In this document: positions 1-64,000 of the stretch, piece after piece
Layout: each line of letters opens with the position of its first letter
How positions within the stretch are numbered: the first letter of the stretch is position 1
Origin: Psammoneis japonica
Lineage: Eukaryota
DNA length: 64,000 bases
Assembly (NCBI GenBank): GCA_008632985.1
Contig: QPGO01000067.1
Coordinates: forward strand, 196,142 to 260,141
Direction of reading: 5' to 3'
Program-made: the position numbers and the translations under genes
The notes under the pieces: generated by a model
What the model was told of the DNA's origin: nothing
Database searches by the model: none
What the model saw: only the letters and a program-made list of their open reading frames with translations

Positions 1-37
1 CAAGTTTTTGGAACTTTCAACAAGAACAAAAGGTGAT

Positions 38-38
38 T

Positions 39-69
<31 letters not shown>

Positions 70-76
70 GGGGGGG
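38..76. repeat. (GT)n microsatellite followed by a poly-G run
   Basis: tgtgtgtgtgtgtgt followed by more than 20 G. Confidence 0.9.
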
Positions 77-329
77 ACAGGTGGCGATGTGAAACAAGTG
101 CAAAAGAACACACAAGCAGGACTTTGGCAGTGCCTCTGGGGCTTGTGCAGTGCCATTCCTTTTCTGTCAGAAGGTCCAGCCAGAGGGTGCCAGCACTGGG
201 CCAAGATGACAACTTTGCAGCTTTGATGAAGTTTGCTTGCCTGGGGATGTGTTTGCAGTTTGCTGGCCTGGGGATGTGTTTGTGAGGCTGACTCAGCAGC
301 AGCTCACAGAACAAGAAGAGTTGACAAGC

Positions 330-880
330 TGTGCTGCAGCACACAATGCAGAAGTTGTCAGATGTCTGCCAAGTCTTGTTCATTTTGTTTCTCTTGTGCA
401 CCACAAAGGTCGGGCAGACACAGCACCACATCAAAAAGGTTTGTGAGGGGAAAATGTTTTTGAGGACAGCAGATCACTTTGACAAGCATGCTTTGACCCA
501 TGTGCACCTCTCTGTGCTTGTGCTCAGGAAGGGATGCTGCAGAAGTGGAAGAATCACCAAAAGATGGGCACAAAAACATTGGGCGTTTGTTGTTTGAACT
601 GATTTTTCCTGTGAAAGAGCCCTGGAACTTTGAAGAAAGGTGGCTCTGCTTGGTGGCAGCTGGCATGCTGTGTGTTGCCCCAGCCTTTTTTTGCTGCCAA
701 AGCTGCGTGGCACTCACAACCTGCCCATGGACTTGCCTTGTCACCAGGCCCACCCACATTGCACACTGGCTGCAACTGCCACATTTTGTCACACACCCAG
801 CAACAGGGGGGAGCTTTTGTTTTGGAGAGGTGGGATCAACCAAGAAATTTTGAATGGATTTGCAAGAACAAGCACCCCAT
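330..880 (+). repeat. Copy 1 of a diverged internal duplication of a decayed coding sequence (copy 2 at ~3170-3720)
   Basis: Shared ccacaaaggtc..agacacagcaccacatcaaaaa, tttttcctg..aaagagc..tgga and gctgtgt..ttttt.gctgc. Peptides VVRCLPSLVHFVSLVHHKG vs VVGHPPRFAQCFVPLVCHKG. Confidence 0.75.
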
Positions 881-1399
881 TCTGAGCAACAAATTGTGGT
901 GCAAATGGATCACAAGAATTTTGCATCAGGAAATTGAGAAAGAATTTTTTTGCTGCAGGAGTGCACAAGGAGCACACAGAAAAGTCAAACCCGTGGGTGG
1001 GACCCTGGCCTTTCTTGTCGTTGAACTTTCCAGTGGCGTTCATTGCATGGAGCAAGTGTTTTGAGACTGCTTTTCATCATTGGCTGGATTTGCCAATTGC
1101 TCTTCCTTTTTGAATGACTTTGTTGTCCGTCATTGCATGCCATCTTTTGTGGCAGTCTTCTTGGTGCACTGTCTTTGTGGCAATGAATGACAGGCATCAC
1201 ATGTGGTGCTGCACCAACACCAGCTGGCTAGAGTTTGATGTGTTCCAGTCCTCATGGTGCATGTGGGTGTGCACTGGACAAAAAGCACTTTGAGACTGTC
1301 TCTGCCAAAGACAAACCAATGGGACACTTCTTCATTTTTTTGCAGCAACACAGCAAAGCCCCTGAAACTGTGGCATTGTGCCATTCCACAAGAACCATT

Positions 1400-2140
1400 T
1401 CATGCAACTGTTGGTGAAACATTTTGGAATGGACTTCAATCCTGGAGCAGATGGTTCTTCTCCATCACATTCAGCATCAATTGGTGGGAAATTGTTCTTC
1501 ACAGCAACTCAAAACCATGCAAAAGGGCTGTGGCTGGGTTGTGGTCCACTCAGTGACAACTCAAAAATGGCCACATGTGCGCGTCAATTCAGGAATGGTG
1601 TGTGATTTCCGGTCAAGTGAAACAAATGGAAAAGTGCACTTCACAGCTCTTGATGAAACACACAGGTGCTTGCTTTGGGTTTGTGATCCAGTCAATGACC
1701 ATTTGAGAATGTTTGAGGATGGCAATCCAGGAGGATGGCCTTGTCATTGGGGCAACTGGGAAGCAATGGATAGAAAACTGTGCTTCTTGTGGGTGATTTG
1801 GATCATGTGAATGATTTGACAAATGGTTTTGTGCCAATGAATGGAAAGCCATTGTGCATTTTGTCTGATGAGGTTTCTGTGAATGATCTTCTCAGCAGCA
1901 AAACAGAACATGTCACATCAACCCAGCAAAACAGAAAGTGCAGCATGTTTTGAGAAACAGAGGGAGGTTCTGGACCTTGCTCTTTTACACCAATGGAAGG
2001 GGTTCATTTGAGCTGAAGGCATGGGATGACATTGATGTTGATGGTGCATTTGTGACAGCATTGACAACTGTCCATCAGCTCTGAATGCTGATCAGGCCAA
2101 TGGCAATGGGGGTGGTGTTGGAGATGCTTGTGACAAGGGC
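1400..2140 (+). pseudogene. Decayed ELWxxDGT-like beta-propeller repeat protein with a thrombospondin type-3 repeat
   Basis: DFNPGADGSSPSHSASIGGKLFFTAT and ETNGKVHFTALDETHRCLLWVCDP resemble ELWxxDGT repeats (DINPG..SSP....IGG.LFF.A; NG.LYF.A.D...G.ELW). Positions 2051-2134 read CDSIDNCPSALNADQANGNGGGVGDACD, a TSP3 repeat. Frameshifts and stops throughout. Confidence 0.7.
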
Positions 2141-3169
2141 AGCTGGCCATTAAAAGCATGAGGGCCCATGGGCAAGGTGATGATTTGCTCATCTTTGACA
2201 GACAATGGGGCAGATTTGGAGCATTGCCATCCATCCTTGTGGGTGAGAGCAGCTGGCAGCACAAGCAAAGAACTTGTGCTCAAGATTTGGGCAGAGGACA
2301 ACTGCATGGACCATGCAAACAATGTGCACAAGCCAGAGTTGGCATGCAGCAGGAAATTTGTTGCCACTTCATTTGACAATGCTGCAAATGATGCAAAAGG
2401 ATGTCCAATGTGTTTGTTTGTCATGCTTTTGCCAACCCCTTCATGTTCCACCATCTCTGCTGGACCTGCATCAGACTCTGCTGCAGTGACAAATCAGCCA
2501 CAGCAGCAAGCCATTTTCATTCCTTGTGAAGCCTCTGTGCTGAACTGCCCAAACAACCTGCCTGCATTGTGTCACAGTTGGGGCTGGGTCCATGTCATCT
2601 TCAGCTGACACACATGTGCTCTGCTGTCAGCCTCACATGTTGGTGTGTGAGAGCACATGCCATCATCTCATTCATGTGAGGTGCTGCAAACATGGGGTTG
2701 CAACCCCAAGCAGCGCTGTGAGCTAACTCAACTCTCAGTCAGCACTGGCTGTTGTCTAAAGAGCCACAAGGTTCAAGAGACAGCCGCGGCAGCTCTCCAA
2801 CATGCCATGTGATGCTCTGCACCGACTCACATGAATGAGAGCACAAAAAGATGTGCAGCAGATGTGCACAGCATGGGTCACAATTCTTTGTCAGCACTCT
2901 CTTTTGTGAGAGGTCTCTCCACATCCAATGACCTCCTTTTTTGATCTTTTGCACTGTTTGTGCTGGGCTGCTCAGATGCATCAAACACAAGCTGCTTTTT
3001 CTGTCCAGATCATTGCAGCATGTCCCAGCTCTGACAAAGCAAGTGCATTCACATGAACTCACCACATGTTTCAGGTCTGAAACAGAGAAAAAATTTGATT
3101 GTGCTGTTGTCTCATGCTGTTGCCCATGCCACCAGTGTGTGGCTGCTTCACATGAAATGCACTGCCATT

Positions 3170-3720
3170 GCTCCATGCTGCTGTTGCACACAACCAAGGT
3201 TGTTGGACACCCACCAAGGTTTGCTCAATGTTTTGTGCCACTTGTGTGCCACAAAGGTCAGACACAGCACCACATCAAAAAAGTTTGAGAGAGGGCACAA
3301 ACAAAACTTTGAGAATGACAATGACGCCATGAACACTGAGGAGAGCTGCTTCTTTGACCCAGGTGCATGCACCTGCCACAGGACCACATGAAGATTGGTG
3401 TTGGGCATTGAGCATTTGTTGCTTCAGCACAACTTTTCCTGAAAGAGCCTGGATTTTTGAAAAAAAGGGTGTGTGGCCCACTCTGCTTGCTGGGGGCAGT
3501 GCTGTGTTGCCCCCCATGCATTTTTGCTGCTGCCAGCACTGCACAGCAATGGCGTTTGTCTTGCTGCCAGGCCAAACCATGTCATGCACTGGCAAAAAAT
3601 GCTGGCACATCAAGGACGGTGCTCTTTTTGCAACCTTTTGTTTTGCCACTGCTTGAATTTGAGTGTGAAGCCAGCGGCTGCACAGTCAAAAAGACAGCAT
3701 TTTCACCAAATTCTTCTGCA
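3170..3720 (+). repeat. Copy 2 of the diverged internal duplication (paralog of ~330-880)
   Basis: Alignable by eye to 330-880; see copy 1. Confidence 0.7.
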
Positions 3721-4246
3721 AGAAATGTCAATGCCTGAAAACAAAAGTTGGAGTTTGCATGTTGAGAAAGCAGATGACGAGCCCAATGATGCAATCTTGA
3801 GTGCCATTTGAGCAGCCAGAGTGAGATGGACATTTTTGTGAAAATTTGAAGCAAGGTTTTTGACAAAGCAACACACAGGGTTTGTTGTGGACACAACAAC
3901 TTGGATTGACAAACAGAAATGTGGGACTTGTGTGAATTTGAGGAACATGCTTTTCAAAACGATTTTTTTTTTTCTTTCATCACACGTCTCTAGCTAGCTA
4001 GAGTAGAGAGGCAGCTGCAGAATGATCAGGCACCACCCCTGTGGGCATGAAGCAGATCAGATGCCATTCTTTTTGATGTTTTTGAGGTGAGGTTAGATTC
4101 GGTGCAGCGCAGCAGCAGTTCGGGTCGCTTTGAGCGTGTGCGACGAGCGCGTGGTGCCGTTGCGTTGCGTGATTTTGAATTTGCTTCGTCCGCCCGCCCG
4201 TCGAACGAACGACGCAGCAAAAAACAGGGTGAAGTTCGAGTCAACA

Positions 4247-5974
4247 ATGATGATGGAGGAGGAGACGGACTCCGAGTATGAGGTCGACATAAGTCGAGAT
4301 AGCGATGGTGATGACGACGATGATAGTGCAGTAAGTTGGGATAGAGTTGATGAAGACGAGGACGCCGAGATGGAGAGTGAAGACGAAGAACGCAGAATCA
4401 GGATACTTCGAGAGTACAACGATGAGGCGAGCGTGTCTGAAGACGATGCTTCATTCATGTCTGCAGAGTCCTTAGAGCGCACCGATCGAAAAGGAAAAAC
4501 GAAGCTCCATCATTTGATTGATATGGAAATGTATGAAGCTGCAATTCAACAGCTGAAGTTGGATCCATCGGATGCAAGCGTTCAGGATAGCGAAGGATGG
4601 ACGCCTCTCCACATTCTCGTACAGCAGGATTTTCCTGATGGGGATCTTGACGATCTGAAGAACAGTCCTTTTGTTTCACTGTTTCATGAGCTGCTACGCG
4701 CATTTCCCGACGCAGCCGTAACGCGTGATGCTCTCAGAAACACACCGCTTCATCAGCTCGTTGGATCCGATACGAGTAATCTACTTATATGGGTATCCTT
4801 AGAACTCTTGAGAGCTCTTGTTCAGTGTAACCCGAAAGCTCTCTCCATGGCGTCTCTTGATAATATGTTGCCACTACACGTGGCAATGTACTCTTCTGGA
4901 CAAGGTGATGAGGACGATCCAAGCACTCCGCCGATTCAGCAGATGGTTATTGAGACCCTCCTAGACGCTCATGAACCCGCTGCAAGCTCACCCGACAGCA
5001 GTGGAATGTACCCTCTACATCATTTATGTAGGCATTGTTCAATGAGGATGAATGTAGCTGTCTTTGAAAGGCTGATGGAAGCATTTCCAGATGCAGTAAG
5101 GCTCAAGGATGAATGTGGCCGATCTCCGCTTCACCACTACATGCGCAATTTAGCAGACTCGGAAATTGTGGTTTCATCCTGTCTCCGGACATTCGAAATC
5201 CTCCTGAAGGCGAATCCTGCAGCGCTCTGTGCACCAAACGCATACGGGGACAGGCCTCTTGACGATTTCTTCCACGCGTGTTTCCCGTACATGATATATT
5301 CTCGGGTTCCTCCTATTGAGGATTCCCCCGACTTCGAACAGTACTCATTGCAACATGAAGAAGATGAAGCTTTCTGGTCACTAGTTCACATGGTTCTCGA
5401 AACTGCGCATTACAACTTGAAAGATGCCAAATCAGAATTGTCCTTTTCGAACCGAGAAGACTGGCTAGTGATCCATTGCGCAACGGCTGTTGGTTGCCCA
5501 ACCCGCTGGATAGAACGATTCATCGAGATGCACCCTCACCAGCTCATGGAAAAAGACAGAGACGGTAATCTTCCTTTGATGATTGCAGCCAGCACATCGG
5601 ACTGCGCTGGATCTACAGATGAGGACGGTGAGAACCATACCTGGGCCAATGGTCGGGTGGTGCTTCATACGTTGCTTGAAGCGAATCCCGAGGCTGCAAG
5701 GGTACCAAATCGACAGGGTAGACTACCCCTCCATGTCGCATTGGAGAATGCACGAGTAGATGATCGCGGAATAGTCTCTCTCATTCAGGCAGCTCCCCAG
5801 GCGTTGTCGACAAGAGACGTAAAGACACGCATGTATCCCGCGTTGTTGGCTGCGACCTGTCGCAAGAATCCAGGGGGGGAATCAGTGGAACCTGCCCACG
5901 AAGCAGCCAGCAAGCTAGGAGTTTGTTTCGAGTTGCTTCGCGAATACCCTGCAATCATTTCTCTTGCTTCTTGA
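4247..5974 (+). CDS. Ankyrin-repeat protein with acidic N-terminus
   Basis: Repeated GWTPLH/NTPLH/MLPLH/GMYPLH/GRSPLH/GNLPL/GRLPLH motifs. First ATG run in the ORF is at 4247. Confidence 0.85.
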   Translation: MMMEEETDSEYEVDISRDSDGDDDDDSAVSWDRVDEDEDAEMESEDEERRIRILREYNDEASVSEDDASFMSAESLERTDRKGKTKLHHLIDMEMYEAAIQQLKLDPSDASVQDSEGWTPLHILVQQDFPDGDLDDLKNSPFVSLFHELLRAFPDAAVTRDALRNTPLHQLVGSDTSNLLIWVSLELLRALVQCNPKALSMASLDNMLPLHVAMYSSGQGDEDDPSTPPIQQMVIETLLDAHEPAASSPDSSGMYPLHHLCRHCSMRMNVAVFERLMEAFPDAVRLKDECGRSPLHHYMRNLADSEIVVSSCLRTFEILLKANPAALCAPNAYGDRPLDDFFHACFPYMIYSRVPPIEDSPDFEQYSLQHEEDEAFWSLVHMVLETAHYNLKDAKSELSFSNREDWLVIHCATAVGCPTRWIERFIEMHPHQLMEKDRDGNLPLMIAASTSDCAGSTDEDGENHTWANGRVVLHTLLEANPEAARVPNRQGRLPLHVALENARVDDRGIVSLIQAAPQALSTRDVKTRMYPALLAATCRKNPGGESVEPAHEAASKLGVCFELLREYPAIISLAS

Positions 5975-6095
5975 CCGCGATTTTCGCGAATAAAAGATGC
6001 AGAGTAGTGGCGGAAACGCAACCTTGTATCAAAAGTTGCCTACTGGTATTTAATTAGTTTCTACTTTTTTCACTCCGCTTGCCATCCAAGTTTGT

Positions 6096-7229
6096 TTAGG
6101 AGAAGCCGCTCATGTCGGCAAACATAAACTTCTTTGCTTCGTCTTTGTGCTTGAGGCCGCTGATGGTCGCCATGTCTTCATCCGATAATTCAAAATCGTA
6201 CACAGCCAAATTCTGACGCATGTGCTTTGGGTTTCCCGTTCCCGGAATCACCGCCGCACCAAGCTGCAAAGCCCATCGTAACATGACCTGGGCAACCCTC
6301 ACATTGTACTTATCAGCCAGAGACTGCAACGTTTCTACCGTTTTCGCCTTGTCGTGCTGAAGTCCACCGAGAGGCGAGTAAGCCGTAATGGTAATTCCGT
6401 GTTTCATACAATAGTCAAAGGTCTCCTGAACTTTCGGTGGCACAAAGGGACTAAATTGGATTTGGTTGTTCGCAATTGGAGCCAAACCAATATCTTCGAT
6501 GTCTTTTATATGCTTGACGGAAAAGTTTGAGACGCCTACACTGCGCATCACTCCCTTTTCTCGAAGCTCCGAGAGCGCCTTCCAGGTTTCCTTCCGGCAA
6601 TCCGATGCATCAACACCGGCCTTGGTACAGTCGTTACCAATCATGGGAAAGGCGCTCGGGCTGTGCATAAGCACCAAATCAATGTAATCTAGTCCTAGCT
6701 CATCCAGAAACTTTGGCACTGTCTCCATGGTTTTGTTGTAACCAAACTCCGTCGGGAAAATCTTGGAGGTCACAAAGATCTCCTCCCGTGGCACGCCGCG
6801 ACTGATTGCATCCTGAATGCCCAAGCCGACCGCCCGGTGGTTCAAATACAAATGAGCACCATCAATGTGACGACCACCCATTAGCAAATACCAAAGAATC
6901 GTTCGTCTCACCAAGACATCATCGTAGGCAGTCGGGCGGCAGCACATGCCGAGACCAACAGCAGGCATTTTGAAACCGCCAGGCAAGTCACGAAACTGCT
7001 CCTTTGAAGGACGCGGTTCCATGGCCTGCGAGTCTGGAACAGGTGGAGTCCCTTTCATTTTGCCATGACCAACAACAGTTGGAGGCAATTTTCCCTTGAG
7101 GAGAGGAATCACCGTGGCGAAGAACACACCGAGAGGTAACTCATGCTTGGCAAACCAGCCGATAGTAACAGCCAACAAAATGAGAATCGCGGGCAAGACG
7201 CGACGACACAAAATTCCAAAAAAGTCCAT
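6096..7229 (-). CDS. Aldo/keto reductase with N-terminal hydrophobic anchor
   Basis: MPAVGLG, GGRHIDGAHLYLN, REEIFVTSK, LGLDYIDLVLMHSP, RSVGVSNF, TAYSPLG, AQVMLRWALQ..AAVIP motifs. Likely start MDFFGILC at 7229. Confidence 0.9.
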   Translation of the reverse strand: MDFFGILCRRVLPAILILLAVTIGWFAKHELPLGVFFATVIPLLKGKLPPTVVGHGKMKGTPPVPDSQAMEPRPSKEQFRDLPGGFKMPAVGLGMCCRPTAYDDVLVRRTILWYLLMGGRHIDGAHLYLNHRAVGLGIQDAISRGVPREEIFVTSKIFPTEFGYNKTMETVPKFLDELGLDYIDLVLMHSPSAFPMIGNDCTKAGVDASDCRKETWKALSELREKGVMRSVGVSNFSVKHIKDIEDIGLAPIANNQIQFSPFVPPKVQETFDYCMKHGITITAYSPLGGLQHDKAKTVETLQSLADKYNVRVAQVMLRWALQLGAAVIPGTGNPKHMRQNLAVYDFELSDEDMATISGLKHKDEAKKFMFADMSGFS

Positions 7230-7895
7230 GACAAAGAAAGAACTAAAGAAGTACAGGTATACAGGAAGGATGGGAGATTGACGCCCAAAGAAGACGCGAT
7301 TGAAGCCAGATACAGTAGAAGAAAGAGAAAATAATGAGAATGTGAGTACCTTACCGCCAGAGATCGCATGGTGGGGCTTCATCGACTTCATTCTTGTTCG
7401 TTCATTGGCCTCCAATCGATTCATTCGATTCGATTGAAAAAGATACTTTGTGAAGCTCAATCGCCTAACACGAATATTTGGAAGTACTGTAAAAACGATA
7501 CTGCACAGGCTCTGCACCTGCCGATTCACATGGCGTTATATTTTTATATATGAAAATTAAGATTCAATTCGAAATTTCATATCATTCAGTATAGATGGAA
7601 GAGACCACATTATTATTAAAAATTTGTATATTATATATTGTGAGTACGACCCACAGAAATTGCCGTACTGTTACACAAGACTGCCACGTCATCAAGCAAT
7701 TTCGCATCGCGTTGATCGCGAAGAAAAAAACCAAAAAAAAAAAAATAATAGAGTCTGCGTTTGTTCGACGGCAACGAACTGCAACCAATCACATTTGCCA
7801 TTCCGCGCACCTTTTCTTCAAATAGTATATGCTAAGGTGACCTTCGAATTGATCCAGAGTTAGGACGTCAATGTCATTAGTTAAGAATTGAGAAA

Positions 7896-10800
7896 ATGGC
7901 ACGTCCACAAGAAAGCAAGAGATACAATTCAACATCATGTTTGGTCGTCTGTGCTCTGTGCCTTTTGTTTTTGCCAGCGTTGAATGCAGATCATAATAAG
8001 GTGGAGATACCCTCGGCTACGAGCATAAGATCAACGGCATCTTTACCGTCAAGCAGTGTGTTCAGATTTAAGAATGCAGATAAATCAGTTTCCCTACAGC
8101 GCACGTTGGTGGGAACTCTCTCCCGAACGATTGCAAAGAGACTGCTGCTCGTTCGCAATTTCAACGAGAGCAATCCTGGGACGCTTTCACTACGTCGTCA
8201 CTTGGCGATTGGTGACTTTGAAGAAATCAATGCTCTTGTCAAGGACGTTGAGCTTGAACTGCCCGATAACAACCCTTCGGAAGATCTCTCGCTCACAAAT
8301 CTTGTTTGTAGCGACTTTAACATTGGTGACATTTTGGTGTCGTATCAGCGAACCTCAGTTCAACGTCTCGCCATGGAATTGAACGTGACTGCCTTTGATA
8401 TGACTTGTAACATGGACTACAACTATGGGAGTTGGCCGTTTTCAACTTCTGGTAACTTGAACGCAATCGGCTTGGATAACAACGTCTCGCTTACGCTTGG
8501 GTTAACGTCGCCGTTCAGTTTTCAAACAAATCCACCGACTAACGCGACCCTCGATAATTGCTTTTCTGAAATCAATATCGATGATATCCAGTTCTCGGGT
8601 GGAATTATTGCTGGTATTTTGAATATATTTTCAGGCTTGGTCAGCGCTGTTGTGGAGACTGAGTTTGCTGATGTGGTTTGTTCAGAAGGGTCTACTGCCG
8701 CGAAGGACCTCGCATCCGACCTTATGCAATCCGCAAATGAGTTTCTGCAAGAATTTCAAGGAGCTTCCGTGAGTAATCCCTTGCTTCCGGAGACCTCGTT
8801 GCTGCAGGCACCACCCAGCAATACTTCCTTGATGGATCTGCAAGACAAGGATGGCTTTTTTGGGATCGCCCTACAGATGCTTCGTAATGAAATCTACTCC
8901 CGCTTCGGCGTAGAAGTGGATGACCCGAATGGACCCAAATTAACTGGCCGAGATTTAGGAGCGAACGCATTCTTGCGAAAGGAGGTGTTGGATCAAGATC
9001 GTGCCCTTGTACTCGAGATGAACCAGACTGTCCTCGACAGCCATGACAACCTAACGCACACTACCTTGGAGATTGAATCGGTGCGCCTTTTCGGGCTTGA
9101 CACCTTGACCCTATTTAAGCCACTGGCGAGTATCGGAAACTACACCTTGGCGAATGATTTGGCTTTTGAATTTTTGACGGCGGAATTGGACGTGAAGCTC
9201 ACGATCCGTCCCTCAACTCTTCCGGACTCGAGCTTTCAGCAGTCAAACGCAAACGCGGAAGACATCGTCGAGACCATCAAGGTCGATTTTGGACTTGATG
9301 CGATTGATGCGCGTATTTCGGCGCTTTTAGCAATCGATGAAGACTCCTTGGGCGACACGCCACTTGGGGCGATCCTAAACACGAACTCAAGCGGGCTATT
9401 GCCGTGTTTGCTGTCCACGCTTCATCAAGTACAACTTTCGGAGCTCAAAGTATCTGTTGCGGGAATTCGTGCGCCAAGCTTGAATGGCGATGAATCGTCA
9501 TCAGGCATTGTTCGCATTTTGTCTTCTTTAATTGACGCATTGTTCTCCGTGTATGAGCCTACGGTCTTCGACGTGTTACCAAACCTTCTCGGGATCGAGG
9601 GTTTGGACCTTATCAACAACGACTTCATTAAGAGCTATTTTGATGATCCCGTCAACACTGTCTGTGCTGAACCTCAAGCTGAATCGGGAGCCCTTGACTC
9701 TCTTTATATCCGTGATTTGAAGAACATTTTTCAAACCGCAAATGAGCTTCTGGAAGAATATCTAGGAGAAGATGTTTCCACACGTGATCCATTGCTCCCC
9801 GAGACCACACTGTTGGCTGCTCCGCCCTTCAATGTATCGTTGATGGATTTTCAATCGTCGAAGGGCTTATTTGGGATGGCCTTTCAGATGCTTCGTGATC
9901 AAATCTCCACTTTCAATGAAGAAGTGGATGATCCAGATGGACCCAGAGAAAATGGCCGAGATCTTCGAGCGAACGTATTCTTGCGAAGCGAAGTGTTGGA
10001 TCAAGATCGTGCCCTTGCTCTCAAATTGGGGATGGTCCTCTTGGAGAGTCATGACAACCTGTCGCACACTACAATGGAGGTTGTATCGGTGCGCCTTCTC
10101 GGGCTTGACACATTTACCAAGTTTAACCCACTAACGGTTATCGGAAACTACACCTTGGCGAATGACTTGGCTTTGGATTTTTTGACGGCCGAATTGGAGC
10201 TGAGGCGTACTACTCGTCCCTCGACTCTTCCAGAAACGATGGTTAAGCAATCAGATGCGGAAGTCACGGTTGAGACCGTCAAGGTCGAATTTGGGCTTAC
10301 TGACCTCGATGCACTTTTTTCGGTGCTGTTGGCAATTGATGAAGACTCCTTGGGCGACACGCCTATTGGGGTGATCCTGAACACAAACTCAAGCGGGTTA
10401 TTGCCGTGCTTGTTGTCCACTCTTCATCAGCTAGAGCTGTCGGAGCTGAACGTATCTGTTGCGGAACTTCGTGCGCCAAGCATAGACGACGAGATGTTGC
10501 CGGAAGACGTTTTAAATCTTCTGTCCTCTTTCGTTGATGAACTTTTCTCCGTTTACAACACGACTGTCTCCGACGCCTTACCAAACTTGATCGGGACCGC
10601 GGGTGTGGACCTTGTTAACAATGATTTCCTCAAGAGCTATGTCGACGATCCCGTCAACACGATCTGCGCTGAACCTCCAGCTGAATCAGGCGCCCTCGAC
10701 TCTCTGTATATTCGTGATGTGGCGAACATTTTTCACACGGTAAATGAGTTTCTGCAAGAATACATCGGGAAGGTTCCCACGCGGGATCCCTTGCTCCCGG

Positions 10801-13800
10801 AGACCACTTTGTTGGGTGCTCCGCCAAACAATATAACTTTGTTGGATTTGCAATCGACGGAGGGATTATTTGGGATGGCCTTTAAGATGATCCGTGATCA
10901 AATTTCCTTTTTCAATGAAGAAGTGGATGATCCAGATGGACCCAGAGAGAATGGCCGAGATCTAAGGGCCAACGTATTCTTGCGAAGCGATGTGTTGGAT
11001 CAAGATCGAGCTCTTACACTCGACATTGGGATCGTCCTCTTGGAGAGTCATGACAACCTTTCGCACTCTACCTTGGAGGTTGAATCGATACGCCTTCTCG
11101 GGCTTGATACGTTTACCAAGTTTAACCCACTTTCGCTTATCGGAAACTATACATTGAAGAATGAGTTGGCTTTAGACTTTTTGACGGCCGAATTGGACCT
11201 GAGGCGCGCAACTCGTCCATCTACACTTCCGGAATCGATGGTTAAGCAGTCAGTTGTGGATGAAACGACCGAGAGCATCAAGGTTGAAATTGGACTTACT
11301 GAGGCCTATGCACTTTTTTCGGTACTGTTGGCAATTGATGACGACGCCTTGGGGGGCATGCCAGTGGGGGCGATCCTTGACCCAAGCGGCCTATTGCCAT
11401 GTTTTCTGTCCACGCTTTATCAAGCAGAACTTTCGGAGCTGAACGTGTCTGTTGCAGATTTTCGTGGGCCAAGCCTGAATGGCGAGATGTTGTCTGAAAA
11501 CATTTTCGATCTTCTCTCATCTTTTGCCGACGAATTGTTCTCCGTTTACAATACTACCTTCTCCGACGCCTTGCCAAACTTGATCTCGACGGGGGGTTTG
11601 GACCTTATCAACAATGATGTCATCAAGAGCTATGTCGACGATCCCATCAACACCAAATGTGTTAACAGCCGAGCTGAGTCGGGCAACAGTGATTTTATAG
11701 ATTTTCGAGATTTACTGTTGACACCAGAGAAGTCAAGAGAACTAGGCGGAAGCGGCGAAAGCCAATACGGGGATTTGGTCCGAATCATCATCGGATTTAT
11801 AAAGGAAGAAGCGCTGAAGATAGATTCAGATGGACTGTCATCGCTGAATGATCTTATCCGACCTTTCCTTGAGAGTGATCCCGATACTCCCGGCGCGATC
11901 GTCGTTGAAAACTTGTTCGAAGGGAGCTTTTTGTTTGAAGTCGGTGAAAGAGTTGCAGATATCGAATTGAGAGCCTTCGGTGCAAAAGTTGAAAATGTCG
12001 ACTCACTTGGCGCTCCGATTGGGCTCTTGGAACCGGTGTTAAACGAACCCAATATTCTCAACAATACAGTCACTCTTGGAGTAGGAGCTCCCGTGCGAGC
12101 TGCACTTCGTCTTGTGTTTGCACTGCAAGATGGTGAGGTATCGTGGAGTATATCTGTTTTGCTTTATAACCCGTTGCTCACGATCGTTGACTGTACGCTG
12201 TATCACTGTAGAGGACCTGCAACTTCGAAACGAGGTCGATATTAGCATCGATTTGGAGGCAGCTACGTTGGTTCTCGGTGCCTTGCTGAGAATATCCGAA
12301 GAGCCGTTTTGGGTGTTTCCCCTTCGTGACTTGACCAATTTCAACTGCTTGATAGCTACTATTCCTGCGCCTGTCCTTGATGCTCAAGGATTCAGAGTCG
12401 GAGGCGAGCCAGACGCGGCCGTGACCGACTTGGCATTGTCTATGGCCGCGCTAGATTTCAACTTCTCTTGTGTTTCATGTACAAGCCCAAAGTTAAACGA
12501 GCTCTCCGACCTTCTTTCTTCTCCCGAGAACGAGGACAATGTCTTCGAGGCAGGAAAGATGGTAGTTGACCTTGTCACCGATCTTGTCTCTGGTGATTTC
12601 GCTCAAAACCCGGATTGACCGCATACTTAACGAGGCCGCCATGCAGTGCCCTCACAACGATGCCTACGATCCCGCTGCATCGCTCGAATACGAGTCATTA
12701 GAACGACCCTATACAGGATCTCAGTCTGTGACATTCCTTGTTGCGATTGTTGCCGCCATGGCGTTTGCTTTCGTCATTGCACTGATCATCTATTTTGTGA
12801 TCAGGCGTATTGTTCGAAAGAGGCATCGCAAGTGGCTCATGTCTCTTTCCAGTGAAAACATTGCTGCTCTATACAAGGAGCAATGTCGAGAGTATGACAT
12901 CAACAAAGAAACCCAGTCCTTGTTCACCAGTCCGGTCATACCGAGATATGTGCGCTATCTATTGCCGATCCTCTTCCTTGGGACCATCGCATTGTTTCTC
13001 AGCGGCCATCTGTCTCTGGCAGCGCGCGTTAGCGTTGAGGCCAATTTGTTTGGTGAGAGTTTCGACATCGACAAGGTACAAGAATTCTCTATGAGCAAGT
13101 CCTTCTCCGACATCTGGAATGCTGGCAGTCATGAGCTTGCGATTCTGATTTTGATTTTCTCGGGTGTCTGGCCCTACAGCAAGCAGATCATTACGATTGT
13201 TCTTTGGTTCCTGCCGCCTTCGGTCTTGTCTGTATCAAGGAGAGGCAGTGTGTTTTACTGGCTTGACACTCTTGCTAAATGGTCCATGGTCGACGTGTTT
13301 ATGATGGTTGTTTCTATTGCTTCCTTTCGAGTTTCGTTCGAGAACCCCGAATCTGACATTTTGCCGGACGGCCTCTTCTCTTTCCAACTTATGGTCGTTC
13401 CTATGTGGGGTCTTTACGCCAACATGATAGCGCAGCTCCTTTCTCAAGTGAGCTCTCACTTTGTCATCCACTACCACAATCGCGTGGTGTTTGACGCTAG
13501 CGAGAAATACGACTACGAACACCCGAGTCCCAAAACTCTAGTCGGCGACGATGTGGAAAAAAATGGTTCTAATTCGGACACAAGCAGTTCCTTGTCATAT
13601 TCACGAATGACAAAAACAGAAAAAGTCCCGGACGGGCGTTTCGATCGACTCTACGTGCATGCTTTTGTTCGACCACATCGCGGGTCGTCAGACACGCTTG
13701 TTATTCGCCGTGGCATCAATGCATGCCTCATCGTGATATCGATTGCTATTGTGGTATTGGTGGTATTTGGTTGCATTCGACCCTCCTTCTCTGTGGAAGT

Positions 13801-15008
13801 ACTGGGAATAATTGGATTAGGAGTTGAGATTGGCGAGAAGGTTCAGAAAGCCGTCTCACAGTACAGCGTATTTGATTTAGTCAGCGTTCTTATGGATCAG
13901 GCACGGCATTTGGACTCTGCCGGGGACTATCTTGGTCTCGGAATTTTATCGGCATTGCTGATTATCTCTGTTTTGGTGGTCCCCATGATTCAGACATTGA
14001 TGCTGCTTATCCATTGGTTTACTCCAATGACGCGTCAACGCCGTGCCAAACTATACGTGGTTGTCGAGATTTTGCAAGCCTGGCAGTACATGGAGGTCTA
14101 CATCCTTTCAATTCTTGCCGGCGTTTGGCAACTGGGACAGGTATCAGAATATCTGTTTGGCCCCTATTGCACGGACTTGAGTTCTACCTTTGCAACTTTG
14201 CTGTATTTTGGTATCTTGGAATCGCGCCGAGATGCACGGTGCTTCGCCACAGAGCTGTCTGTCGAGAATGGCATTTTCTTCATGATAGCAGCAGCAGTGC
14301 TCTTGGCTCTGGTCAACACTTTTGTGACCAAGGCAATTGAACAGTACCACCGCGATACTGACGAGAACCTGCTGCGATTTGAAGCTGAAGGCCCCAGAGC
14401 ACTATCCCCCCTCCGCGTCGTTTGACCCAGAAGGCGACGTATCCGAGATAGCGGACAAGATCCATCCAGTTCCTGTCATGTTTACTGATCTGTTTCGGTG
14501 GTTGTTATGCCGCGAGGATTCCTCAATGGCAGTGAAACGAAACAATGCGGGCCAGGACTCTGTTGAGGATGACGGCCCTAGTCCACCAGGGGACAAAGAC
14601 CAGCAAGCGAATGATGTTGTATCTCCAGTCTCCTCAACAACTGCATATACCGCAGGCTCACTTTCGGACGTAGCCAGCGAGACCAATCAACGCGGAGCTT
14701 ACGCCAGTCCTATTGCAGCAACCGCGCTTGGTGCCGCAGCTGAAGAGAACGCGAATTCTGAAACAGCTGACCAAGGCTTTGACGAGGATGGTGACTTTCC
14801 GGTGCTGGCAAAGGCCACTCAAGCTGTTGCAGCCAGCAGCAATTCGCCTTATGCCAAGAGAGTTGAAAAGCGCAACAGCAAAGACTCTCTGTCTCCCGAC
14901 CGTGCGTCTAGTTCCGAGTGGGTGGTTTTCGATTCAGTTTGTGGTTCGTCGAGTATGGAGTCTTTGGAAGATGAACCTCGCAGTACTTACTTCCCTTCCT
15001 TTAAATGA
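7896..15008 (+). CDS. Giant (~2300 aa) signal-peptide protein with three ~335-aa tandem repeats and C-terminal duplicated PqiA-like (paraquat-inducible A/LetA) membrane domains
   Basis: Signal peptide. Intron 12133-12211 (GTGAGG...CTGTAG) joins ORFs in frame. Single-base slips at ~12605 and ~14410. PqiA-type motifs FSGVWPYSK..LAKWSMVDVF and ILQAWQYMEVYILSI. Confidence 0.8.
8730..11680 (+). repeat. Three intragenic tandem repeats of ~1.0 kb (units start ~8733, ~9738, ~10740)
   Basis: Recurring NE.L.E..G......PLLPET.LL.APP...EVDDP.GP...GRDL.AN.FLR..VLDQDRAL...SGLLPC.LSTL...KSY.DDP.NT.C. Confidence 0.95.
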
Positions 15009-15477
15009 TCTATTTGACGCGAGCGGGTGGTGATTGGGATCTAGCGGGCTGGATGCGCAAGGCAACAGGGCTGTGGTGGTGCATTCCGCAACATCTGATT
15101 CTCACGGGGCGTGATAACGGTGTTCCGGCAACCCTGCTACTAGATCTTGTTTCTTTAGAACGAATTACTTTGGCTTAAGGCCGCTTACGAGATTGCATGA
15201 TTGTTGATGGTAAATGTAATGTCAGTAGCATGTTAAGAATGAAGTGATCTATTAATGTCTTTGACAGCTTCCTAACGGTACAAGCATCGTACCGTACCGG
15301 TATGAGATCGACAAAGCAAGAAATAAGAAATGCAGGATGGCTGGGATGGACAGACCGTCGCGTTTGTTTTGTTGATGATTGCGATTTGATTGATGACTGC
15401 TCGTTGCCAGTTGCCACGCACAAAGGCACGGCCATCATCTTTTATTCCAGGGATATCACTGATTATAGTATAATACA

Positions 15478-16127
15478 ATGCTGCTTCTGAGACATCTCCT
15501 CTTGTTAGGCCTCATCGTTCCTTCTGTGACTGGTTTTGCCGCCAAAAAGAAAAAGAGTGGTTCGTCCAAGAAACGTGTTGCTCGCACCACCAAGGGCTTT
15601 GGCGCTGCACCTCCCACGTTTGACGAGGTCGTCTCCAAGTTTCGTACCCGCCTTCCCGATTCACCACAAGAGCGGATTGCCCATGTGGTTCCTCCAAATC
15701 TTATGGAGACTGCTGCATGCCGTTCCATACAGGTCAAGTGTCCTGTCGGACGCCGACAAGTGTCTTGCGGACGCGCTACACCGCCTTTGCCTATCGATTG
15801 ATCAAGTACGTGATCGAAACGACACATCCGACTTGCAGAGATTATGAAGACGACAAGATCAATTGGGCTCAAGGGTTGAATAGGGATGGAATGTTTGATT
15901 CCTTCGAATTCGTCGGTTTGGATGCAGGCCCGGAAGAACAGGGAGACAATGACAACGAAGCCTTTATTGATTTCGCTGTGCGGTTACGAAAAAGGGACGA
16001 CTCTAAAGAGACTTCAGTGTTGGAAAAATCAAAATTCTTACGGGATGATGAGGGTGTGTGGTCCTATGCAAGTGGGGAAGTTCGAACAAATGTTGCTGGA
16101 CTAGAAGATGCGGTTCTAAACAAATGA
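15478..16127 (+). CDS. YchJ/UPF0225-like SEC-C + NTF2-like protein, probably plastid-targeted
   Basis: Signal peptide ending VTG-F followed by a basic transit-like stretch. After a 1-bp slip at ~15668 it reads ADCPCGSSKSYGDCCMPFH...VLRTRYTAF...THP...LEKSKFLR..GVWSYASG. Confidence 0.8.
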
Positions 16128-16783
16128 GCAACAAGTTGAGAGTTGAATGTAGCCGAGTCGAATTAAATTGCTACTTCGAGCAATATTGTCTTCACCATCA
16201 AGAAGCTGCCGTATTGTAACTTATAGGACGTCAAGAAGAAGCGAACGAGAACGTAGATGACAAGTCCTTCTGTGCAGGTGTCTCTCTAGCCAGTGCTTCT
16301 GCTTCTAGTGTAGTGAGGCCTGCATTACAATTATTTTTCACGAGACAGTAGCCAAGGCTTGAGAGAGTACGATAGTCTACTGTGAAGTGAAACGCTAAAA
16401 ACAGTTGCCTTCTCTTCCGTGTTTGTAACCTTAGTGTCTTGTTCGCAGTTGTTTTTCGAGAAAAAAATACCACACACTTTTAAAATTTTTCGAGCTCCAA
16501 TTTCCACAACAACCGCGCGAGCTCCGCCTCTTCATCCAATTCGCGCAGGAGTGCGCGACGGAGCAGTAGTCGGAGTCGCACACGCTTTTGCAGTCTCATG
16601 ATTTGAAACACTCGGGAATGACGCGCCCACATCAGAAAACTGACCAATCGGCGACCACAAAGTTTACGTGGCGCGTGCAGTAAGTGATGTCGATTTGAAT
16701 TTGGGTGTCGATGGTCGAGAGGTTGTCGACGACACAGACGGGGAGAGGCAAGGAAAAGCGATTGGCCAGCAGCAGCCTCCACT

Positions 16784-17926
16784 ATGAAGTCGTTTCAGCA
16801 CGACAGCTACGCAACAATGTCTGAGAGGCAGCTTCATCGCACGCTACAGGAGGCCCATAACGCTCTAAACAGGGACCAACAAAGTTATGAAGCGAGTTAT
16901 GATTCATTGGCTTACTCAGAAGCGACGCCATTGTTTATCTCGAATTCTGACGCCGGTAGCCTTGATTCTTCTTCTTCGAGGGCACGGCTCGGAGGGAGTT
17001 TACGCGATAAGCTACTGGTTTCTGTCTTGGTGGCATGCGCCGTGACGACACTCGCCCTGATTGGCCATGTGCACATGCATCACAATGACGACTACTCGTT
17101 GACAATGCTGGATATGGCGTTGCATGGTCACATTGCCCGTCAGCGAGCCGACGAGTTTTCAAACATGGCGCACGACTTTCTTGGAGACGCCAAACACAAG
17201 ACAAAGGGTATTCATAGGGTCAGTACGCCGGACGGATGTGAAGCTACCGTGTTGCTCTTGCGTCATTGCGAAAAAGAGAGTATCCGAGAGCACTGCGATT
17301 ACAACGGTTACGAGCGCTCTGTTTACTTGTCGACGCTCTTTGGAGATGGCGACGAACGCTGGCCAGCACCGAGCTATATCTTTGCGCTCGCGCCTGGCAA
17401 ACGCCACAATCCGGACAAGAAGAACTATCGCGAGGTTGAGACGGTTCAACCACTGGCTGACAAGGTCAACGTGACCATTGACGACTCGTATGATACCAAA
17501 CACTCGTCTCGCATGGCAGAGCACCTTTTGGGGCTGCTAAGGTCTGGTGAACTTTGCGGAAAGCTTGCCGTTGTGAATTGGAAACATACTGGTATTCCTC
17601 GCTTGGCACACAAACTTGGATGTGGGCCCGGAAAGGGTTGTCCTCTGGACTATCCTGGTGCAAGTTTCGACGAAGCATGGGAAATTCGATTTGTGTACAA
17701 GAAGCTCTGGCATTCAACCAGGAAGAATGGCAAGATTCCGAGGGAAAGAAGCTGGCAGATTTATGGAAGTGTGCAGAACGAAGGTTTTGATCCTTTGAGT
17801 TTCAGCAAGAAATACAAGGACTACCGTCCGGGAGGAACAAACCACGGTGCCCGATGGAGCGACGAGGCTATGGAAGTTACCGAGGGTACCATCAAGAGCA
17901 TCGAAGATGTGAACGATGGCGAATGA
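16784..17926 (+). CDS. Type II membrane protein with histidine-phosphatase (phosphoglycerate mutase-like) domain
   Basis: Single TM segment. LLLRHCEK (RHG-like motif), G.ERS.YL, R.VETVQPLA, VVNWKH..IP. Confidence 0.7.
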   Translation: MKSFQHDSYATMSERQLHRTLQEAHNALNRDQQSYEASYDSLAYSEATPLFISNSDAGSLDSSSSRARLGGSLRDKLLVSVLVACAVTTLALIGHVHMHHNDDYSLTMLDMALHGHIARQRADEFSNMAHDFLGDAKHKTKGIHRVSTPDGCEATVLLLRHCEKESIREHCDYNGYERSVYLSTLFGDGDERWPAPSYIFALAPGKRHNPDKKNYREVETVQPLADKVNVTIDDSYDTKHSSRMAEHLLGLLRSGELCGKLAVVNWKHTGIPRLAHKLGCGPGKGCPLDYPGASFDEAWEIRFVYKKLWHSTRKNGKIPRERSWQIYGSVQNEGFDPLSFSKKYKDYRPGGTNHGARWSDEAMEVTEGTIKSIEDVNDGE

Positions 17927-18681
17927 GCTGAATAATCAGAAGAGGTGAAGAAAATGCTACCGGTATCACGAAGAATTCTTGCACTTGAACTGCAAGAATA
18001 CCCCTGCTACAGCTATATATATTCTTTCATCCTACAAAGTAAATCCTAGATAGATAGACTACTGCTTATATGATTGAGCTAAGCCCCATACCGGTACCGG
18101 CGTTATCAATTACAGTAGTAGACCTGACGACTGAAAGTTTGTTGGAGTCTCGGATGCACTTCGTCCTGCCGCTGGTAGGATTTCTACAGGTTTCTCTCCA
18201 CTTCTGTATCTCAGACCGAATTTCGTACTCTGTTTTATTCTCTACAAATCTATCAATGCAAAGTTCATCTATATCTGCAACTCGCAAATCATAGAGCATT
18301 TGTAATCTGCGTTGTCAAAAAGTGAGGCAAACTGACAAAAAATGGGCTCTTTCAATCCTCTCGCTATATATTTTATTCATACCTTTTGATGGCCATTTTA
18401 TTATATATTCTCAACGGTTCAATCATATAAAATAAAGATCCAGAACTGAGTATTTTATGCTGCATGTGACCACGTTCCAACAAAATTTGGATGGTATTTC
18501 CTGTACGGCGTTGATCGAACAAAAGCAAATGATATATTCGGCTCTTAATTATTATAACTGAATATCGTCTATTGAGATCTGAAAATAGATAACTTTTTTC
18601 GCAATGTCACACCGCCATTTTACGAACGGCTCTCGTCGCATCATCATCGCATAAAAATTTTCTTCGACAGAGTTAGGGACA

Positions 18682-21177
18682 ATGACGGAAGTTCCCACTG
18701 CCGTCGCAACCTCGGGTCGCCATGCGATTGACATTCGTGTCTTCATCGCGGCTCTGTCGACGTTGATGGTCGTTTCGTTCGGAGCAGGAGTTTACTTTGG
18801 CCCGGCTCCGCCCAAGATTCATGTGCCTCACCAACTCATGGCTGATTTGGGACACCTCCCAGAACGGCACGTGAACTTTGAGACCCCCACGTTGGAAGGA
18901 ACGGTGGAAGGCACTGCCAAGAAGGTGAAGGAACTCGAGGAAAAAGTTAAGGAAGCAGACGACGATGAGGAGCATCTTCCTGCCGGACAGCACTTGCTGG
19001 TTGATATCAAAGGCGTGGATGCTGACTTTCTGGATTCGGAGGAACGCCTCGCCGATGCCATGGTGGAAGCTGTCAAAGCGGGTGGACTGACGCTGTTGAG
19101 CTACCATTGCCATGCTTTGCAGCCGTCGGGTGTATCATGTGTTGGGGTCTTGTTGGAGAGTCATATTTCCTTTCATACGTGGCCGGATGAGGGCGTCATT
19201 ACTCTGGACCTGTTTACGTGCGGATCCAACCCACGTGAGTTTCATTTTGTTTGCTGCATAATAATGTTGCTATTGACTTGTTCTAGCATGTTTTTACTAA
19301 CTTATACTCTCTAACTCAATTTCTTATCTTACTTCTTTTGCAGTCTTACCGGTGGTTCCCGTGCTGGAGAAGCTCTTTGGAGTGGGTGAGAACACCTCGG
19401 CTCAGTGGGCTCATGAATTGCGTGGATTCCGCAACGACGATGAACGCCGCTCTCTCTATCTCGATAACAAGTCCGATTTGGCCTTTCACGTGTTGAGCTC
19501 GTTGGAGATGGCGTCCAAGGATATGATTGTGTCTGTCAAGAGTCCTTACCAGCAAATAGATATTTGGGATATCATGGAAGTGACCGACTATCCCAGTTAT
19601 GAGGATGGAATGAAGGCTGGACTCAAACCGGGAGATCCTCGTTGGCTTACCAATGAAGTGGCAACGCCTGATCGTCTTGTCTTTTTGGACGGGAACTTAC
19701 AGGTGAGAACAAGATTTGTGTACTTGTACTTGTTGTGTGTAGAACAATGTACCTCACCCTCTATTCTTCGCATATGCATCCATATAGAGTCTCCGTTACA
19801 CAGAGCACGAGCGCCACGAGTCCTTGGTACATCCGGCCATGTTTGCTCACCCCAAGCCTGCGCGTGTTGCCATTGTTGGCGGTGGACAGAGTGCCGCCAT
19901 GCGCGAAGTTCTCAAACACAACACGGTTGAATCCGTCACCATGATTGAAAGGGATGAGATGCTGATTGAAATTTGCCGCGAGCATCTTCCGTCCTACTCG
20001 GACTGCTCTGATTTGTTGGATCGTGCCGATAACTGCTTTGATGATGAGTTGGCTACGATCATTAATGAGGACGGACCCAAATGGTTTGTTGATCGTTATG
20101 GAAATGGAAACGAGACGGTAGCCAAGCCGGACGGTTTGTTTGATGTCGTCATCATGGAGGGACTCGACCCAAACGCAAAGAAGGAAACACCTGACGAGAT
20201 GTACAGTGACCAATACTTCTTGGAGAGTGTCATCAAGAGCATGTCGGATGATGGAGTCCTTGCTGTTCCTGTCGGAGGAGCCCCGGGCATTACCGACCCC
20301 AGGGCCGACATGGGGATTCACGCCAAGCGCGAGGTCTTTTTTAACATTCTTGAAAACATTGAAGGCGTTGCCGCCATGTTTGTCTACGAGGAAGCCCACT
20401 GCGGCTTTGATGATCCCCGTTCATTCTTGGTGGCCTGCAAGAGCGCCGACTGCCGCAGCCGCTGGTATGCCGAGAGCGATGCGATTGATTACCAGATTTA
20501 CGACCGCATTATCCGCACGCACTCCAAGGAACGTCCTCTTGTTCATTTTGACGGAAGCACTCAGTTTTCCTTCCAGATCCCACCCAAGGCTTGGGAGACT
20601 GTGTATTGCCGCCGTGAACCGAAGCCCTTTGAGTGTGACTACCTCGGACTTGATCGCACCAAGCAGTTGTTTGAGTATGACATTGAGAACGAAGACGAAA
20701 GTGCTTTTGAAGTTAAATCGGAAGAAGAATACGTCAAGGGCGAACACCATACTTCGGTTTACGCCAAGGTTGATATTCCCAAGGGATCCTACATTATGCC
20801 ACAGCACCTAGCGAGTTCCTTTGTGATTTCGGATAAAAGCGTCAAGAACTTACAGGACAATGCGGTGGTTGCTGATACCGGCCCCGTTACCGTTATGAAG
20901 ACTTGCTGGAATTCATCGACATGTACGGTCACAAGAGTCTATCCGAGGGGTCCGCCATTACGCTGTGGAAGTGGGCGTCACCTACATGATTCGTCGTGTA
21001 AAGGATGAGAATGAAGCGAACATTGGCAGGTGGATGCCTAACCATCCCTCTGGCAAGCGTCCCGTCTATTCCCCTGTTTACGAGCGTCGTCGTCGCAGCT
21101 ATGATGTGTTCTTGGTGGCTACTAAGGATATTGCCAAAGGAGAGGAACTTCTCAAGCCTGAAAATCTCTGGGATTGA
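18682..21177 (+). CDS. S-adenosylmethionine decarboxylase - aminopropyltransferase (spermidine synthase-like) - SET-like domain fusion
   Basis: GQHLLVD..LLESHISFHTWP..LDLFTCG (class 1 AdoMetDC). KSPYQQIDI, LVFLDGNLQ, HESLVHPAMFAHPKPARVAIVGGG (aminopropyltransferase). VYAKVDIPKG and LVATKDIAKGEEL (SET). Introns 19235-19343 and 19703-19787; two indels at ~20895-20960. Confidence 0.9.
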
Positions 21178-21399
21178 GCTGCCTCCTTACCCCTACGGTA
21201 CTGCACTTTTATTATGCAAGCAAGAACAAAAACTAAGATGTGTTACTAGTCATTTTAAGTAAAGGTTGCATGCTGTACATCGCAAGTACCTTCCAAAGGC
21301 TTTGTTTTAGAAGTGGCATGAAGTTTTCATCGTGCCGTGATTACCAAACACATCACACAGCATGAAGTTCATTTCATATCAATGAAATCATTTCATTAA

Positions 21400-22561
21400 T
21401 TAGCGCATAGGGCGCAGTCTTGCCTTGCCATTTCCCCTTTTGGACGTTTGCTCCTTGTATTTTACGGCATTGCTCGGGGGAACAAAGACAACCGACTCCA
21501 ATCCAGGTTGCTTTGATTTCGCGAAGCGTTTGCGAAGAGCAGCGGCCGGGTCCTTCCAATTGATCTTTTGTTGGTTAAACCATCGATCCCTGTCCATACT
21601 GGTAAGAACATCCCACAAGTTGTATACCTCCACCGACTTTGGCTTGTTTGGAATGCTTACCTTTTTGTTTTGTTTTCTCATATTATCCCACGCGTCCATC
21701 ATGTCCTCGTACGAAAAGAACAGCGGAATTTCTTCCCTGACACCCGTCGTGACTCGCTTCACCTTGGGCAAGACCTTTTTCATTTCCGGTGCATAAAAGA
21801 CGGGAATACCAGTGTATCCCTCCATATGAGCACTTGCTTGCTGCGGAGGGAGTCAACTTGGACACATGAGTCGGGTCCTTCTTTTCGCGACGTCGGTCCT
21901 TGTTGGTGGCGCTAAAGTCCTGGCTGTTGCCCGCAATCATTTCCGCGTCTGCGGCAGGCGTCTTTCCAAACAAGCCCAAGCGCTCCCGACCCACACATCG
22001 CGATGCGTAGAAAAGCTGTCGTTTGGGAGGAACAATCTTGTACCGGAGCGATCCACCCTCTTCTGCAGATTTGAGATTGCCACTGTACGCATCCGGCGGA
22101 ACACCGGTAGGCAGACCGTTTCCAGATTCGACGCCTGGCGGAGTGCCTTGGCCAGAGTCGTGGTGGTAATGCGCATGTCTGTGTTCTTCATATGCCCCAT
22201 CTGTTTCATTTGTTCGTGTTGTTGAATAGCATCGTCCGGGTCCATGAAAAAGAGCGCACAGGCCGAGTGCCCATGGCATCCGGATCACTCATGTCGACGC
22301 CACCAGATCTGGTTTTCTTTGCCTTTTCTTCCGGGAGTTCCTCCACTTGTTCAAAGTTCATGTACGGTGCACCCCAAGATGTGGTGACTTGAAAGACGGG
22401 GTGACAAGCAATGCGATCATAGGGTGTGTCAGCGGATGTTGCGGACCCAAACATGCCGGAGAAATTCAATGTGCGACGTGCCCGAGTCAATACCGATCCG
22501 AGATTTGCAGTCACAGCGACTGTCATGAACAGCAAAAGCAACAACACACGAAAGGTTCCAT
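21400..22561 (-). CDS. Tic22-like family protein (split by frameshifts)
   Basis: HPVFQVTTSWGAPY..FFMDPDDA..MRITTTTLAKAL; GIPVFY..IPLFFSYEDMMDAW..VEVYNL..VVFVPP. Hydrophobic N-terminal leader. Several 1-bp slips. Confidence 0.7.
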
Positions 22562-22900
22562 GGCGCTTCAAAAGTACTTCCGAACGACCAATACAAGCAA
22601 CGTGGGTTGATGAGTTGATGTTTCGAATGATTTTGTGAGGGTGATCAGTGATGAGGCAGGAGCGCCACGCGGAGGAAGTCAAAAGGAAGTCTAAAATTTG
22701 AAAATTCCTTTTCTCTACCGTTTTTGCAAAAACATAGTTTCAAGTAATATTGTTGTCCGAACATACTACCTTGAAGTAGATGTTGCAGTTCGCCGTTTTG
22801 GAGTTGGAGTTCAGTTTCCAAATTCGCATGCAATCAACCCCCCATGATCAAAGCTGCAAGCTACTTGTACAGTACACCGCTGGCAACAAGCCCCTGAACC

Positions 22901-25628
22901 ATGCCTAAGAAGAAGTCCATAAATGTGTCCAAGGCTGCAAAAGCAAAGGACCAGAAAGGATGGAGTAATGAATCCTTTTGGCAGCGTCAATATGAACATG
23001 ATCAGCGAGATGATTGCACTGCCAAACCATCTTGTCGCAGCCGAAGTTTACTTTACGTTGAATACAAACAAGCCACTGAAGCCTTTAAACAGAGTCTCGC
23101 GGCCTTGATAGCCCCAGACTTGTTGGGGTCAAAGGTGTTTGACCTTGTGCGAGCGGTCGAGTCAATAGTCTCGAGGAGAACTTCAGTGTCGCATCAGTTG
23201 CTCGCTACGCTTCGTTCCGCGACTCGGATTCGGCAGCGAGTTTCAAAGACCTATCAGTCTACTGGGAGAGGTGACGAAGGTCATGACTACTTTGTGCAGG
23301 TATTACAGTATTGCTATCAGTGTCTGAGGCCTCTCGTTGTTGACAACGCGTCAGAGAAGCATCAACGTGGCACGTCCGAAGTGGAAACAGACACCATGTT
23401 GAACCAATTTGAAGCCCTCGCAGTGGACGACGATGAGGAACCCGACGAAACTGACGTTGCTACAAAACGCGAAGGAAAATATGAACCGATGCAGCGACCG
23501 CAAGAGCCTGCCACGGACTACAGTATCCAAGACGATCTAATGACGGCTCTGACAGCTTTTTTGCTTGCACTTTCCTCGACACGTTGAACTCTCTCGTTGG
23601 CGAGGTATGCAAGGCATATGCCAGCCTCAAGCAGCTGTGCAGACAAGGACATTCTAAGAGTCTTGCGTTTGAATTAATGAAGTGTGCAGCAGTCGTCAAC
23701 GTTGCTGTACAGGAGCTTCGGTACGCGGAACAAGTCCTTATGGCCGAGCGACCGCATCTAAACACCATCTACAGGATAATCGCGAGTGGACTTTTTCCGG
23801 ACATTATCAATCAGGTGGTTGGTATGATGCATGGAGACAAGAAAGACAAGATGCGCCAGGCAGCAACCTCCATAGTTGGTGACTGCATGGACTTTCAAGT
23901 GGCGCTTAGAGAAGATAAGAGAAAACAATGGCTTCAAAGTGTCAAAAAATTTGATTCGAGATGGATGTCTCAAAACTATTCTGTCAGTCACTTTTGCGTT
24001 TTGTGCAGGCAGTTTTGATGTACGATGCTGGACTGATCGATGACGAGCAATTCATGGAATACACTAGATTCGAAAAAGCAGAGGACGGTAATCGGATTAA
24101 GCGCGATCACTTATTTGGAAACTTTGAATATCTTGCAGCAAATCGGTCAATCGTTCAAACTTTATTCTGCCTGGAGAACTTCAATACGACCGAAGTTTGT
24201 CTGCAGGTAGAAGAGCAGGGCTTGCAGGAGCGTTTTCTTGGGGACTTCTCCACAAAAAGCTTGGCAATTCCAATCATCGGCTCAGTTATCATTCAGTTTG
24301 CCAAAAAGATCAAAAGCAATCTTCGTCCATTCTTACCGTATGAATCCATTTTGCTGCCTCTACTGTCTGAACTTCGAGGATTTATCAGTTTTGAGGCTAT
24401 CGATCGGCCGCCCACTATATCGTTGATTTTCCTTGCCCACGTAATCCTAACAGCAGCCATTGAACAGCAAGGAGATAGTGACTGCTATAGGCTGTCTATG
24501 GCTGGAAAGGTGAGTCTGCCCTTTAAAATGTCATGATATCTTTCCAAGCCCATACTCATCTCTAAAGTGTAATCAGCTCTCGTTTGCGAGGTATATACGT
24601 GAGATTGACCAGTCGTGCAAGCGACCTAACCTGTTTGTCCGTAACATAAGGGAAGAGACACAGAGCAATCTCTTTATCAAATTCCTCGTGTCGGAAGAGA
24701 AGGAGCCTCCAACTTGTCCTGGTATTGACGAAGTAGCGTTCTGGAATCCGTACGTTGCTGGGATGGTCTTGCTTTACACTTGTATGTACAACTTATATGC
24801 GGGGTACGCGCAACTTACTCGAGGCAACCGCCTTACTGTTGCACTTCATTTATCACATGCCCTTGGAGAACGAGGCTTCCAGCTTCCAGACTCCCCGATC
24901 ATTTGTCTTTTGGAACAACTCTTTGGCGAATCAAAACAGGTCTGGGCGGTCCAGCCCAGGCCGAAGCAGGGTGAATTTGCAACCCATTTTTTCCTAGCCT
25001 GTGGCTTGACACCGGACGTCGCCAAAGCCAACTCAAAAAAGTTTGCTCTCATGTGGTTACATTGTAGTGATGGGAGCATGCCCTGTATGAAGCGAAGATC
25101 GTAAGTGTTCTGGCCTAGAGGGATGTCATTACGGAGGTTTCGTGTTCAGCTTCTGACCCGCTATTGTTTCTTGCGAAAAGGGCGTTCCGAACCCGTAGAG
25201 ATCGATTGGGCAAGGCAAAGGATATTTCTCGGAGCTTCCGGTATATTGTTCACTCTGATTTCAGTGAGATTCTGCAAACTTCTAATGTGAGAGACAGCGG
25301 CGAATGGATAGGTGGTTTTCGTCAACAGGTTTCAGAGATATTGTCAAGTCTCGATGCGGAGAAAACATTGCTGACCACCAATTTGTATTCTCTTGCACTT
25401 GATCTGTGCCAAGTATGTCGACCAACGCTAACTGCAACGGGGTGTAAAGTAAATGAGGACACGGAAAACATTGGACCAGACACGGCAGACTTCTCCGTGG
25501 CAGCATGCCTTTCAGGTTTGGACTTGCTTGATGAGTTTGCTGACACCAAATTGTTTGATGATCTCAAAGATGATTTTGTCGCTTTCATTGAGAGCGTAGT
25601 TGTCTCGAAGTACGAATACTTTGTTTGA
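22901..25628 (+). CDS. DUF6604-like hypothetical protein (multi-exon, with frameshifts)
   Basis: Y.EYKQAT..F...L; L...IRQRVS..Y....DEGHDYFVQVL..CYQCLRP; NQFEAL.VDD match my recollection of the DUF6604 N-terminal pattern. Downstream FWNPYVAG. Intron at ~24510-24576. Confidence 0.55.
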
Positions 25629-26149
25629 CGGCACGGACGCTGACCCCCGCAAAAGCAAGCCTGAAATTTGAGAAGTTGGAGAGGCAGACGGAGCGACCTT
25701 GTGTGCGTGATGAAACTTAACGAGTGGTCAAACCCACTCGCACGGAAGATGCTAAAATCTGTAGGACTAAACACTTATTTCTCTGTTCACCATGTCAGCA
25801 TCATCCAGACGTTGATGCAAGCTTCTCGAATAATCAATCCACTGCCTCTCGCGTCATGGTTTTGTGAGCTCTTAATTTTGTCTGTTTGACTGAAACACAC
25901 AGTTTCTGTCTGTGCGTTTCCCAAATTTTGAGTGTCTGTGTCAAATTTTTATGTAGAACCTTCAGATCTGAAGCAACCTAAAACTATCATTGTTTACGGG
26001 TCATTAGGTCGAGTCATAGGTGACCTTAGTATTGATAGTATGTAGAATCTACAGTACGGTTGGGCCGTTGAGTGGGCCAACACACCACACCACCTTTTCG
26101 CTTTCGTTCCGTCGCGCACATCAAAAACACAGCGCAAGTCGTGTCGACA

Positions 26150-29100
26150 ATGACGTCCCTCGTAGCGGGCGCTCTGTCTGGCTTATCGGGAGAAGTGAGC
26201 GATGCAACTCCCAAGAATGATCCTGATGACTTGCAACAGCAACATCATCGGTCAGTGATGGATCAGTTGTTGACAAAGACGAAACGTATCCAACGAGAAA
26301 TGCGCGGTAGGAAGTATCGGGTAAGGATCCTTCGTAGAATTGTACGGGAGTTTGTTGCGATGAGGCGATTGACCTGTTTTTTTTTTCTTTTTTGATTTAG
26401 GAATACAAACGCAGATCCAGGATACAATAACGGCATTGACAGAGTTTAAAGAGGAGGTCTGGCCTCGGAAGGAACTGCTTACGCCTCCAGAATGGATGAC
26501 TGAGAAGAAAGCCAATAAGCGAGAACGGGTCAGCACGGAAAAGACAGCGAGAAAGCGGAGGGCAAAGCGGAAGAGGAGGGCGAACCAGCTCAGAACGGAT
26601 CAGAGAACGAGGAAGAAGAGGCACAGGTGAGGGAGTCAAAAGACCCCCCAGAACAACGAGAATTAAAGGATCCTCCTGAACAGCGAAACGGAGGAGCCAA
26701 TGGGGTCGGTAAAGGAAAACTCGTGATGAACCCTCCGTTGGAAGATGATCCAGAAATTAGCGATCCAATGCACCCGTCCGTAGTAACGGCTATTGAAACC
26801 TACTCGGCAGTCATGGGTCACCCAGCCAAAACGATCAAAGCGTGTGAGCTCGCGTTGGACTGTGTTACCGATCTCATTACCAATCGATATGCTTCGGGAA
26901 GAGCCGGGGGTCGTGAAGGTGAAACTGAGTCAGGCACCCAGGAGGAACCCACTATCTTGCACAATTTGATGGAAAACATTACGGCGTGCTCGGATTCCAG
27001 TTCTGAAAATGTGCAGATCCACGTTGTCAAAGCGTTGCTGGCTCTCATGACATCGCAGAAATGCGGTATCCACGAAGGATCTATGCTTTTGGCTGTGCGT
27101 ACCGTGTTTCACATTTACCTGGTGACCAAATCTCAGCATTGCAAAGAGTTGGCAAAAGATACACTGGTGGATATGTTGAGATCTGTTTTCAATCGAATGG
27201 AAGCGTACGATGCCATGATTCGTAGCGAAGCCGTCACCCCCGGGAGGTACCGCAACCAAGCGAAGAAATGCCATCGCTTTGAACGAGCCGATCCCTTTAG
27301 TGGAGAAAAGGCAGAACAAGCACCAATACCGCCGTCGTTTACCGCGTTTGCGTCTCAGTTCCATACTGACTCGTATCTCTTGTTTCGTGCCTTGTGTAAA
27401 TTGAGTTCCAAGAATCTCCCGGGCGACGAGGACAAGGCTGTGACTACTACCTCCATGATGACGAGTTGGTACAGCACGCCTACCGCAGATCCGCTTGCGT
27501 TGAATTCCAAGATTTTGTCACTGGAGTTGATTCTAGCAGTCTTGGAACACTGCGGTGACGCTTTTTGTCGCGGAGAAAAGTTTATCTACGCAGTCCAGAA
27601 CTATCTATGCGTGTCGCTCTTGAAGAATTGCATGTCTAACAACACAACGGTCGCCTTTTTGAGCCAAAAGATATTTCTAAAGCTGGTACGTCTGGTTTGC
27701 AGATTTTTCGACTGAAATTTTATGGACTTGCTGTTTGTACTTACTACTATCGTTGCTTCTGTGAACAGGTGCACAAGTTTAAGGCACACCTCAAGTCTGA
27801 AATCGAAGTATTTGTGGCGAACATTTTCTTGCGCGTGTTGGAGTCGCCGAATTCTTCGTTGAAGCAGAAGGCACTTGTTCTGGAGGCACTTCGTTCGTTG
27901 TGCGGGGACCCGGTGTTGTTGACGCAAATCTTTCTTAACTATGATTGTGACCTCGATGCGGCCAATTTGTACAAGGACATCGTATTCCACCTGACAAAGC
28001 TCAGTGGGAAAGCGACCGTGGCGCCCGCTGCCAACGCGTCGAAAAAGGAAGTGGAGGATGACTTTGAGTTGAGTTTGGCTGGAGTGGAAGTGTTGCTAGC
28101 AATCTTGCGGGCATACCTGAGAGCGTTGGGATTATCCGTTAGTGACGAGGAGGCTCCCGACAACAGCGCGTCGTCTCGTCTTCGGTCCATGTTGCAGATT
28201 GATGTCGGTTTGGCAGCAACGCCCAGAAAGGGTAGGGATGAACCACACTTGACAAATGAATCATCTAACCACGGCAGTGTGGATGATGGGTCCACGTCGT
28301 CTGATCCGAAAGCCCTTGAACCTTCAACGCCAATGTCACCACCAGCGGGCAAAGAGTCCAGTGCGGACGTGGCTGGCAAAATTGTGAACAAGTATGAGTT
28401 GAAGCGCACGACTGAGCAGAATTTTGAACTCGGAGTGGTCAAGTTCACGCTAAGTCTTAAGTCGGGTCTTAAATTTTTCATTGACAATGGCTTTGTGGAG
28501 CTCGACGCTCGAGAGATGGCTCTGTTCTTCCTTACCAACAAAGATAGGCTTGACAAGACACAGCTGGGAGAAGTCCTTGGAAGAGAACCTGATTCTGCAT
28601 TTGTGAAAGACGAGGGTGTCGACGCAGAGAAAGGCGGTGCGGGCTTTTATGTTCGAATCTTGCATCACTATGTTGACGCCCTTGATTTTACCGGGCTCGA
28701 ATTTGACAATGCGATCCGGTTGTTCCTCTCTGGCTTCCGTCTTCCTGGAGAAGCACAAAAGGTACGGGCTTGAAGATAGCAGGGTTCTTCCGACTAAGAT
28801 GTCGTATCGTCTAACTCCAATTGATTTCCTCCTCGCTTTTTGCTCAGATTGATCGTATATGGAGAAGTTCGCCGAGAGATACACTCGACAAAATTTGGAA
28901 GTTTTTCCGTCTGCGGACACAGCCTTCATCCTTGCGTTCTCTGTGATCATGTTGCAAACAGATCTGCACAATCCGAGTATCAAGGAAGAGAAGCGAATGA
29001 CGGTGGATTCGTTTATCCGAAACAATCGTGGAATATCAGTTGACGGTGGGGATCTTCCCGAGGACTTCCTTAGAGGCATTTTCCAGCGCGTCAAGGAACA

Positions 29101-32100
29101 GCCTTTCACTTTGAAAGAGGATGACGACGCTCGCGAGAAAGCTAATTCAACGCAGCAGACTTTTGACGCGTCGATGTTCTTTGAGGGTCCCGCTTTCTTT
29201 GGGACAAACGCGGAAGAACGGAAGCGGCAAAAATTCAAAGAAGAGCGGGAGGAATTGATGGCTGCTTCTGAAAAACTTTTCAAGCGAAGACCCGGGAAAA
29301 GTCAAGCTAGAGCCTTGCAGGCTGCTTCAGCGCAGTTGACCGATTCGGTAGCTCCGGCTGACGTAGTCAAGCCAATGTTCGACGTGACATGGGGACCGCT
29401 TATTGGTACCTTGTCTCAACTTATGGAATGTTCCGATGACGAACGCACCATCGCAGCATGCCTTAACGGTTTTGTTTATGCCGTGAGAATCGCATCTCAC
29501 AGCGACATGTCTCTCGCCCGTGACACCTTTGTCAACTCGTTGGCGAAGTTCACGTTCTTAGGGTCGATAAAGGAGATGAAACACAAGAATATCGAGAGTA
29601 TTCGGACGCTATTGAGTATTGCTGTGATTGACGGAGAGTATCTTGGAGAAAGCTGGGGTCCCGTGCTACAATGCATATCTCAGCTGGGGCGACTTCGTCT
29701 CTTTGCATCAGGACTGGACACGGACGAGCAGTTTTTGGTTGACCAAGACGCAACTCCGAAAGAGCCGGCAGCAGCCGCCGCAGGAGCTGATGCTGGTGGT
29801 ATGTTTCGGCAGCCGACAAAGGCTGAAACAGACCGAGAGCTCGAGGAGAACAATAGTCGCGCCGTACTTTCCGCTTTAAGCGAAGTCCTTATTGACAAAG
29901 TGTTTACTTCCACGGTAAATTTGTCCGCACGGAGTCTGGCTCTCTTCATCGAGCAACTTGTTGAAGTTTCGGCAATGGAGATAGCGGGAGATTCCAAAAG
30001 AGGAATTAGTGGCTTTGGAGCGAGCTCAAGTCAATCATCGAGCGACCCAATGCTGCGAAAGTTTCAAAGCACAACGAAGACGGTCCACGCATATTCTCTC
30101 TTCAGCGTCTTGTCGAGGTTGCTGACTACAATATGGATGTTAGGCCAAGGCTGGCATGGGCGCAGGTATGGGAAATTATGGCTCAACACTTTTGCAAGAA
30201 TTGGTTGTCATGAGAATGCAATGGTTAGTATTTTTGCCATTGATTCTTTGAGGCAGCTCAGCTTCAAGTTTTTGGAAAAGCCAGAGTTGTCGGAATTTAA
30301 CTTTCAACGCGTGTTCTTAAGCCCATTCCTTCAAATAATGGAGAACAGCAAAACTCGAGAAGAAATTCGGGAGATGATTCTGCGATGTGTCGATAACATG
30401 ATCCGAATGATGTCGCGCAACCTTCGCAGCGGATGGAAGATATTCTTTTCCATTTTGACCATATCATCGAGCGACCCAAGCGAGAAAATAAGCACGCTTG
30501 GACTTGCTATTTTGCAGAGGCTTCTAGATGAGCATATGCATGAGTTGTGTAGGCTTGCAAACAATGAGGAGATTTTGTTGGATGAGCAGGACCTGACGCA
30601 CTCGGAAATGTCGGCGATTGACAAGCGAAACCGCAACGCAAATGTTGAGGACTTTGTTTCCCTATGCAAAGCATCGCTCTCATTTATTCATACCGAAGAA
30701 AGCGAGACCGCTCTTCCGATTGGTTTGTCGATGAGAGCTCTCTGCCATACTGCCTGCTACGCCGACCTTCTCGCGGACCATAGGGTTCTTCCACCTGTTT
30801 CTGGCGCACAGTCTTCTGACTCTCAAGCGCCAGGCTACACGTATGAGGGGCTTGCCGAGCAAGAAGCACTGAAGATGGTACTCTGGCGGCCTCTACTAGA
30901 TGGTCTGTCCGAAGGCATAAGCTCGACCGCCCCCAGCAATTCTGGTGGAGTTGGTTGCTTAGTACAGCGAGGGAGTGCGATGGCGCTGCGCGCGATTCTG
31001 CTGCGTCATGGACACGTATTTACACCAACCGAATGGGAAGTAATGTTGAAGCAGTCGATCCTACCAGCGATGCAGAAAGCTGCCGAATCCGATTCTTCTC
31101 CGGTTACCAACATCACTTCTGAGTCGCCTGCGATTACGAGTTTGGACTTTATCGCTGACCCACTGCCCCTTCCTCCATCTCCTGAAGACCAAGGGTTGAT
31201 GAGGTTTGCGAGTGAATCGCAGAGCGAAGAGAGTGCCCCGACAAGACCTCTGGGTGATGCCGAATTATTAGTAGAAGCTAGTTTTGCTGATCTGCGGCAC
31301 GGCGGGGACGGCAACCTTAGCTCGGCTTATGTTTTCTTGAAAAAGAATGTCGCCCCAAGGAATGCCCATGACCAGCCCTTCCCTGATAGCTGGATAGCCA
31401 CCACTGCCCCAATTGTTGCAGGGATGTTGACAGATATTTCCAGCGAGATTTTGCTAGACCATGGCGAAGCTGCTAGAGTTGTTCTTTTTCCAATAGTTTT
31501 GGGTCAGTTTGATAGATGGATAATTGGGCGTCCTCGTTCCAACGACAAAGGCCCTGATAAACCGTCTGAGCAATGGCACCCATGCGAAGCGTTGGTCCGG
31601 GTTGCCTGTCACGAGTTGAGTCGTTTTCCACATCGACTGATTGAAGCATTCAGTCGTCTTGGTGAGCATGGCGCGGTTGAGTGGACTGCAGCATTTTCTC
31701 TCTGGGTTTCCCAGACACTTTCAAAGAGTGTGACGATCGAGCAAGCTTACCAAGCCGAACTTGTAAAGGCCAAGCTGGAGGTATACGGGTTATCCGAGGC
31801 TTCTACTCACGCCGCTAAAGAAGAGATGGAGGACGATGTCGTGGTGAAGACCCCCTATGGATCAGGACAGCTAGTGGGAAGACGAAAGGATTGCTTCGAG
31901 AATCAAGATGGAGAAGGCACCACGGTCATTGTTGATATTATCGAGCTCGAATCTGGCGCCACACTCTATGGTCCTGAGTCAGAAGATAGGGATACCGGTG
32001 AGATAAATAGAGTACTATCGGGTAAGTTTTCGTGCAGGACTGTTCACAAATATTGACTTTTCCAGTGCTAATGTCCCTTGACTGTTTGTTCTTTGATAGA

Positions 32101-32893
32101 TTCGACTCTGATTTTATTATTGGTCAAAATGGCATCTCGAAAGAGAATTACTTTGAACAGTTTGTCCCTGCTCTCAAGGTTCGTTGCGTAGCGGCGCACT
32201 GCATTCAGCAGTCCCTTTATGCAACCATGGGCGATTTGATTCCCGTTGCTCGAGAGGATGTAGTCTCATCCCTCTTGGAGTCACTCAACAAGTCACGGGA
32301 ATCATCGTGCAATGCCAGCGAAGATGGAGATTTGGCCCACGCGTTCCAGGAGGCCATGTTTAGTCAGTGGGGCGACGGCGTGGAGGAAGTCGAGGAGGCG
32401 TTGTCCAATACAGGCAATATGGGAGGCATGTCGCATCGAAGTGGAAGTGAAATGTTCTTTTTGACGCAACAGGCTGGAGCGACAAAGGCAATTATCCACA
32501 TGCTTGCGTTACTCTACTGTGGAAGCGAGGGCTGGATTGGGATCGCATTTCATTTGCCGAGCCGTTCCTTTTTGAGAGAATAATTGATGTCCTCACAAAG
32601 TTTCTTGAATCCGAATCCAGAGATGGACATTTGATTGATCACAGCGTGTGGCGAAGTGCTAGTGAAAGCGGTGGCAAGATTGCCATTTACTGCACATCGT
32701 TTGCTGGAGTGGTGGTGCACATTCTAGATATCGTCCTCGCTTTGGATTCAACCAGATTTTCCAGCACAACGACAAGCTGTTTCCCTTGCTGTGCGCGTTG
32801 ATTCGAGTTCAAAGCGATGAAATCCGGCATCTAGTTCACGACATTTTCGCCAGGCATGTTGCACCCATGGTTGGAGTTTCCATGTCAGTTTGA
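26150..32893 (+). CDS. Brefeldin A-inhibited ARF guanine-nucleotide exchange factor (BIG/Sec7 family)
   Basis: DCB region (LLAVRTVFHIYL), DSYLLFRALCKLS, HUS box (IFLNYDCD), Sec7 catalytic FRLPGEAQK-IDR.MEKFA, IMLQTDLHNP, HDS (FAIDSLRQLSFKFLEK, NLRSGWK). Introns ~26321-26400, 27686-27768, 28762-28848, 32022-32099. Several indels. Confidence 0.92.
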
Positions 32894-33231
32894 AGCGAGC
32901 GTTTCATATTACCTAAGAATAGACTGGATCGTTCGACTTAATGGGTTCTGGCACCATCTCTTTTTGTAGTTGGTGTTTCTTCTTTGGAACTGTAAAGCAC
33001 ACAAATGAAACAGGATTGGACGATACGATAGGGTGCTTTCATCTAGTCATTTTCTGATAAAGAAGCCTGCGACGGCATGAAAGCAGCATCACTGGATTCT
33101 CCCTCTAGTAGTTGTCTTCAAGCATAACTCGAAGCTCTTGCTTCTAATTTTAAAAACAACCACCGTCGGCTGCCGTTGGCCTCTACTTTTGGACATAATA
33201 GTCATCGAGTCGGAAGGATGTATTCTAGGGC

Positions 33232-36200
33232 CTAGCTGGCAACCACGGACACGTCGTCGACCCAATACTCGACGCCTGCGGGAGGCCCCTCAGCGTAAAG
33301 AATTACATTCACAAGGTTCCCCGTCATTGGCAGGGAAATGGTATTCTGAACCATGGTCCATCCGGAATTCGTGATGGTTCCATAAGCCCCTGGATACTTT
33401 GTACCACTGCCATCCTGGATCCTTAGTGTAAGACTAAAAGGCCTCGCTCTCGGCGTTCTTGAGCATTGCACAGCACGATATTGTGTAAGAGACACCACGA
33501 TCAAGAGCTCGAATCATATTTTGATGGATTCCTTGACAAGTTTGAGATCTACCGCTGACAAGCACAGAACTCCTCCAGAATAGCCTTTGTGGCTTCCCAA
33601 GAAATGTGCGTACCACGGATCTATTCCGCCGTCCTCAAAACCTGGATTTGATACTCGGTTGGAATTCTGCGCAAACGTGGGAACAGGCGTCGGCCATAAA
33701 GTTGGAGGCGGGGTTAGGATCTCACAGTCGGTTGAGGTGGTGCTTGTGCAACACTTGTCGTAAGCTACCTGAACATATCCTGGGGAGCAAACTTCGGGTT
33801 CGATGTAGGCGGGGGGCTGGGAGCAATGTCCGGGGATCGATTCAACACAGTCGACTACGATCTCCAGGTAATTCAGGGTGGCGCGTTTTGGGTGATGCCA
33901 TCGAAGGCATATCTATCGATAGCGTACATTTCCTTACTCCCAGTTCGAGTATCTGGAGTGTCCAGATCCCATAGATGCCATTCCGCAAATTCGCTGTGGA
34001 CAGTATCCCCGGTATATGTCTGAGGAAACTGGATCACTCGGATCCATAAAAGATTCGTTCCAGGATCGAAATAATATGTGTTGACTGAAGCGTACATGTG
34101 CGACAGAGGTGACCTGTTGGAATGTTTCTTTACAGGAGTGGGAATTTGAAGGCGAGCACCACCAGGCAGCATGGGCGACGATTGAAAACGACGTATTCGC
34201 AGGATACTGAATGGCCAGCATGAGTGGTGTCGTTGAATCTGCTTCAACTTGGTCCAGCAGAAGCCTCTTAGGAGGTCCATCATCGAGCGACAACATCCAT
34301 CCAAACCCTCCAACGGGTCCAACGACTTCGGCGTTTGCTGTAATTGGCAGACCACCAGATGGGTCGTTCTTGGCATCAAACATGACCCCAATATGACGGA
34401 TACGGCCGATTGTGGGACATGGAATGTTGGTGGATAGAGGAGGATTCGTCGCCCCCCTATCACCATTGAAGCATGCTGTAACTCCAACGCTATTGGTGAG
34501 ATCATCCCTCCATCTAAAGCGAACGCGTCCAGACCTCGCTCTGGTCCGTTTTTGATGCGAATAAATTCCAGGGGACCTTCAGGATCATGAACCGTCTCTG
34601 ACTCCACCTTCCACCAGTGCCCTGTGTCCGCGAGGCCCGACACAACTATTGCCGGTTATCCAAGACCCGATGCGGTACCGTCCGTGTCCATCCAGTTTCG
34701 CGTCCGACCAGATACGCTTGACGGGTTATGATTATGCTTCCAATCGTGTAGCTTGAACCTACGCCCACAATCTTCATACGCAATGTTGGCTGTGGCCTGC
34801 ATCACTTCTGACGTGAACTGGTCACTTTGGGTAAACATGCCCCAGACTGTGGATTCAGAGTGACATCCATTTTGTTCTTGGAGTCACAACCTCGGGTATC
34901 AGAGTCGTCATACCATCCCGATATCCACAATTGCGTAATGTAGCTTCTGTAATGATATGCTCCTGCCCGGTGTCATACCAGAAGAACCCGTTGGCTTTCA
35001 CACTGCCGGGGCCACTGCCAGGCATCACCCATGTCTCACCGGATCTACACTCAACAAGCAAATTCTTTGTGCCAAAGCCCGAATGAATGGCATCCAGGCC
35101 TAATGCCACGTCATGCGCTTCAAACTCACTCACTTCCATCCGACCACTCCAGCTATTTAGACCGGAGCTTGTGGTGAGGAAGACTTTGGAATTCGCCATC
35201 TTGAACCACGCCCTTTCACCCCCCGTGACAGACTGAATTGCAATCATTTTGACTTATAAACTTGTCAACAAGGCGTGGAGAACGTGTACCTTTCGTCTTG
35301 TCGCGTACAGCATTGTATTCCAAGAGTGTCTTGTCACTTTCAGAATAGAAGAGCGATCCACCTGAGTAGAAGGCCCCGGCGCCTTTCCACCACCATCCGG
35401 TCCAGTGAGCCGTGTTGCCGTCAAACGCTTTAGTCATGCGATTTCCTGGGCGCATATTGATGTGCTTGTGTGGACCGATCGGGGCATAAAGAACTGGCAC
35501 GGCAAAGCCGGCCCAACCGCCCGACGCGGCGTTGCCAATTATGTCGTTGTGGAGATTTTTTTGTCAGATAATATCCGCTTGCAGTCACGTCTGCAGGAAG
35601 GATTAAGTCAGAGCACTCTGAGAGAACACCGGTATGTTTTGTCCACTAACACTGTTGGCGACGTAGTTGCTGACGGAATGAATATGGCTTGCGAGGTTGT
35701 AGGTGATATTGTTTTCTTCCACCCCATCCTCCAAGTAGTAGCAATAACCAGACACGTCGTAAGCGACGTTTTCGGATACTGTCATATTGTGAGTTCCGTG
35801 AATGGAGATGCATCAAAAGAAGCTCCTGTGAATCGAAGAATCCTACTCCAGAGTAAACGTAACAATCAGGACAGTCGCTAAGCACATGAAAATGCATAGG
35901 GTATCGACCGAGGACATTGGTTTGCCCCATGCGAAACAGCTCGATACCTTCAACGTATCCCTTTCCAGACGAGGAGTGGACTATGATATGACCTCCAAAA
36001 CCAGTCTTGTCGGTCCCTGGACAGAGAGCCATATTGGTTCCGAAATGCGATAATCCCGTAAATGTTCCTGGATCTGGGTCGACTGGCTCGGATTCGGCAG
36101 CAGCGCCTTTCTGCTCGGATATTGCGTGTGAGCAGACCAACCTCAGCCTGATAGCCGTTGTTAGCGATGTGATTATAGCTGAGAGGTGATGTGAGATACA

Positions 36201-36340
36201 CGGCAGGTCCTACACCTGGGACAGGATTTTTGTATATGGAATCAACGGTTAGAACCTCATTCTGGTGCCAGTTACGAGAATCGTGAATCGCAATTGTCGC
36301 TACAACGATTTCGTGTCCGGGCTGCCAGTTGACCGTGAGC
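33232..36340 (-). pseudogene. 5'-truncated G8/CEMIP-TMEM2-like beta-helix protein with C-terminal CBM4/9-like domain
   Basis: AEVGLLTRNI, GIELFRMGQTNVLGRYPMHFH, ISIHGTHN.TVSENVAYDVSGYCYYLEDGVEENN, NAASGGWAGF. C-terminal VSGRSQ..QG..LYAEGP..EYWVDDVSV. In-frame TGA at 35813-35815 where Arg is expected (SFF*C), plus many frameshifts. Confidence 0.8.
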
Positions 36341-36344
36341 TAGA

Positions 36345-36545
36345 CGGTGCCATGAGCCATGTAACGCCGTGCGCGACATGACCAGTTGCATCGTAGTGGA
36401 AATTGTCATAATATTATTTGTTTGCAGTCACGTCTGCAGGAGGATTAGGCACTTTGAGAGGACACCTGTATCCTTTGTCCGCCTTTCATGGCTTGCGCGG
36501 TGTGTAGGCGATTCCAGGTAGTGGCAAAACCTAGACACGGGTCAG
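36345..36545 (-). repeat. Degenerate, deletion-riddled copy of ~35520-35760
   Basis: Shared ttgcagtcacgtctgcagga.ggatta..gcact.tgagag.acacc, atggcttgcg.gg.tgtagg and cca.gtagt.gcaa.acc.agacacg. Confidence 0.7.
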
Positions 36546-36567
36546 ACTGGAGACATGTGCTATGAAG

Positions 36568-37344
36568 TCATTGGGACTCCATTTTCGTTTCTAATGACCT
36601 TGCCAAGTCGTCTGCTAATTGTGGCTCCAGCAATCCAAACGCCAGTGTCTCTTGCGTCTGATTCTCGCTTATTGTTTCAGTTAGCCATTCTTTGCTTGCC
36701 ATTGCTGCAATTCGAATAGCCTCGTTGGCTGGAAAGCCTCTCGCTCCCGCACCCAACAAGGGCGTTGCGACTCGTTGAGACTTGCAAAAAGCAAGCTTGA
36801 AGGCATGTCGATAACACGATTCCAGCGTACTTTCGGGATCTTTATCGTGTCGATAAAAGGGCGGTGTCGTGTGAACAACATAATCATAGCGGCGATTCAA
36901 TTCTCCCGGTGCAGTCGTTGCCACAGCGGTACCAACGGGACAACAATCCTCTTTTTGAAATCGCTTCAAGGCACATTCGGCATGCAATCTCCATCCGCCC
37001 AATTGATGAACGAGTCCATCGACTACCGAAACGGGATACAGCATGCCTCCACCCACCTCCATGCCACCCCACTGCGACACGTGACCGAGTGGCTGCCAAT
37101 CCTTGTGCATGGACTTTGGTGTCTCGGTAGGAACGGGACCGCCCTTTGGAAAGTATGGAAAATTACTAGTCCCCGTCAATTGCGCATTGGAGGGATTAAT
37201 GAGGGTGGTGCAGTGGACGCTGGTGGTCTTTCCGAAATTGGTAACAATGCACGTCGTTTGCCAAATTTCAACGTTTCGTGTATTGTTGTGGAATTGATGC
37301 AAGAGTTTGGGTACAACAGATGACTTGTAGAATGCCTTCGACAT
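36568..37344 (-). CDS. Macrodomain (O-acetyl-ADP-ribose deacetylase-like) protein
   Basis: LINPSNAQL, GGG..VDGLVHQLGG, CPVGTAVATT, VVHTTPPFY, LESCYRHAF, VATPLLGAGARGFP. Confidence 0.85.
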   Translation of the reverse strand: MSKAFYKSSVVPKLLHQFHNNTRNVEIWQTTCIVTNFGKTTSVHCTTLINPSNAQLTGTSNFPYFPKGGPVPTETPKSMHKDWQPLGHVSQWGGMEVGGGMLYPVSVVDGLVHQLGGWRLHAECALKRFQKEDCCPVGTAVATTAPGELNRRYDYVVHTTPPFYRHDKDPESTLESCYRHAFKLAFCKSQRVATPLLGAGARGFPANEAIRIAAMASKEWLTETISENQTQETLAFGLLEPQLADDLARSLETKMESQ

Positions 37345-37815
37345 GCTGCTTGCTATTAGAGCATCTCTCGTCGTCGTTGTGGTTGCTTTCGTTTCAAAGT
37401 CATGGTCGGAGGGGGGAAAATTCGAAAACTCGTTCCGACACGTCATTCTGGCAGAACACAAAGTCAATCGGGAACATGATCGATCACAGAAACAGACAAA
37501 AATATTTCAAGCACCGGGTTACCAAATCTTTGATGATGCGATTCGAACTCCCCGTAGCTTCAATACCACAAAATGTGTATGTACATCTGACTACGAAAGC
37601 TACGTAGTCCGAAAATGCTTCTCTTGCTTCCAACGAACGAGCTCCGAAAAATTCACACAACGCACGCACACTTTCACAGCGACAAAGAGCACAAAACAAG
37701 ACCTCGCTGAGCATCTGCACTCTCGGTGTCAAGTCTATCGACGTCCAAGACCTCGCAAAAGATCGCATTCATCTGATATCGACGAGCTCTGTGATCTCTC
37801 TGTTGAAATTCAAAA

Positions 37816-38922
37816 ATGGCAGGACCGGATGAAGAAAGCAAAAAGATGGACGTAGAAGAAGAGGCTCCGGCTAGAGAAGAAGAAGAAGCTGCAGCACAAC
37901 AACAGGAAGATCAAGACGATGTAGTCGAGCGCATTGTTCGAGAAGTAGTTGACGGAGAAAAGCCTGCTTCTATTCCTGCATCTCCGGGAACTACGGCTTC
38001 AGGAAAGAAGAAGCGCCTCTGTCGCTATCCGGGTTGTACGAGGGTGATCAAGTCTCAGGGTCACTGTCAACGTCACGGTGCCAAGGCGAAGCGTTGCAAG
38101 GTGGAGGGATGTGAGAAGCAAGCGCAGGGCACGCACGATGGCATGTGCAAGCGTCATTGGAAGTCGATTAACTGTCCCTCGCCACCGCCCAAACCAGAAT
38201 CCATGCCGCCTGAACCAGAAGGCGAATCGGTCTATGACAAGATTCTTCCTGCTTCCATCGCGTTTCGACCCATGTCGAATGCTCTACTCAAGGCTGCCAA
38301 GAGAGCAGAAGAAGAAAAGTCGTCGGAAAACGGCGACGAAGAAGAAGCTTCGGCTTCTACTAGTAGCAAGTTTTCGTCCGATATGCCGCTCGTGACGTTT
38401 CTTCATGAAGGACTGTCCAAGGCACCGGGATGGCATCGCGTTGAGGAGCGACGTGCTCGTGGGCAGTTTCCTCTCGCCTCGGTTTCATCCCAGTTGGAAC
38501 CGTGGGAACGACAGCTGGCAATCTTTGAGGTGTGTTTGCTCAGTGGCGGTGTCGAAAAGGCCAACTTTTCGGATTTGGCCCATGCGTGGGGACGAGAAAA
38601 GGGATTCCATCAACTCTTGGTTCAGGCTGTCTGTGAGCGTCGGGGTGAAGTGGAACGTAAGAAACGGAGTGATTACGGCAAGACCCTGACTCAAGAGGAG
38701 CGAGATGCGTTTCGGGCCAAGCTCAAGAAAGCGCGTACGTCGCGCTCAGGCAGTGGCTCAGGCAGTGAGGCTGGAGTCGCCATTGCGGGAGAAGAACAAG
38801 CAGCGGGAGAACAACAGCAACAACAAGAGGCTGCTGCCGCGGCCGAGCCGGCCGAAGAAGAGCTCAAGCCAGCGTCTGTCGAAGCTGATGAAGTGGGCGA
38901 ACCAGCGTCCGTGTCCGTGTAG
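37816..38922 (+). CDS. WRKY19-like zinc-finger repeat protein
   Basis: CRYPGCTRVIKSQGHCQRHG and CKVEGCEKQAQGTHDGMCKRH repeats. Confidence 0.8.
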   Translation: MAGPDEESKKMDVEEEAPAREEEEAAAQQQEDQDDVVERIVREVVDGEKPASIPASPGTTASGKKKRLCRYPGCTRVIKSQGHCQRHGAKAKRCKVEGCEKQAQGTHDGMCKRHWKSINCPSPPPKPESMPPEPEGESVYDKILPASIAFRPMSNALLKAAKRAEEEKSSENGDEEEASASTSSKFSSDMPLVTFLHEGLSKAPGWHRVEERRARGQFPLASVSSQLEPWERQLAIFEVCLLSGGVEKANFSDLAHAWGREKGFHQLLVQAVCERRGEVERKKRSDYGKTLTQEERDAFRAKLKKARTSRSGSGSGSEAGVAIAGEEQAAGEQQQQQEAAAAAEPAEEELKPASVEADEVGEPASVSV

Positions 38923-39260
38923 AGAAGGCTGCAGTATGGCAACAAAGCGACTTAGCGTACTAGGATCATCAACGAGAAGGAATTGCATAGTTTCCGAGGG
39001 GGTGAAATTCAGAGCGTTCATAGATGATAACAATAGTATTTGTAAAAGTTCAAGAAGCAACTTCTGAAGTTGCAACACACTTCTGTATCCAGAATGCAGG
39101 GAATTGGACATAGCGTACAAGCATCATCGACAGGAGAAAGCACCATTTCCGAGTGGGGTGAATCCACAGCGTCCATGATGTGTTGATAAAAAAAAAATAG
39201 AATTACTAAATTACTTTTTACATCCTAAGCCGTAGATCTGAATCCCTCCATACATTGCAA

Positions 39261-40071
39261 TCAAAGCTCTTGTCCGTTAAGTAAGCCAAGAGCAACGTCT
39301 TCCAACTCCATGGGTTCCACTCCAGAGAACGATTCCACGCTTCCTTCTTGATCAATCACGTAATACGTGGCAAAGTTCCACTGAATGCTGGCGGGACCTG
39401 CCTTGTGTTTGAGGTACTTGTAGACTAGACTGGCATTGGGTCCATTGACGTCCACCTTGTCCATCATTGTGAATTCGACACCCTTGTTGGCTGCAAACTG
39501 TTTAATGACAGAGCACGGTTCGGGCTCTTGCCGTCCAAACTGATTGCAGGGAAAGGCCAGAATCTCGACTGGCGTGCCCTCCAAGGCCTTGTGCAACTGA
39601 ACCAATCCCCTGTAGTGAGATTCCGTATACCCACACTGACTGGCCACGTTGGTGACAATGACAATCTTGTCCTTGAATTTATCGAATTTCACCACTTTGC
39701 CATCAATATCTTTTGCTTCCAAGTCATAAAAGGACTTGACGCGTTGCAACTCTTTTGCTTGTTCTTTCAAGACTTGTTCGTGCTGCTTGCAGGCAGAGGC
39801 GCATTCCTTGTTCATGTATTCAGGATTTCTCTCGCACTCGCCCTAGAGTAAAGAGTAGTTCAATACAGCCGAGAGAGTCAGTGTAAGATCATAAGGTGTC
39901 ATTGAAAGCAGAGAATCTCTACGTACAACTTGTGCATCTTCGAATCTAAACTCTTACCATCTCCGCCCATTCTAGGCATTCCTTATGAGTATCAGAAGCT
40001 ACAGAGGATATCCATACGACCAGCAAGGTGAGAGAGAGAAAGCGAGAAAGAGCAGAGAGCCTCATCGTCAT
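39261..40071 (-). CDS. Secreted ShKT-domain / glutathione peroxidase fusion (Cys-type GPx)
   Basis: Signal peptide. DTHKECLEWAEM|GECERNPEYMNKECASAC (ShKT) spans intron 39843-39957. TNVASQCGYT, ILAFPCNQFG.QEP, IQWNF. Confidence 0.88.
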
Positions 40072-40584
40072 GGATGCTGTTGCTTCAGCAGCAAGAGACG
40101 ATCGACGAAAACGAATGACCGCATGAGCTCGCGATCTTCGATTTTGCATCTTGCCCGCGCGCGCTCAAGTGTGCAGAACATGTCATTGATCATGATTAGG
40201 CTGATATTCTTCAAAACATACCATTTTTGAAATTTTGGCAGTTTAACTATTAGATGTCTATTTAACGACAGTCATCCGTTGAGAGCACCTGCCCTTCTAA
40301 CAATTCAGCCGTTGAATCGATAATAAACTATAGTTCTTAAAATAAATATGATGGGTTTTCGCGCCTTATTTGGAGTCTTATGAACGAATAACACGTATGT
40401 GTGTATCAATTCACGGCGAAACTCCACCCACTAACTCGGAGCCAACCGCCAAATTTCAAGTTGTTGTTGGCTGTTATCAAGCGAGCCACCTCTATCATTG
40501 TTTTTCGAATTGAGCAATCCGGGGTCGGTACGTCATTAAAATTACACAACACTTTACACACACACACACACAAATTATTGAACA

Positions 40585-42342
40585 ATGACGATGATTGCGG
40601 TACGTTTCGTCTTGGCCTGCTGTCTATTGATGAGCCAGGTCACGTCGCAAAGAAGACTTGGGGCTCCTGCCGACGACTCGCTAGTTTCAGATTTGGCAAA
40701 GTTCTGCGACGAGCAAGAAAAGGCTGCAATGGAAACCGAAATATCAGTATCTGACTCTACAATGCGCTTTAACAACAAGTGCATGTGCGGGTTTCTAAAG
40801 ACTCCGCATGAAGTATTGCCAGAGTCGGCTGCTGCGAAAACTGTCACCCTGGGTGGAGACAATGGCATGTCGTCAATGACAGTCTGCTCGAACGGCTTTG
40901 CCAGGGATGCTGGTAGCGGACAAGCGTATCCATGTAAAAACGTTGACCTTTTGGCTCATATGAGTAACCAGCAAGTCAACGGAGCTGTTGAGCCCAACGG
41001 TATCCTGAACGATATCTGGGGTTGGACTGACCCTAAAACAGGAAAAGAGTACGCACTTGTCGGCACCTATTCAGGAACTGTCTTTGTCGACATTACGATT
41101 CCGGGGTCCCCCGTAAATTTGGGCAAGCTTGTCTCTCATGCAGGAGGTAAAACATCCTGGCGAGACATCAAGACTTACGGCAACTACGCCTATGTCGTTG
41201 CCGAGACACTCAATCATGGGATGCAAGTCTTTGACCTAACGAGACTTCGGAGACTTTCAGGAAGTCCCAAACGCACCTTTGACGCCGATTTTCACTACGC
41301 TGGTTTTGGAAACGCGCATAACATTGCCATCAACGAACAATCTGGCTTTGCATACGCGGTCGGTACAAGAGCTTGTGAAGGAGGAGGAATGCACATTATG
41401 AATATTAAGACTCCACGATCACCAAAATTTGCAGGATGCTTCAGCAAAGGGTATGTTCACGATGTGCAGTGCGTGATCTACTCCGGACCTGACTCGCAAC
41501 ACAATGGTAAAGAGATCTGCTTTGCTTCAATGGCAAGTCGAGTTATGATTGTGGACGTAACAAACAAGAGCAACATGATTGTTCTATCCTCAACCTCATA
41601 CCAACTGAGTGACAAAACGTACACGCATCAAGGTGAGTTGTGTCACGTACTACGGTATCTGCCCTTGTTTGAGTCACTCTTTCCTCACTTTTTTTGCCTT
41701 CACTCGTAACTAGGTTGGCTCACCCAGGACCAAAGATACTTTGTTTTCGGAGACGAGACGGATGAGACAGAGTTTAAAGTCCCAACTCGAACGTACGTGC
41801 TCAATGTTCAGAATTTGGATAGTCCTTTCATGGCGAACAGATATGATGCGCGGACGGGCGCCATTGATCACAACCAGTACATCAACGGCAATTTCGTTTA
41901 CCAAGCAAACTACCGAGCTGGTCTCCGGATTCTCGAAATGACCGGTGCCAGATTAAATGAGGTGGGATACTTTGATATCTGGCCCGGCGACGATGCACCT
42001 GCATTTAATGGTGCGTGGTCGTCGTATCCATTCTTTTCTTCCGGGACAGTTATTGTCAGTGGGATCGAGCAAGGGCTGTTTGTCCTCAAGCCGACAGTTG
42101 GCCCGTCACAAATTTCTCCGAAATCCATCAACTGCTCTACCATTAAGCGATCATCCGCATGCCGCAGTCAAAACGGAAAGTGCGTTTGGAAGCGGATATG
42201 GTGTCAAAACACAGACTCGAGTGATCTCTCATCCGTGCCATGCGAAGAGCTCATGCATAGGCAAGCTTGTGACAGTCAATGGCAAAGGTGTCTGTTCGAA
42301 TATACGCTTGGTGGATCTTCCTGTGTCACTAAGTCGCCCTAG
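40585..42342 (+). CDS. Secreted choice-of-anchor B (LVIVD beta-propeller) protein, paralog 1, with C-terminal Cys-rich repeats
   Basis: YPCKNVDLL, NDIWGWTDP.TGKEYALVG, SWRDIK, HGMQVFDLTRLR, AHNIAINE, GYVHDVQCV.Y.GPD, YTHQGW, AIDHNQY, YQANYRAGLRIL, GAWS.YPFF.SG. Intron 41633-41713. Confidence 0.9.
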
Positions 42343-42479
42343 TGAAGATAGTTCAGAGCGTTGTCGCGCCACTCCCAACGTGAGAGGCTTAATGTTAATA
42401 TAACACCGATAGTCACATGCAATAGTCCTCTTCTGTAACTAGAGTATAGTGCGGTAGTCCTAGCGATGCATGTCGTCAA

Positions 42480-45400
42480 AAAAAATCTGGGAGGGGGGGG
42501 GGGAGCTTTGCCCGCGAGGCCCCTCCATGAAATTCGAAAACATTTGGCCACAGAAGAAATGCCGCCCCCCCCCACCCCATTGCCCGCAGCAATTCCGCAT
42601 GTGTGAAAAATCGAAATTGCCAGGCCAATCTCTTGTCAAATTTTTTTTTCATCAGCACCAAGAACGTTGTCGCGCAGAAACACTTTTGTCATTCCTTTTC
42701 AAGAAATGAAGGTCAGAGGCAGCATTGAAGCATCTCATCACAATGCTTGTCCTCATTGTTGTGCCCAATCTTCAGCCACCCCCAAAGCCAGTCATGTCAC
42801 TTCTTGAAGTGAAAAGACGGCGCAAAAGAACACACTGAATTGACGGAATGGGTTGACAAACCATGCCCAGCAACAGGTTGAATAAATGTTGAAATTGTCT
42901 GTTGGCCACAAAGTGGGCCTTGTGCAGCTCTGATTGTCTGCCGGAACAACAGCAGGTCAGCTGTTTCTGTGTCATTGCCTCCATGAGCCACATGTCTCAA
43001 ACCCCACATGACCCCCCTGGCCGGAACAATTTGGAAGAATTGGCCAAATTTTGACCCCCTGGTCTAGAGCCACAAAATGCGCACAATGTGATGGTTGTTG
43101 GTCTCTTGCACTTTTGGCCAACATCTTGTGAGAATGGAGCAGGTGTGCAGTGTTCATTGAACCCAGTCAGTGCATGAAAAAGTCGTGTCATCTGGTCATG
43201 ACACAGCCAGGCTGTGCTCTTCATGCAACATCTTTGCAGTCACCCAAGTTGAGCCAGTCTCTTGGTTCACACCATGTGGGCACAAATGTCTCCTCCTTGC
43301 ATTTTGGCTGTTGCACACATGCACTTTGTGGCGCAACACTTGTCGTGTGTGTGTTTTGCCAGAGCACACACAGCACCCATTCATGGAATGCCCGTTTCCA
43401 CTCACTGTCAAAATTCTGGCTTAAACCCAGATGGGTGGAATTCTGAAGTTCAGCCAGAGCTCTAAAAACAAGGTCCATGTTTTCAACTTTGATGCAATTG
43501 ATTTTGTGTCAAGAGGGGAAGTTGCAATGAAGCCCACAGCAACACAACAAAACACGCGCAAGCAGCAGATGCACAAAACAACACTGGCACTTGTTGATGA
43601 TGTCACCACTTTGGAGCAAGATGTTTTGCTGCTCATGCTCCATGTGCAAACAGGCCACAAAGTCACCTTTGTTTCATCACACAGAATTGGCCTGTTTGTG
43701 TGCTGATTGGATCTTGCCAAGAGACTTTGATGTGCCAAAATCCAGGAGCTGGCCTGGCCAGAATGTTCATTTTGGCCATTGTTTCTCATGTCATTTTTGC
43801 ACATTGGAGATGGTGGATTTGAGCTTTTCACCAGGGGCACTTTGCCCCCAATGTGCTGCAGATTTGTCAATTGCACAAATGAGCTGCAGTCTCACAACAC
43901 TTTTGTGAGTGTGGCAGTTTGGGGAAGACACTTGTGGGCTCCAAAACAGGTCTGATCCTTGTGAGACAAAGCAATGATGGTTTTTTGGGTGTGGTCACAG
44001 ATTTGGATCTGCGGGCTTCTAATTTAAGCTCACGTTGAAGGCAGGCTTGCCATTTTCTTTGAGTGACACAAGCTGGACATTGCATTGAGCAAACAGCATT
44101 GGGAAAAGGAGCAAAGCAATGCTGAGCACCTGTCAGTGGCATGGAGTGCCAGAAAACTGGGCTGCTTCCAGAATGACAGCTGCTCCCTGTTGCAAAGTTA
44201 GAGACATCTGTGATCATTTTTCTGGCTTCTTGGGCCAAACAGAGTTCATGTGCACCACTTTGCACACTTCAAGCTCTGGGCTTGGGTGAGCCCCAGCTGA
44301 GAAGTGCAATTTCTCATCCCATCCATGTGAGAGGCCACATGTGTGCAACAGCACAGAGCTCTTTTTTTGTTGCTCTCATTTTGCCCCCCCCACACATCAT
44401 TTTGCCAACTGAAGCTGCTGTGTTGGTTTGAAGCTGATGAGCCCCTGCCTCCCCTCTCTGAAGCAAGTTTGTTTGAATCCAGACCCACCTCTCCTGTCAA
44501 CCTTGACAATGGTTCTCCTGACAGCTCCCCCATTGCTGGAAGTGGTCTTACCCCCCTCCACTGCTGCCAATGCAGCTGCCGCCAATGCTTGCCATTGTGT
44601 GTTGTTCAACAATGATGGTGTGTCAGCCCTCAGCAAGGACAGAGCCCCTCAGATGCTCCTGAGTTCATTGTTGCTGATTCTCTTGAGGGTGCTTTGAGTT
44701 TTCCTTCAATGTCACATTGGGCAGATGTCACATCACCTCCCTCTGTTGGTGCTGATTTGTCAGGACATCCCTCATTTGATCCTGAGAATCCACTCAGACC
44801 CACCCGTGAGCTTGCACCCGACAAGGACTTTGACACACCTCCAGTTTGCTCACCAAGCATTGCACTCTTGGTGCAACTTCTCCATGTTTGTTGTTGTTCC
44901 GGCATTGCAACAGGCTTCATTGACAAAGTCATGAGAACAATTCATGAGGAGCACACTGAAAAATGAGTTGATTTGCTTGGATGCTTGAGTGCCTGTTCAC
45001 ATGCATGAACAATGTGCGCAGACATTCTTGCCATGATTGGAAGCAAATGTTGCACATGCACTGTCAGCAGCAAGCTGGTTGCCCACAAACCAACCAACTG
45101 GCAATTTTCTCCTGCATGCATCGTTGGCTCCAACAGAACTGCCAATGCAAGTTTGCACTCACTTCCTGGGAAAGAGGAGTGTCAGTGTCACTCTCTGCAT
45201 TGCCGCCTTTTGACTCAGAATGATCCACGCAGTCTCATTTCTGCCCACTTTCACAGGAGGGATGAAACCCAGGTGTTCTGGAACAGCTCACCAAAAAATT
45301 CCCTTCCTTGGATTCTTGGTCTGTCTTTGCCTCCAGGAACAGATCATTGAAGCATTTGATGCCCATGTCTGTCCAAAAATCTCTGTCTTTTGGGGTCCAT

Positions 45401-46435
45401 GCTGTGCTGAGGTGTTGCTGGCTCATCAGGTGGCTGTCTTTTTCCATCCTTCTTTGGCTGGTCCTTTCCCACTTCTCTTGCCAAACATTCCAGCAGCTCT
45501 CAAGTGTGGCAAGGCACAAAGCCTCATCACTCACTGTGATGAGGTTCGCCATCTTCTCCTGTCCTGCCTTGATTTTTTGCCACCCAGTCACATCACACTC
45601 TTGACAAACACAAGCACATTCTCAAGGAACCAGCAGTGCACATCCCTGTTTTTCCTCTTCTTCTGCACAATTGAGCCCCGTGTTGAGCGGAGGACTTGTT
45701 CTTGGTGCTTGCTGTTTGCTGAGTCTCTTGTTCTTAGGGTGGTGGTTCTTTCTCTTCAAAGCTGCAGTGGGGACAAACCAGAAGAACATGCTGGTGACTG
45801 CACCAGGGAAATTCGCCAAATCCATCCACAATGCACTGTGCCTTTCATCATGTTTTGCATCACCCACTGTGTCACCATGCTGTGCTTGCCATTGATTGTG
45901 TTGGTGACGCATCAACAGGCTCAACCCTCCCACATCCCCTCCCATTCCTTCTTGTCATGCTTGCCTCCTGCTGTGTTCCTGTGTGTCAACCTGCTCACCT
46001 TCCCCCACCAGAACTCTGTCTGTGCCAGAAACTTTGCCTTTGGGAAGAGCAAAGTCCTCGTCACGTCCCAAACTGTTCATTGTGAGTTCTTGTGGTTGAC
46101 GAGGTGCCTGTTCTTTGCATTGCCGCCTGGAGGCGTGGACTCAAAGGTGCTGCCGCCACCCTTGTGTTGCTGGTCAACCCCCCAGTGGGCACACCCAGAC
46201 ATTAGTGTGTGCAGCCTGCATGGCAAGAGAGCTGATGCCCTCATCAGGTGCAGCACACACCCTTGTCTTGCATTGCATGTTGAGGGAAACCCATTTTCTG
46301 TGTGCTGTCTGGGCCCCTTTTGGTCCTTTTCCCCATTGCCTGCAGTGACCGACTTGTGGCATCGTTGCGATCCAACAACATCAGGACATGGCATGGACTG
46401 CACTTTCTTTTTTGGTTGAAAGGTGGGCGAAGTCA
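42480..46435. mobile_element. TpA-depleted hypermutated block B: degenerate repeat-like sequence and gene fragments
   Basis: About 10 TA in ~3950 bp by manual scan. Minus-strand remnant ITVSDEALCLATLESCWNVW...WTDMGIKCFNDLF..AK.DQ (45235-45591). Element class not identifiable. Confidence 0.65.
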
Positions 46436-46554
46436 AAATACCATATTATCTAAATAATAGGGAAATAGAAATGGGTTCTATATAGAACATAATACAGTTG
46501 CAGCCCTTCTTCGCACTTCCATTCCCAAATTCCTTCATTCCTTGATTCTTCTCG

Positions 46555-48695
46555 TTACATTTGCAGCCTCATGTCGTAGTCCTTGTATGCGAACGTCTTG
46601 GACTTCTTCAGGGTGATCGGCATCCTAACCTTGCCGGATTGGCACTCATAAGCTATGACGAGCTCGGGTTTTGGCAGCAACTGGTCGACTCCTGGCATCT
46701 TGATGTCCTGTCTCATGTACACACAGGAGAATTTCTTCAGGGCCTTCTTTTCATTATCGTGGTGGTCCTTGTTCCAACGGTTGCAAATGCTCCTCGAGAA
46801 GTTGATCACAAGGTCATCCCGGCCCTTCCAATCTGGCTGCTTCAGCATTTTTGTGTTGTACATGAGCTTGAAAATGGCCTTGTACTTGGGCATCTTGCTT
46901 ATCGCTGCGGGTTCGACACGGCTCAGCTTGTAGATGTGGTTGGTGTCGGGGTCAACGTCAGGGTTCGAATCTGGCAGGTACGTTTCCCACATAGCCATCT
47001 CATCATCCGTGGCGTAGATCGGTGGGCCTGGGTCCGCGTTCAAGAACTGGTACCGGAACAGGTCGATCTCAGTCCCGTCCTCAAGCACACCCGGCATCAG
47101 AAACCAACCGTCACCGAAACTGATCTTGCCGAACATCCCCACCGCTGCTTTAACCCCGTCCAATATGCCACCTTCGTCTGCAGCGGTGTCCAAAGCTTCT
47201 TCTTTTTGTGCTTGAGGGGATAGAAATCCTTGAGGTTGCTAGGAATGATGATCCACAGTAGCATCACCAATGGGACGGTCCAATGGAGGAACTGCACCCT
47301 CACGAAACGATCGGCCTTCACGATCATCGATTCGACCACGGAAGATGACGGAGATGGGTTCTTCTCCCCTTCTTCCTCTTCCACAGTTTTGTCTCCATCC
47401 TCTTTGTCGTCCTTCAGCAGATCGACCTTCCAGTTGAACGGTTTTGATTCCCAGAACGAACCGGGGAGCATCGTTAACCAGAACACCATGCAGTAGTGGG
47501 GGAACAAACCGAGCTCCATCCCGAGGATGAACCCGAGGTGCAATGAGAGGAAGCTAAAGGCAGCAATGTACCTCATGAGCTTGACCTTGTACGGGACATA
47601 CAGGAGGATGGGCCCGGCGTACTCCAAGATCATCGTCGCGTGCGTCAAACTCCACCACACGGGTTTGTAAATCCGGATCAAACCGGCGAACGGCTCCTTC
47701 TTGTAGAGTTTCTTCTGCATGACGAGGTACACGGCATTCCCGTTCAGCCACAATGGTTCCCGGTGGTGTTTGATGTCCGCCGAGAAAAAGTACAGGCTGA
47801 AGAGCTGGAAGACCATGCACATCGTCGCGCCGTTGATGATCCTCGACGACGCCAGGCGGTTCTTCGCTTTGAGGGCCGGGTCGAGGATCGAATCGAACGA
47901 CCACAGCGCGTTCGATGGCATAAACAGCATGTATATCAAAAGGTGGACAACGACCCGGTCCCCGGCGTTGTCACACTTGAATACCCTTCGCTGCAAACAA
48001 ATATGACAAAATAAAAGAGCAGACAATCAAAGGGAACAGAAATTTGATTAGGACCGCCGTTCACGCCCCAACAAACTTCCCGATTAAATCAGTGTAAATG
48101 GAAATTGAACAAGCCTTTTCCTTACCTGGAACGACAGCTCCAAGATCCATAGTAGGATGTTGGCGGATTTGGTGTAGTACCCGCACAGGAACATCAGGGC
48201 GGCGACGACCTCCAACAGCAAGCAGAAGTATGCCCACGCGTCGCTCTTCGACACGAACAGGACGCTGATGATGTTCTGGTCAAACATCCCGTTTTCGGAG
48301 TGGTGGAACCTCACAAGGTCCTGCGGATAAATCCCCGATTCCAAGTAAAACATCTCGAACAGGTCGTACCTCCCGTAGAGCCGGACCAGCAAACACAACG
48401 ACACCAGAATCCGGACGACCGTGACCGACCGGACGTCGACCGACAACATCTCCTTGCAGTTCTCCCAAACGTTCGTAACGAACCCTCCACTGGTATCCAT
48501 GGTCACGGTCGCACTGCTAATCGCATTAGATGGGGCGTCGTCGGGGACCGGTTCCGACCCGGCTTTCGTGTCCGCTCCGTCGTCACCATCATCGATCTCA
48601 CCAACATCACCATCGTTGTCATTTTCTTCTTTCTCTTCCTTCTTTTCCTCCTCTTTCCACAACAGCGTCGTCGTCTCATCATCGTCGACGCCCAT
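46555..48695 (-). CDS. HTTM-domain (vitamin K-dependent carboxylase-like) membrane protein
   Basis: DVRS..VVRI...FY.ESGIYP, NAGD, WSFDS, LYFFSA..K, W.NGNAVY, LTH....LEY..P, LHLGF..GMELGLFP, GLKQRW(G)MF. Intron 47991-48125; 1-bp slip at ~47140. Confidence 0.85.
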
Positions 48696-48859
48696 CGTGC
48701 TGCCCTACAGTATACTCGGTGCTTGCGAGAGATACAGGCACAACTTCTGCAACAAGATGCTTTCAGCACAAAGCGTACAAGTTTAGTCGTGTATTATTTG
48801 AAATTTTAAAGAATTTATGGAAATATTTGGGTCAACGGTCGCGGCCGTTATTTGGTAAC

Positions 48860-51800
48860 GTTTGACAGAACTTGATGCTCCCAATCACGCCCCAGCAGAA
48901 AGACTCGACCATGACATTTTGCAGTTTTCCCCACCAGCTGCCAAGAAATGCCACATCCATCATGAACCTGATTGGTCCATTGAACTTGCCGATCTGAGAT
49001 GCTGGGTGCACATCTTTCAAAGAACTGGGCAACAACAAGATTCATCATCTCTGCATCACGCACACACACAAAGCAGACTTCCAACCAATCTTGAGTGTCA
49101 AGTGCTGGTGTGCCTCAGCTCAAAAAATGGAGAAATGTTGGTCATGTAATCCAGGCATCTATGGTGCTCATCCCTTCACAAATGCCAACACTCCCATTTG
49201 TCTCACAAAGAAATGATGCCAGAAATCAGCAGAGCTTCTGGTGAGACCGCGCCATCCACAGCAACAATGGCTGCACCTCTTGTTGCAACCACAACATTCC
49301 CTCTTTAGTTGCAATTGAAAGCTGCAGGGCAGCAATGGCGTGCCAAAGGAAGTTGCTCAAGTTGCTAACTCCATGATTCACGAGGCTTGTCATTGGCTGC
49401 CAAACACTCGCTTCATGACAAAAGAGCTGTTGGAGGTCCAAAGGATGGTGATGCACACTGTGCTCACAAAGTGTGGACACAATCGCAACACAAAATGCAA
49501 CATTTCATTTTGTTCATGCTCATTGGGAGGCAGGGGTTTCAGGTCTTTGGATGTGGAATGGGAGTGGCACAGACTGCACAGTTTCTTCAACACTGGCAAG
49601 ACTCTGGGCAACCACAAGCATTGTCTCAGATCACGGTCGCATGGACTCAATTTCAACTTGGCACAGAAGTCAGCTTCCTTCAAGATGTTGACACCAAATT
49701 GCCTCATTCCGAATCTCATTGGTCCATGTCTCTTCATTCCTTTTTGGTCAGGATCAAGGTGCACGTTGCCTTTGACAACACTGGCATGTTGCCTTCACAT
49801 CGGGGCAATGATGGACACATCATGGATGTGGTGCTGAGAGTCGTGCGCATCCACTGATCAGGAGATCTGGTGGGCAAATCATTGTTGATTGCATTTGAAC
49901 ATTTTGACATTGTCAGATGTTGCTTCACCGGATGGCACGTCTGTCAACAAATTTAAAGTCAATGGTGGACACTCTCTTCTCAGCAGCTGGCCAACTTTGA
50001 ATCTCATCGAAAACAATCCCACCCGTCTGCCAGGGCCTGGAAACACTGGCACGATGCATGTTCCCTTTTCTGCAAGGATGACTCATTGGAATTGAGCCAT
50101 CCATCAGGTCAGTGGGCAGGGCCGGCCACCGAGATGTGGGTGTCTCATGCAGCACACCACGAGCCATCGGAGGACTGCTTGTGCATTTGCACAGATTCTG
50201 GTTTTCAGACATTCCCAGTGATTGACAGATGCGCTGCTGTCAGTGGCTGCTTTGGAGACAGTCCCAGACATGTCCCCTGCAGCATCCCTGGTGTCAGCAA
50301 ATGCCACCCACACTGGCCATTGGCAGATGACTTCCTTGGGTGCACCGGTTCCCCCACCGTCCACCACTCCGGTTCCCAACAACTTCATGGCAATGTTGCA
50401 ATTGCTTCCTGGATGGGAGTCCTTGCTGTTCAAAGAGTTGGCTTTGCACCTGTCCATGTTCAACATTGCAGACCTGCTGGTCCATCATTGGGCTTTAGCA
50501 GGCACTGTTGGATTGGTTCTTCACTTTCAGGGTGCACTCGGTTGGACACTCACAGTTGACAGGACTCCAGTGGTGGATTGTGCTGGCCAGGTTTTCGGTT
50601 TTCATCTGTCATCCCATCATGCTGAAGTGCATGAATTGTTGTCTTTCCTCCATTTCCTGCTTTGATTGATGCAACATTGTTGCAGAACATTTGCCAAAGG
50701 TGCGGACCTGCACTGTGACAATTCTTCCTCACTTGTCCACCACAGTGTTTCCAATTTTTAGTCATCCCCCAGTCCGGCAGACGATGAGGCCATTCAAGGT
50801 GCCAGGGACTGTCATTGTTGACATCACACTGCAAACACTTTTTCCACAGATTGGGACATCTTGCATGAGACATTTCACTCCATGAGACAAATCTTCGAAA
50901 TGTCTCATGACGAGCACACTGGTGCCAAAGTTTCTGTCCACTGGGTCAAGGGACACCAAGATGACACACCACCCACAGAATCCTTGTCCCTGGCAGCTCA
51001 GTTAAATGTTCAAGCTGACAGATTGGCAGGACAATGCCAGGGCAATTTCTCTGGTGACACCCTTTTCGTGCCTCTCATGCCCCACTGCAGTGCCAATCTG
51101 ATTGTGCAGGGCACAGCCATCTCGGCCAAGTGCAAGCCAGTCATCCAACATGATGCATCCAGCCCAGCTCTGGCCAGTTGCATGAGGGAGAAGTGTGGTT
51201 GGTCCAACAAAGTCTGCAAATCGATTGACTGGGACATGCATGCCAAATTGATGTCTCAAAACATCCGCAGGAAAGTCAACACCATCAAGCTGGTGCAGGA
51301 CCTTCTCTCGACAAACAAAATTGTCCACCAACACAGCCCCACCCATCCAGATTGTTGCACACACTGTCAAGATCCAATGGAAGACAGAGACCACATTCTG
51401 CACTGCCCACACAATGAAGCTTGGCACCAAAAATTTTTACAGGGTCCACGCAAGAAGTGTGGTGACATTCATGCATCCCCTTCCTTGCATGATTTGCTTG
51501 TTTCAGCTGTGGAGTCATGGTTCCAAGAGGAGCCACTTCATTCTGATGACCTTCACCACAGCGTGGTGTCTGTGTTCCTGTCTCAGGAGCAAATTGGATG
51601 GCGTCTGTTGTCAAATGGACGGTTGACTTCTTCTCCAAATTGTGGAATGCGACAGAAACTTCGCATCTTTTGTCAAGCAGCACTTGTCAGACGCTCTCCC
51701 CACAAGAGAAAAGATTAGACTGGGCGGCTGCCATTGGCAACTGTGTTTGGGAGCAGTGGTGAGAGTTGTGGGACAAACACAATGGCGCAGTTCATGGGCA

Positions 51801-52430
51801 CGATGTGGAAACAAGGAAGTCCTCTCAGCATCGTGATGCCGAGGCAGAAGTGAAAGCTGTTTTTGTTCACGATCAGATGATTGCTTGGCAAGAGACAAGA
51901 TGCATCTGTTGGATTTGGTCAAAGAACACTTGACACATTTGACACATCATCTCCGCAATTGGCTGGCCATGGTCAAGCCAGTGTTCAAATCGAGCATCTC
52001 AGAGAAGCAAAACGGTTTGCTGCCAGAGGTGCGAGAACCATTGCAGGTCATTTCGGTGCAGCATTGCCCTCGGGTGACTCCAACTCTGGCCAATCACCAC
52101 ATGCTCCTGCTGCATCATCAGTGCGCTGGGGGTGTGGGTTGGCTTGTTGCCGGAGCTTCAGGGTGGAAGCGGCGCAGCAGCACTTCAAATGCAGATTTTT
52201 GGTTTTGTTTTGTTTTGATCCAACAACCATGAACCCGCTTGTCCATGAAGACACGGTGCATGTGTTTGGTGATGAATGCACTCCTGATGGAGGACATGAT
52301 GGGATTTTATGCCACAGGTTGCCGGGAGCTTGATGACAGATGGGTTGAGAAGGTTGATCCAGGAGCACCTTGCTTGAGCGAGCACGTTCTGCACACATCT
52401 GCAGCAGAAAGCCATGAACTTCAACTTCGA
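48860..52430 (+). mobile_element. Hypermutated non-LTR retrotransposon (LINE) relic with RNase H and CCHC zinc knuckle; TpA-depleted block C
   Basis: SLGGRGFRSL (post-RT), HWVKGHQD..LSLAAQLNVQADRLA (RNase H), IDW, CTHCQDPMEDRDHILHCPH, QEQIGW...NGRL. About 11 TA in ~3570 bp. No Tyr in the 285-aa ORF 50861-51718. Confidence 0.85.
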
Positions 52431-52711
52431 TGACGTAATTACACACCAGTAGAAATCTACGTCTGTAACATATGACTACTGTACTGTAGTTATATACCTA
52501 CAGCCAGCATCCTTCGATACACTACCTAAAATAGTTCGGATTTGTGGGGATTCCAGAACGGCAAGTGCTTGCATACGGCACGGGTCGGTCGGAGGTCGGC
52601 ACTTTGAACTTACTACTCTCACAGATGATGATAATAAAGTTGTTCGATGTTCAAGCACAACATCATTTTTTTAGTTGAGCAATCCTATCGGCACTTACAC
52701 AGACACACACA

Positions 52712-54457
52712 ATGACAACGAGTACGGTACGTTTCGTATTGGCCTTCTCCCTATTGAGCCAAGTCATGTCACAAAGAACACTTGGGTCCACAACTGACTC
52801 GCTAGTTTCAGATTTGGCGGAGTTTTGCGACGAGCAAGAAAAGGCCGCAATGGAAACTGAAATCTCAGTGTCTGACTCTACAATGCGCTTCAACAACAAG
52901 TGCATGTGCGGGTTTTTAAAGACTCCGCATGTAGTATTGCCAGAGTCGGCTGCTGCGAAAACCGCCCTCGTCGGAGACAACGGCATTGTAGCTGCAATGA
53001 CATTCTGCTTGAATGGCTTTGCCAGTGTCGCTGATGGGGAATCGTATCCATGTAAAAACGTTGATCTTTTGGCTCATATGAGTAACCAGCGAGTCAACGG
53101 AGCTGTCGAACCCAACGGTATCATGAATGACCTTTGGGGTTGGACGGACGAAGTAACAGGACGTGAGTATGCACTTGTCGGCACCTTGTCAGGAACTGTC
53201 TTTGTCGACGTTACGACTCCGGAGACCCCCATAAGTTTAGGCAAGCTTGTCTCTCATGAAAATGTTACAACACTGTGGCGAGACATCAAGACTTACGGGA
53301 ACTACGCCTATGTCGTTGCCGAGACAGACAATCATGGGATGCAAGTCTTTGACCTAACGAGACTTCGGGGACTTTCTGAAGATCCCGACCTCATATTTGA
53401 AGCCGATCTTCACTACGCTGGTTTTGGAAACGCGCATAACATTGCCATCAACGAACAATCTGGCTTTGCATACGCGGTCGGTACAAGAGCTTGTGCAGGA
53501 GGAGGAATGCACATTATGAATATCACAGACCCACTATCACCAAGTTTTGTAGGATGCTTCAGCCAAGGATATGTTCACGATGTGCAGTGCGTGATCTACT
53601 CCGGAGTTGACTCGCAACATAATGGTAAAGAGATTTGCTTTGCTTCCATGGCCAATCAAGTTAAGATTGTGGACGTAACAGACAAGAGCAACATGATTGT
53701 TCTATCCTCAACCTCATATGAAGATAGCAACAAAACGTACACGCATCAAGGTGAGTTGTGTCACGTACTACGGTCTCTGTCCTCTTTTGAATCCCTCTCT
53801 CGCTTCTGTTGGCATCATTCGTAACCAGGTTGGCTCACCCTGGACCAAAGGTACTTTGTTTTCGGAGACGAGACGGATGAGATAGAGCTTAAAGTCCGAA
53901 CTAGAACGCATGTGCTCAATGTTCAGAACCTGTCTGATCCTGTCATGGCGGACAGGTATGATGCGCGGACTGACGCCATTGATCACAACCAGTACATCAA
54001 CGGCAATTTCGTTTACCAAGCAAACTACCGAGCTGGTCTCCGGATTCTCGAAATGACCGGTGCCAGTTTAAACGAGGTGGGATACTTTGATATCTGGCCC
54101 ACGGACGATGCGGCTACATTTAATGGTGCGTGGTCGACGTATCCGTTCTTTTCTTCTGGGATTGTTATTGTCAGTGGGATCGAGCAAGGGCTTTTTGTCC
54201 TCAAGCCGACAGTTGGCCCGCAAAATCCTCCTCCCTCGGGACCCAACTGTTCTGGCATTACGGGAGCATCCGAATGCGGCAGTCAAAACGGAAAGTGCAT
54301 TTGGAAGCGGATATGGTGTCAAAACACAGACTCGAGTGATCTCTCAACCGTGCCATGCGAAGAGCTCATGCATATGCAAGCTTGCGACAGTCAATGGCTA
54401 AGGTGTCAGGGAGAATATTCGCTTGGTGAATTCTCCTGTTTCACTAAATCGCCCTAA
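52712..54457 (+). CDS. Secreted choice-of-anchor B protein, paralog 2 (close duplicate of 40585-42342)
   Basis: Same motifs and long identical nucleotide tracts. Intron 53751-53828 at the same position. Upstream and downstream flanks are also homologous. Confidence 0.9.
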
Positions 54458-54699
54458 GTGAAGATAGTTCAGAGCGTTGTCACGCCACTCCCAACGTGGG
54501 AGTTTTAATGGTAATATAACACCGATATATGGTTACGATAGTCCTCTACTGTAGCTAGAGCAGCGATGCGAGTCGTCAAATAATAATGAACGGGTAGTAG
54601 GGCCACATGCGACAACCCCCTTCCCGAAATTCTGTTAGCCATGTGGACAAATCGAAATTGCCGTGTGCCAATCAATCTTTCGACCACCGCCAAAACACT

Positions 54700-55690
54700 G
54701 TTTTCGTTCCTTTTCAAGAAGTGAAGATAAAGATCTTGGGTGGCATTGCAGCATCTGATCCTCATTGTGGCTCTCATCAACATGCCCAAACTTCGGGCCC
54801 TTCGACACAATGGGACAAAAAAAACAGTCACATTCTTGGTGTGAAAAGATGTTGCAACAGAGAGTGTATCAAATCACTGGAACAGTGGGCTCACAAATCA
54901 TCCCCGGCAACAGGATGAAGTGTTGCCTGCTCGTCAAGAGTGACAAAGTGCAAAAGAAGGTGCTCGCTGAAGTTGGTTTTGGGACAAAAACACTGCTCAC
55001 AGTGTGTGAAAGAGCCCAGGTGCAGAAAAGGATCATGATCCAACCTGCCACAGAAATCAGCACAGCACCTCCAATTAATGCTGTGAACCAGATGGGCCAA
55101 CCACCTGGGTTCCAAAAGAGCTCTCAGGCCTGACTTCCTTTGCAGCGCTGTTGCAGAAAATGAAAGCAAAAGCAGCTTCACAAAGAGGGGTGTGTTGGAG
55201 CATTCATTTTCTCTCTGCCCCAGAAGGTGGCAGATTGCCAAGTTGCTTCCAATGTGGAGCCGCATTCCATGGGCTGCTGCCACTTTGCTGGAAGAAGCCC
55301 CCCCACGCGACAAATCCTGTGTGCTTCTCAGCTCTCACACACACCACCAGATGATTTTGTTCTGCCAACAACACCTTTGCTGGAGTCGATTGCTCACCTG
55401 TCAGTCTAACAGATGTGGTGGATACCTTGACTGACACGGAAGAAGAGCACCACTGAATCTCAGTGCTCGGCACAAACAAGGGCAGCCATTTCGGGGCTTG
55501 GGCCTGCCCCGAGGAGTTGCCTCCTTCTTCCATTGTGACCCTGGAACCTTTTCATCAACACATGGATAAATCCCCACAACCCTCCACAGCTCTGGTCTTC
55601 GGAGGGCAGGGTTTTCTAGGATCCTTGTCGATGGGGCAATGGGTGCAAGGCAACAAGGCCATTCAAATTGGCTTGCGGCACGCTTCTGCT
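54700..55690. other. TpA-depleted block D (less complete); left end homologous to the start of block B
   Basis: About 6-7 TA per kb, CA/TG-rich. 54560-54800 aligns with 42460-42780. Confidence 0.7.
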
Positions 55691-55877
55691 TCATCAGAGT
55701 AGTGCAGCGCAGCCAGTGCAGCGCACGCAGTTAGACTTAGAGGATGGTCTGCTGTCGTCAGATGATAATGAACCTCCATCCATGTAGATGTCGCAATGAC
55801 GTTTGTTTTGCCGCCACTATTTTGGAATTTTCGTGCACGCTTCTTTCATTTTTTTTCATTCCGTTTCTAAAACAACT

Positions 55878-57622
55878 ATGGCATTGAAAACTCTGCGTTT
55901 CGTAATTGTGTGCTCGTTACTCATGGGCAAGAAGCTTTCGTTAAGTTTGAGTATTGCGTCTATCGTAGAGCAGCAGATGACTGAATACAGCAAATATTGC
56001 AATGATCAAGACACAAAACAAAAGAAAAATGCAGCGACAGTCGCGGATTCAAATGAGCGCGTCAACAACAAATGCATGTGTGGGTTTGTAAAGACCCCGC
56101 ATATAGTTGAGTCATCGTTCTCCATCCTTCGCACCGATAGTTCGAACGGCGCACCACTTGCACCTTGCGTGGGTGGTTTTGCTGGTCCTTTTCCTTGTTC
56201 GAATGTCGATCTCCTCGCATACATGAGTGTTCCGCAAGTGAATGGGGGTGAAAACGGGACATTGAACGATGTCTGGGGCTGGGAAGACCCTCAAACAGGA
56301 CGCGAGTATGCACTTGTTGGTACAGTGTCAGGCACGAGCTTTGTAGACATTACACACCCACACGATCCCAAGATTTTGGGCAAGCTTCCGACAAACATGA
56401 ATCAAACGTCGTATTGGCGCGACATCAAGACTTACAATGATCATGCCTTTATCGTTGCCGAGTCGCCTACACATGGAATGCAGGTATTTGATCTTACGAA
56501 ATTAAGGGGATTGCATACTTCTACCGACCTTCCAATTGCTTTTGAAGCGGATGTAATCTACAATGACTTTGGGAGTTGTCACAATCTCGCGATTAATGAA
56601 GAGACTGGTTTTGCATATGCCGTGGGAACTGATACTTGTTCAGGAGGACTGCACATGATTGATATTATGGATCCGCAGTCGCCGCAGTTTGCTGGATGTT
56701 TTGGTGATGATGGATACACACACGATGTTCATTGTGTGACGTACAACGGCAGCGCCGCCATCTATGTTGGTCGTGAAATTTGTTTTGCATCAAATACAGA
56801 CAGTGTTACCATCGTTGATGTTTCAGAGAAGGCCAATCCTGTTATGGTATCCAGAACGACATACACAGGCAGTAGCGAAACCTATACGCATCAAGGTTTC
56901 GCTACGGATGATCACAACTATTTCGTATTCGGAGATGAAGCAGATGAAGAGAAGCTTGGTGTTCCAACGACAACACTTGTACTCAATGTCATGGACTTGG
57001 ATAGTCCGTTCATGGCAGGTTCACATGTTGCATCAACTCGTGCTACGGATCACAACCAATACATTAAGGGAAACCTTATATACCAAGCAAACTATCGCGC
57101 TGGTCTCCGGATTTTAACATGACCGACATTTCTCAAGGCAGCTTGGAGGAGCTGGGATACTTCGACATCGTTCCCGAAGATGATGATGTTATGTTCAATG
57201 GAGCTTGGTCTACTTATCCTTACTTCAACTCTGGCACCGTCATTGTAAGTGGGATTGAGCAAGGGCTATTCATTCTTCGACCTACTGGGATCTTAGATGC
57301 TCGGACACAGACACCAACACCAGCACCGTCAACAACGCCGACCTTGTCCCCGACTTCTCTTTCAGCCGCTCCAACAAACATTCCCACGTTATCGCAAACG
57401 TCTCCTCCGACAAACTCTCAGTTTTCTCAACCTATAATTACCGACACGCCCTCCACTTCACCCACCGCTACAACTCAAAGACCCTCGACTGGTACATCAT
57501 CTGCATTTGGTCCTATAGGGTGTCCACTGTTCACCGATTATCCGTACGTCTGCGGCTTCGTTTCAAGGTGTCAATGGGACAGCGATTCCGGCACTTGCGG
57601 ACCTAAGCCATTTGGAAACTAA
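55878..57622 (+). CDS. Secreted choice-of-anchor B protein, paralog 3, with Thr/Pro/Ser-rich linker and Cys-rich tail
   Basis: FPCSNVDLL, NDVWGWEDP.TGREYALVG, YWRDIK, DGYTHDVHCV, YTHQG, ATDHNQY, GAWSTYPYF.SG. No intron at the HQG site; 1-bp slip at ~57117. Confidence 0.88.
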
Positions 57623-57965
57623 AGAACGATCCGGGGCGGGCGCGTTGTGCTTACACTAGATAGAATAATTCAAATTGCTAGGATTCATCAATAGACTAAA
57701 AAAAAAACTGGAACGTTCGTTGACTTTCCAACCTAGGTACCTATATGGTTTGAAGGAATACCGTATCCTGGCCTTTGAAAAGTACTCGCTGGTTACGCTT
57801 CATCGCCTGCGTAGACATGCAACGACGATGACGTGTAGAGGCCCGTCCAAGTAATGTAAGGCGCCAACGGTTCCACTTAGCGTCACTTACTTCTACATAT
57901 CCCAATTCTTCGATCGCAATTTCCAACCAACACACAATGTCAGTGATCAAAACGATCCGCAAAGT

Positions 57966-59119
57966 CTAGTCCATGGACGGGCGTTGCCACACCTTTTCCA
58001 CAGTTGCCTCTTGATAATGTGTATCTATCCAATCTTCTTCATAGCCCAGCCGGTTCATCAAGTCTTTCATAACATCATCAACCTTTGCCCGAATCACCAG
58101 AGCGGCACCATCATCATACGGTGTTTGTTGTAGGTTTACAATGACAAATTTCTTGGCCATGGTGGGTAGCTCGTCTGCGGGCTTCATGCGCAGGGATGTC
58201 CCCAAACAGAGCACCAGATCTGATGCCTCGCATTCTTCTAGTGCTTTCGAATAGTCGTATTCAGGCAATTCATCTTCCCAGTCCAGTAAAGTGTCACGCA
58301 AGTCCCCTGTTTGACAACCCTCTTCGCTGTGGTCACACTTTCGCCCCGTTTTCTGAAATGACATACCCTTGACATCAAAGTCACGAAAGTAATGCAGGTC
58401 ACAATCTTCGCAAACTTCGGTAAAGGCACAACCATGGAGTACCGAGTGCTTGGATCGTTTCATACCCGACCGACGGTGCAATCCATCAACATTTTGTGTA
58501 ATGCAATACTTGAGGATCCCATCCAAGGATAACCTAGAGAGCGCACAATGCGTATAGGTTGGTTGAGCTTCTGAAAAGTCTGCGAGCTTGTTGTTGTTGT
58601 TATTGCCTTCTTCTTTTTGCTCTTCCAGTGGACGTTTTTTCTCGTTCGTGTCGCTATCGACTCTAGCTTGTTTGGCTTGCACGCCGGGCTCCTCTTGTTG
58701 CTTAGCTTTTGTAGCGTCTGCGTTCGCCGTGTCTGCCATCTCGGACGAGTTGCTTGGCGCTAAAGCAGTTTTTCGCTTCTTCTGTTTCTTGTTCTTTTCT
58801 TCCAGGGTCCAAACTGCATCGACCAAAAACCGGATGATTTTGTAAGAATCATGATCAAGCAAACACAGAGTCAGGGCTTCAGAACCTAGACGCCGCAAAT
58901 ATACTCACCTCCTTTTGGTCCACGAAAGTCAGGTATCCCAGCACTTGTGCTAATCCCAGCACCCGTCAATACTACAAAATGCTTGGATTCCTTTACCATT
59001 TCATACAACTTTTTGAGTTTCAGATTGAGGGAGCGAGAACTCTTGTCAGCTACCTCCGGCAATCCACAAACTCCCTTGGCCTCGTAATCCGAGAGACGAC
59101 TGGCGTACCCTTCCGACAT
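57966..59119 (-). CDS. NAD-dependent deacetylase, sirtuin class IV (SIRT6/7, SRT1-like)
   Basis: [83 protein letters not shown]. Intron 58814-58908. Confidence 0.93.
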
Positions 59120-59308
59120 GTTGTTTGATGATGAGGAGACAACGGGGAAGGCAAGCAACGGTCAAATCGATAGACACAGAAGCAACAACAACAACAAGCA
59201 ACAACACAGCCCAACAACACAAGCAACGCAAGCAACCTCCTGCCTCCTCCGTCCGTCCGCCGCCGTCCCGACACTTTTTTCGTGCACTGTCGTGCTCCCC
59301 TGCACAAG

Positions 59309-59523
59309 AAGTCTGGAATATTGAACTGCGTAGAAACCGTCGTAGAATCAGTACCAGGGTGGTCAAAAAAGTCTGGAATATCCGATTTTGACAAAAAACA
59401 CGTAGAATCTGGTGTAGAGTCAGTACCAGGAATATCCAGAAAAACACGAAAAATCCCGCTATTCCAGACTTTATTGGCTTTTCTGGTACAAATTCTACGC
59501 AGGAATGATATTCCAGACTTTTT
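59309..59523. repeat. Palindromic element of direct and inverted motif repeats upstream of the sirtuin
   Basis: aagtctggaata at 59309 and 59369; its reverse complement near 59460 and 59509. Perfect 17-bp inverted pair 59366-59382 / 59507-59523. cgtagaat/attctacg and gtaccag/ctggtac are also mirrored. Confidence 0.75.
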
Positions 59524-59726
59524 GTATCGGGTAGCGTGCGCGCCGTAATTTTTCAACCCTTGCGTAGTACAATCACTGTAGAATCCTACGTACCCGTGCA
59601 TTCGAAGCTCCAAGAATAATCTCACTTCGCCGCACCGCTGAACTGCCGGTAAAGATTTCATGCTCGTGGCTGGTTAACGACAAGCCCATAACCCAATCTC
59701 ATTGTTGTCTGACTTCGAGCCAAAGT

Positions 59727-59843
59727 AAGCTAAATGGTTAGTGTAAATCGTTAAGTGTCATTTCCACTTCGACACAAAGAAAGCTAAATGGTTAGTGTAA
59801 ATCGTTAAGTGTCGTTTCCACTTCGACACAAAGAAAGCTAAAT
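59727..59843. repeat. 54-bp tandem duplication (2.2 copies)
   Basis: aagctaaatggttagtgtaaatcgttaagtgtc(a/g)tttccacttcgacacaaaga twice, then aagctaaat. Confidence 0.92.
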
Positions 59844-61095
59844 ACTTGACGGTGGTGGTCAGATTTCAAATTCTGAGCAATACAGAAATGTCAATGATGA
59901 ATAAGGATTTTTGATCGCTTCTGCCGTAAATGTCATTACGCCAATGCCACTCTAGTGAATACACAAATGAATTTGTATTCCATCCTTTTCCTGAACTTTG
60001 ATCTATCGGCATTTTCGATACGAGTATACGCGATGACAACAATAAGGCATGCTTGTATGTGTCATGGCCATAAGCTGTGAGGCGTACCGTCACATTTGGA
60101 TTGAACTCGGGGATCTTGATGTCGAAAGTAGCCATTTGTTTGACATTCGTGATTTTTCATCGCCCACAAACTGGGATTTCAACTGAGTCGAGTTGATGTT
60201 GGACGTGTTTCAAAGCACTGCGTTTGATGAAACAATTGAGGGCTCTGGAATTATGGCATTTTATGCCATGGAGACTTAAAACAGTAAATGGGTTGACAGT
60301 CAAGCAGTGATCGGGTTTGCCAACATTTCCAAAAATGTGACAAGCAACAAAAATTGCATCACTCAACAACCAACAACATCTCAAGAGACAGAAACAAGAA
60401 AAGTGACTCCTCTTTGCACTTGAATTAAAAGAGACAACAATGCACAACAAACATTTGAGAAGGACAAGAACAAGCTCTTGAATGCATGAAACAAGAAGAG
60501 AGTCAATGAAGCAATCACTCTTGTTTCGAACCTCTTGACCTGTTCTGTCCATGATGGTGGTTGGTTGAGAAAGGTTGGTGGTGGTTTTTTGTGTGACTTG
60601 CAGCTTGAGGCATGTTGATGCATGAACACATTGGTGTCACCTTTGAAATGTGCCACTTGTGGAGCTTGAGTGGACAGCTCTCTGTGCTCAAGCTTTGTCC
60701 ACCAAATGCTCCGTCAAAGTCCAGATGCTGCCCGCCCCCCATCCCACCCGACCATTGACACAAAACAGTTCTTGCAAAATGTTGTTGCCTGTTTCCCTCT
60801 TCCTCTGCAGAGCAGCTCTCTTGGTGACAGTGCTGCCCACATCCCAGAATGTGCTCAAGAATGCTTTCTAACTTGCCAGCCAAGACACCCAACTCGGGGC
60901 TGTGTGGGCTCAAATCTCTCTCAAGACAAGCTGACATTTGTGCCTGGCACTGGTGGCAATGCTGAGCCCTCCTTCCCATTTGACTTCCCAGGAGTGTGCC
61001 CAGACCTCCTGCATGCCAGGTGGCTCAACCACAAGAGTCGCCATCTTTGCCAGCTTTGTCAGCAGGATGTGCCAAGGCTGCTCTGGCCATGTGTG

Positions 61096-61337
61096 CACCT
61101 GGCTGGCACCACAGTGCAAGGACAGCTGCGACAGCACTTTCTGCTGTCAGCAAAGAGTGTGAGCTGGCTGGACTGCCCAACCCCACACTTCACAGCTCCT
61201 TGGCAGTCACTCTAAATCATGTGCCAACTTGGGGTCAACCACACCTGGCTGGCTGCAATGCAAAGACAGCTGTGGCAGCACTTTGTGGCAGAGTGTGAGC
61301 TCCTGGCTGGGCTCCCAACCCCACACTTCACAGCCCC
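61096..61337. repeat. Two diverged ~100-bp direct repeats inside block E
   Basis: cacctggctggc...gacagctg...cagcacttt...agagtgtgagct...ggctgg..cccaaccccacacttcacagc at ~61096 and ~61240. Confidence 0.8.
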
Positions 61338-62249
61338 TCAGCAATGGCTCCCAACCAAATGACAACTTGGGACCAATGGCTGTGAAGTGCCATTGTTTCA
61401 AATTCCTGTGCCTGGCCCCTCACACAGCTTTGCACAGGGTCAACATGTGTGTGTGGCCTCTTTGCAAGATGGGCCCCTGGCTGGCTGCTGACTCAGCCAC
61501 GGCTTGCAACAAGAAGCCACCACAACACAGAGCATTGTGGGGTGAGTGCAGCACAGCTTGAACAAGCAAACCATGCTGAGATCACCCAGAGTTGGCTGCT
61601 GTCCTGGGGCTCCATTCAAAGCTGAGCTGGGCTGCTTGGCTCCTTGGTGTGCAGCACATGCTTGGCATCACATTCTTGTCGCCAAACAGCCACATGGCAT
61701 GTGCCCACCATTTGTGTCTGCAACAGCGACCCCAGTCACAAAGAAAAGGTTGAACCTGCTTTTGTGGTTGAAGAGTGAAGAAACTGTGAGCGAAGTTGGG
61801 TTCAAGATTTGTTGGCAATGCCAAGTGGGCAGCCAAAGAGAGGCACCAAAAATGGCTGTTCTTGCTCATTTCTCAAGAGGAGCTTGCACTCATGATGCAG
61901 GGTCTGAAGCAAGCACCAGTCAAGACAACAGTTTTTTCTCTCTGCCCCACTTGAAACACAGCCTTTGAGTCAATGTGGTGCTCCTTCAACAATTTGCACA
62001 CACTTGGATGAGCAGAGCTGGAGCCAGGGCAGCTGGCCTGGCAGGGCTTGGCTGACACCCAAGCTGGGCTGCTCAGCTTGGTGGCACACACTCAGTGTCA
62101 CATCTCTTTGCACCTGCAGCAACCACCCTGGACCAAAAGAAGCCAGTGCAACTCTGGCCCTGGTTGCATGGTCAATTGTGTGTGTGTTCAATGGTCGAAT
62201 CCCCTCTTTTTTTCTCTTTTCCTTTGACCGGCCACGAACATGAAAAAAT

Positions 62250-63800
62250 TGCCGAACTGCCATGGTTCCTACAACGCCTCGAGGAATTGGGCCCTCAACA
62301 CGGTGTCCGCCTCAATCGCTCCAAGACACACACACTCACCTCAATGACCGGCACCAGCCCCCTGCCAAACTTGCCCCCAACAAGTGCCAACGCCCTCCGC
62401 CAAGCCCTGCATTTCCTCAACCCTGCTGACGATCCTGCCCTGCATCCCGAAATCACCACTGGCCTCCGCTTCCTTGGCCAACCCATTGGCAGCCCCACCT
62501 TTGCCCACACCTGCCTTGAACAAAAAGCTGACACCTTCCACACCAACCTCAACAGACTCTCATCACACCTCCATGACACCCAAACCAAAAGCTCCCTCTG
62601 CCACACCTGTGCCATCCCATCACTCCTGCACCTGCTGGCGTCCGACGTCCACTTCAACTTCAACCCAGACAACCCACAACCCCTCACTTCCTGGACTTCA
62701 CCTTTCCAACAAGAGGTCCAATGCCACTGCGACACCTGCCTGCAACATCTTACAGTGCAACCACTGCCACTGCCACCGCACGCCACGCTCCTCGCCCACC
62801 TCCCAGCATCCTCCGGCAGCGTCGGCTGCCGATCCACATCCACCTCCACCATCCCCTTCCTCGTCTCTCAACTCACTCGCTCCTTTCGACATGCAACACA
62901 CGGACCGGTCACAGGCCAGGACAACCCCCTCAAGCTCCCACCTTTCTACGCTCGCTCCCTCCGCGCCTGGGCCACCTCCCGCCGCCCCTTGCACCTGTGT
63001 CAGGTCTTTCAACACTGCGGCAAAGCTGCTGCACACACTCTCGACCCCCCCCCCCCACCTTCCCTGAAAGCCTTAGTCAAAACGCACCCGCTGCGCAACC
63101 TTTCCCACACCCTCCATCATGCACACTTCGAATGCATGCTCGCAGACCTGCGCCTGCATGGACCATCGCACATCACCCATGCGCTCCCGTCCCCCTTCTC
63201 TCTCCACTCACAAGTCTCGCCCTCCACTCCCTTGCTCGCACGCTGCCTCAACAACGCCCAAACCCTGAACAGTTCCGCCTGATGCTACAATGCAAATTGC
63301 GGCTCCCCATCTTGCTGAATCAACTCGCACCTGCCTCTTGCCCCTCTTGCTCCGGCACCATCAACCCATGCGGTGACCATGCCTTTTGTTGTCGATCCCT
63401 CGGACACAAAACAACCATGTCCAACGCCATCCGCGACGGCCTCTGCGCTGCTTTCCAAACACTTGCTCCACTCTCCGGCATCTGTGCCGACTCTTCTGCC
63501 GCACACCATGAACCAACCAATCCAATGCCTCATTCACCCCTCAAACGCCCTGCTGATGCAGGCATCCAGCTTACCCCAGCCGCCTCTGCCGCCTCCCCTC
63601 TTGGCCACCGACACCTCGCCATTGACATCACTGTCCCTGAACCCCCCCATTGCCTGCTCCTGGCTTGCCTGCCCCCACTCTTAACCCTCACACTGAGACA
63701 CACCACACGAGCACAAAACGGAAGTTCAACGGAACCCACGAGACCCAACACGAAGCAACCCTTGCACCCGCCCTCAACAACGCCGGTGTTTTTTTCCCTT
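62250..63800 (+). mobile_element. Hypermutated CRE-like non-LTR retrotransposon relic (RT C-terminus, zinc knuckle, restriction-like endonuclease)
   Basis: G.RLNRSKT, GLRFLGQPIGS..FA, LP.SSG.VG.R, LRLPIL..CPSC....GDHAFCC, IRD.L, EP....KRPAD...LAIDITV (PD-(D/E)xK type). One Tyr in the 395-aa ORF. Confidence 0.82.
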
Positions 63801-64000
63801 TGCCATTGACCACCTGGGAGCTCCAGGCCACTTCACCCACTGCCTTCTTTTTGGTGCCAACCAAGACCTCCCCATCCCTGCTCCACCCGCCCCACCTTGG
63901 AACACTGAAACCTGTTTTCAACACCTGCTGCCCACGCCGCACATGACTGTGCCCAACAATCCCTGTCTGCCATCCTCCCTGCTGCCACCGCCACCTGGCA

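Follow-up and report, generated by a model that had tools for sequence, protein, structure and literature searches.

Several described systems each resemble in part the locus reported here. Fungal RIP, which operates in ascomycetes and depends on RID/DNMT4-type or DIM-2 methyltransferases, shares with it dense transitions limited to mobile or repeated DNA, sharp limits, independence between copies, a dinucleotide skew, and missense and nonsense changes throughout the elements. RIP acts premeiotically, needs sequence duplication and consists of C:G-to-T:A changes, mostly at CpA, which create TpA and lower G+C. Decay of 5mC at CpG in vertebrates and plants shares the conversion of CG to TG or CA in TE bodies without flank preference, and leaves TpA unaffected. 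APOBEC3 and ADAR hypermutation also kills mobile elements, by enzymatic deamination with a neighbour-base preference (ADAR and TadA-type enzymes prefer a 5′ U or T beside the edited A); its substrate is single-stranded cDNA or RNA, and its signatures are clustered on one strand. The only well-known deamination route to A:T-to-G:C changes in DNA is provided by engineered adenine base editors, in which an evolved TadA acts on DNA with a preference for TpA; these are man-made and guided by Cas9. Finally, in enterobacteria, very-short-patch repair, which is linked to cytosine methylation, makes a T-to-C correction that secondarily removes CTAG, a word containing TA; the resulting scarcity is mild, genome-wide and restricted to one tetranucleotide. 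A genome defence built on a natural DNA adenine deaminase is not known to us, nor, more broadly, is a natural adenine-directed DNA mutator of the kind considered below.

The window analysed here, a stretch of 64,000 nucleotides from the diatom Psammoneis japonica, contains five blocks, 16.3 kb in sum, in which TA is nearly absent. They hold 48 TA (observed/expected 0.05; 0.02–0.12 per block) and 261 CG (0.25; 0.10–0.37 per block), compared with ratios of 0.57 for TA and 0.99 for CG in the 47,667 bp outside. CA and TG reach 1.74 and 1.82 within the blocks, against 1.15 and 1.16 elsewhere. The changes balance: the loss of 35.4 TA and 41.9 CG per kb amounts to 77.3, and the gain of CA+TG is likewise 77.3 per kb. 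The sum of the Y-R dinucleotides per 1000 is 240.6 within blocks and 240.5 elsewhere, and G+C is 0.50 and 0.48. Gaps free of TA extend up to 1234 bp, the median TA spacing being 18 bp. The depletion of TA and CG in the block sequence is therefore real, as is the predominance of CA and TG that a preliminary description had read by eye. That description had also counted TA by hand, at about 6, 10, 11 and 9 in the four large blocks and about 22 in an ankyrin stretch (4261–4860); the exact numbers are 6, 10, 11, 7 and 14 in the five blocks in order, and 23.

Block 1 (1–3990), unclassified, has 6 TA (0.02) and 22 CG (0.10) and extends beyond the window on the left; within it lie a (TG)7-G24 run at about 40–76 and a diverged direct repeat (332–451 and 3179–3295). 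Block 2 (42462–46438; 10 TA, 49 CG) is also unclassified. Block 3 (48857–52430, plus strand; 11 TA) appears, from its relatives, to be a dead LINE-type (non-LTR) retrotransposon copy. Block 4 (54700–55690) is shorter and the least clean, with 7 TA (0.12) and 19 CG (0.30). Block 5 (60200–64000, plus strand; 14 TA, 99 CG) is a dead copy of a second reverse-transcriptase element that runs past the right end of the window; its TA-poor zone starts at about 60290–60430, and it contains a 146-bp tandem repeat (61094–61377). The edges are sharp to the base pair: a 236-bp stretch without TA gives way to 55 bp (46439–46493) that contain 12 TA. The blocks proposed in the preliminary description hold up, with small corrections on the loss of CG. 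CG is normal in the TA-free segment 42462–42690, the CG depletion of block 2 beginning near 42690, and over 62001–64000 TA is depleted and CG only in part (0.5–0.7).

Both classified elements appear, by their relatives, to be non-LTR-type. For block 3, 1509 relatives were found, with an APE endonuclease and a reverse transcriptase; Pfam searches on six of them returned RVT_1 in three, Exo_endo_phos in two and no domain in two. By tblastn the homology starts at 48862, which lies 5 bp into the TA-free zone, and the copy has lost an internal segment and changes frame at least six times. Block 5 retains a coding remnant at about 62200–63650, and its relatives P0271–P0273 all contain RVT_1 (3/3). 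Blocks 3 and 5 themselves gave no Pfam match, so that their class rests on these relatives, and neither a poly(A) nor a target-site duplication was recognised at either. The two families are unrelated (BLASTP E 0.34); of the two unrelated retrotransposon classes previously proposed, the lack of relationship stands, and the difference in class is not supported, both being apparently non-LTR-type. RNase H-like (noted for block 3) and CCHC/RPAD-like motifs were recognised by eye only. Blocks 1, 2 and 4 had no Pfam or homology match, so that the dead gene copies of the preliminary description are putative; six read-through frames of block 1 contained no Pfam domain, and the 401-aa ORF of block 2 had no homolog. 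The dense spurious ORFs in six frames noted earlier are present as a modest surplus: ORFs of at least 100 aa number 3.3–5.0 per kb in blocks versus 2.4 in the main normal region, about 1.4–2 times denser.

Codons conserved in the relatives give the direction of change. At the 11 block columns where relatives have a conserved Tyr, none is kept; six are His (CAY) and one is Cys (TGC). Among 26 conserved Arg columns, 12 hold single-transition derivatives of CGN. Control residues are retained (Trp 20/20, Cys 7/7, His 7/8, Lys 6/7), and in block 3 conserved controls are intact in 47 of 52 cases. Across the block 3 ORF, observed and expected counts are 0 and 28 for Tyr, 71 and 43.6 for His, 30 and 19.5 for Cys, 24 and 49.5 for Ile, and 25 and 14 for Met; block 5 has 1 Tyr for 7.2 expected. 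Ancestral TA and CG became CA or TG, and Tyr became His or Cys, the both-strand direction and the codon changes inferred earlier from the DNA letters. Some 8% of the expected TA and 35% of the expected CG are left in block 3, a loss that, given the largely intact controls, outpaces ordinary decay. In every block CA-type and TG-type products are intermixed and do not cluster into patches (|z| ≤ 1.7 by runs test, 5/5 blocks). The sense strand of block 3 nonetheless has 16 CA-type versus 3 TG-type products at conserved columns (p 0.004) and a His excess of 27 versus a Cys excess of 10.5, with 433 CA and 367 TG overall. A purely symmetric process would not yield this partial strand bias; the corresponding counts in block 5 are 2 and 2.

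A duplicated host segment provides an internal control. Copy A (40582–42454, plus strand), an LVIVD-repeat gene with its 3′ flank and normal TA and CG, is 88% identical over 1.87 kb to copy B (52709–54571, plus strand). Block 4 follows copy B in a position homologous to that of block 2 after copy A, so that blocks 2 and 4 lie inside a segmental duplication with a common host flank and boundary; the start of block 4 has its homolog in the first ~200 bp of block 2. Paralogs were aligned blind to conversion products, and only strictly aligned sites were scored. Three block paralog pairs are discordant between CA and TG at 9 of 42 sites and concordant at 33; in the duplicated host gene, 0 sites are discordant and 186 concordant (Fisher p 1e-7 versus the block pairs). 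The direct repeat of block 1, 95% R/Y-identical, has 4 discordant and 11 concordant sites, and the starts of blocks 2 and 4 (42677–42882 versus 54692–54919; 88% R/Y identity) have 4 and 9. Discordance in blocks, and its lack in the host duplicate, indicates that each copy was converted independently and in place. Blocks 2 and 4, despite their common flank and boundary, disagree at 4 of their 13 strict sites, which places conversion after the chromosomal duplication. The host segment is untouched and conserves 53 TA/TA and 72 CG/CG sites, which rules out plain duplication as the trigger.

The flanks separate two activities. The fraction of TA remaining is 0.012 at RTAY, 0.047 at mixed and 0.287 at YTAR sites, whereas CG remains at 0.18–0.24 in all flank classes; TA loss depends on the flank and CG loss does not. 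The asymmetry of products that the flank rule predicts is seen in blocks 1, 2, 4 and 5a and is not seen in 3 or 5b.

Set against the known systems, the blocks share with RIP confinement to repeats, sharp limits and independent outcomes per copy. They depart from it in that TpA is destroyed by A:T-to-G:C changes (observed/expected 0.05; TAY to CAY or TGY) rather than created, that CpG is the cytosine target and that G+C is unchanged; RIP would also have hit any duplication longer than a few hundred base pairs, and the 1.87-kb host segment is untouched. The lineage here is a diatom. According to PMC9998398, many diatoms have a RID-related DNMT4 of unknown function. Decay of 5mC could cover the CpG half, as the flank-independent change of CG to TG or CA suggests (0.18–0.24 left in the three flank classes, 0.99 outside), but the loss of TpA is more complete, and extends to 62001–64000, where CpG is mostly kept. 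The one-strand, clustered, pre-integration edits of APOBEC and ADAR were not found: both products occur without patches, and conversion came after chromosomal duplication. In contrast to the effect of very-short-patch repair, CTAG-type (YTAR) sites survive best.

An artefact of sequencing or consensus, the main caveat here, would arise if the real DNA had normal TA and CG but TE base modifications at CpG and TpA (5mC, perhaps 5hmU or another mark) were systematically taken for the other pyrimidine or purine by a signal-based long-read base-caller and polishing failed in repeats. Near-total removal limited to TE blocks is what a modification domain would give, per-copy independent outcomes are also expected, and the flank dependence could reflect the k-mer dependence of a base-caller. 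The read runs with block sequence are only three; all come from a single sample and study, give no platform and may be the very source of the assembly. The protein collection lacked the species (10 of 10 ORFs), as did the metagenome contigs. Such an artefact is nevertheless unlikely. It would require about 10% of consensus positions to be wrong, only by transitions that conserve R/Y, beside host genes that are error-free (a canonical intron rather than a frameshift) and with long homopolymers resolved (G24, A13, C12); over 62001–64000, CG is mostly read as CG and TA is not. The share of sampled 31-mers present is 0.95, 0.15 and 0.00 in runs of 141 million, 30 million and 1 million letters, the 0.95 being that of run X1, with 31-mers from a stretch in which block DNA makes up 71%. 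By our own Poisson estimate these shares fit accurate reads at about 5× and 1× coverage of a genome of about 30 Mb, and error-prone reads at such depth could not retain 95% of exact 31-mers. The accessible account of Phaeodactylum tricornutum nanopore data describes 5mC only and reports no such miscalls.

The remaining alternatives accept the sequence as real. A passive by-product, in which 5mC at CpG and a second mutagenic mark on T or A at TpA let silenced TEs decay slowly to equilibrium as vertebrate CpG does, seems to us somewhat less probable than an artefact. Copies are indeed old (the frame changes and deletion of block 3; a 12% R/Y difference between the paralogs of blocks 2 and 4), old diverged blocks remain TA-poor, as suits a continuing process, and the lack of flank preference in CG loss is that predicted for 5mC; diatom TEs are CpG-methylated, according to PMC9998398. 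TA loss, with 8% left while 47 of 52 controls are intact, would however need about 50–100 times the background rate (our own estimate), above any known dinucleotide hypermutability; base-pair-sharp edges are unusual for a chromatin domain, and the literature accessible to us mentions no TpA-directed mark in diatoms. Editing before integration, in which single-stranded first-strand cDNA is deaminated (C-to-U, A-to-I) in an APOBEC3-like manner so that copies arrive mutated, would explain why the converted zone matches the element copy within 5 bp, and the CA excess of block 3 has the polarity of minus-strand cDNA deamination. We regard it as very unlikely: TG-type products are also plentiful in block 3, which has 8 TGA stops in a single-frame reading, the products of block 5 are even, strand patches are absent, and blocks 2 and 4 differ despite their common flank and boundary. 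Mild scarcity of CpG and UpA is common to many viruses and retroelements, and an intrinsic avoidance of TA and CG might be supposed here too. In our view it is refuted by the conserved-column, whole-ORF and paralog evidence: conserved Tyr and Arg have become single-transition derivatives, not one of 153 relatives is Tyr-less (minimum 0.8%, median 3.3%), paralogs are discordant, and the bias, as already argued in the preliminary description, is not native to one element but common to two unrelated families and three unclassified blocks. Ratios of 0.02–0.1 are also far past any native avoidance known to us.

We favour instead, with a probability of about 0.5, a TE-confined transition hypermutation of double-stranded DNA at TpA and CpG, RIP-like in logic and new in chemistry. 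The blocks would be old, dead copies of mobile elements, including at least two non-LTR retrotransposons of unrelated families. After insertion, and within the exact limits of each copy, single transitions made one site at a time on both strands would have turned nearly all TpA and most CpG into CpA or TpG. The sequence itself shows the composition, the direction of change, the independence of the copies, the restriction to the elements and the dependence on flanks; we infer that DNA in the cell carries this sequence, and that enzymes act on silenced mobile DNA under a targeting signal, in bursts or continuously. One activity would be C-to-T at CpG without flank preference, most simply deamination of 5-methylcytosine, a reading suggested by the known CpG methylation of diatom TEs. 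The other, more complete, would be A:T-to-G:C at TpA, fastest at R-TA-Y and slowest at Y-TA-R. Our preferred guess for it is that a TadA/ADAT-like or other deaminase, recruited to the same chromatin, deaminates the adenine of TpA on either strand, and a TpA-preferring DNA adenine deaminase is possible; our next guess is that the thymine of TpA is oxidised (5hmU/5fU, by a TET/JBP-type enzyme) and then mispairs with G. The idea of Pol-eta acting at WA motifs fits poorly, because AA is not depleted (1.22). Deamination of 6mA is also a poor fit, because a preprint places eukaryotic 6mA at ApT close to active promoters rather than on TEs, and describes only 5mC in P. tricornutum.

That the diatom has a natural mutator of silenced, double-stranded chromosomal mobile DNA, making A:T-to-G:C changes at TpA and C:G-to-T:A changes at CpG, we put at slightly under even odds. 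We found no earlier description of such TA-free conversion of TEs in the literature. If true, a RIP-like genome defence would be recorded outside fungi for the first time, along with the first natural adenine-directed (or thymine-oxidation-directed) DNA editing, a counterpart of the adenine base editors with an R-TA-Y preference. Confirmation of the block sequence by independent reads would make it a new type of genome defence by mutation.

Five blocks of the window (block 1, 1–3990; block 2, 42462–46438; block 3, 48857–52430; block 4, 54700–55690; block 5, 60200–64000) are almost devoid of the dinucleotide TA. In 1-kb windows inside the blocks, the observed/expected ratio (obs/exp) is 0.00–0.10 for TA and 0.07–0.33 for CG, the latter climbing to 0.5–0.7 at 62–64 kb within block 5; outside, the ranges are 0.33–0.79 and 0.47–1.19. 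Summed over 16,333 bp, the blocks contain 48 TA (obs/exp 0.05) and 261 CG (0.25), with CA at 1.74 and TG at 1.82, and the remaining 47,667 bp of the window yield 0.57 for TA, 0.99 for CG, 1.15 for CA and 1.16 for TG. On recounting, TA occurs 6, 10, 11, 7 and 14 times in blocks 1–5, nearly matching the manual counts of the preliminary description, and 23 times in its ankyrin control stretch. The longest TA-free gap is 1234 bp, against a median TA spacing of 18 bp. The combined loss of TA and CG (35.4 + 41.9 = 77.3 per kb) equals the gain of CA and TG (77.3 per kb), the total density of pyrimidine–purine (Y-R) steps is 240.6 per 1000 inside the blocks and 240.5 outside, and G+C is nearly equal (0.50 versus 0.48). 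At the purine/pyrimidine level, therefore, the blocks resemble ordinary genome DNA; only the identity of Y and R within Y-R steps is redistributed.

The DNA adjoining the blocks (42390–42461, 46439–46493, 48776–48856, 52436–52499 and 54506–54598) is unusually TA-rich: one stretch has 12 TA in 55 bp, another 13 in 64 bp. It may represent AT-rich targets of insertion or intergenic DNA of the ordinary kind; neither a target-site duplication nor poly(A) was recognised in it. Unusual homopolymer or repeat runs lie at or near the starts of blocks 1 and 2: block 1 has (TG)7 and then G24 (40–76), and block 2, at its start, has G11, C9 and T9 inside 160 bp (42493–42650), a stretch that is TA-free with normal CG.

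The genes around the blocks are typically eukaryotic (ankyrin, aldo-keto reductase, PqiA-like, spermine synthase, BIG/Sec7 GEF, Macro and sirtuin) and include three LVIVD-repeat paralogues (40585–41709, 52712–53824 and 55803–57122, all on the plus strand); the named relatives of the sirtuin are diatoms, at no more than 66% identity. The first two LVIVD genes lie in a 1.87-kb segmental duplication, 88% identical, and the third shares its 3′ flank (56910–57282) with 41728–42092 and has no TA-free block after it. The BIG/Sec7 gene is split by a canonical 83-nt GT..AG intron (27687–27769), and a second gap of about 86 bp (28774–28858) is probably another intron. A 1449-amino-acid open reading frame (ORF) lacking a Pfam domain (7896–12245, plus strand) includes three ~1-kb tandem units (8731–9688, 9736–10692 and 10740–11685) with 85–89% purine/pyrimidine identity. 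None of ten window ORFs (four from blocks, six normal) was present in the protein collection by exact look-up, and exact searches of metagenome contigs with a stretch from block 3 and another from a neighbouring normal gene gave no matches.

No Pfam domain was detected in 15 long block ORFs or in 30 stop-read-through block frames, the sole matches being four at chance level (E 0.019–0.075), under the cut-off. Searched with HMMER against 1.84 billion representatives, however, the block 3 frame has 1509 relatives, including 44 with E ≤ 1e-30. Six long relatives were scanned: three carry RVT_1, two an APE-type endonuclease domain and two no domain, which identifies the relatives of block 3, by domain content, as a probable non-LTR retrotransposon family. 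The block 5 frame has three relatives, all with RVT_1, that are unrelated to the block 3 family (BLASTP, best E 0.34). Homology search gave no match for a 401-amino-acid ORF of block 2, and blocks 1, 2 and 4 returned no domain or homologue giving a classification in the Pfam frame scans and the block 2 search; the dead gene copies of the preliminary description stay putative. To align with its relatives, block 3 needs six or more changes of frame plus an internal deletion; it is an old and broken copy. A single frame kept over 3 kb does not hold, and the argument for a young copy falls with it. Homology to the relatives begins at 48862, 5 bp within the TA-free edge (48857).

The direction of change was read from frame-aware tblastn columns with at least five supporting relatives across 882 codons of block 3, a column being typed where half or more of the relatives carry the residue. 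At 11 Tyr columns, block 3 has no Tyr but six His (CAT/CAC), one Cys (TGC), two Phe and two other residues. At 26 Arg columns it retains eight Arg and has 12 single-transition derivatives of CGN (three each of CAT, CAC and CAA, and one each of CAG, TGC and TGA). Control columns are largely kept (Trp 20/20, Cys 7/7, His 7/8, Lys 6/7 and Phe 7/10). Over the 882 codons, Tyr is observed 0 times against 28.0 expected from aligned relatives, which bears out the preliminary reading that Tyr codons had turned into His or Cys; the corresponding values are 71 against 43.6 for His, 30 against 19.5 for Cys, 31 against 58.8 for Arg, 24 against 49.5 for Ile and 25 against 14.0 for Met. Block 5 (392 codons) has one Tyr against 7.2 expected, 24 His against 16.8 and 15 Cys against 9.6. 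None of 153 relatives is without Tyr (minimum 0.8%, median 3.3%). TA and CG were therefore ordinary in the ancestors from which the blocks derive, and an intrinsic composition of the elements is rejected.

Timing can be read from a segmental duplication (40582–42454 and 52709–54571, 88% identical) comprising a host LVIVD gene with its 3′ flank. Each copy gives way to a TA-poor block (block 2 or block 4) at the homologous point, and these two blocks share homology over their first ~200 bp. Paralogous pairs were aligned by purine/pyrimidine class only, avoiding aligner bias, and CA/TG sites were counted only if 11 or more of the 12 flanking columns agreed without gaps; this strict count replaces an earlier transition-tolerant one, which could inflate discordance. 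Three block pairs combined give 9 CA-versus-TG discordant and 33 concordant sites, the segmental-duplication pair contributing 4 and 9, whereas the duplicated host gene gives 0 and 186 (Fisher p = 1e-7). CA opposite TG is the expected outcome of two independent single transitions from one ancestral TA or CG, and conversion therefore took place separately in each copy. The alignments place conversion after the chromosomal duplication and indicate that the adjoining duplicated host gene was spared.

Loss of TA depends strongly on the flanking bases. Relative to normal DNA, with strands pooled, the fraction remaining is 0.012 for R-TA-Y, 0.047 for mixed contexts and 0.287 for Y-TA-R, whereas CG remains at 0.18–0.24 in all three flank classes; two activities are thus separable. 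The 48 surviving block TA comprise 28 Y-TA-R and 2 R-TA-Y, compared with 308 and 582 of 1829 outside the blocks (Fisher p = 2e-10 and 5e-6, respectively). At 62001–64000, TA is depleted and most CG is kept (CG being only partly depleted), and 42462–42690, a short stretch of low complexity, has no TA and normal CG. The former interval, overlapping the block 5 coding remnant, is also strongly strand-skewed and C-rich (C 41–43%, GC skew −0.42). In mixed contexts, losses (21.57 per 1000) and gains (21.54) balance, and the products lean to R-CA-R/Y-TG-Y (13.67 versus 7.87). This asymmetry, predicted by the flank rule, is only suggestive, the lean being present in blocks 1, 2, 4 and 5a and absent in 3 and 5b.

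It is unlikely that the TA-free sequence is an artefact. Run X1, one of the matching public sequencing runs, contains 0.95 of the sampled 31-mers from a stretch that is 71% block DNA, and the three runs, of 141, 30 and 1 million letters, have shares of 0.95, 0.15 and 0.00, respectively, which by our estimate is consistent with accurate-read coverage. These matching runs are nevertheless only three, from one sample and study with the platform unstated, and X1 is possibly the assembly's own source; no RNA run containing the queried stretch was among them. Host genes are clean, an apparent gene split proved to be a GT..AG intron, long homopolymers are resolved, and every supposed error would need to be a transition leaving the purine/pyrimidine pattern exactly as it is. 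These arguments for real sequence are indirect and do not constitute proof. Editing at the cDNA stage is a minor rival, kept in view because block 3 shows partial strand polarity: on its sense strand (plus), conserved Tyr/Arg columns have 16 CA-type and 3 TG-type products (p = 0.004), with a His excess of 27 against a Cys excess of 10.5. This polarity could be due to transcription, replication or the cDNA stage; in block 5 the same columns give two of each type. In all five blocks, CA-type and TG-type sites are intermingled without patches (runs test, z −1.34 to +1.69), which argues against processive one-strand editing.

In block 3, TA is down to about 8% of expectation and CG to 35% (11 TA and 72 CG counted; normal DNA has 38.3 TA and 57.9 CG per kb), and 47 of the 52 conserved control residues are intact. 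As a rough estimate, its TpA would have been lost some 50–100 times, and its CpG some 20–40 times, faster than an average site. The CpG figure falls within the known range for 5-methylcytosine (5mC); we know of no precedent for the TpA figure.

Taken from the window alone, the direction, timing and context rule of the pattern can be regarded as established, and the pattern is robust and very unusual. The comparisons show a process that makes transitions specifically at TpA and CpG, on either strand of the chromosomal DNA; it is apparently confined to mobile-element (TE) copies, independent in each copy and governed by a TpA flank rule. Real TpA and CpG hypermutation confined to TEs is the most likely explanation (probability about 0.5); a passive variant of it appears quite improbable. 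For the TpA part, our first guess would be adenine deamination in TpA, and TadA/ADAT/ADAR enzymes prefer a 5′ U/T; a second would be thymine oxidation at TpA followed by G mispairing, and 5hmU at TpA is known in dinoflagellates. A literature search found no report of 5hmU or of TE-associated 6mA in diatoms. To our knowledge, no enzyme activity for targeted A:T-to-G:C conversion in chromosomal DNA is yet known in nature. Two mechanisms proposed in the preliminary description are a poor fit. One is Pol-eta-type WA mutagenesis, since AA shows no depletion; the other is deamination of 6mA, since passages of 10.1101/2024.10.28.620566 place eukaryotic 6mA at ApT in active genes rather than in TEs and describe only 5mC in P. 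tricornutum. The CpG part would stem from deamination of 5mC in methylated TEs; passages of PMC9998398 describe CpG methylation of diatom TEs and, in many diatoms, a RID-related DNMT4 of unknown function. As the host gene was duplicated yet left untouched, plain duplication is not the trigger; targeting may proceed via TE-specific chromatin or small RNAs.

Fungal RIP is the closest known system and has its logic and anatomy in common with the pattern described here. However, fungal RIP makes TpA whereas the Psammoneis blocks lose it, and trigger and lineage also differ; the pattern is therefore not a member of the fungal RIP family. Its CpG half matches ordinary 5mC decay, and the blocks differ from APOBEC/ADAR editing in both strand pattern and timing. 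In the openly searchable literature, we found no earlier description of TpA-removing hypermutation, in agreement with the preliminary statement that none was known in diatoms.

Even an artefact would be worth knowing, as it would suggest either a serious error mode of long-read sequencing or an unrecognised DNA modification at TpA in the heterochromatin of diatoms. If the hypermutation is real, it implies a natural enzyme for targeted A:T-to-G:C conversion in chromosomal DNA, which would be of interest to genome editing and mutation biology. Converted elements evade Pfam and homology searches and spawn spurious ORFs, and TE content would therefore be under-annotated. With real hypermutation, mutational genome defence would reach beyond fungi to one major group of marine primary producers, with a bearing on how diatom genomes remain compact.

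Follow-up and report, generated by a model that had tools for sequence, protein, structure and literature searches.

Context-biased survival of TpA in TpA- and CpG-depleted blocks of a probable diatom contig

Parts of this locus have lost almost all of their TpA dinucleotides, and the few that remain sit in a skewed set of sequence contexts. Which process removes TpA so thoroughly, where does it act, and why does it spare particular sites? We analysed a window of 64 kb, that is, the whole stretch of 64,000 nucleotides. Plotting TA positions together with per-kb dinucleotide ratios revealed five sharply bounded blocks that are poor in both TA and CG (Table 1), and six of the eight internal block boundaries can be placed to within a few bases. 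The span 42480-52430 thereby resolves into block B, a normal gene, and block C. Within the blocks, TA stands at 0.04 of expectation compared with 0.57 for the remaining DNA, and CG at 0.26 compared with 0.99. At the same time, TG (1.83) and CA (1.73) exceed the value of 1.16 found elsewhere. Compared with the non-block DNA, TpA is thus 14-fold down and CpA is up. In contrast, AA is not depleted (1.22 in blocks vs 1.10 outside), and AG (0.99 vs 0.97) and AC are unchanged, so that only an A preceded by T is affected. Judged from the end state, rather than from observed mutations, the change is restricted to TpA becoming TpG or CpA. Both strands are about equally affected, with TG/CA counts of 502/449, 455/428, 368/433, and 342/432 in four blocks. 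Our analysis confirms that the depletion of TA and CG, as well as the bias among TA survivors described below, is real, and that TA depletion is confined to the blocks.

Table 1. Eroded blocks and neighbouring host genes in the 64-kb window.
Feature	Coordinates	Strand	Description
Block A	1..3990	.	Probable TA/CG-eroded relic, open at left window end
Host gene copy 1	40583..42461	+	Directly upstream of block B; weak LVIVD-repeat match; not eroded
Block B	42462..46438	.	Probable TA/CG-eroded relic, both edges sharp
Host gene	46546..48704	-	Between blocks B and C; long ORFs; not eroded
Block C	48857..52435	+	Retroelement relic, by homology
Host gene copy 2	52710..54598	+	Directly upstream of block D; not eroded
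Block D	54599..55616	.	Probable short relic, erosion less complete, right edge fuzzy
Block E	60286..64000	+	Reverse-transcriptase element relic, by homology; open at right window end

We classified each residual TA by its flanks as YTAR, mixed (YTAY or RTAR), or RTAY. In this order, block A retains 4/2/0 sites, block B 8/2/0, block C 7/4/0, and block E 5/5/0, giving 24/13/0 for the 37 sites of these four blocks. This recount agrees closely with the manual tally of the first-pass annotation, which had listed 23/13/0 of 36. The accompanying statement that RTAY never survives holds for blocks A, B, C, and E (0 of 37) and breaks down in block D, which the tally had omitted. There, two of the seven TAs are RTAY (3/2/2), namely GTAT at 54867 and ATAC at 55423, the only two such survivors. 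Altogether, the five blocks hold 27/15/2 (n=44), compared with 309/942/582 (17/51/32%) for the 1833 TAs outside the blocks, and in none of the five does another class outnumber YTAR. There is, hence, a survivor bias toward YTAR. The counts from blocks A, B, C, and E depart from a background NTAN null (p=9e-15), from an in-block Markov xT*Ay null (p=1e-5), and from nulls based on xCAy+xTGy within the blocks (p=4e-9) or in the background (p=3.5e-7). The sample comprises 44 sites from one window and the R/Y grouping was picked post hoc; significance persists after correcting for some tens of alternative groupings. Set against an estimated 104/320/198 ancestral TAs, survival amounts to 26% for YTAR, 4.7% for mixed sites, and 1.0% for RTAY. 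As a control, the 240 CG survivors of blocks A, B, C, and E divide into 60 YCGR, 121 mixed, and 59 RCGY, with no class bias.

The first-pass annotation had read this gradient as the mark of a mutator that prefers TAY on either strand. Our data sustain that part as the best-fitting reading: a TA mutator that works faster when a pyrimidine follows the A, on either strand; the link to a TadA-like enzyme, offered there as speculation, would go beyond this reading. An independent, strand-wise half-site model accounts for all 16 NTAN tetramers in the five blocks and yields 26.8/15.4/1.8 against the observed 27/15/2 (likelihood-ratio p=2e-11). In its one-shot form, the decay constants are 0.52 for A, 0.90 for G, 2.21 for C, and 2.50 for T (deviance 15.2 on 12 df). 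The steady-state form gives relative removal of 1, 1.7, 8.9, and 12.5 for A, G, C, and T (p=2e-7) and predicts 3.6 RTAY sites against the two observed, both in block D. TA removal is about 4-12 times faster with C or T after the A than with A or G. Among the 88 survivor half-sites, the +1 base is A in 43, G in 26, C in 11, and T in 8 (p=6e-11). At +2, A is found in 40 (p=2e-4), G and T being the least common, and no flank signal was detected at +3 or +4 in the same half-sites. A pyrimidine at +1 favours removal, with T no less effective than C, and A at +2 protects. G at +1 is also protective, as it occupies 26 of 88 survivor half-sites compared with 746 of 3648 in the background.

The products of the conversion point in the same direction. 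A TAY preference predicts a skew toward YTGY and RCAR among mixed-flank TG/CA, and the share of these tetramers is indeed 0.572 in the blocks and 0.544 outside (direct comparison, p=0.048), which supports TAY. The skew is greatest at T..T flanks. Taking the non-block, gene-rich DNA of the window as a proxy for the ancestor, the TAY share of products is estimated at 0.74 (bootstrap 95% CI 0.59-0.92). Whereas TAY and RTA had earlier been called indistinguishable, the product skew favours T-A-Y over R-T-A, given an adenine-directed enzyme. On a separate note, adenine- and thymine-directed chemistries lead to an identical sequence pattern.

Regarding the nature of the blocks, homology identifies C and E as retroelement relics; blocks A, B, and D are without a family match. 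Block E contains 10 TAs in 3715 bp. Its ORF at 62577-63809 encodes a conserved Cys/His plus acidic C-terminal domain and matches 149 library proteins at E<=0.001 (best 1.4e-25). Of the seven matches scanned, four have RVT_1 upstream of the aligned region, three of them above the cut-off and one narrowly under it. The columns C55, C58, G66, D67, H68, F70, C72, E112, and D127 are invariant in the alignment. In block C (11 TAs in 3579 bp, 7 of 11 YTAR), the ORF at 50822-51718 holds the last part of an RNase H domain together with a zinc-knuckle region, as judged by its homology with library protein P0001. This protein was the sole match in a word-based protein search (database E 5.6e-5; pairwise E 7e-12, 24% identity over 233 aa) and has RNase_H and zf-RVT matches, both under the Pfam cut-offs; the block C ORF itself has no Pfam family. 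No relative turned up when metagenomes were scanned with the ORFs of blocks E and C. Pfam families were found in none of the 7 ORFs tried from block A and none of the 11 from block B, and of 39 different block ORFs none scored above a family cut-off. Genome annotation is hence likely to overlook such relics or to mistake them for genes.

Several of these sequences exist in more than one copy. Block A (6 TA and 22 CG in 3990 bp) contains a diverged direct repeat, at about 331-942 and 3179-3770, whose copies are some 75% identical and differ by nine CA/TG doublets. The first ~430 bp of block B (10 TAs in 3977 bp, 8 of 10 YTAR) share homology with the beginning of block D (7 TAs in 1018 bp), and the boundary of block D lies at the position homologous to the block B boundary. 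Block D is a copy of the start of block B, produced by a segmental duplication that included the neighbouring gene. Divergence between paralogues inside the blocks reaches about 6% transversions (48 of ~800 aligned bases).

The duplicated gene provides a direct comparison between blocks and their surroundings. Copy 1, whose LVIVD match has an E of 9e-4 and is under the cut-off, shows ratios of 0.63 for TA and 0.98 for CG; in copy 2 these ratios are 0.66 and 0.99. The two copies are 86.5% identical over 1867 aligned bases and have TA in both at 63 of the 98 TA-bearing columns. The gene between blocks B and C also has TA and CG ratios like those of the rest of the window, and the one ORF of this gene that was tried gave no Pfam match. 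In a protein-atlas look-up, a 1454-aa host ORF gave weak leads only. CA/TG doublet differences separate blocks B and D at 9 of 60 YR columns, whereas the two gene copies next to them differ in this way at 5 of 418 (p=5e-6). Moreover, such doublets number 13 in three paralogue pairs inside the blocks, where they are the commonest doublet class. These alignments show conversion that was independent in the duplicated copies. As the duplicated neighbouring gene kept its TAs, the process acts in place, is confined to the elements, and spares host genes; mobile DNA is recognised by homology in blocks C and E.

This behaviour sets the process apart from fungal RIP. Both amount to transition hypermutation of mobile elements, with sharp edges and destroyed reading frames. 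However, RIP turns CpA into TpA, the very dinucleotide that is lost here. In addition, RIP is triggered by duplication, whereas here a duplicated gene of 1.9 kb keeps TA ratios of 0.63-0.66. We therefore reject RIP, given the 14-fold fall in TpA, the rise in CpA, and the uneroded 86.5%-identical gene copies with CG at 0.98 and 0.99.

On the other hand, the loss of CG to TG/CA is limited to the blocks, as in the CpG decay of 5mC-methylated elements. CG with A/T flanks is more depleted than CG with G/C flanks (p=2e-5), a mild effect. Excerpts of a study on diatoms describe elements that are CG-methylated via DNMT5a (PMC9998398), and the blocks may, by analogy with these other diatoms, have been cytosine-methylated. 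The decay of methylated transposable elements resembles our blocks in the drop of CG to 0.26 of expectation, in the gain of TG/CA, and in the restriction to elements. However, it accounts for the CG half only: TA loss is more complete and can precede CG loss. In this sense, the interval 62001-64000 of block E has a TA ratio of 0.07-0.10 and a CG ratio still at 0.5-0.7. Because CG lags TA there, the simplest reading is that CG loss is a second, separate process.

Taken together, we consider it somewhat more likely than not that mobile elements of a probable diatom left these blocks behind as relics, eroded in place by CG>TG/CA changes and by flank-biased TA>TG/CA changes. Two transition processes would have operated over the long term: the usual decay of methylated CpG, and a faster and more complete conversion of TA to TG/CA. 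The latter would work on each strand separately, require a T immediately before the target A, be sped up some 4-12 times by C or T rather than A or G at +1, and be further hindered by A at +2. With such a per-strand TAY preference, RTAY would be a good substrate on both strands and vanish, YTAR would be a poor one on both and persist, and mixed sites would be intermediate. The lesion may be a deaminated adenine in the DNA (A>I, read as G), and elements may be targeted according to whether they are silenced or methylated.

Some alternatives keep part of this scheme. The same flank rule would result if the thymine of TpA were modified, for instance by TET/JBP-type oxidation, and mispaired with G to give T>C in the context R-T-A. 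An A>G change at T-A-Y equals a T>C change at R-T-A on the opposite strand, the data are symmetric, and base J and 5-hydroxymethyluracil occur mainly at TpA in kinetoplastids and dinoflagellates. Yet 5-hydroxymethyluracil is weakly mutagenic, neither a thymine-modifying enzyme nor a modified base was seen here, and deamination covers both eroded dinucleotides with one chemistry; we regard thymine modification as unlikely. Slightly less credible still is a flank-blind TA mutator, after which the residual TAs arose anew by later C>T changes with a dipyrimidine (UV-like, YpC) bias; TAs of such origin would have a pyrimidine 5' of them on one strand or both. The blocks are old, with ~6% transversions between paralogues, so new TAs must arise, and the host is probably a diatom; diatoms live in light. 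Using in-block source tetramers, this scenario predicts 51% YTAR, 49% mixed, and 0% RTAY, and the class counts alone (24/13/0) are compatible with it (two-sided p=0.14, one-sided p=0.07). If TA removal were context-free as well, the products would be skewed in the observed direction too. However, C/T differences outside YR steps in the blocks have a 5' pyrimidine in 9 of 23 cases, compared with the 62% expected from availability. A 5-fold dipyrimidine bias has P=1e-8 in three paralogue alignments, noisy ones whose differences are undirected. Moreover, YTAR lies above the predicted half in blocks A, B, and C, and a generic TA-creation spectrum is rejected (p=4e-9).

Other explanations depart further from erosion in place. 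An ADAR-like or APOBEC-like activity might have edited the elements while they were RNA or cDNA, prior to integration, so that they arrived eroded, which would suit the retroelement character of blocks C and E and the match between block edges and element ends. We hold this to be very improbable, since the DNA duplicates B and D still differ by CA/TG at 9 of 60 YR columns (5 of 418 in the gene), both strands are about equally affected, and AA is not depleted. ADAR favours G at +1 and tolerates A at -1, contrary to the presence of TAG among survivors. Deaminase restriction of retroelements in animals does leave a context signature, as here; but with AA untouched and G at +1 protective, so that TAG is spared, ADAR-type editing of dsRNA is rejected, and APOBEC makes C>T rather than A>G. 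Patch repair by polymerase eta after deamination of methylated CpG, with the A>G errors that this polymerase makes at WA, would link CG and TA erosion in the same blocks. It is just as hard to credit, because WA includes AA and its signature of A>G at both TA and AA is absent (AA 1.22 vs 1.10, AG 0.99 vs 0.97), and because TA is nearly gone at 62001-64000 where half of CG is retained. Finally, a small sample and a post hoc grouping might suggest chance or a by-product of block composition, which is exceedingly improbable given four nulls, two of them from in-block composition, with p between 1e-5 and 9e-15, and CG survivors in the same blocks without R/Y class bias.

Erosion in place by a TpA-directed process has a counterpart in the hypermutation of Bigelowiella natans (Mettrop et al.). 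The preprint's main text reports mutation-accumulation lines in which two integrated viral regions acquired 231 de novo mutations, 230 of them A>G or T>C, and states that these GC-biased mutations were all on TpA (bioRxiv 10.64898/2026.01.13.699255). It further finds reverse-transcriptase and DDE domains over-represented among coding sequences poor in TpA (same source). The B. natans type is characterised by an ongoing, elevated de novo rate of ~1e-7 to 1e-6 per site per generation. Both systems, as far as that text goes, share the TpA target, the TpG/CpA products, the restriction to foreign or mobile DNA, and kilobase-size clusters poor in TpA and rich in CpA and TpG; a further common feature is action on single-copy DNA, so that the process is not repeat-induced. 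They differ in that B. natans is a chlorarachniophyte, not a probable diatom; in that the process is live in its mutation-accumulation lines, whereas here the end state is seen; and in that changes there are almost exclusively AT>GC with no surplus of GC>AT, whereas CG is also lost to TG/CA here (0.26). The words CpG, flank, and context are absent from the preprint's main text (10.64898/2026.01.13.699255), so neither the co-located CpG loss nor the TAY/TAR rule forms part of it. When the literature was searched for such a process in diatoms, with coverage of a minority of subscription journals, only this preprint was returned. TA-specific hypermutation of foreign DNA was thus represented by one alga, in a 2026 preprint, and the same signature near completion in a probable diatom extends it to a different, ecologically dominant lineage. 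It is possible, and we propose it tentatively, that diatoms, like B. natans, run a DNA-level adenine-editing defence against silenced mobile DNA that acts strand-wise at T-A-Y with no A next. If so, the process would be of ancient origin and widely distributed within the SAR supergroup, and the flank signature would serve as a specific fingerprint for choosing the deaminase among candidates.

As for candidates, the TadA/ADAT2 family acts with U or T directly 5' of the target A, and here TA is the only depleted NA dinucleotide. According to excerpts of one study, native TadA depends on UACG, with a pyrimidine at +1, and TadA-8e has no clear preference downstream of UA (PMC12296453). For amphioxus ADAT2, the one ADAT2 whose activity on DNA has been measured, the preferred contexts are GAA and TCG, not TA (PMC10354150). 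Our TAY flank data would fit the UACG requirement of native TadA loosely, being compatible and non-diagnostic, and no TadA/ADAT2-family deaminase lies in the 64-kb window. Any candidate enzyme should require T strictly at -1, prefer a pyrimidine at +1 by 4-12-fold, have a footprint that ends at +2, and act on the two strands independently. The process also respects element boundaries over the long term and ignores plain gene duplicates, which distinguishes it from RIP. That TAY is also the Tyr codon, as pointed out in the first-pass annotation, is in our judgement a coincidence and not a mechanism. Anecdotally, as the columns are too few, at the six positions of the block E alignment where at least four homologues have Tyr, the block has F, C, G, C, A, and H.

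Listing every TA in the window delimited five blocks, A to E, in which TA and CG are eroded. Per-kilobase dinucleotide counts across the window give 0-5 TA per kb in the eroded stretches against 42-75 expected, together with 4-20 CG per kb and an approximate doubling of TG plus CA. With the blocks pooled, observed/expected ratios are 0.04 for TA, 0.26 for CG, 1.83 for TG and 1.73 for CA, as compared with 0.57, 0.99, 1.16 and 1.16, respectively, in the window outside them. Low TA and CG with high TG and CA indicate that the two self-complementary pyrimidine-purine steps were turned into TG/CA by transitions. AA, AC, AG and base composition differ little between the inside and the outside of the blocks, and the only adenines affected are those with a 5' T. 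Of the eight internal block edges, six are sharp within a few bases, and the transition is gradual on the right of D and on the left of E.

Coordinates of the eroded blocks and other features in the window
Feature	Position	Description
Block A	1-3990	extends beyond window edge
CTAG repeat	3990-4004	short repeat (CTAGCTAGCTAG) adjoining right edge of block A
1454-aa ORF	7881-12245	unbroken; three internal repeats of ~1 kb (8722-11685)
Fused gene	18655-21008	one gene in neighbouring ORFs, encoding bacterial-type S-adenosylmethionine decarboxylase and spermidine-synthase-like domains
Host gene, copy 1	40583-42461	weak LVIVD-repeat match in this gene; followed by block B
Block B	42462-46438	
Flagged span	42480-52430	block B, then an ordinary minus-strand gene, then block C
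B segment	42840-42850	ACACACTG
Block C	48857-52435	
Host gene, copy 2	52710-54598	followed by block D
Block D	54599-55616	
D segment	54860-54870	GTGTATCA, including one of the two RTAY survivors; homologous to 42840-42850
Host gene, copy 3	56062-57288	~67-75% identical to other two in collapsed alphabet
Block E	60286-64000	extends beyond window edge
Tandem duplication	61094-61371	in block E; ~140 bp, ~76% identical (plain BLAST); surviving TA 61213 aligns with CC in sister copy
C-rich segment	62001-64000	plus strand strongly C-rich; GC skew -0.39 to -0.46; GC 59%

The TA sites that survive inside the blocks show a real and strong flank bias. The first-pass annotation had tallied by hand 23 YTAR, 13 mixed (YTAY or RTAR) and 0 RTAY sites (n=36) in blocks A, B, C and E; our recount is practically the same, at 24, 13 and 0 (n=37). 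Its statement that RTAY never survives holds for these four blocks (0/37) and fails for D, which it had left out and where the residual TAs are 3 YTAR, 2 mixed and 2 RTAY (2/7). Over all five blocks the split is 27/15/2 (n=44), with YTAR the top or joint-top class in each. Outside the blocks it is 309/942/582 (n=1833), so that RTAY is commoner than YTAR in normal DNA. The split in A, B, C and E departs from background NTAN frequencies (p=9e-15), from the in-block first-order expectation (p=1e-5), and from xCAy+xTGy tetramers, the sources of new TAs via transition, whether counted in the blocks (p=4e-9) or in the background (p=3.5e-7). Moreover, CG survivors of the same blocks (60 YCGR, 121 mixed, 59 RCGY; n=240) lack the class bias, which is thus a property of TA and not of block composition. 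Taking each strand's TA with its 3' neighbour as a half-site, the +1 base of survivors, strand-symmetrised, is A in 43, G in 26, C in 11 and T in 8 (n=88), versus 803, 746, 1042 and 1057 in the background (p=6e-11). A is also enriched at +2 (40/88, p=2e-4), and survivor half-sites carry no flank signal at +3 and +4 (p=0.65 and 0.75).

We modelled these counts by letting the A of each strand be lost independently, with the base 3' of it fixing the rate. Taking the background for the ancestor, we obtained decay constants of 0.52 for A, 0.90 for G, 2.21 for C and 2.50 for T, and the fit of 26.8/15.4/1.8 is close to the observed 27/15/2 (deviance 15.2 on 12 df; flank effect versus none, p=2e-11). 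A steady state of creation from CA/TG against removal gives relative removal rates of 1, 1.7, 8.9 and 12.5 in the same order (p=2e-7). We estimate that 26% of YTAR, 4.7% of mixed and 1.0% of RTAY sites survived, proportions near the product rule for independent half-sites, which argues against a dimer recognising RTAY as a palindrome. The products offer a test largely independent of survivor counts, since a mutator preferring TAY should turn YTAY into YTGY and RTAR into RCAR. In the blocks, 0.572 of mixed-flank TG/CA is YTGY or RCAR, versus 0.544 outside (p=0.048), and the skew is strongest at T..T flanks, where the best and worst half-sites meet. Conversion on the TAY strand accounts for a share of 0.74 (bootstrap CI 0.59-0.92), a value that relies on the background as proxy for the ancestor.

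The best-supported reading of the survivor bias is the one proposed in the first-pass annotation, a mutator preferring TAY on either strand; on a basis of 44 sites from one window, we regard such a flank preference as somewhat more probable than its alternatives together. The mutator would act strand by strand, faster or slower according to the base that follows the A. TAY and RTA had been held to be indistinguishable. Indeed, thymine-directed chemistry, T>C at R-T-A, yields a sequence pattern identical to that of A>G at T-A-Y, and we consider it unlikely; for an adenine-directed enzyme, the product skew favours T-A-Y over R-T-A, insofar as the ancestor proxy holds. The main rival assumes flank-blind removal, all residual TAs being new and arising from C>T at YpC. 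It predicts about 51% YTAR, 49% mixed and no RTAY, which the class counts fit (p=0.14), and a cycle of YpC creation and removal would skew the products in the same direction. However, among paralogue C/T differences outside pyrimidine-purine steps, the 5' base is a pyrimidine in 9/23, where availability predicts 62%, and under a dipyrimidine bias of five-fold such a result has P=1e-8. Because the differences are undirected and the alignments old and noisy, we retain this rival, at a distinctly low probability.

Polymerase eta and ADAR-type editing were rejected on context. Polymerase eta would erode AA too, and AA is intact in the blocks. ADAR-type editing tolerates A at -1 and favours G at +1; here AA is intact and TAG protected. 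Native TadA is described as UACG-dependent, with TadA-8e retaining only UA (PMC12296453), and amphioxus ADAT2 as preferring GAA and TCG on DNA (PMC10354150). A link between the TA mutator and a TadA-like enzyme is a guess compatible with the pattern.

BLAST after collapsing all pyrimidine-purine steps revealed that a host gene and the first part of B had been duplicated as a second gene copy and D. A copy of the same eroded element follows each of these gene copies, and erosion begins at the homologous base in B and D. The gene copies are 86.5% identical, have TA ratios of 0.63 and 0.66, and share 63 of 98 TA columns. CA in one copy facing TG in the other is a sign that an ancestral TA or CG was converted independently in each. 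Such columns number 9 of 60 pyrimidine-purine columns between B and D versus 5 of 418 between the gene copies (p=5e-6); over three paralogue pairs, CA/TG doublets total 13 and every other doublet class at most 3. These data indicate that chromosomal DNA was the target, after DNA-level duplication, so that editing prior to integration cannot have been the main cause, and that the process was confined to the element. The freshly duplicated gene was untouched and kept its TAs, and this sets the process apart from RIP. At one RTAY survivor in D, an alternating pyrimidine-purine run has been converted in opposite ways in the two copies (GTGTATCA in D, ACACACTG in B).

CG methylation of diatom elements is attributed to DNMT5a (PMC9998398) and explains the CG half of the erosion. 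In the last 2 kb of block E TA is almost gone, with CG still at a ratio of 0.5-0.7; hence the two processes are separable, the TA one being faster. CA there reaches 122 and 113 per kb, well above TG (70 and 74). This excess, like the C-rich plus strand and the retained CG, may stem from an unusual ancestral sequence or from conversion that favoured one strand. CG survival over the five blocks also depends mildly on the flank (p=2e-5), CG with a 3' A or T being kept less often than CG with a 3' C or G (half-sites 134 and 100 versus 149 and 137; background 1714, 1382, 1247 and 1171).

Hypermutation of this kind has very recently been described in another lineage, that of Bigelowiella natans. According to the preprint (2026; 10.64898/2026.01.13.699255), two integrated viral regions show 1000-fold hypermutation, 230/231 de novo mutations are A>G or T>C, all GC-biased mutations fall on TpA, and clusters are poor in TpA and rich in CpA plus TpG; TpA-poor coding sequences are enriched in reverse transcriptase and DDE domains, and the proposed editor is an ADAT2 homologue. 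The words CpG, flank and context are absent from the preprint's main text. We found no report of TA hypermutation in diatoms in the literature searched. New here are the flank rule, the half-site kinetics, the pairing with CpG decay, the contrast with the spared duplicated gene and, probably, the occurrence in a diatom.

The fused S-adenosylmethionine decarboxylase/aminopropyltransferase gene has 196 relatives at E<=1e-10; those named to species are all diatoms (47-60% identity), and relatives of at least 712 aa all carry both domains. To judge from sequence, the host organism is most likely a diatom. As to the blocks, the ORF of C matches the library protein P0001 (pairwise E 7e-12), which has matches, both under Pfam's cut-offs, to RNase H and to a reverse-transcriptase zinc finger. 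Residues 205-380 of the block E ORF match 149 library proteins (best 1.4e-25); among the seven scanned, a reverse-transcriptase domain lies above cut-off in three and just below in one, upstream of the matched part. ORF scans of A, B and D yielded no family, so their origin is judged from likeness alone. The 1454-aa ORF has no Pfam family, and its protein-atlas features weakly (0.88) suggest lipid-binding JHBP/Grp7/BPI-like clusters.
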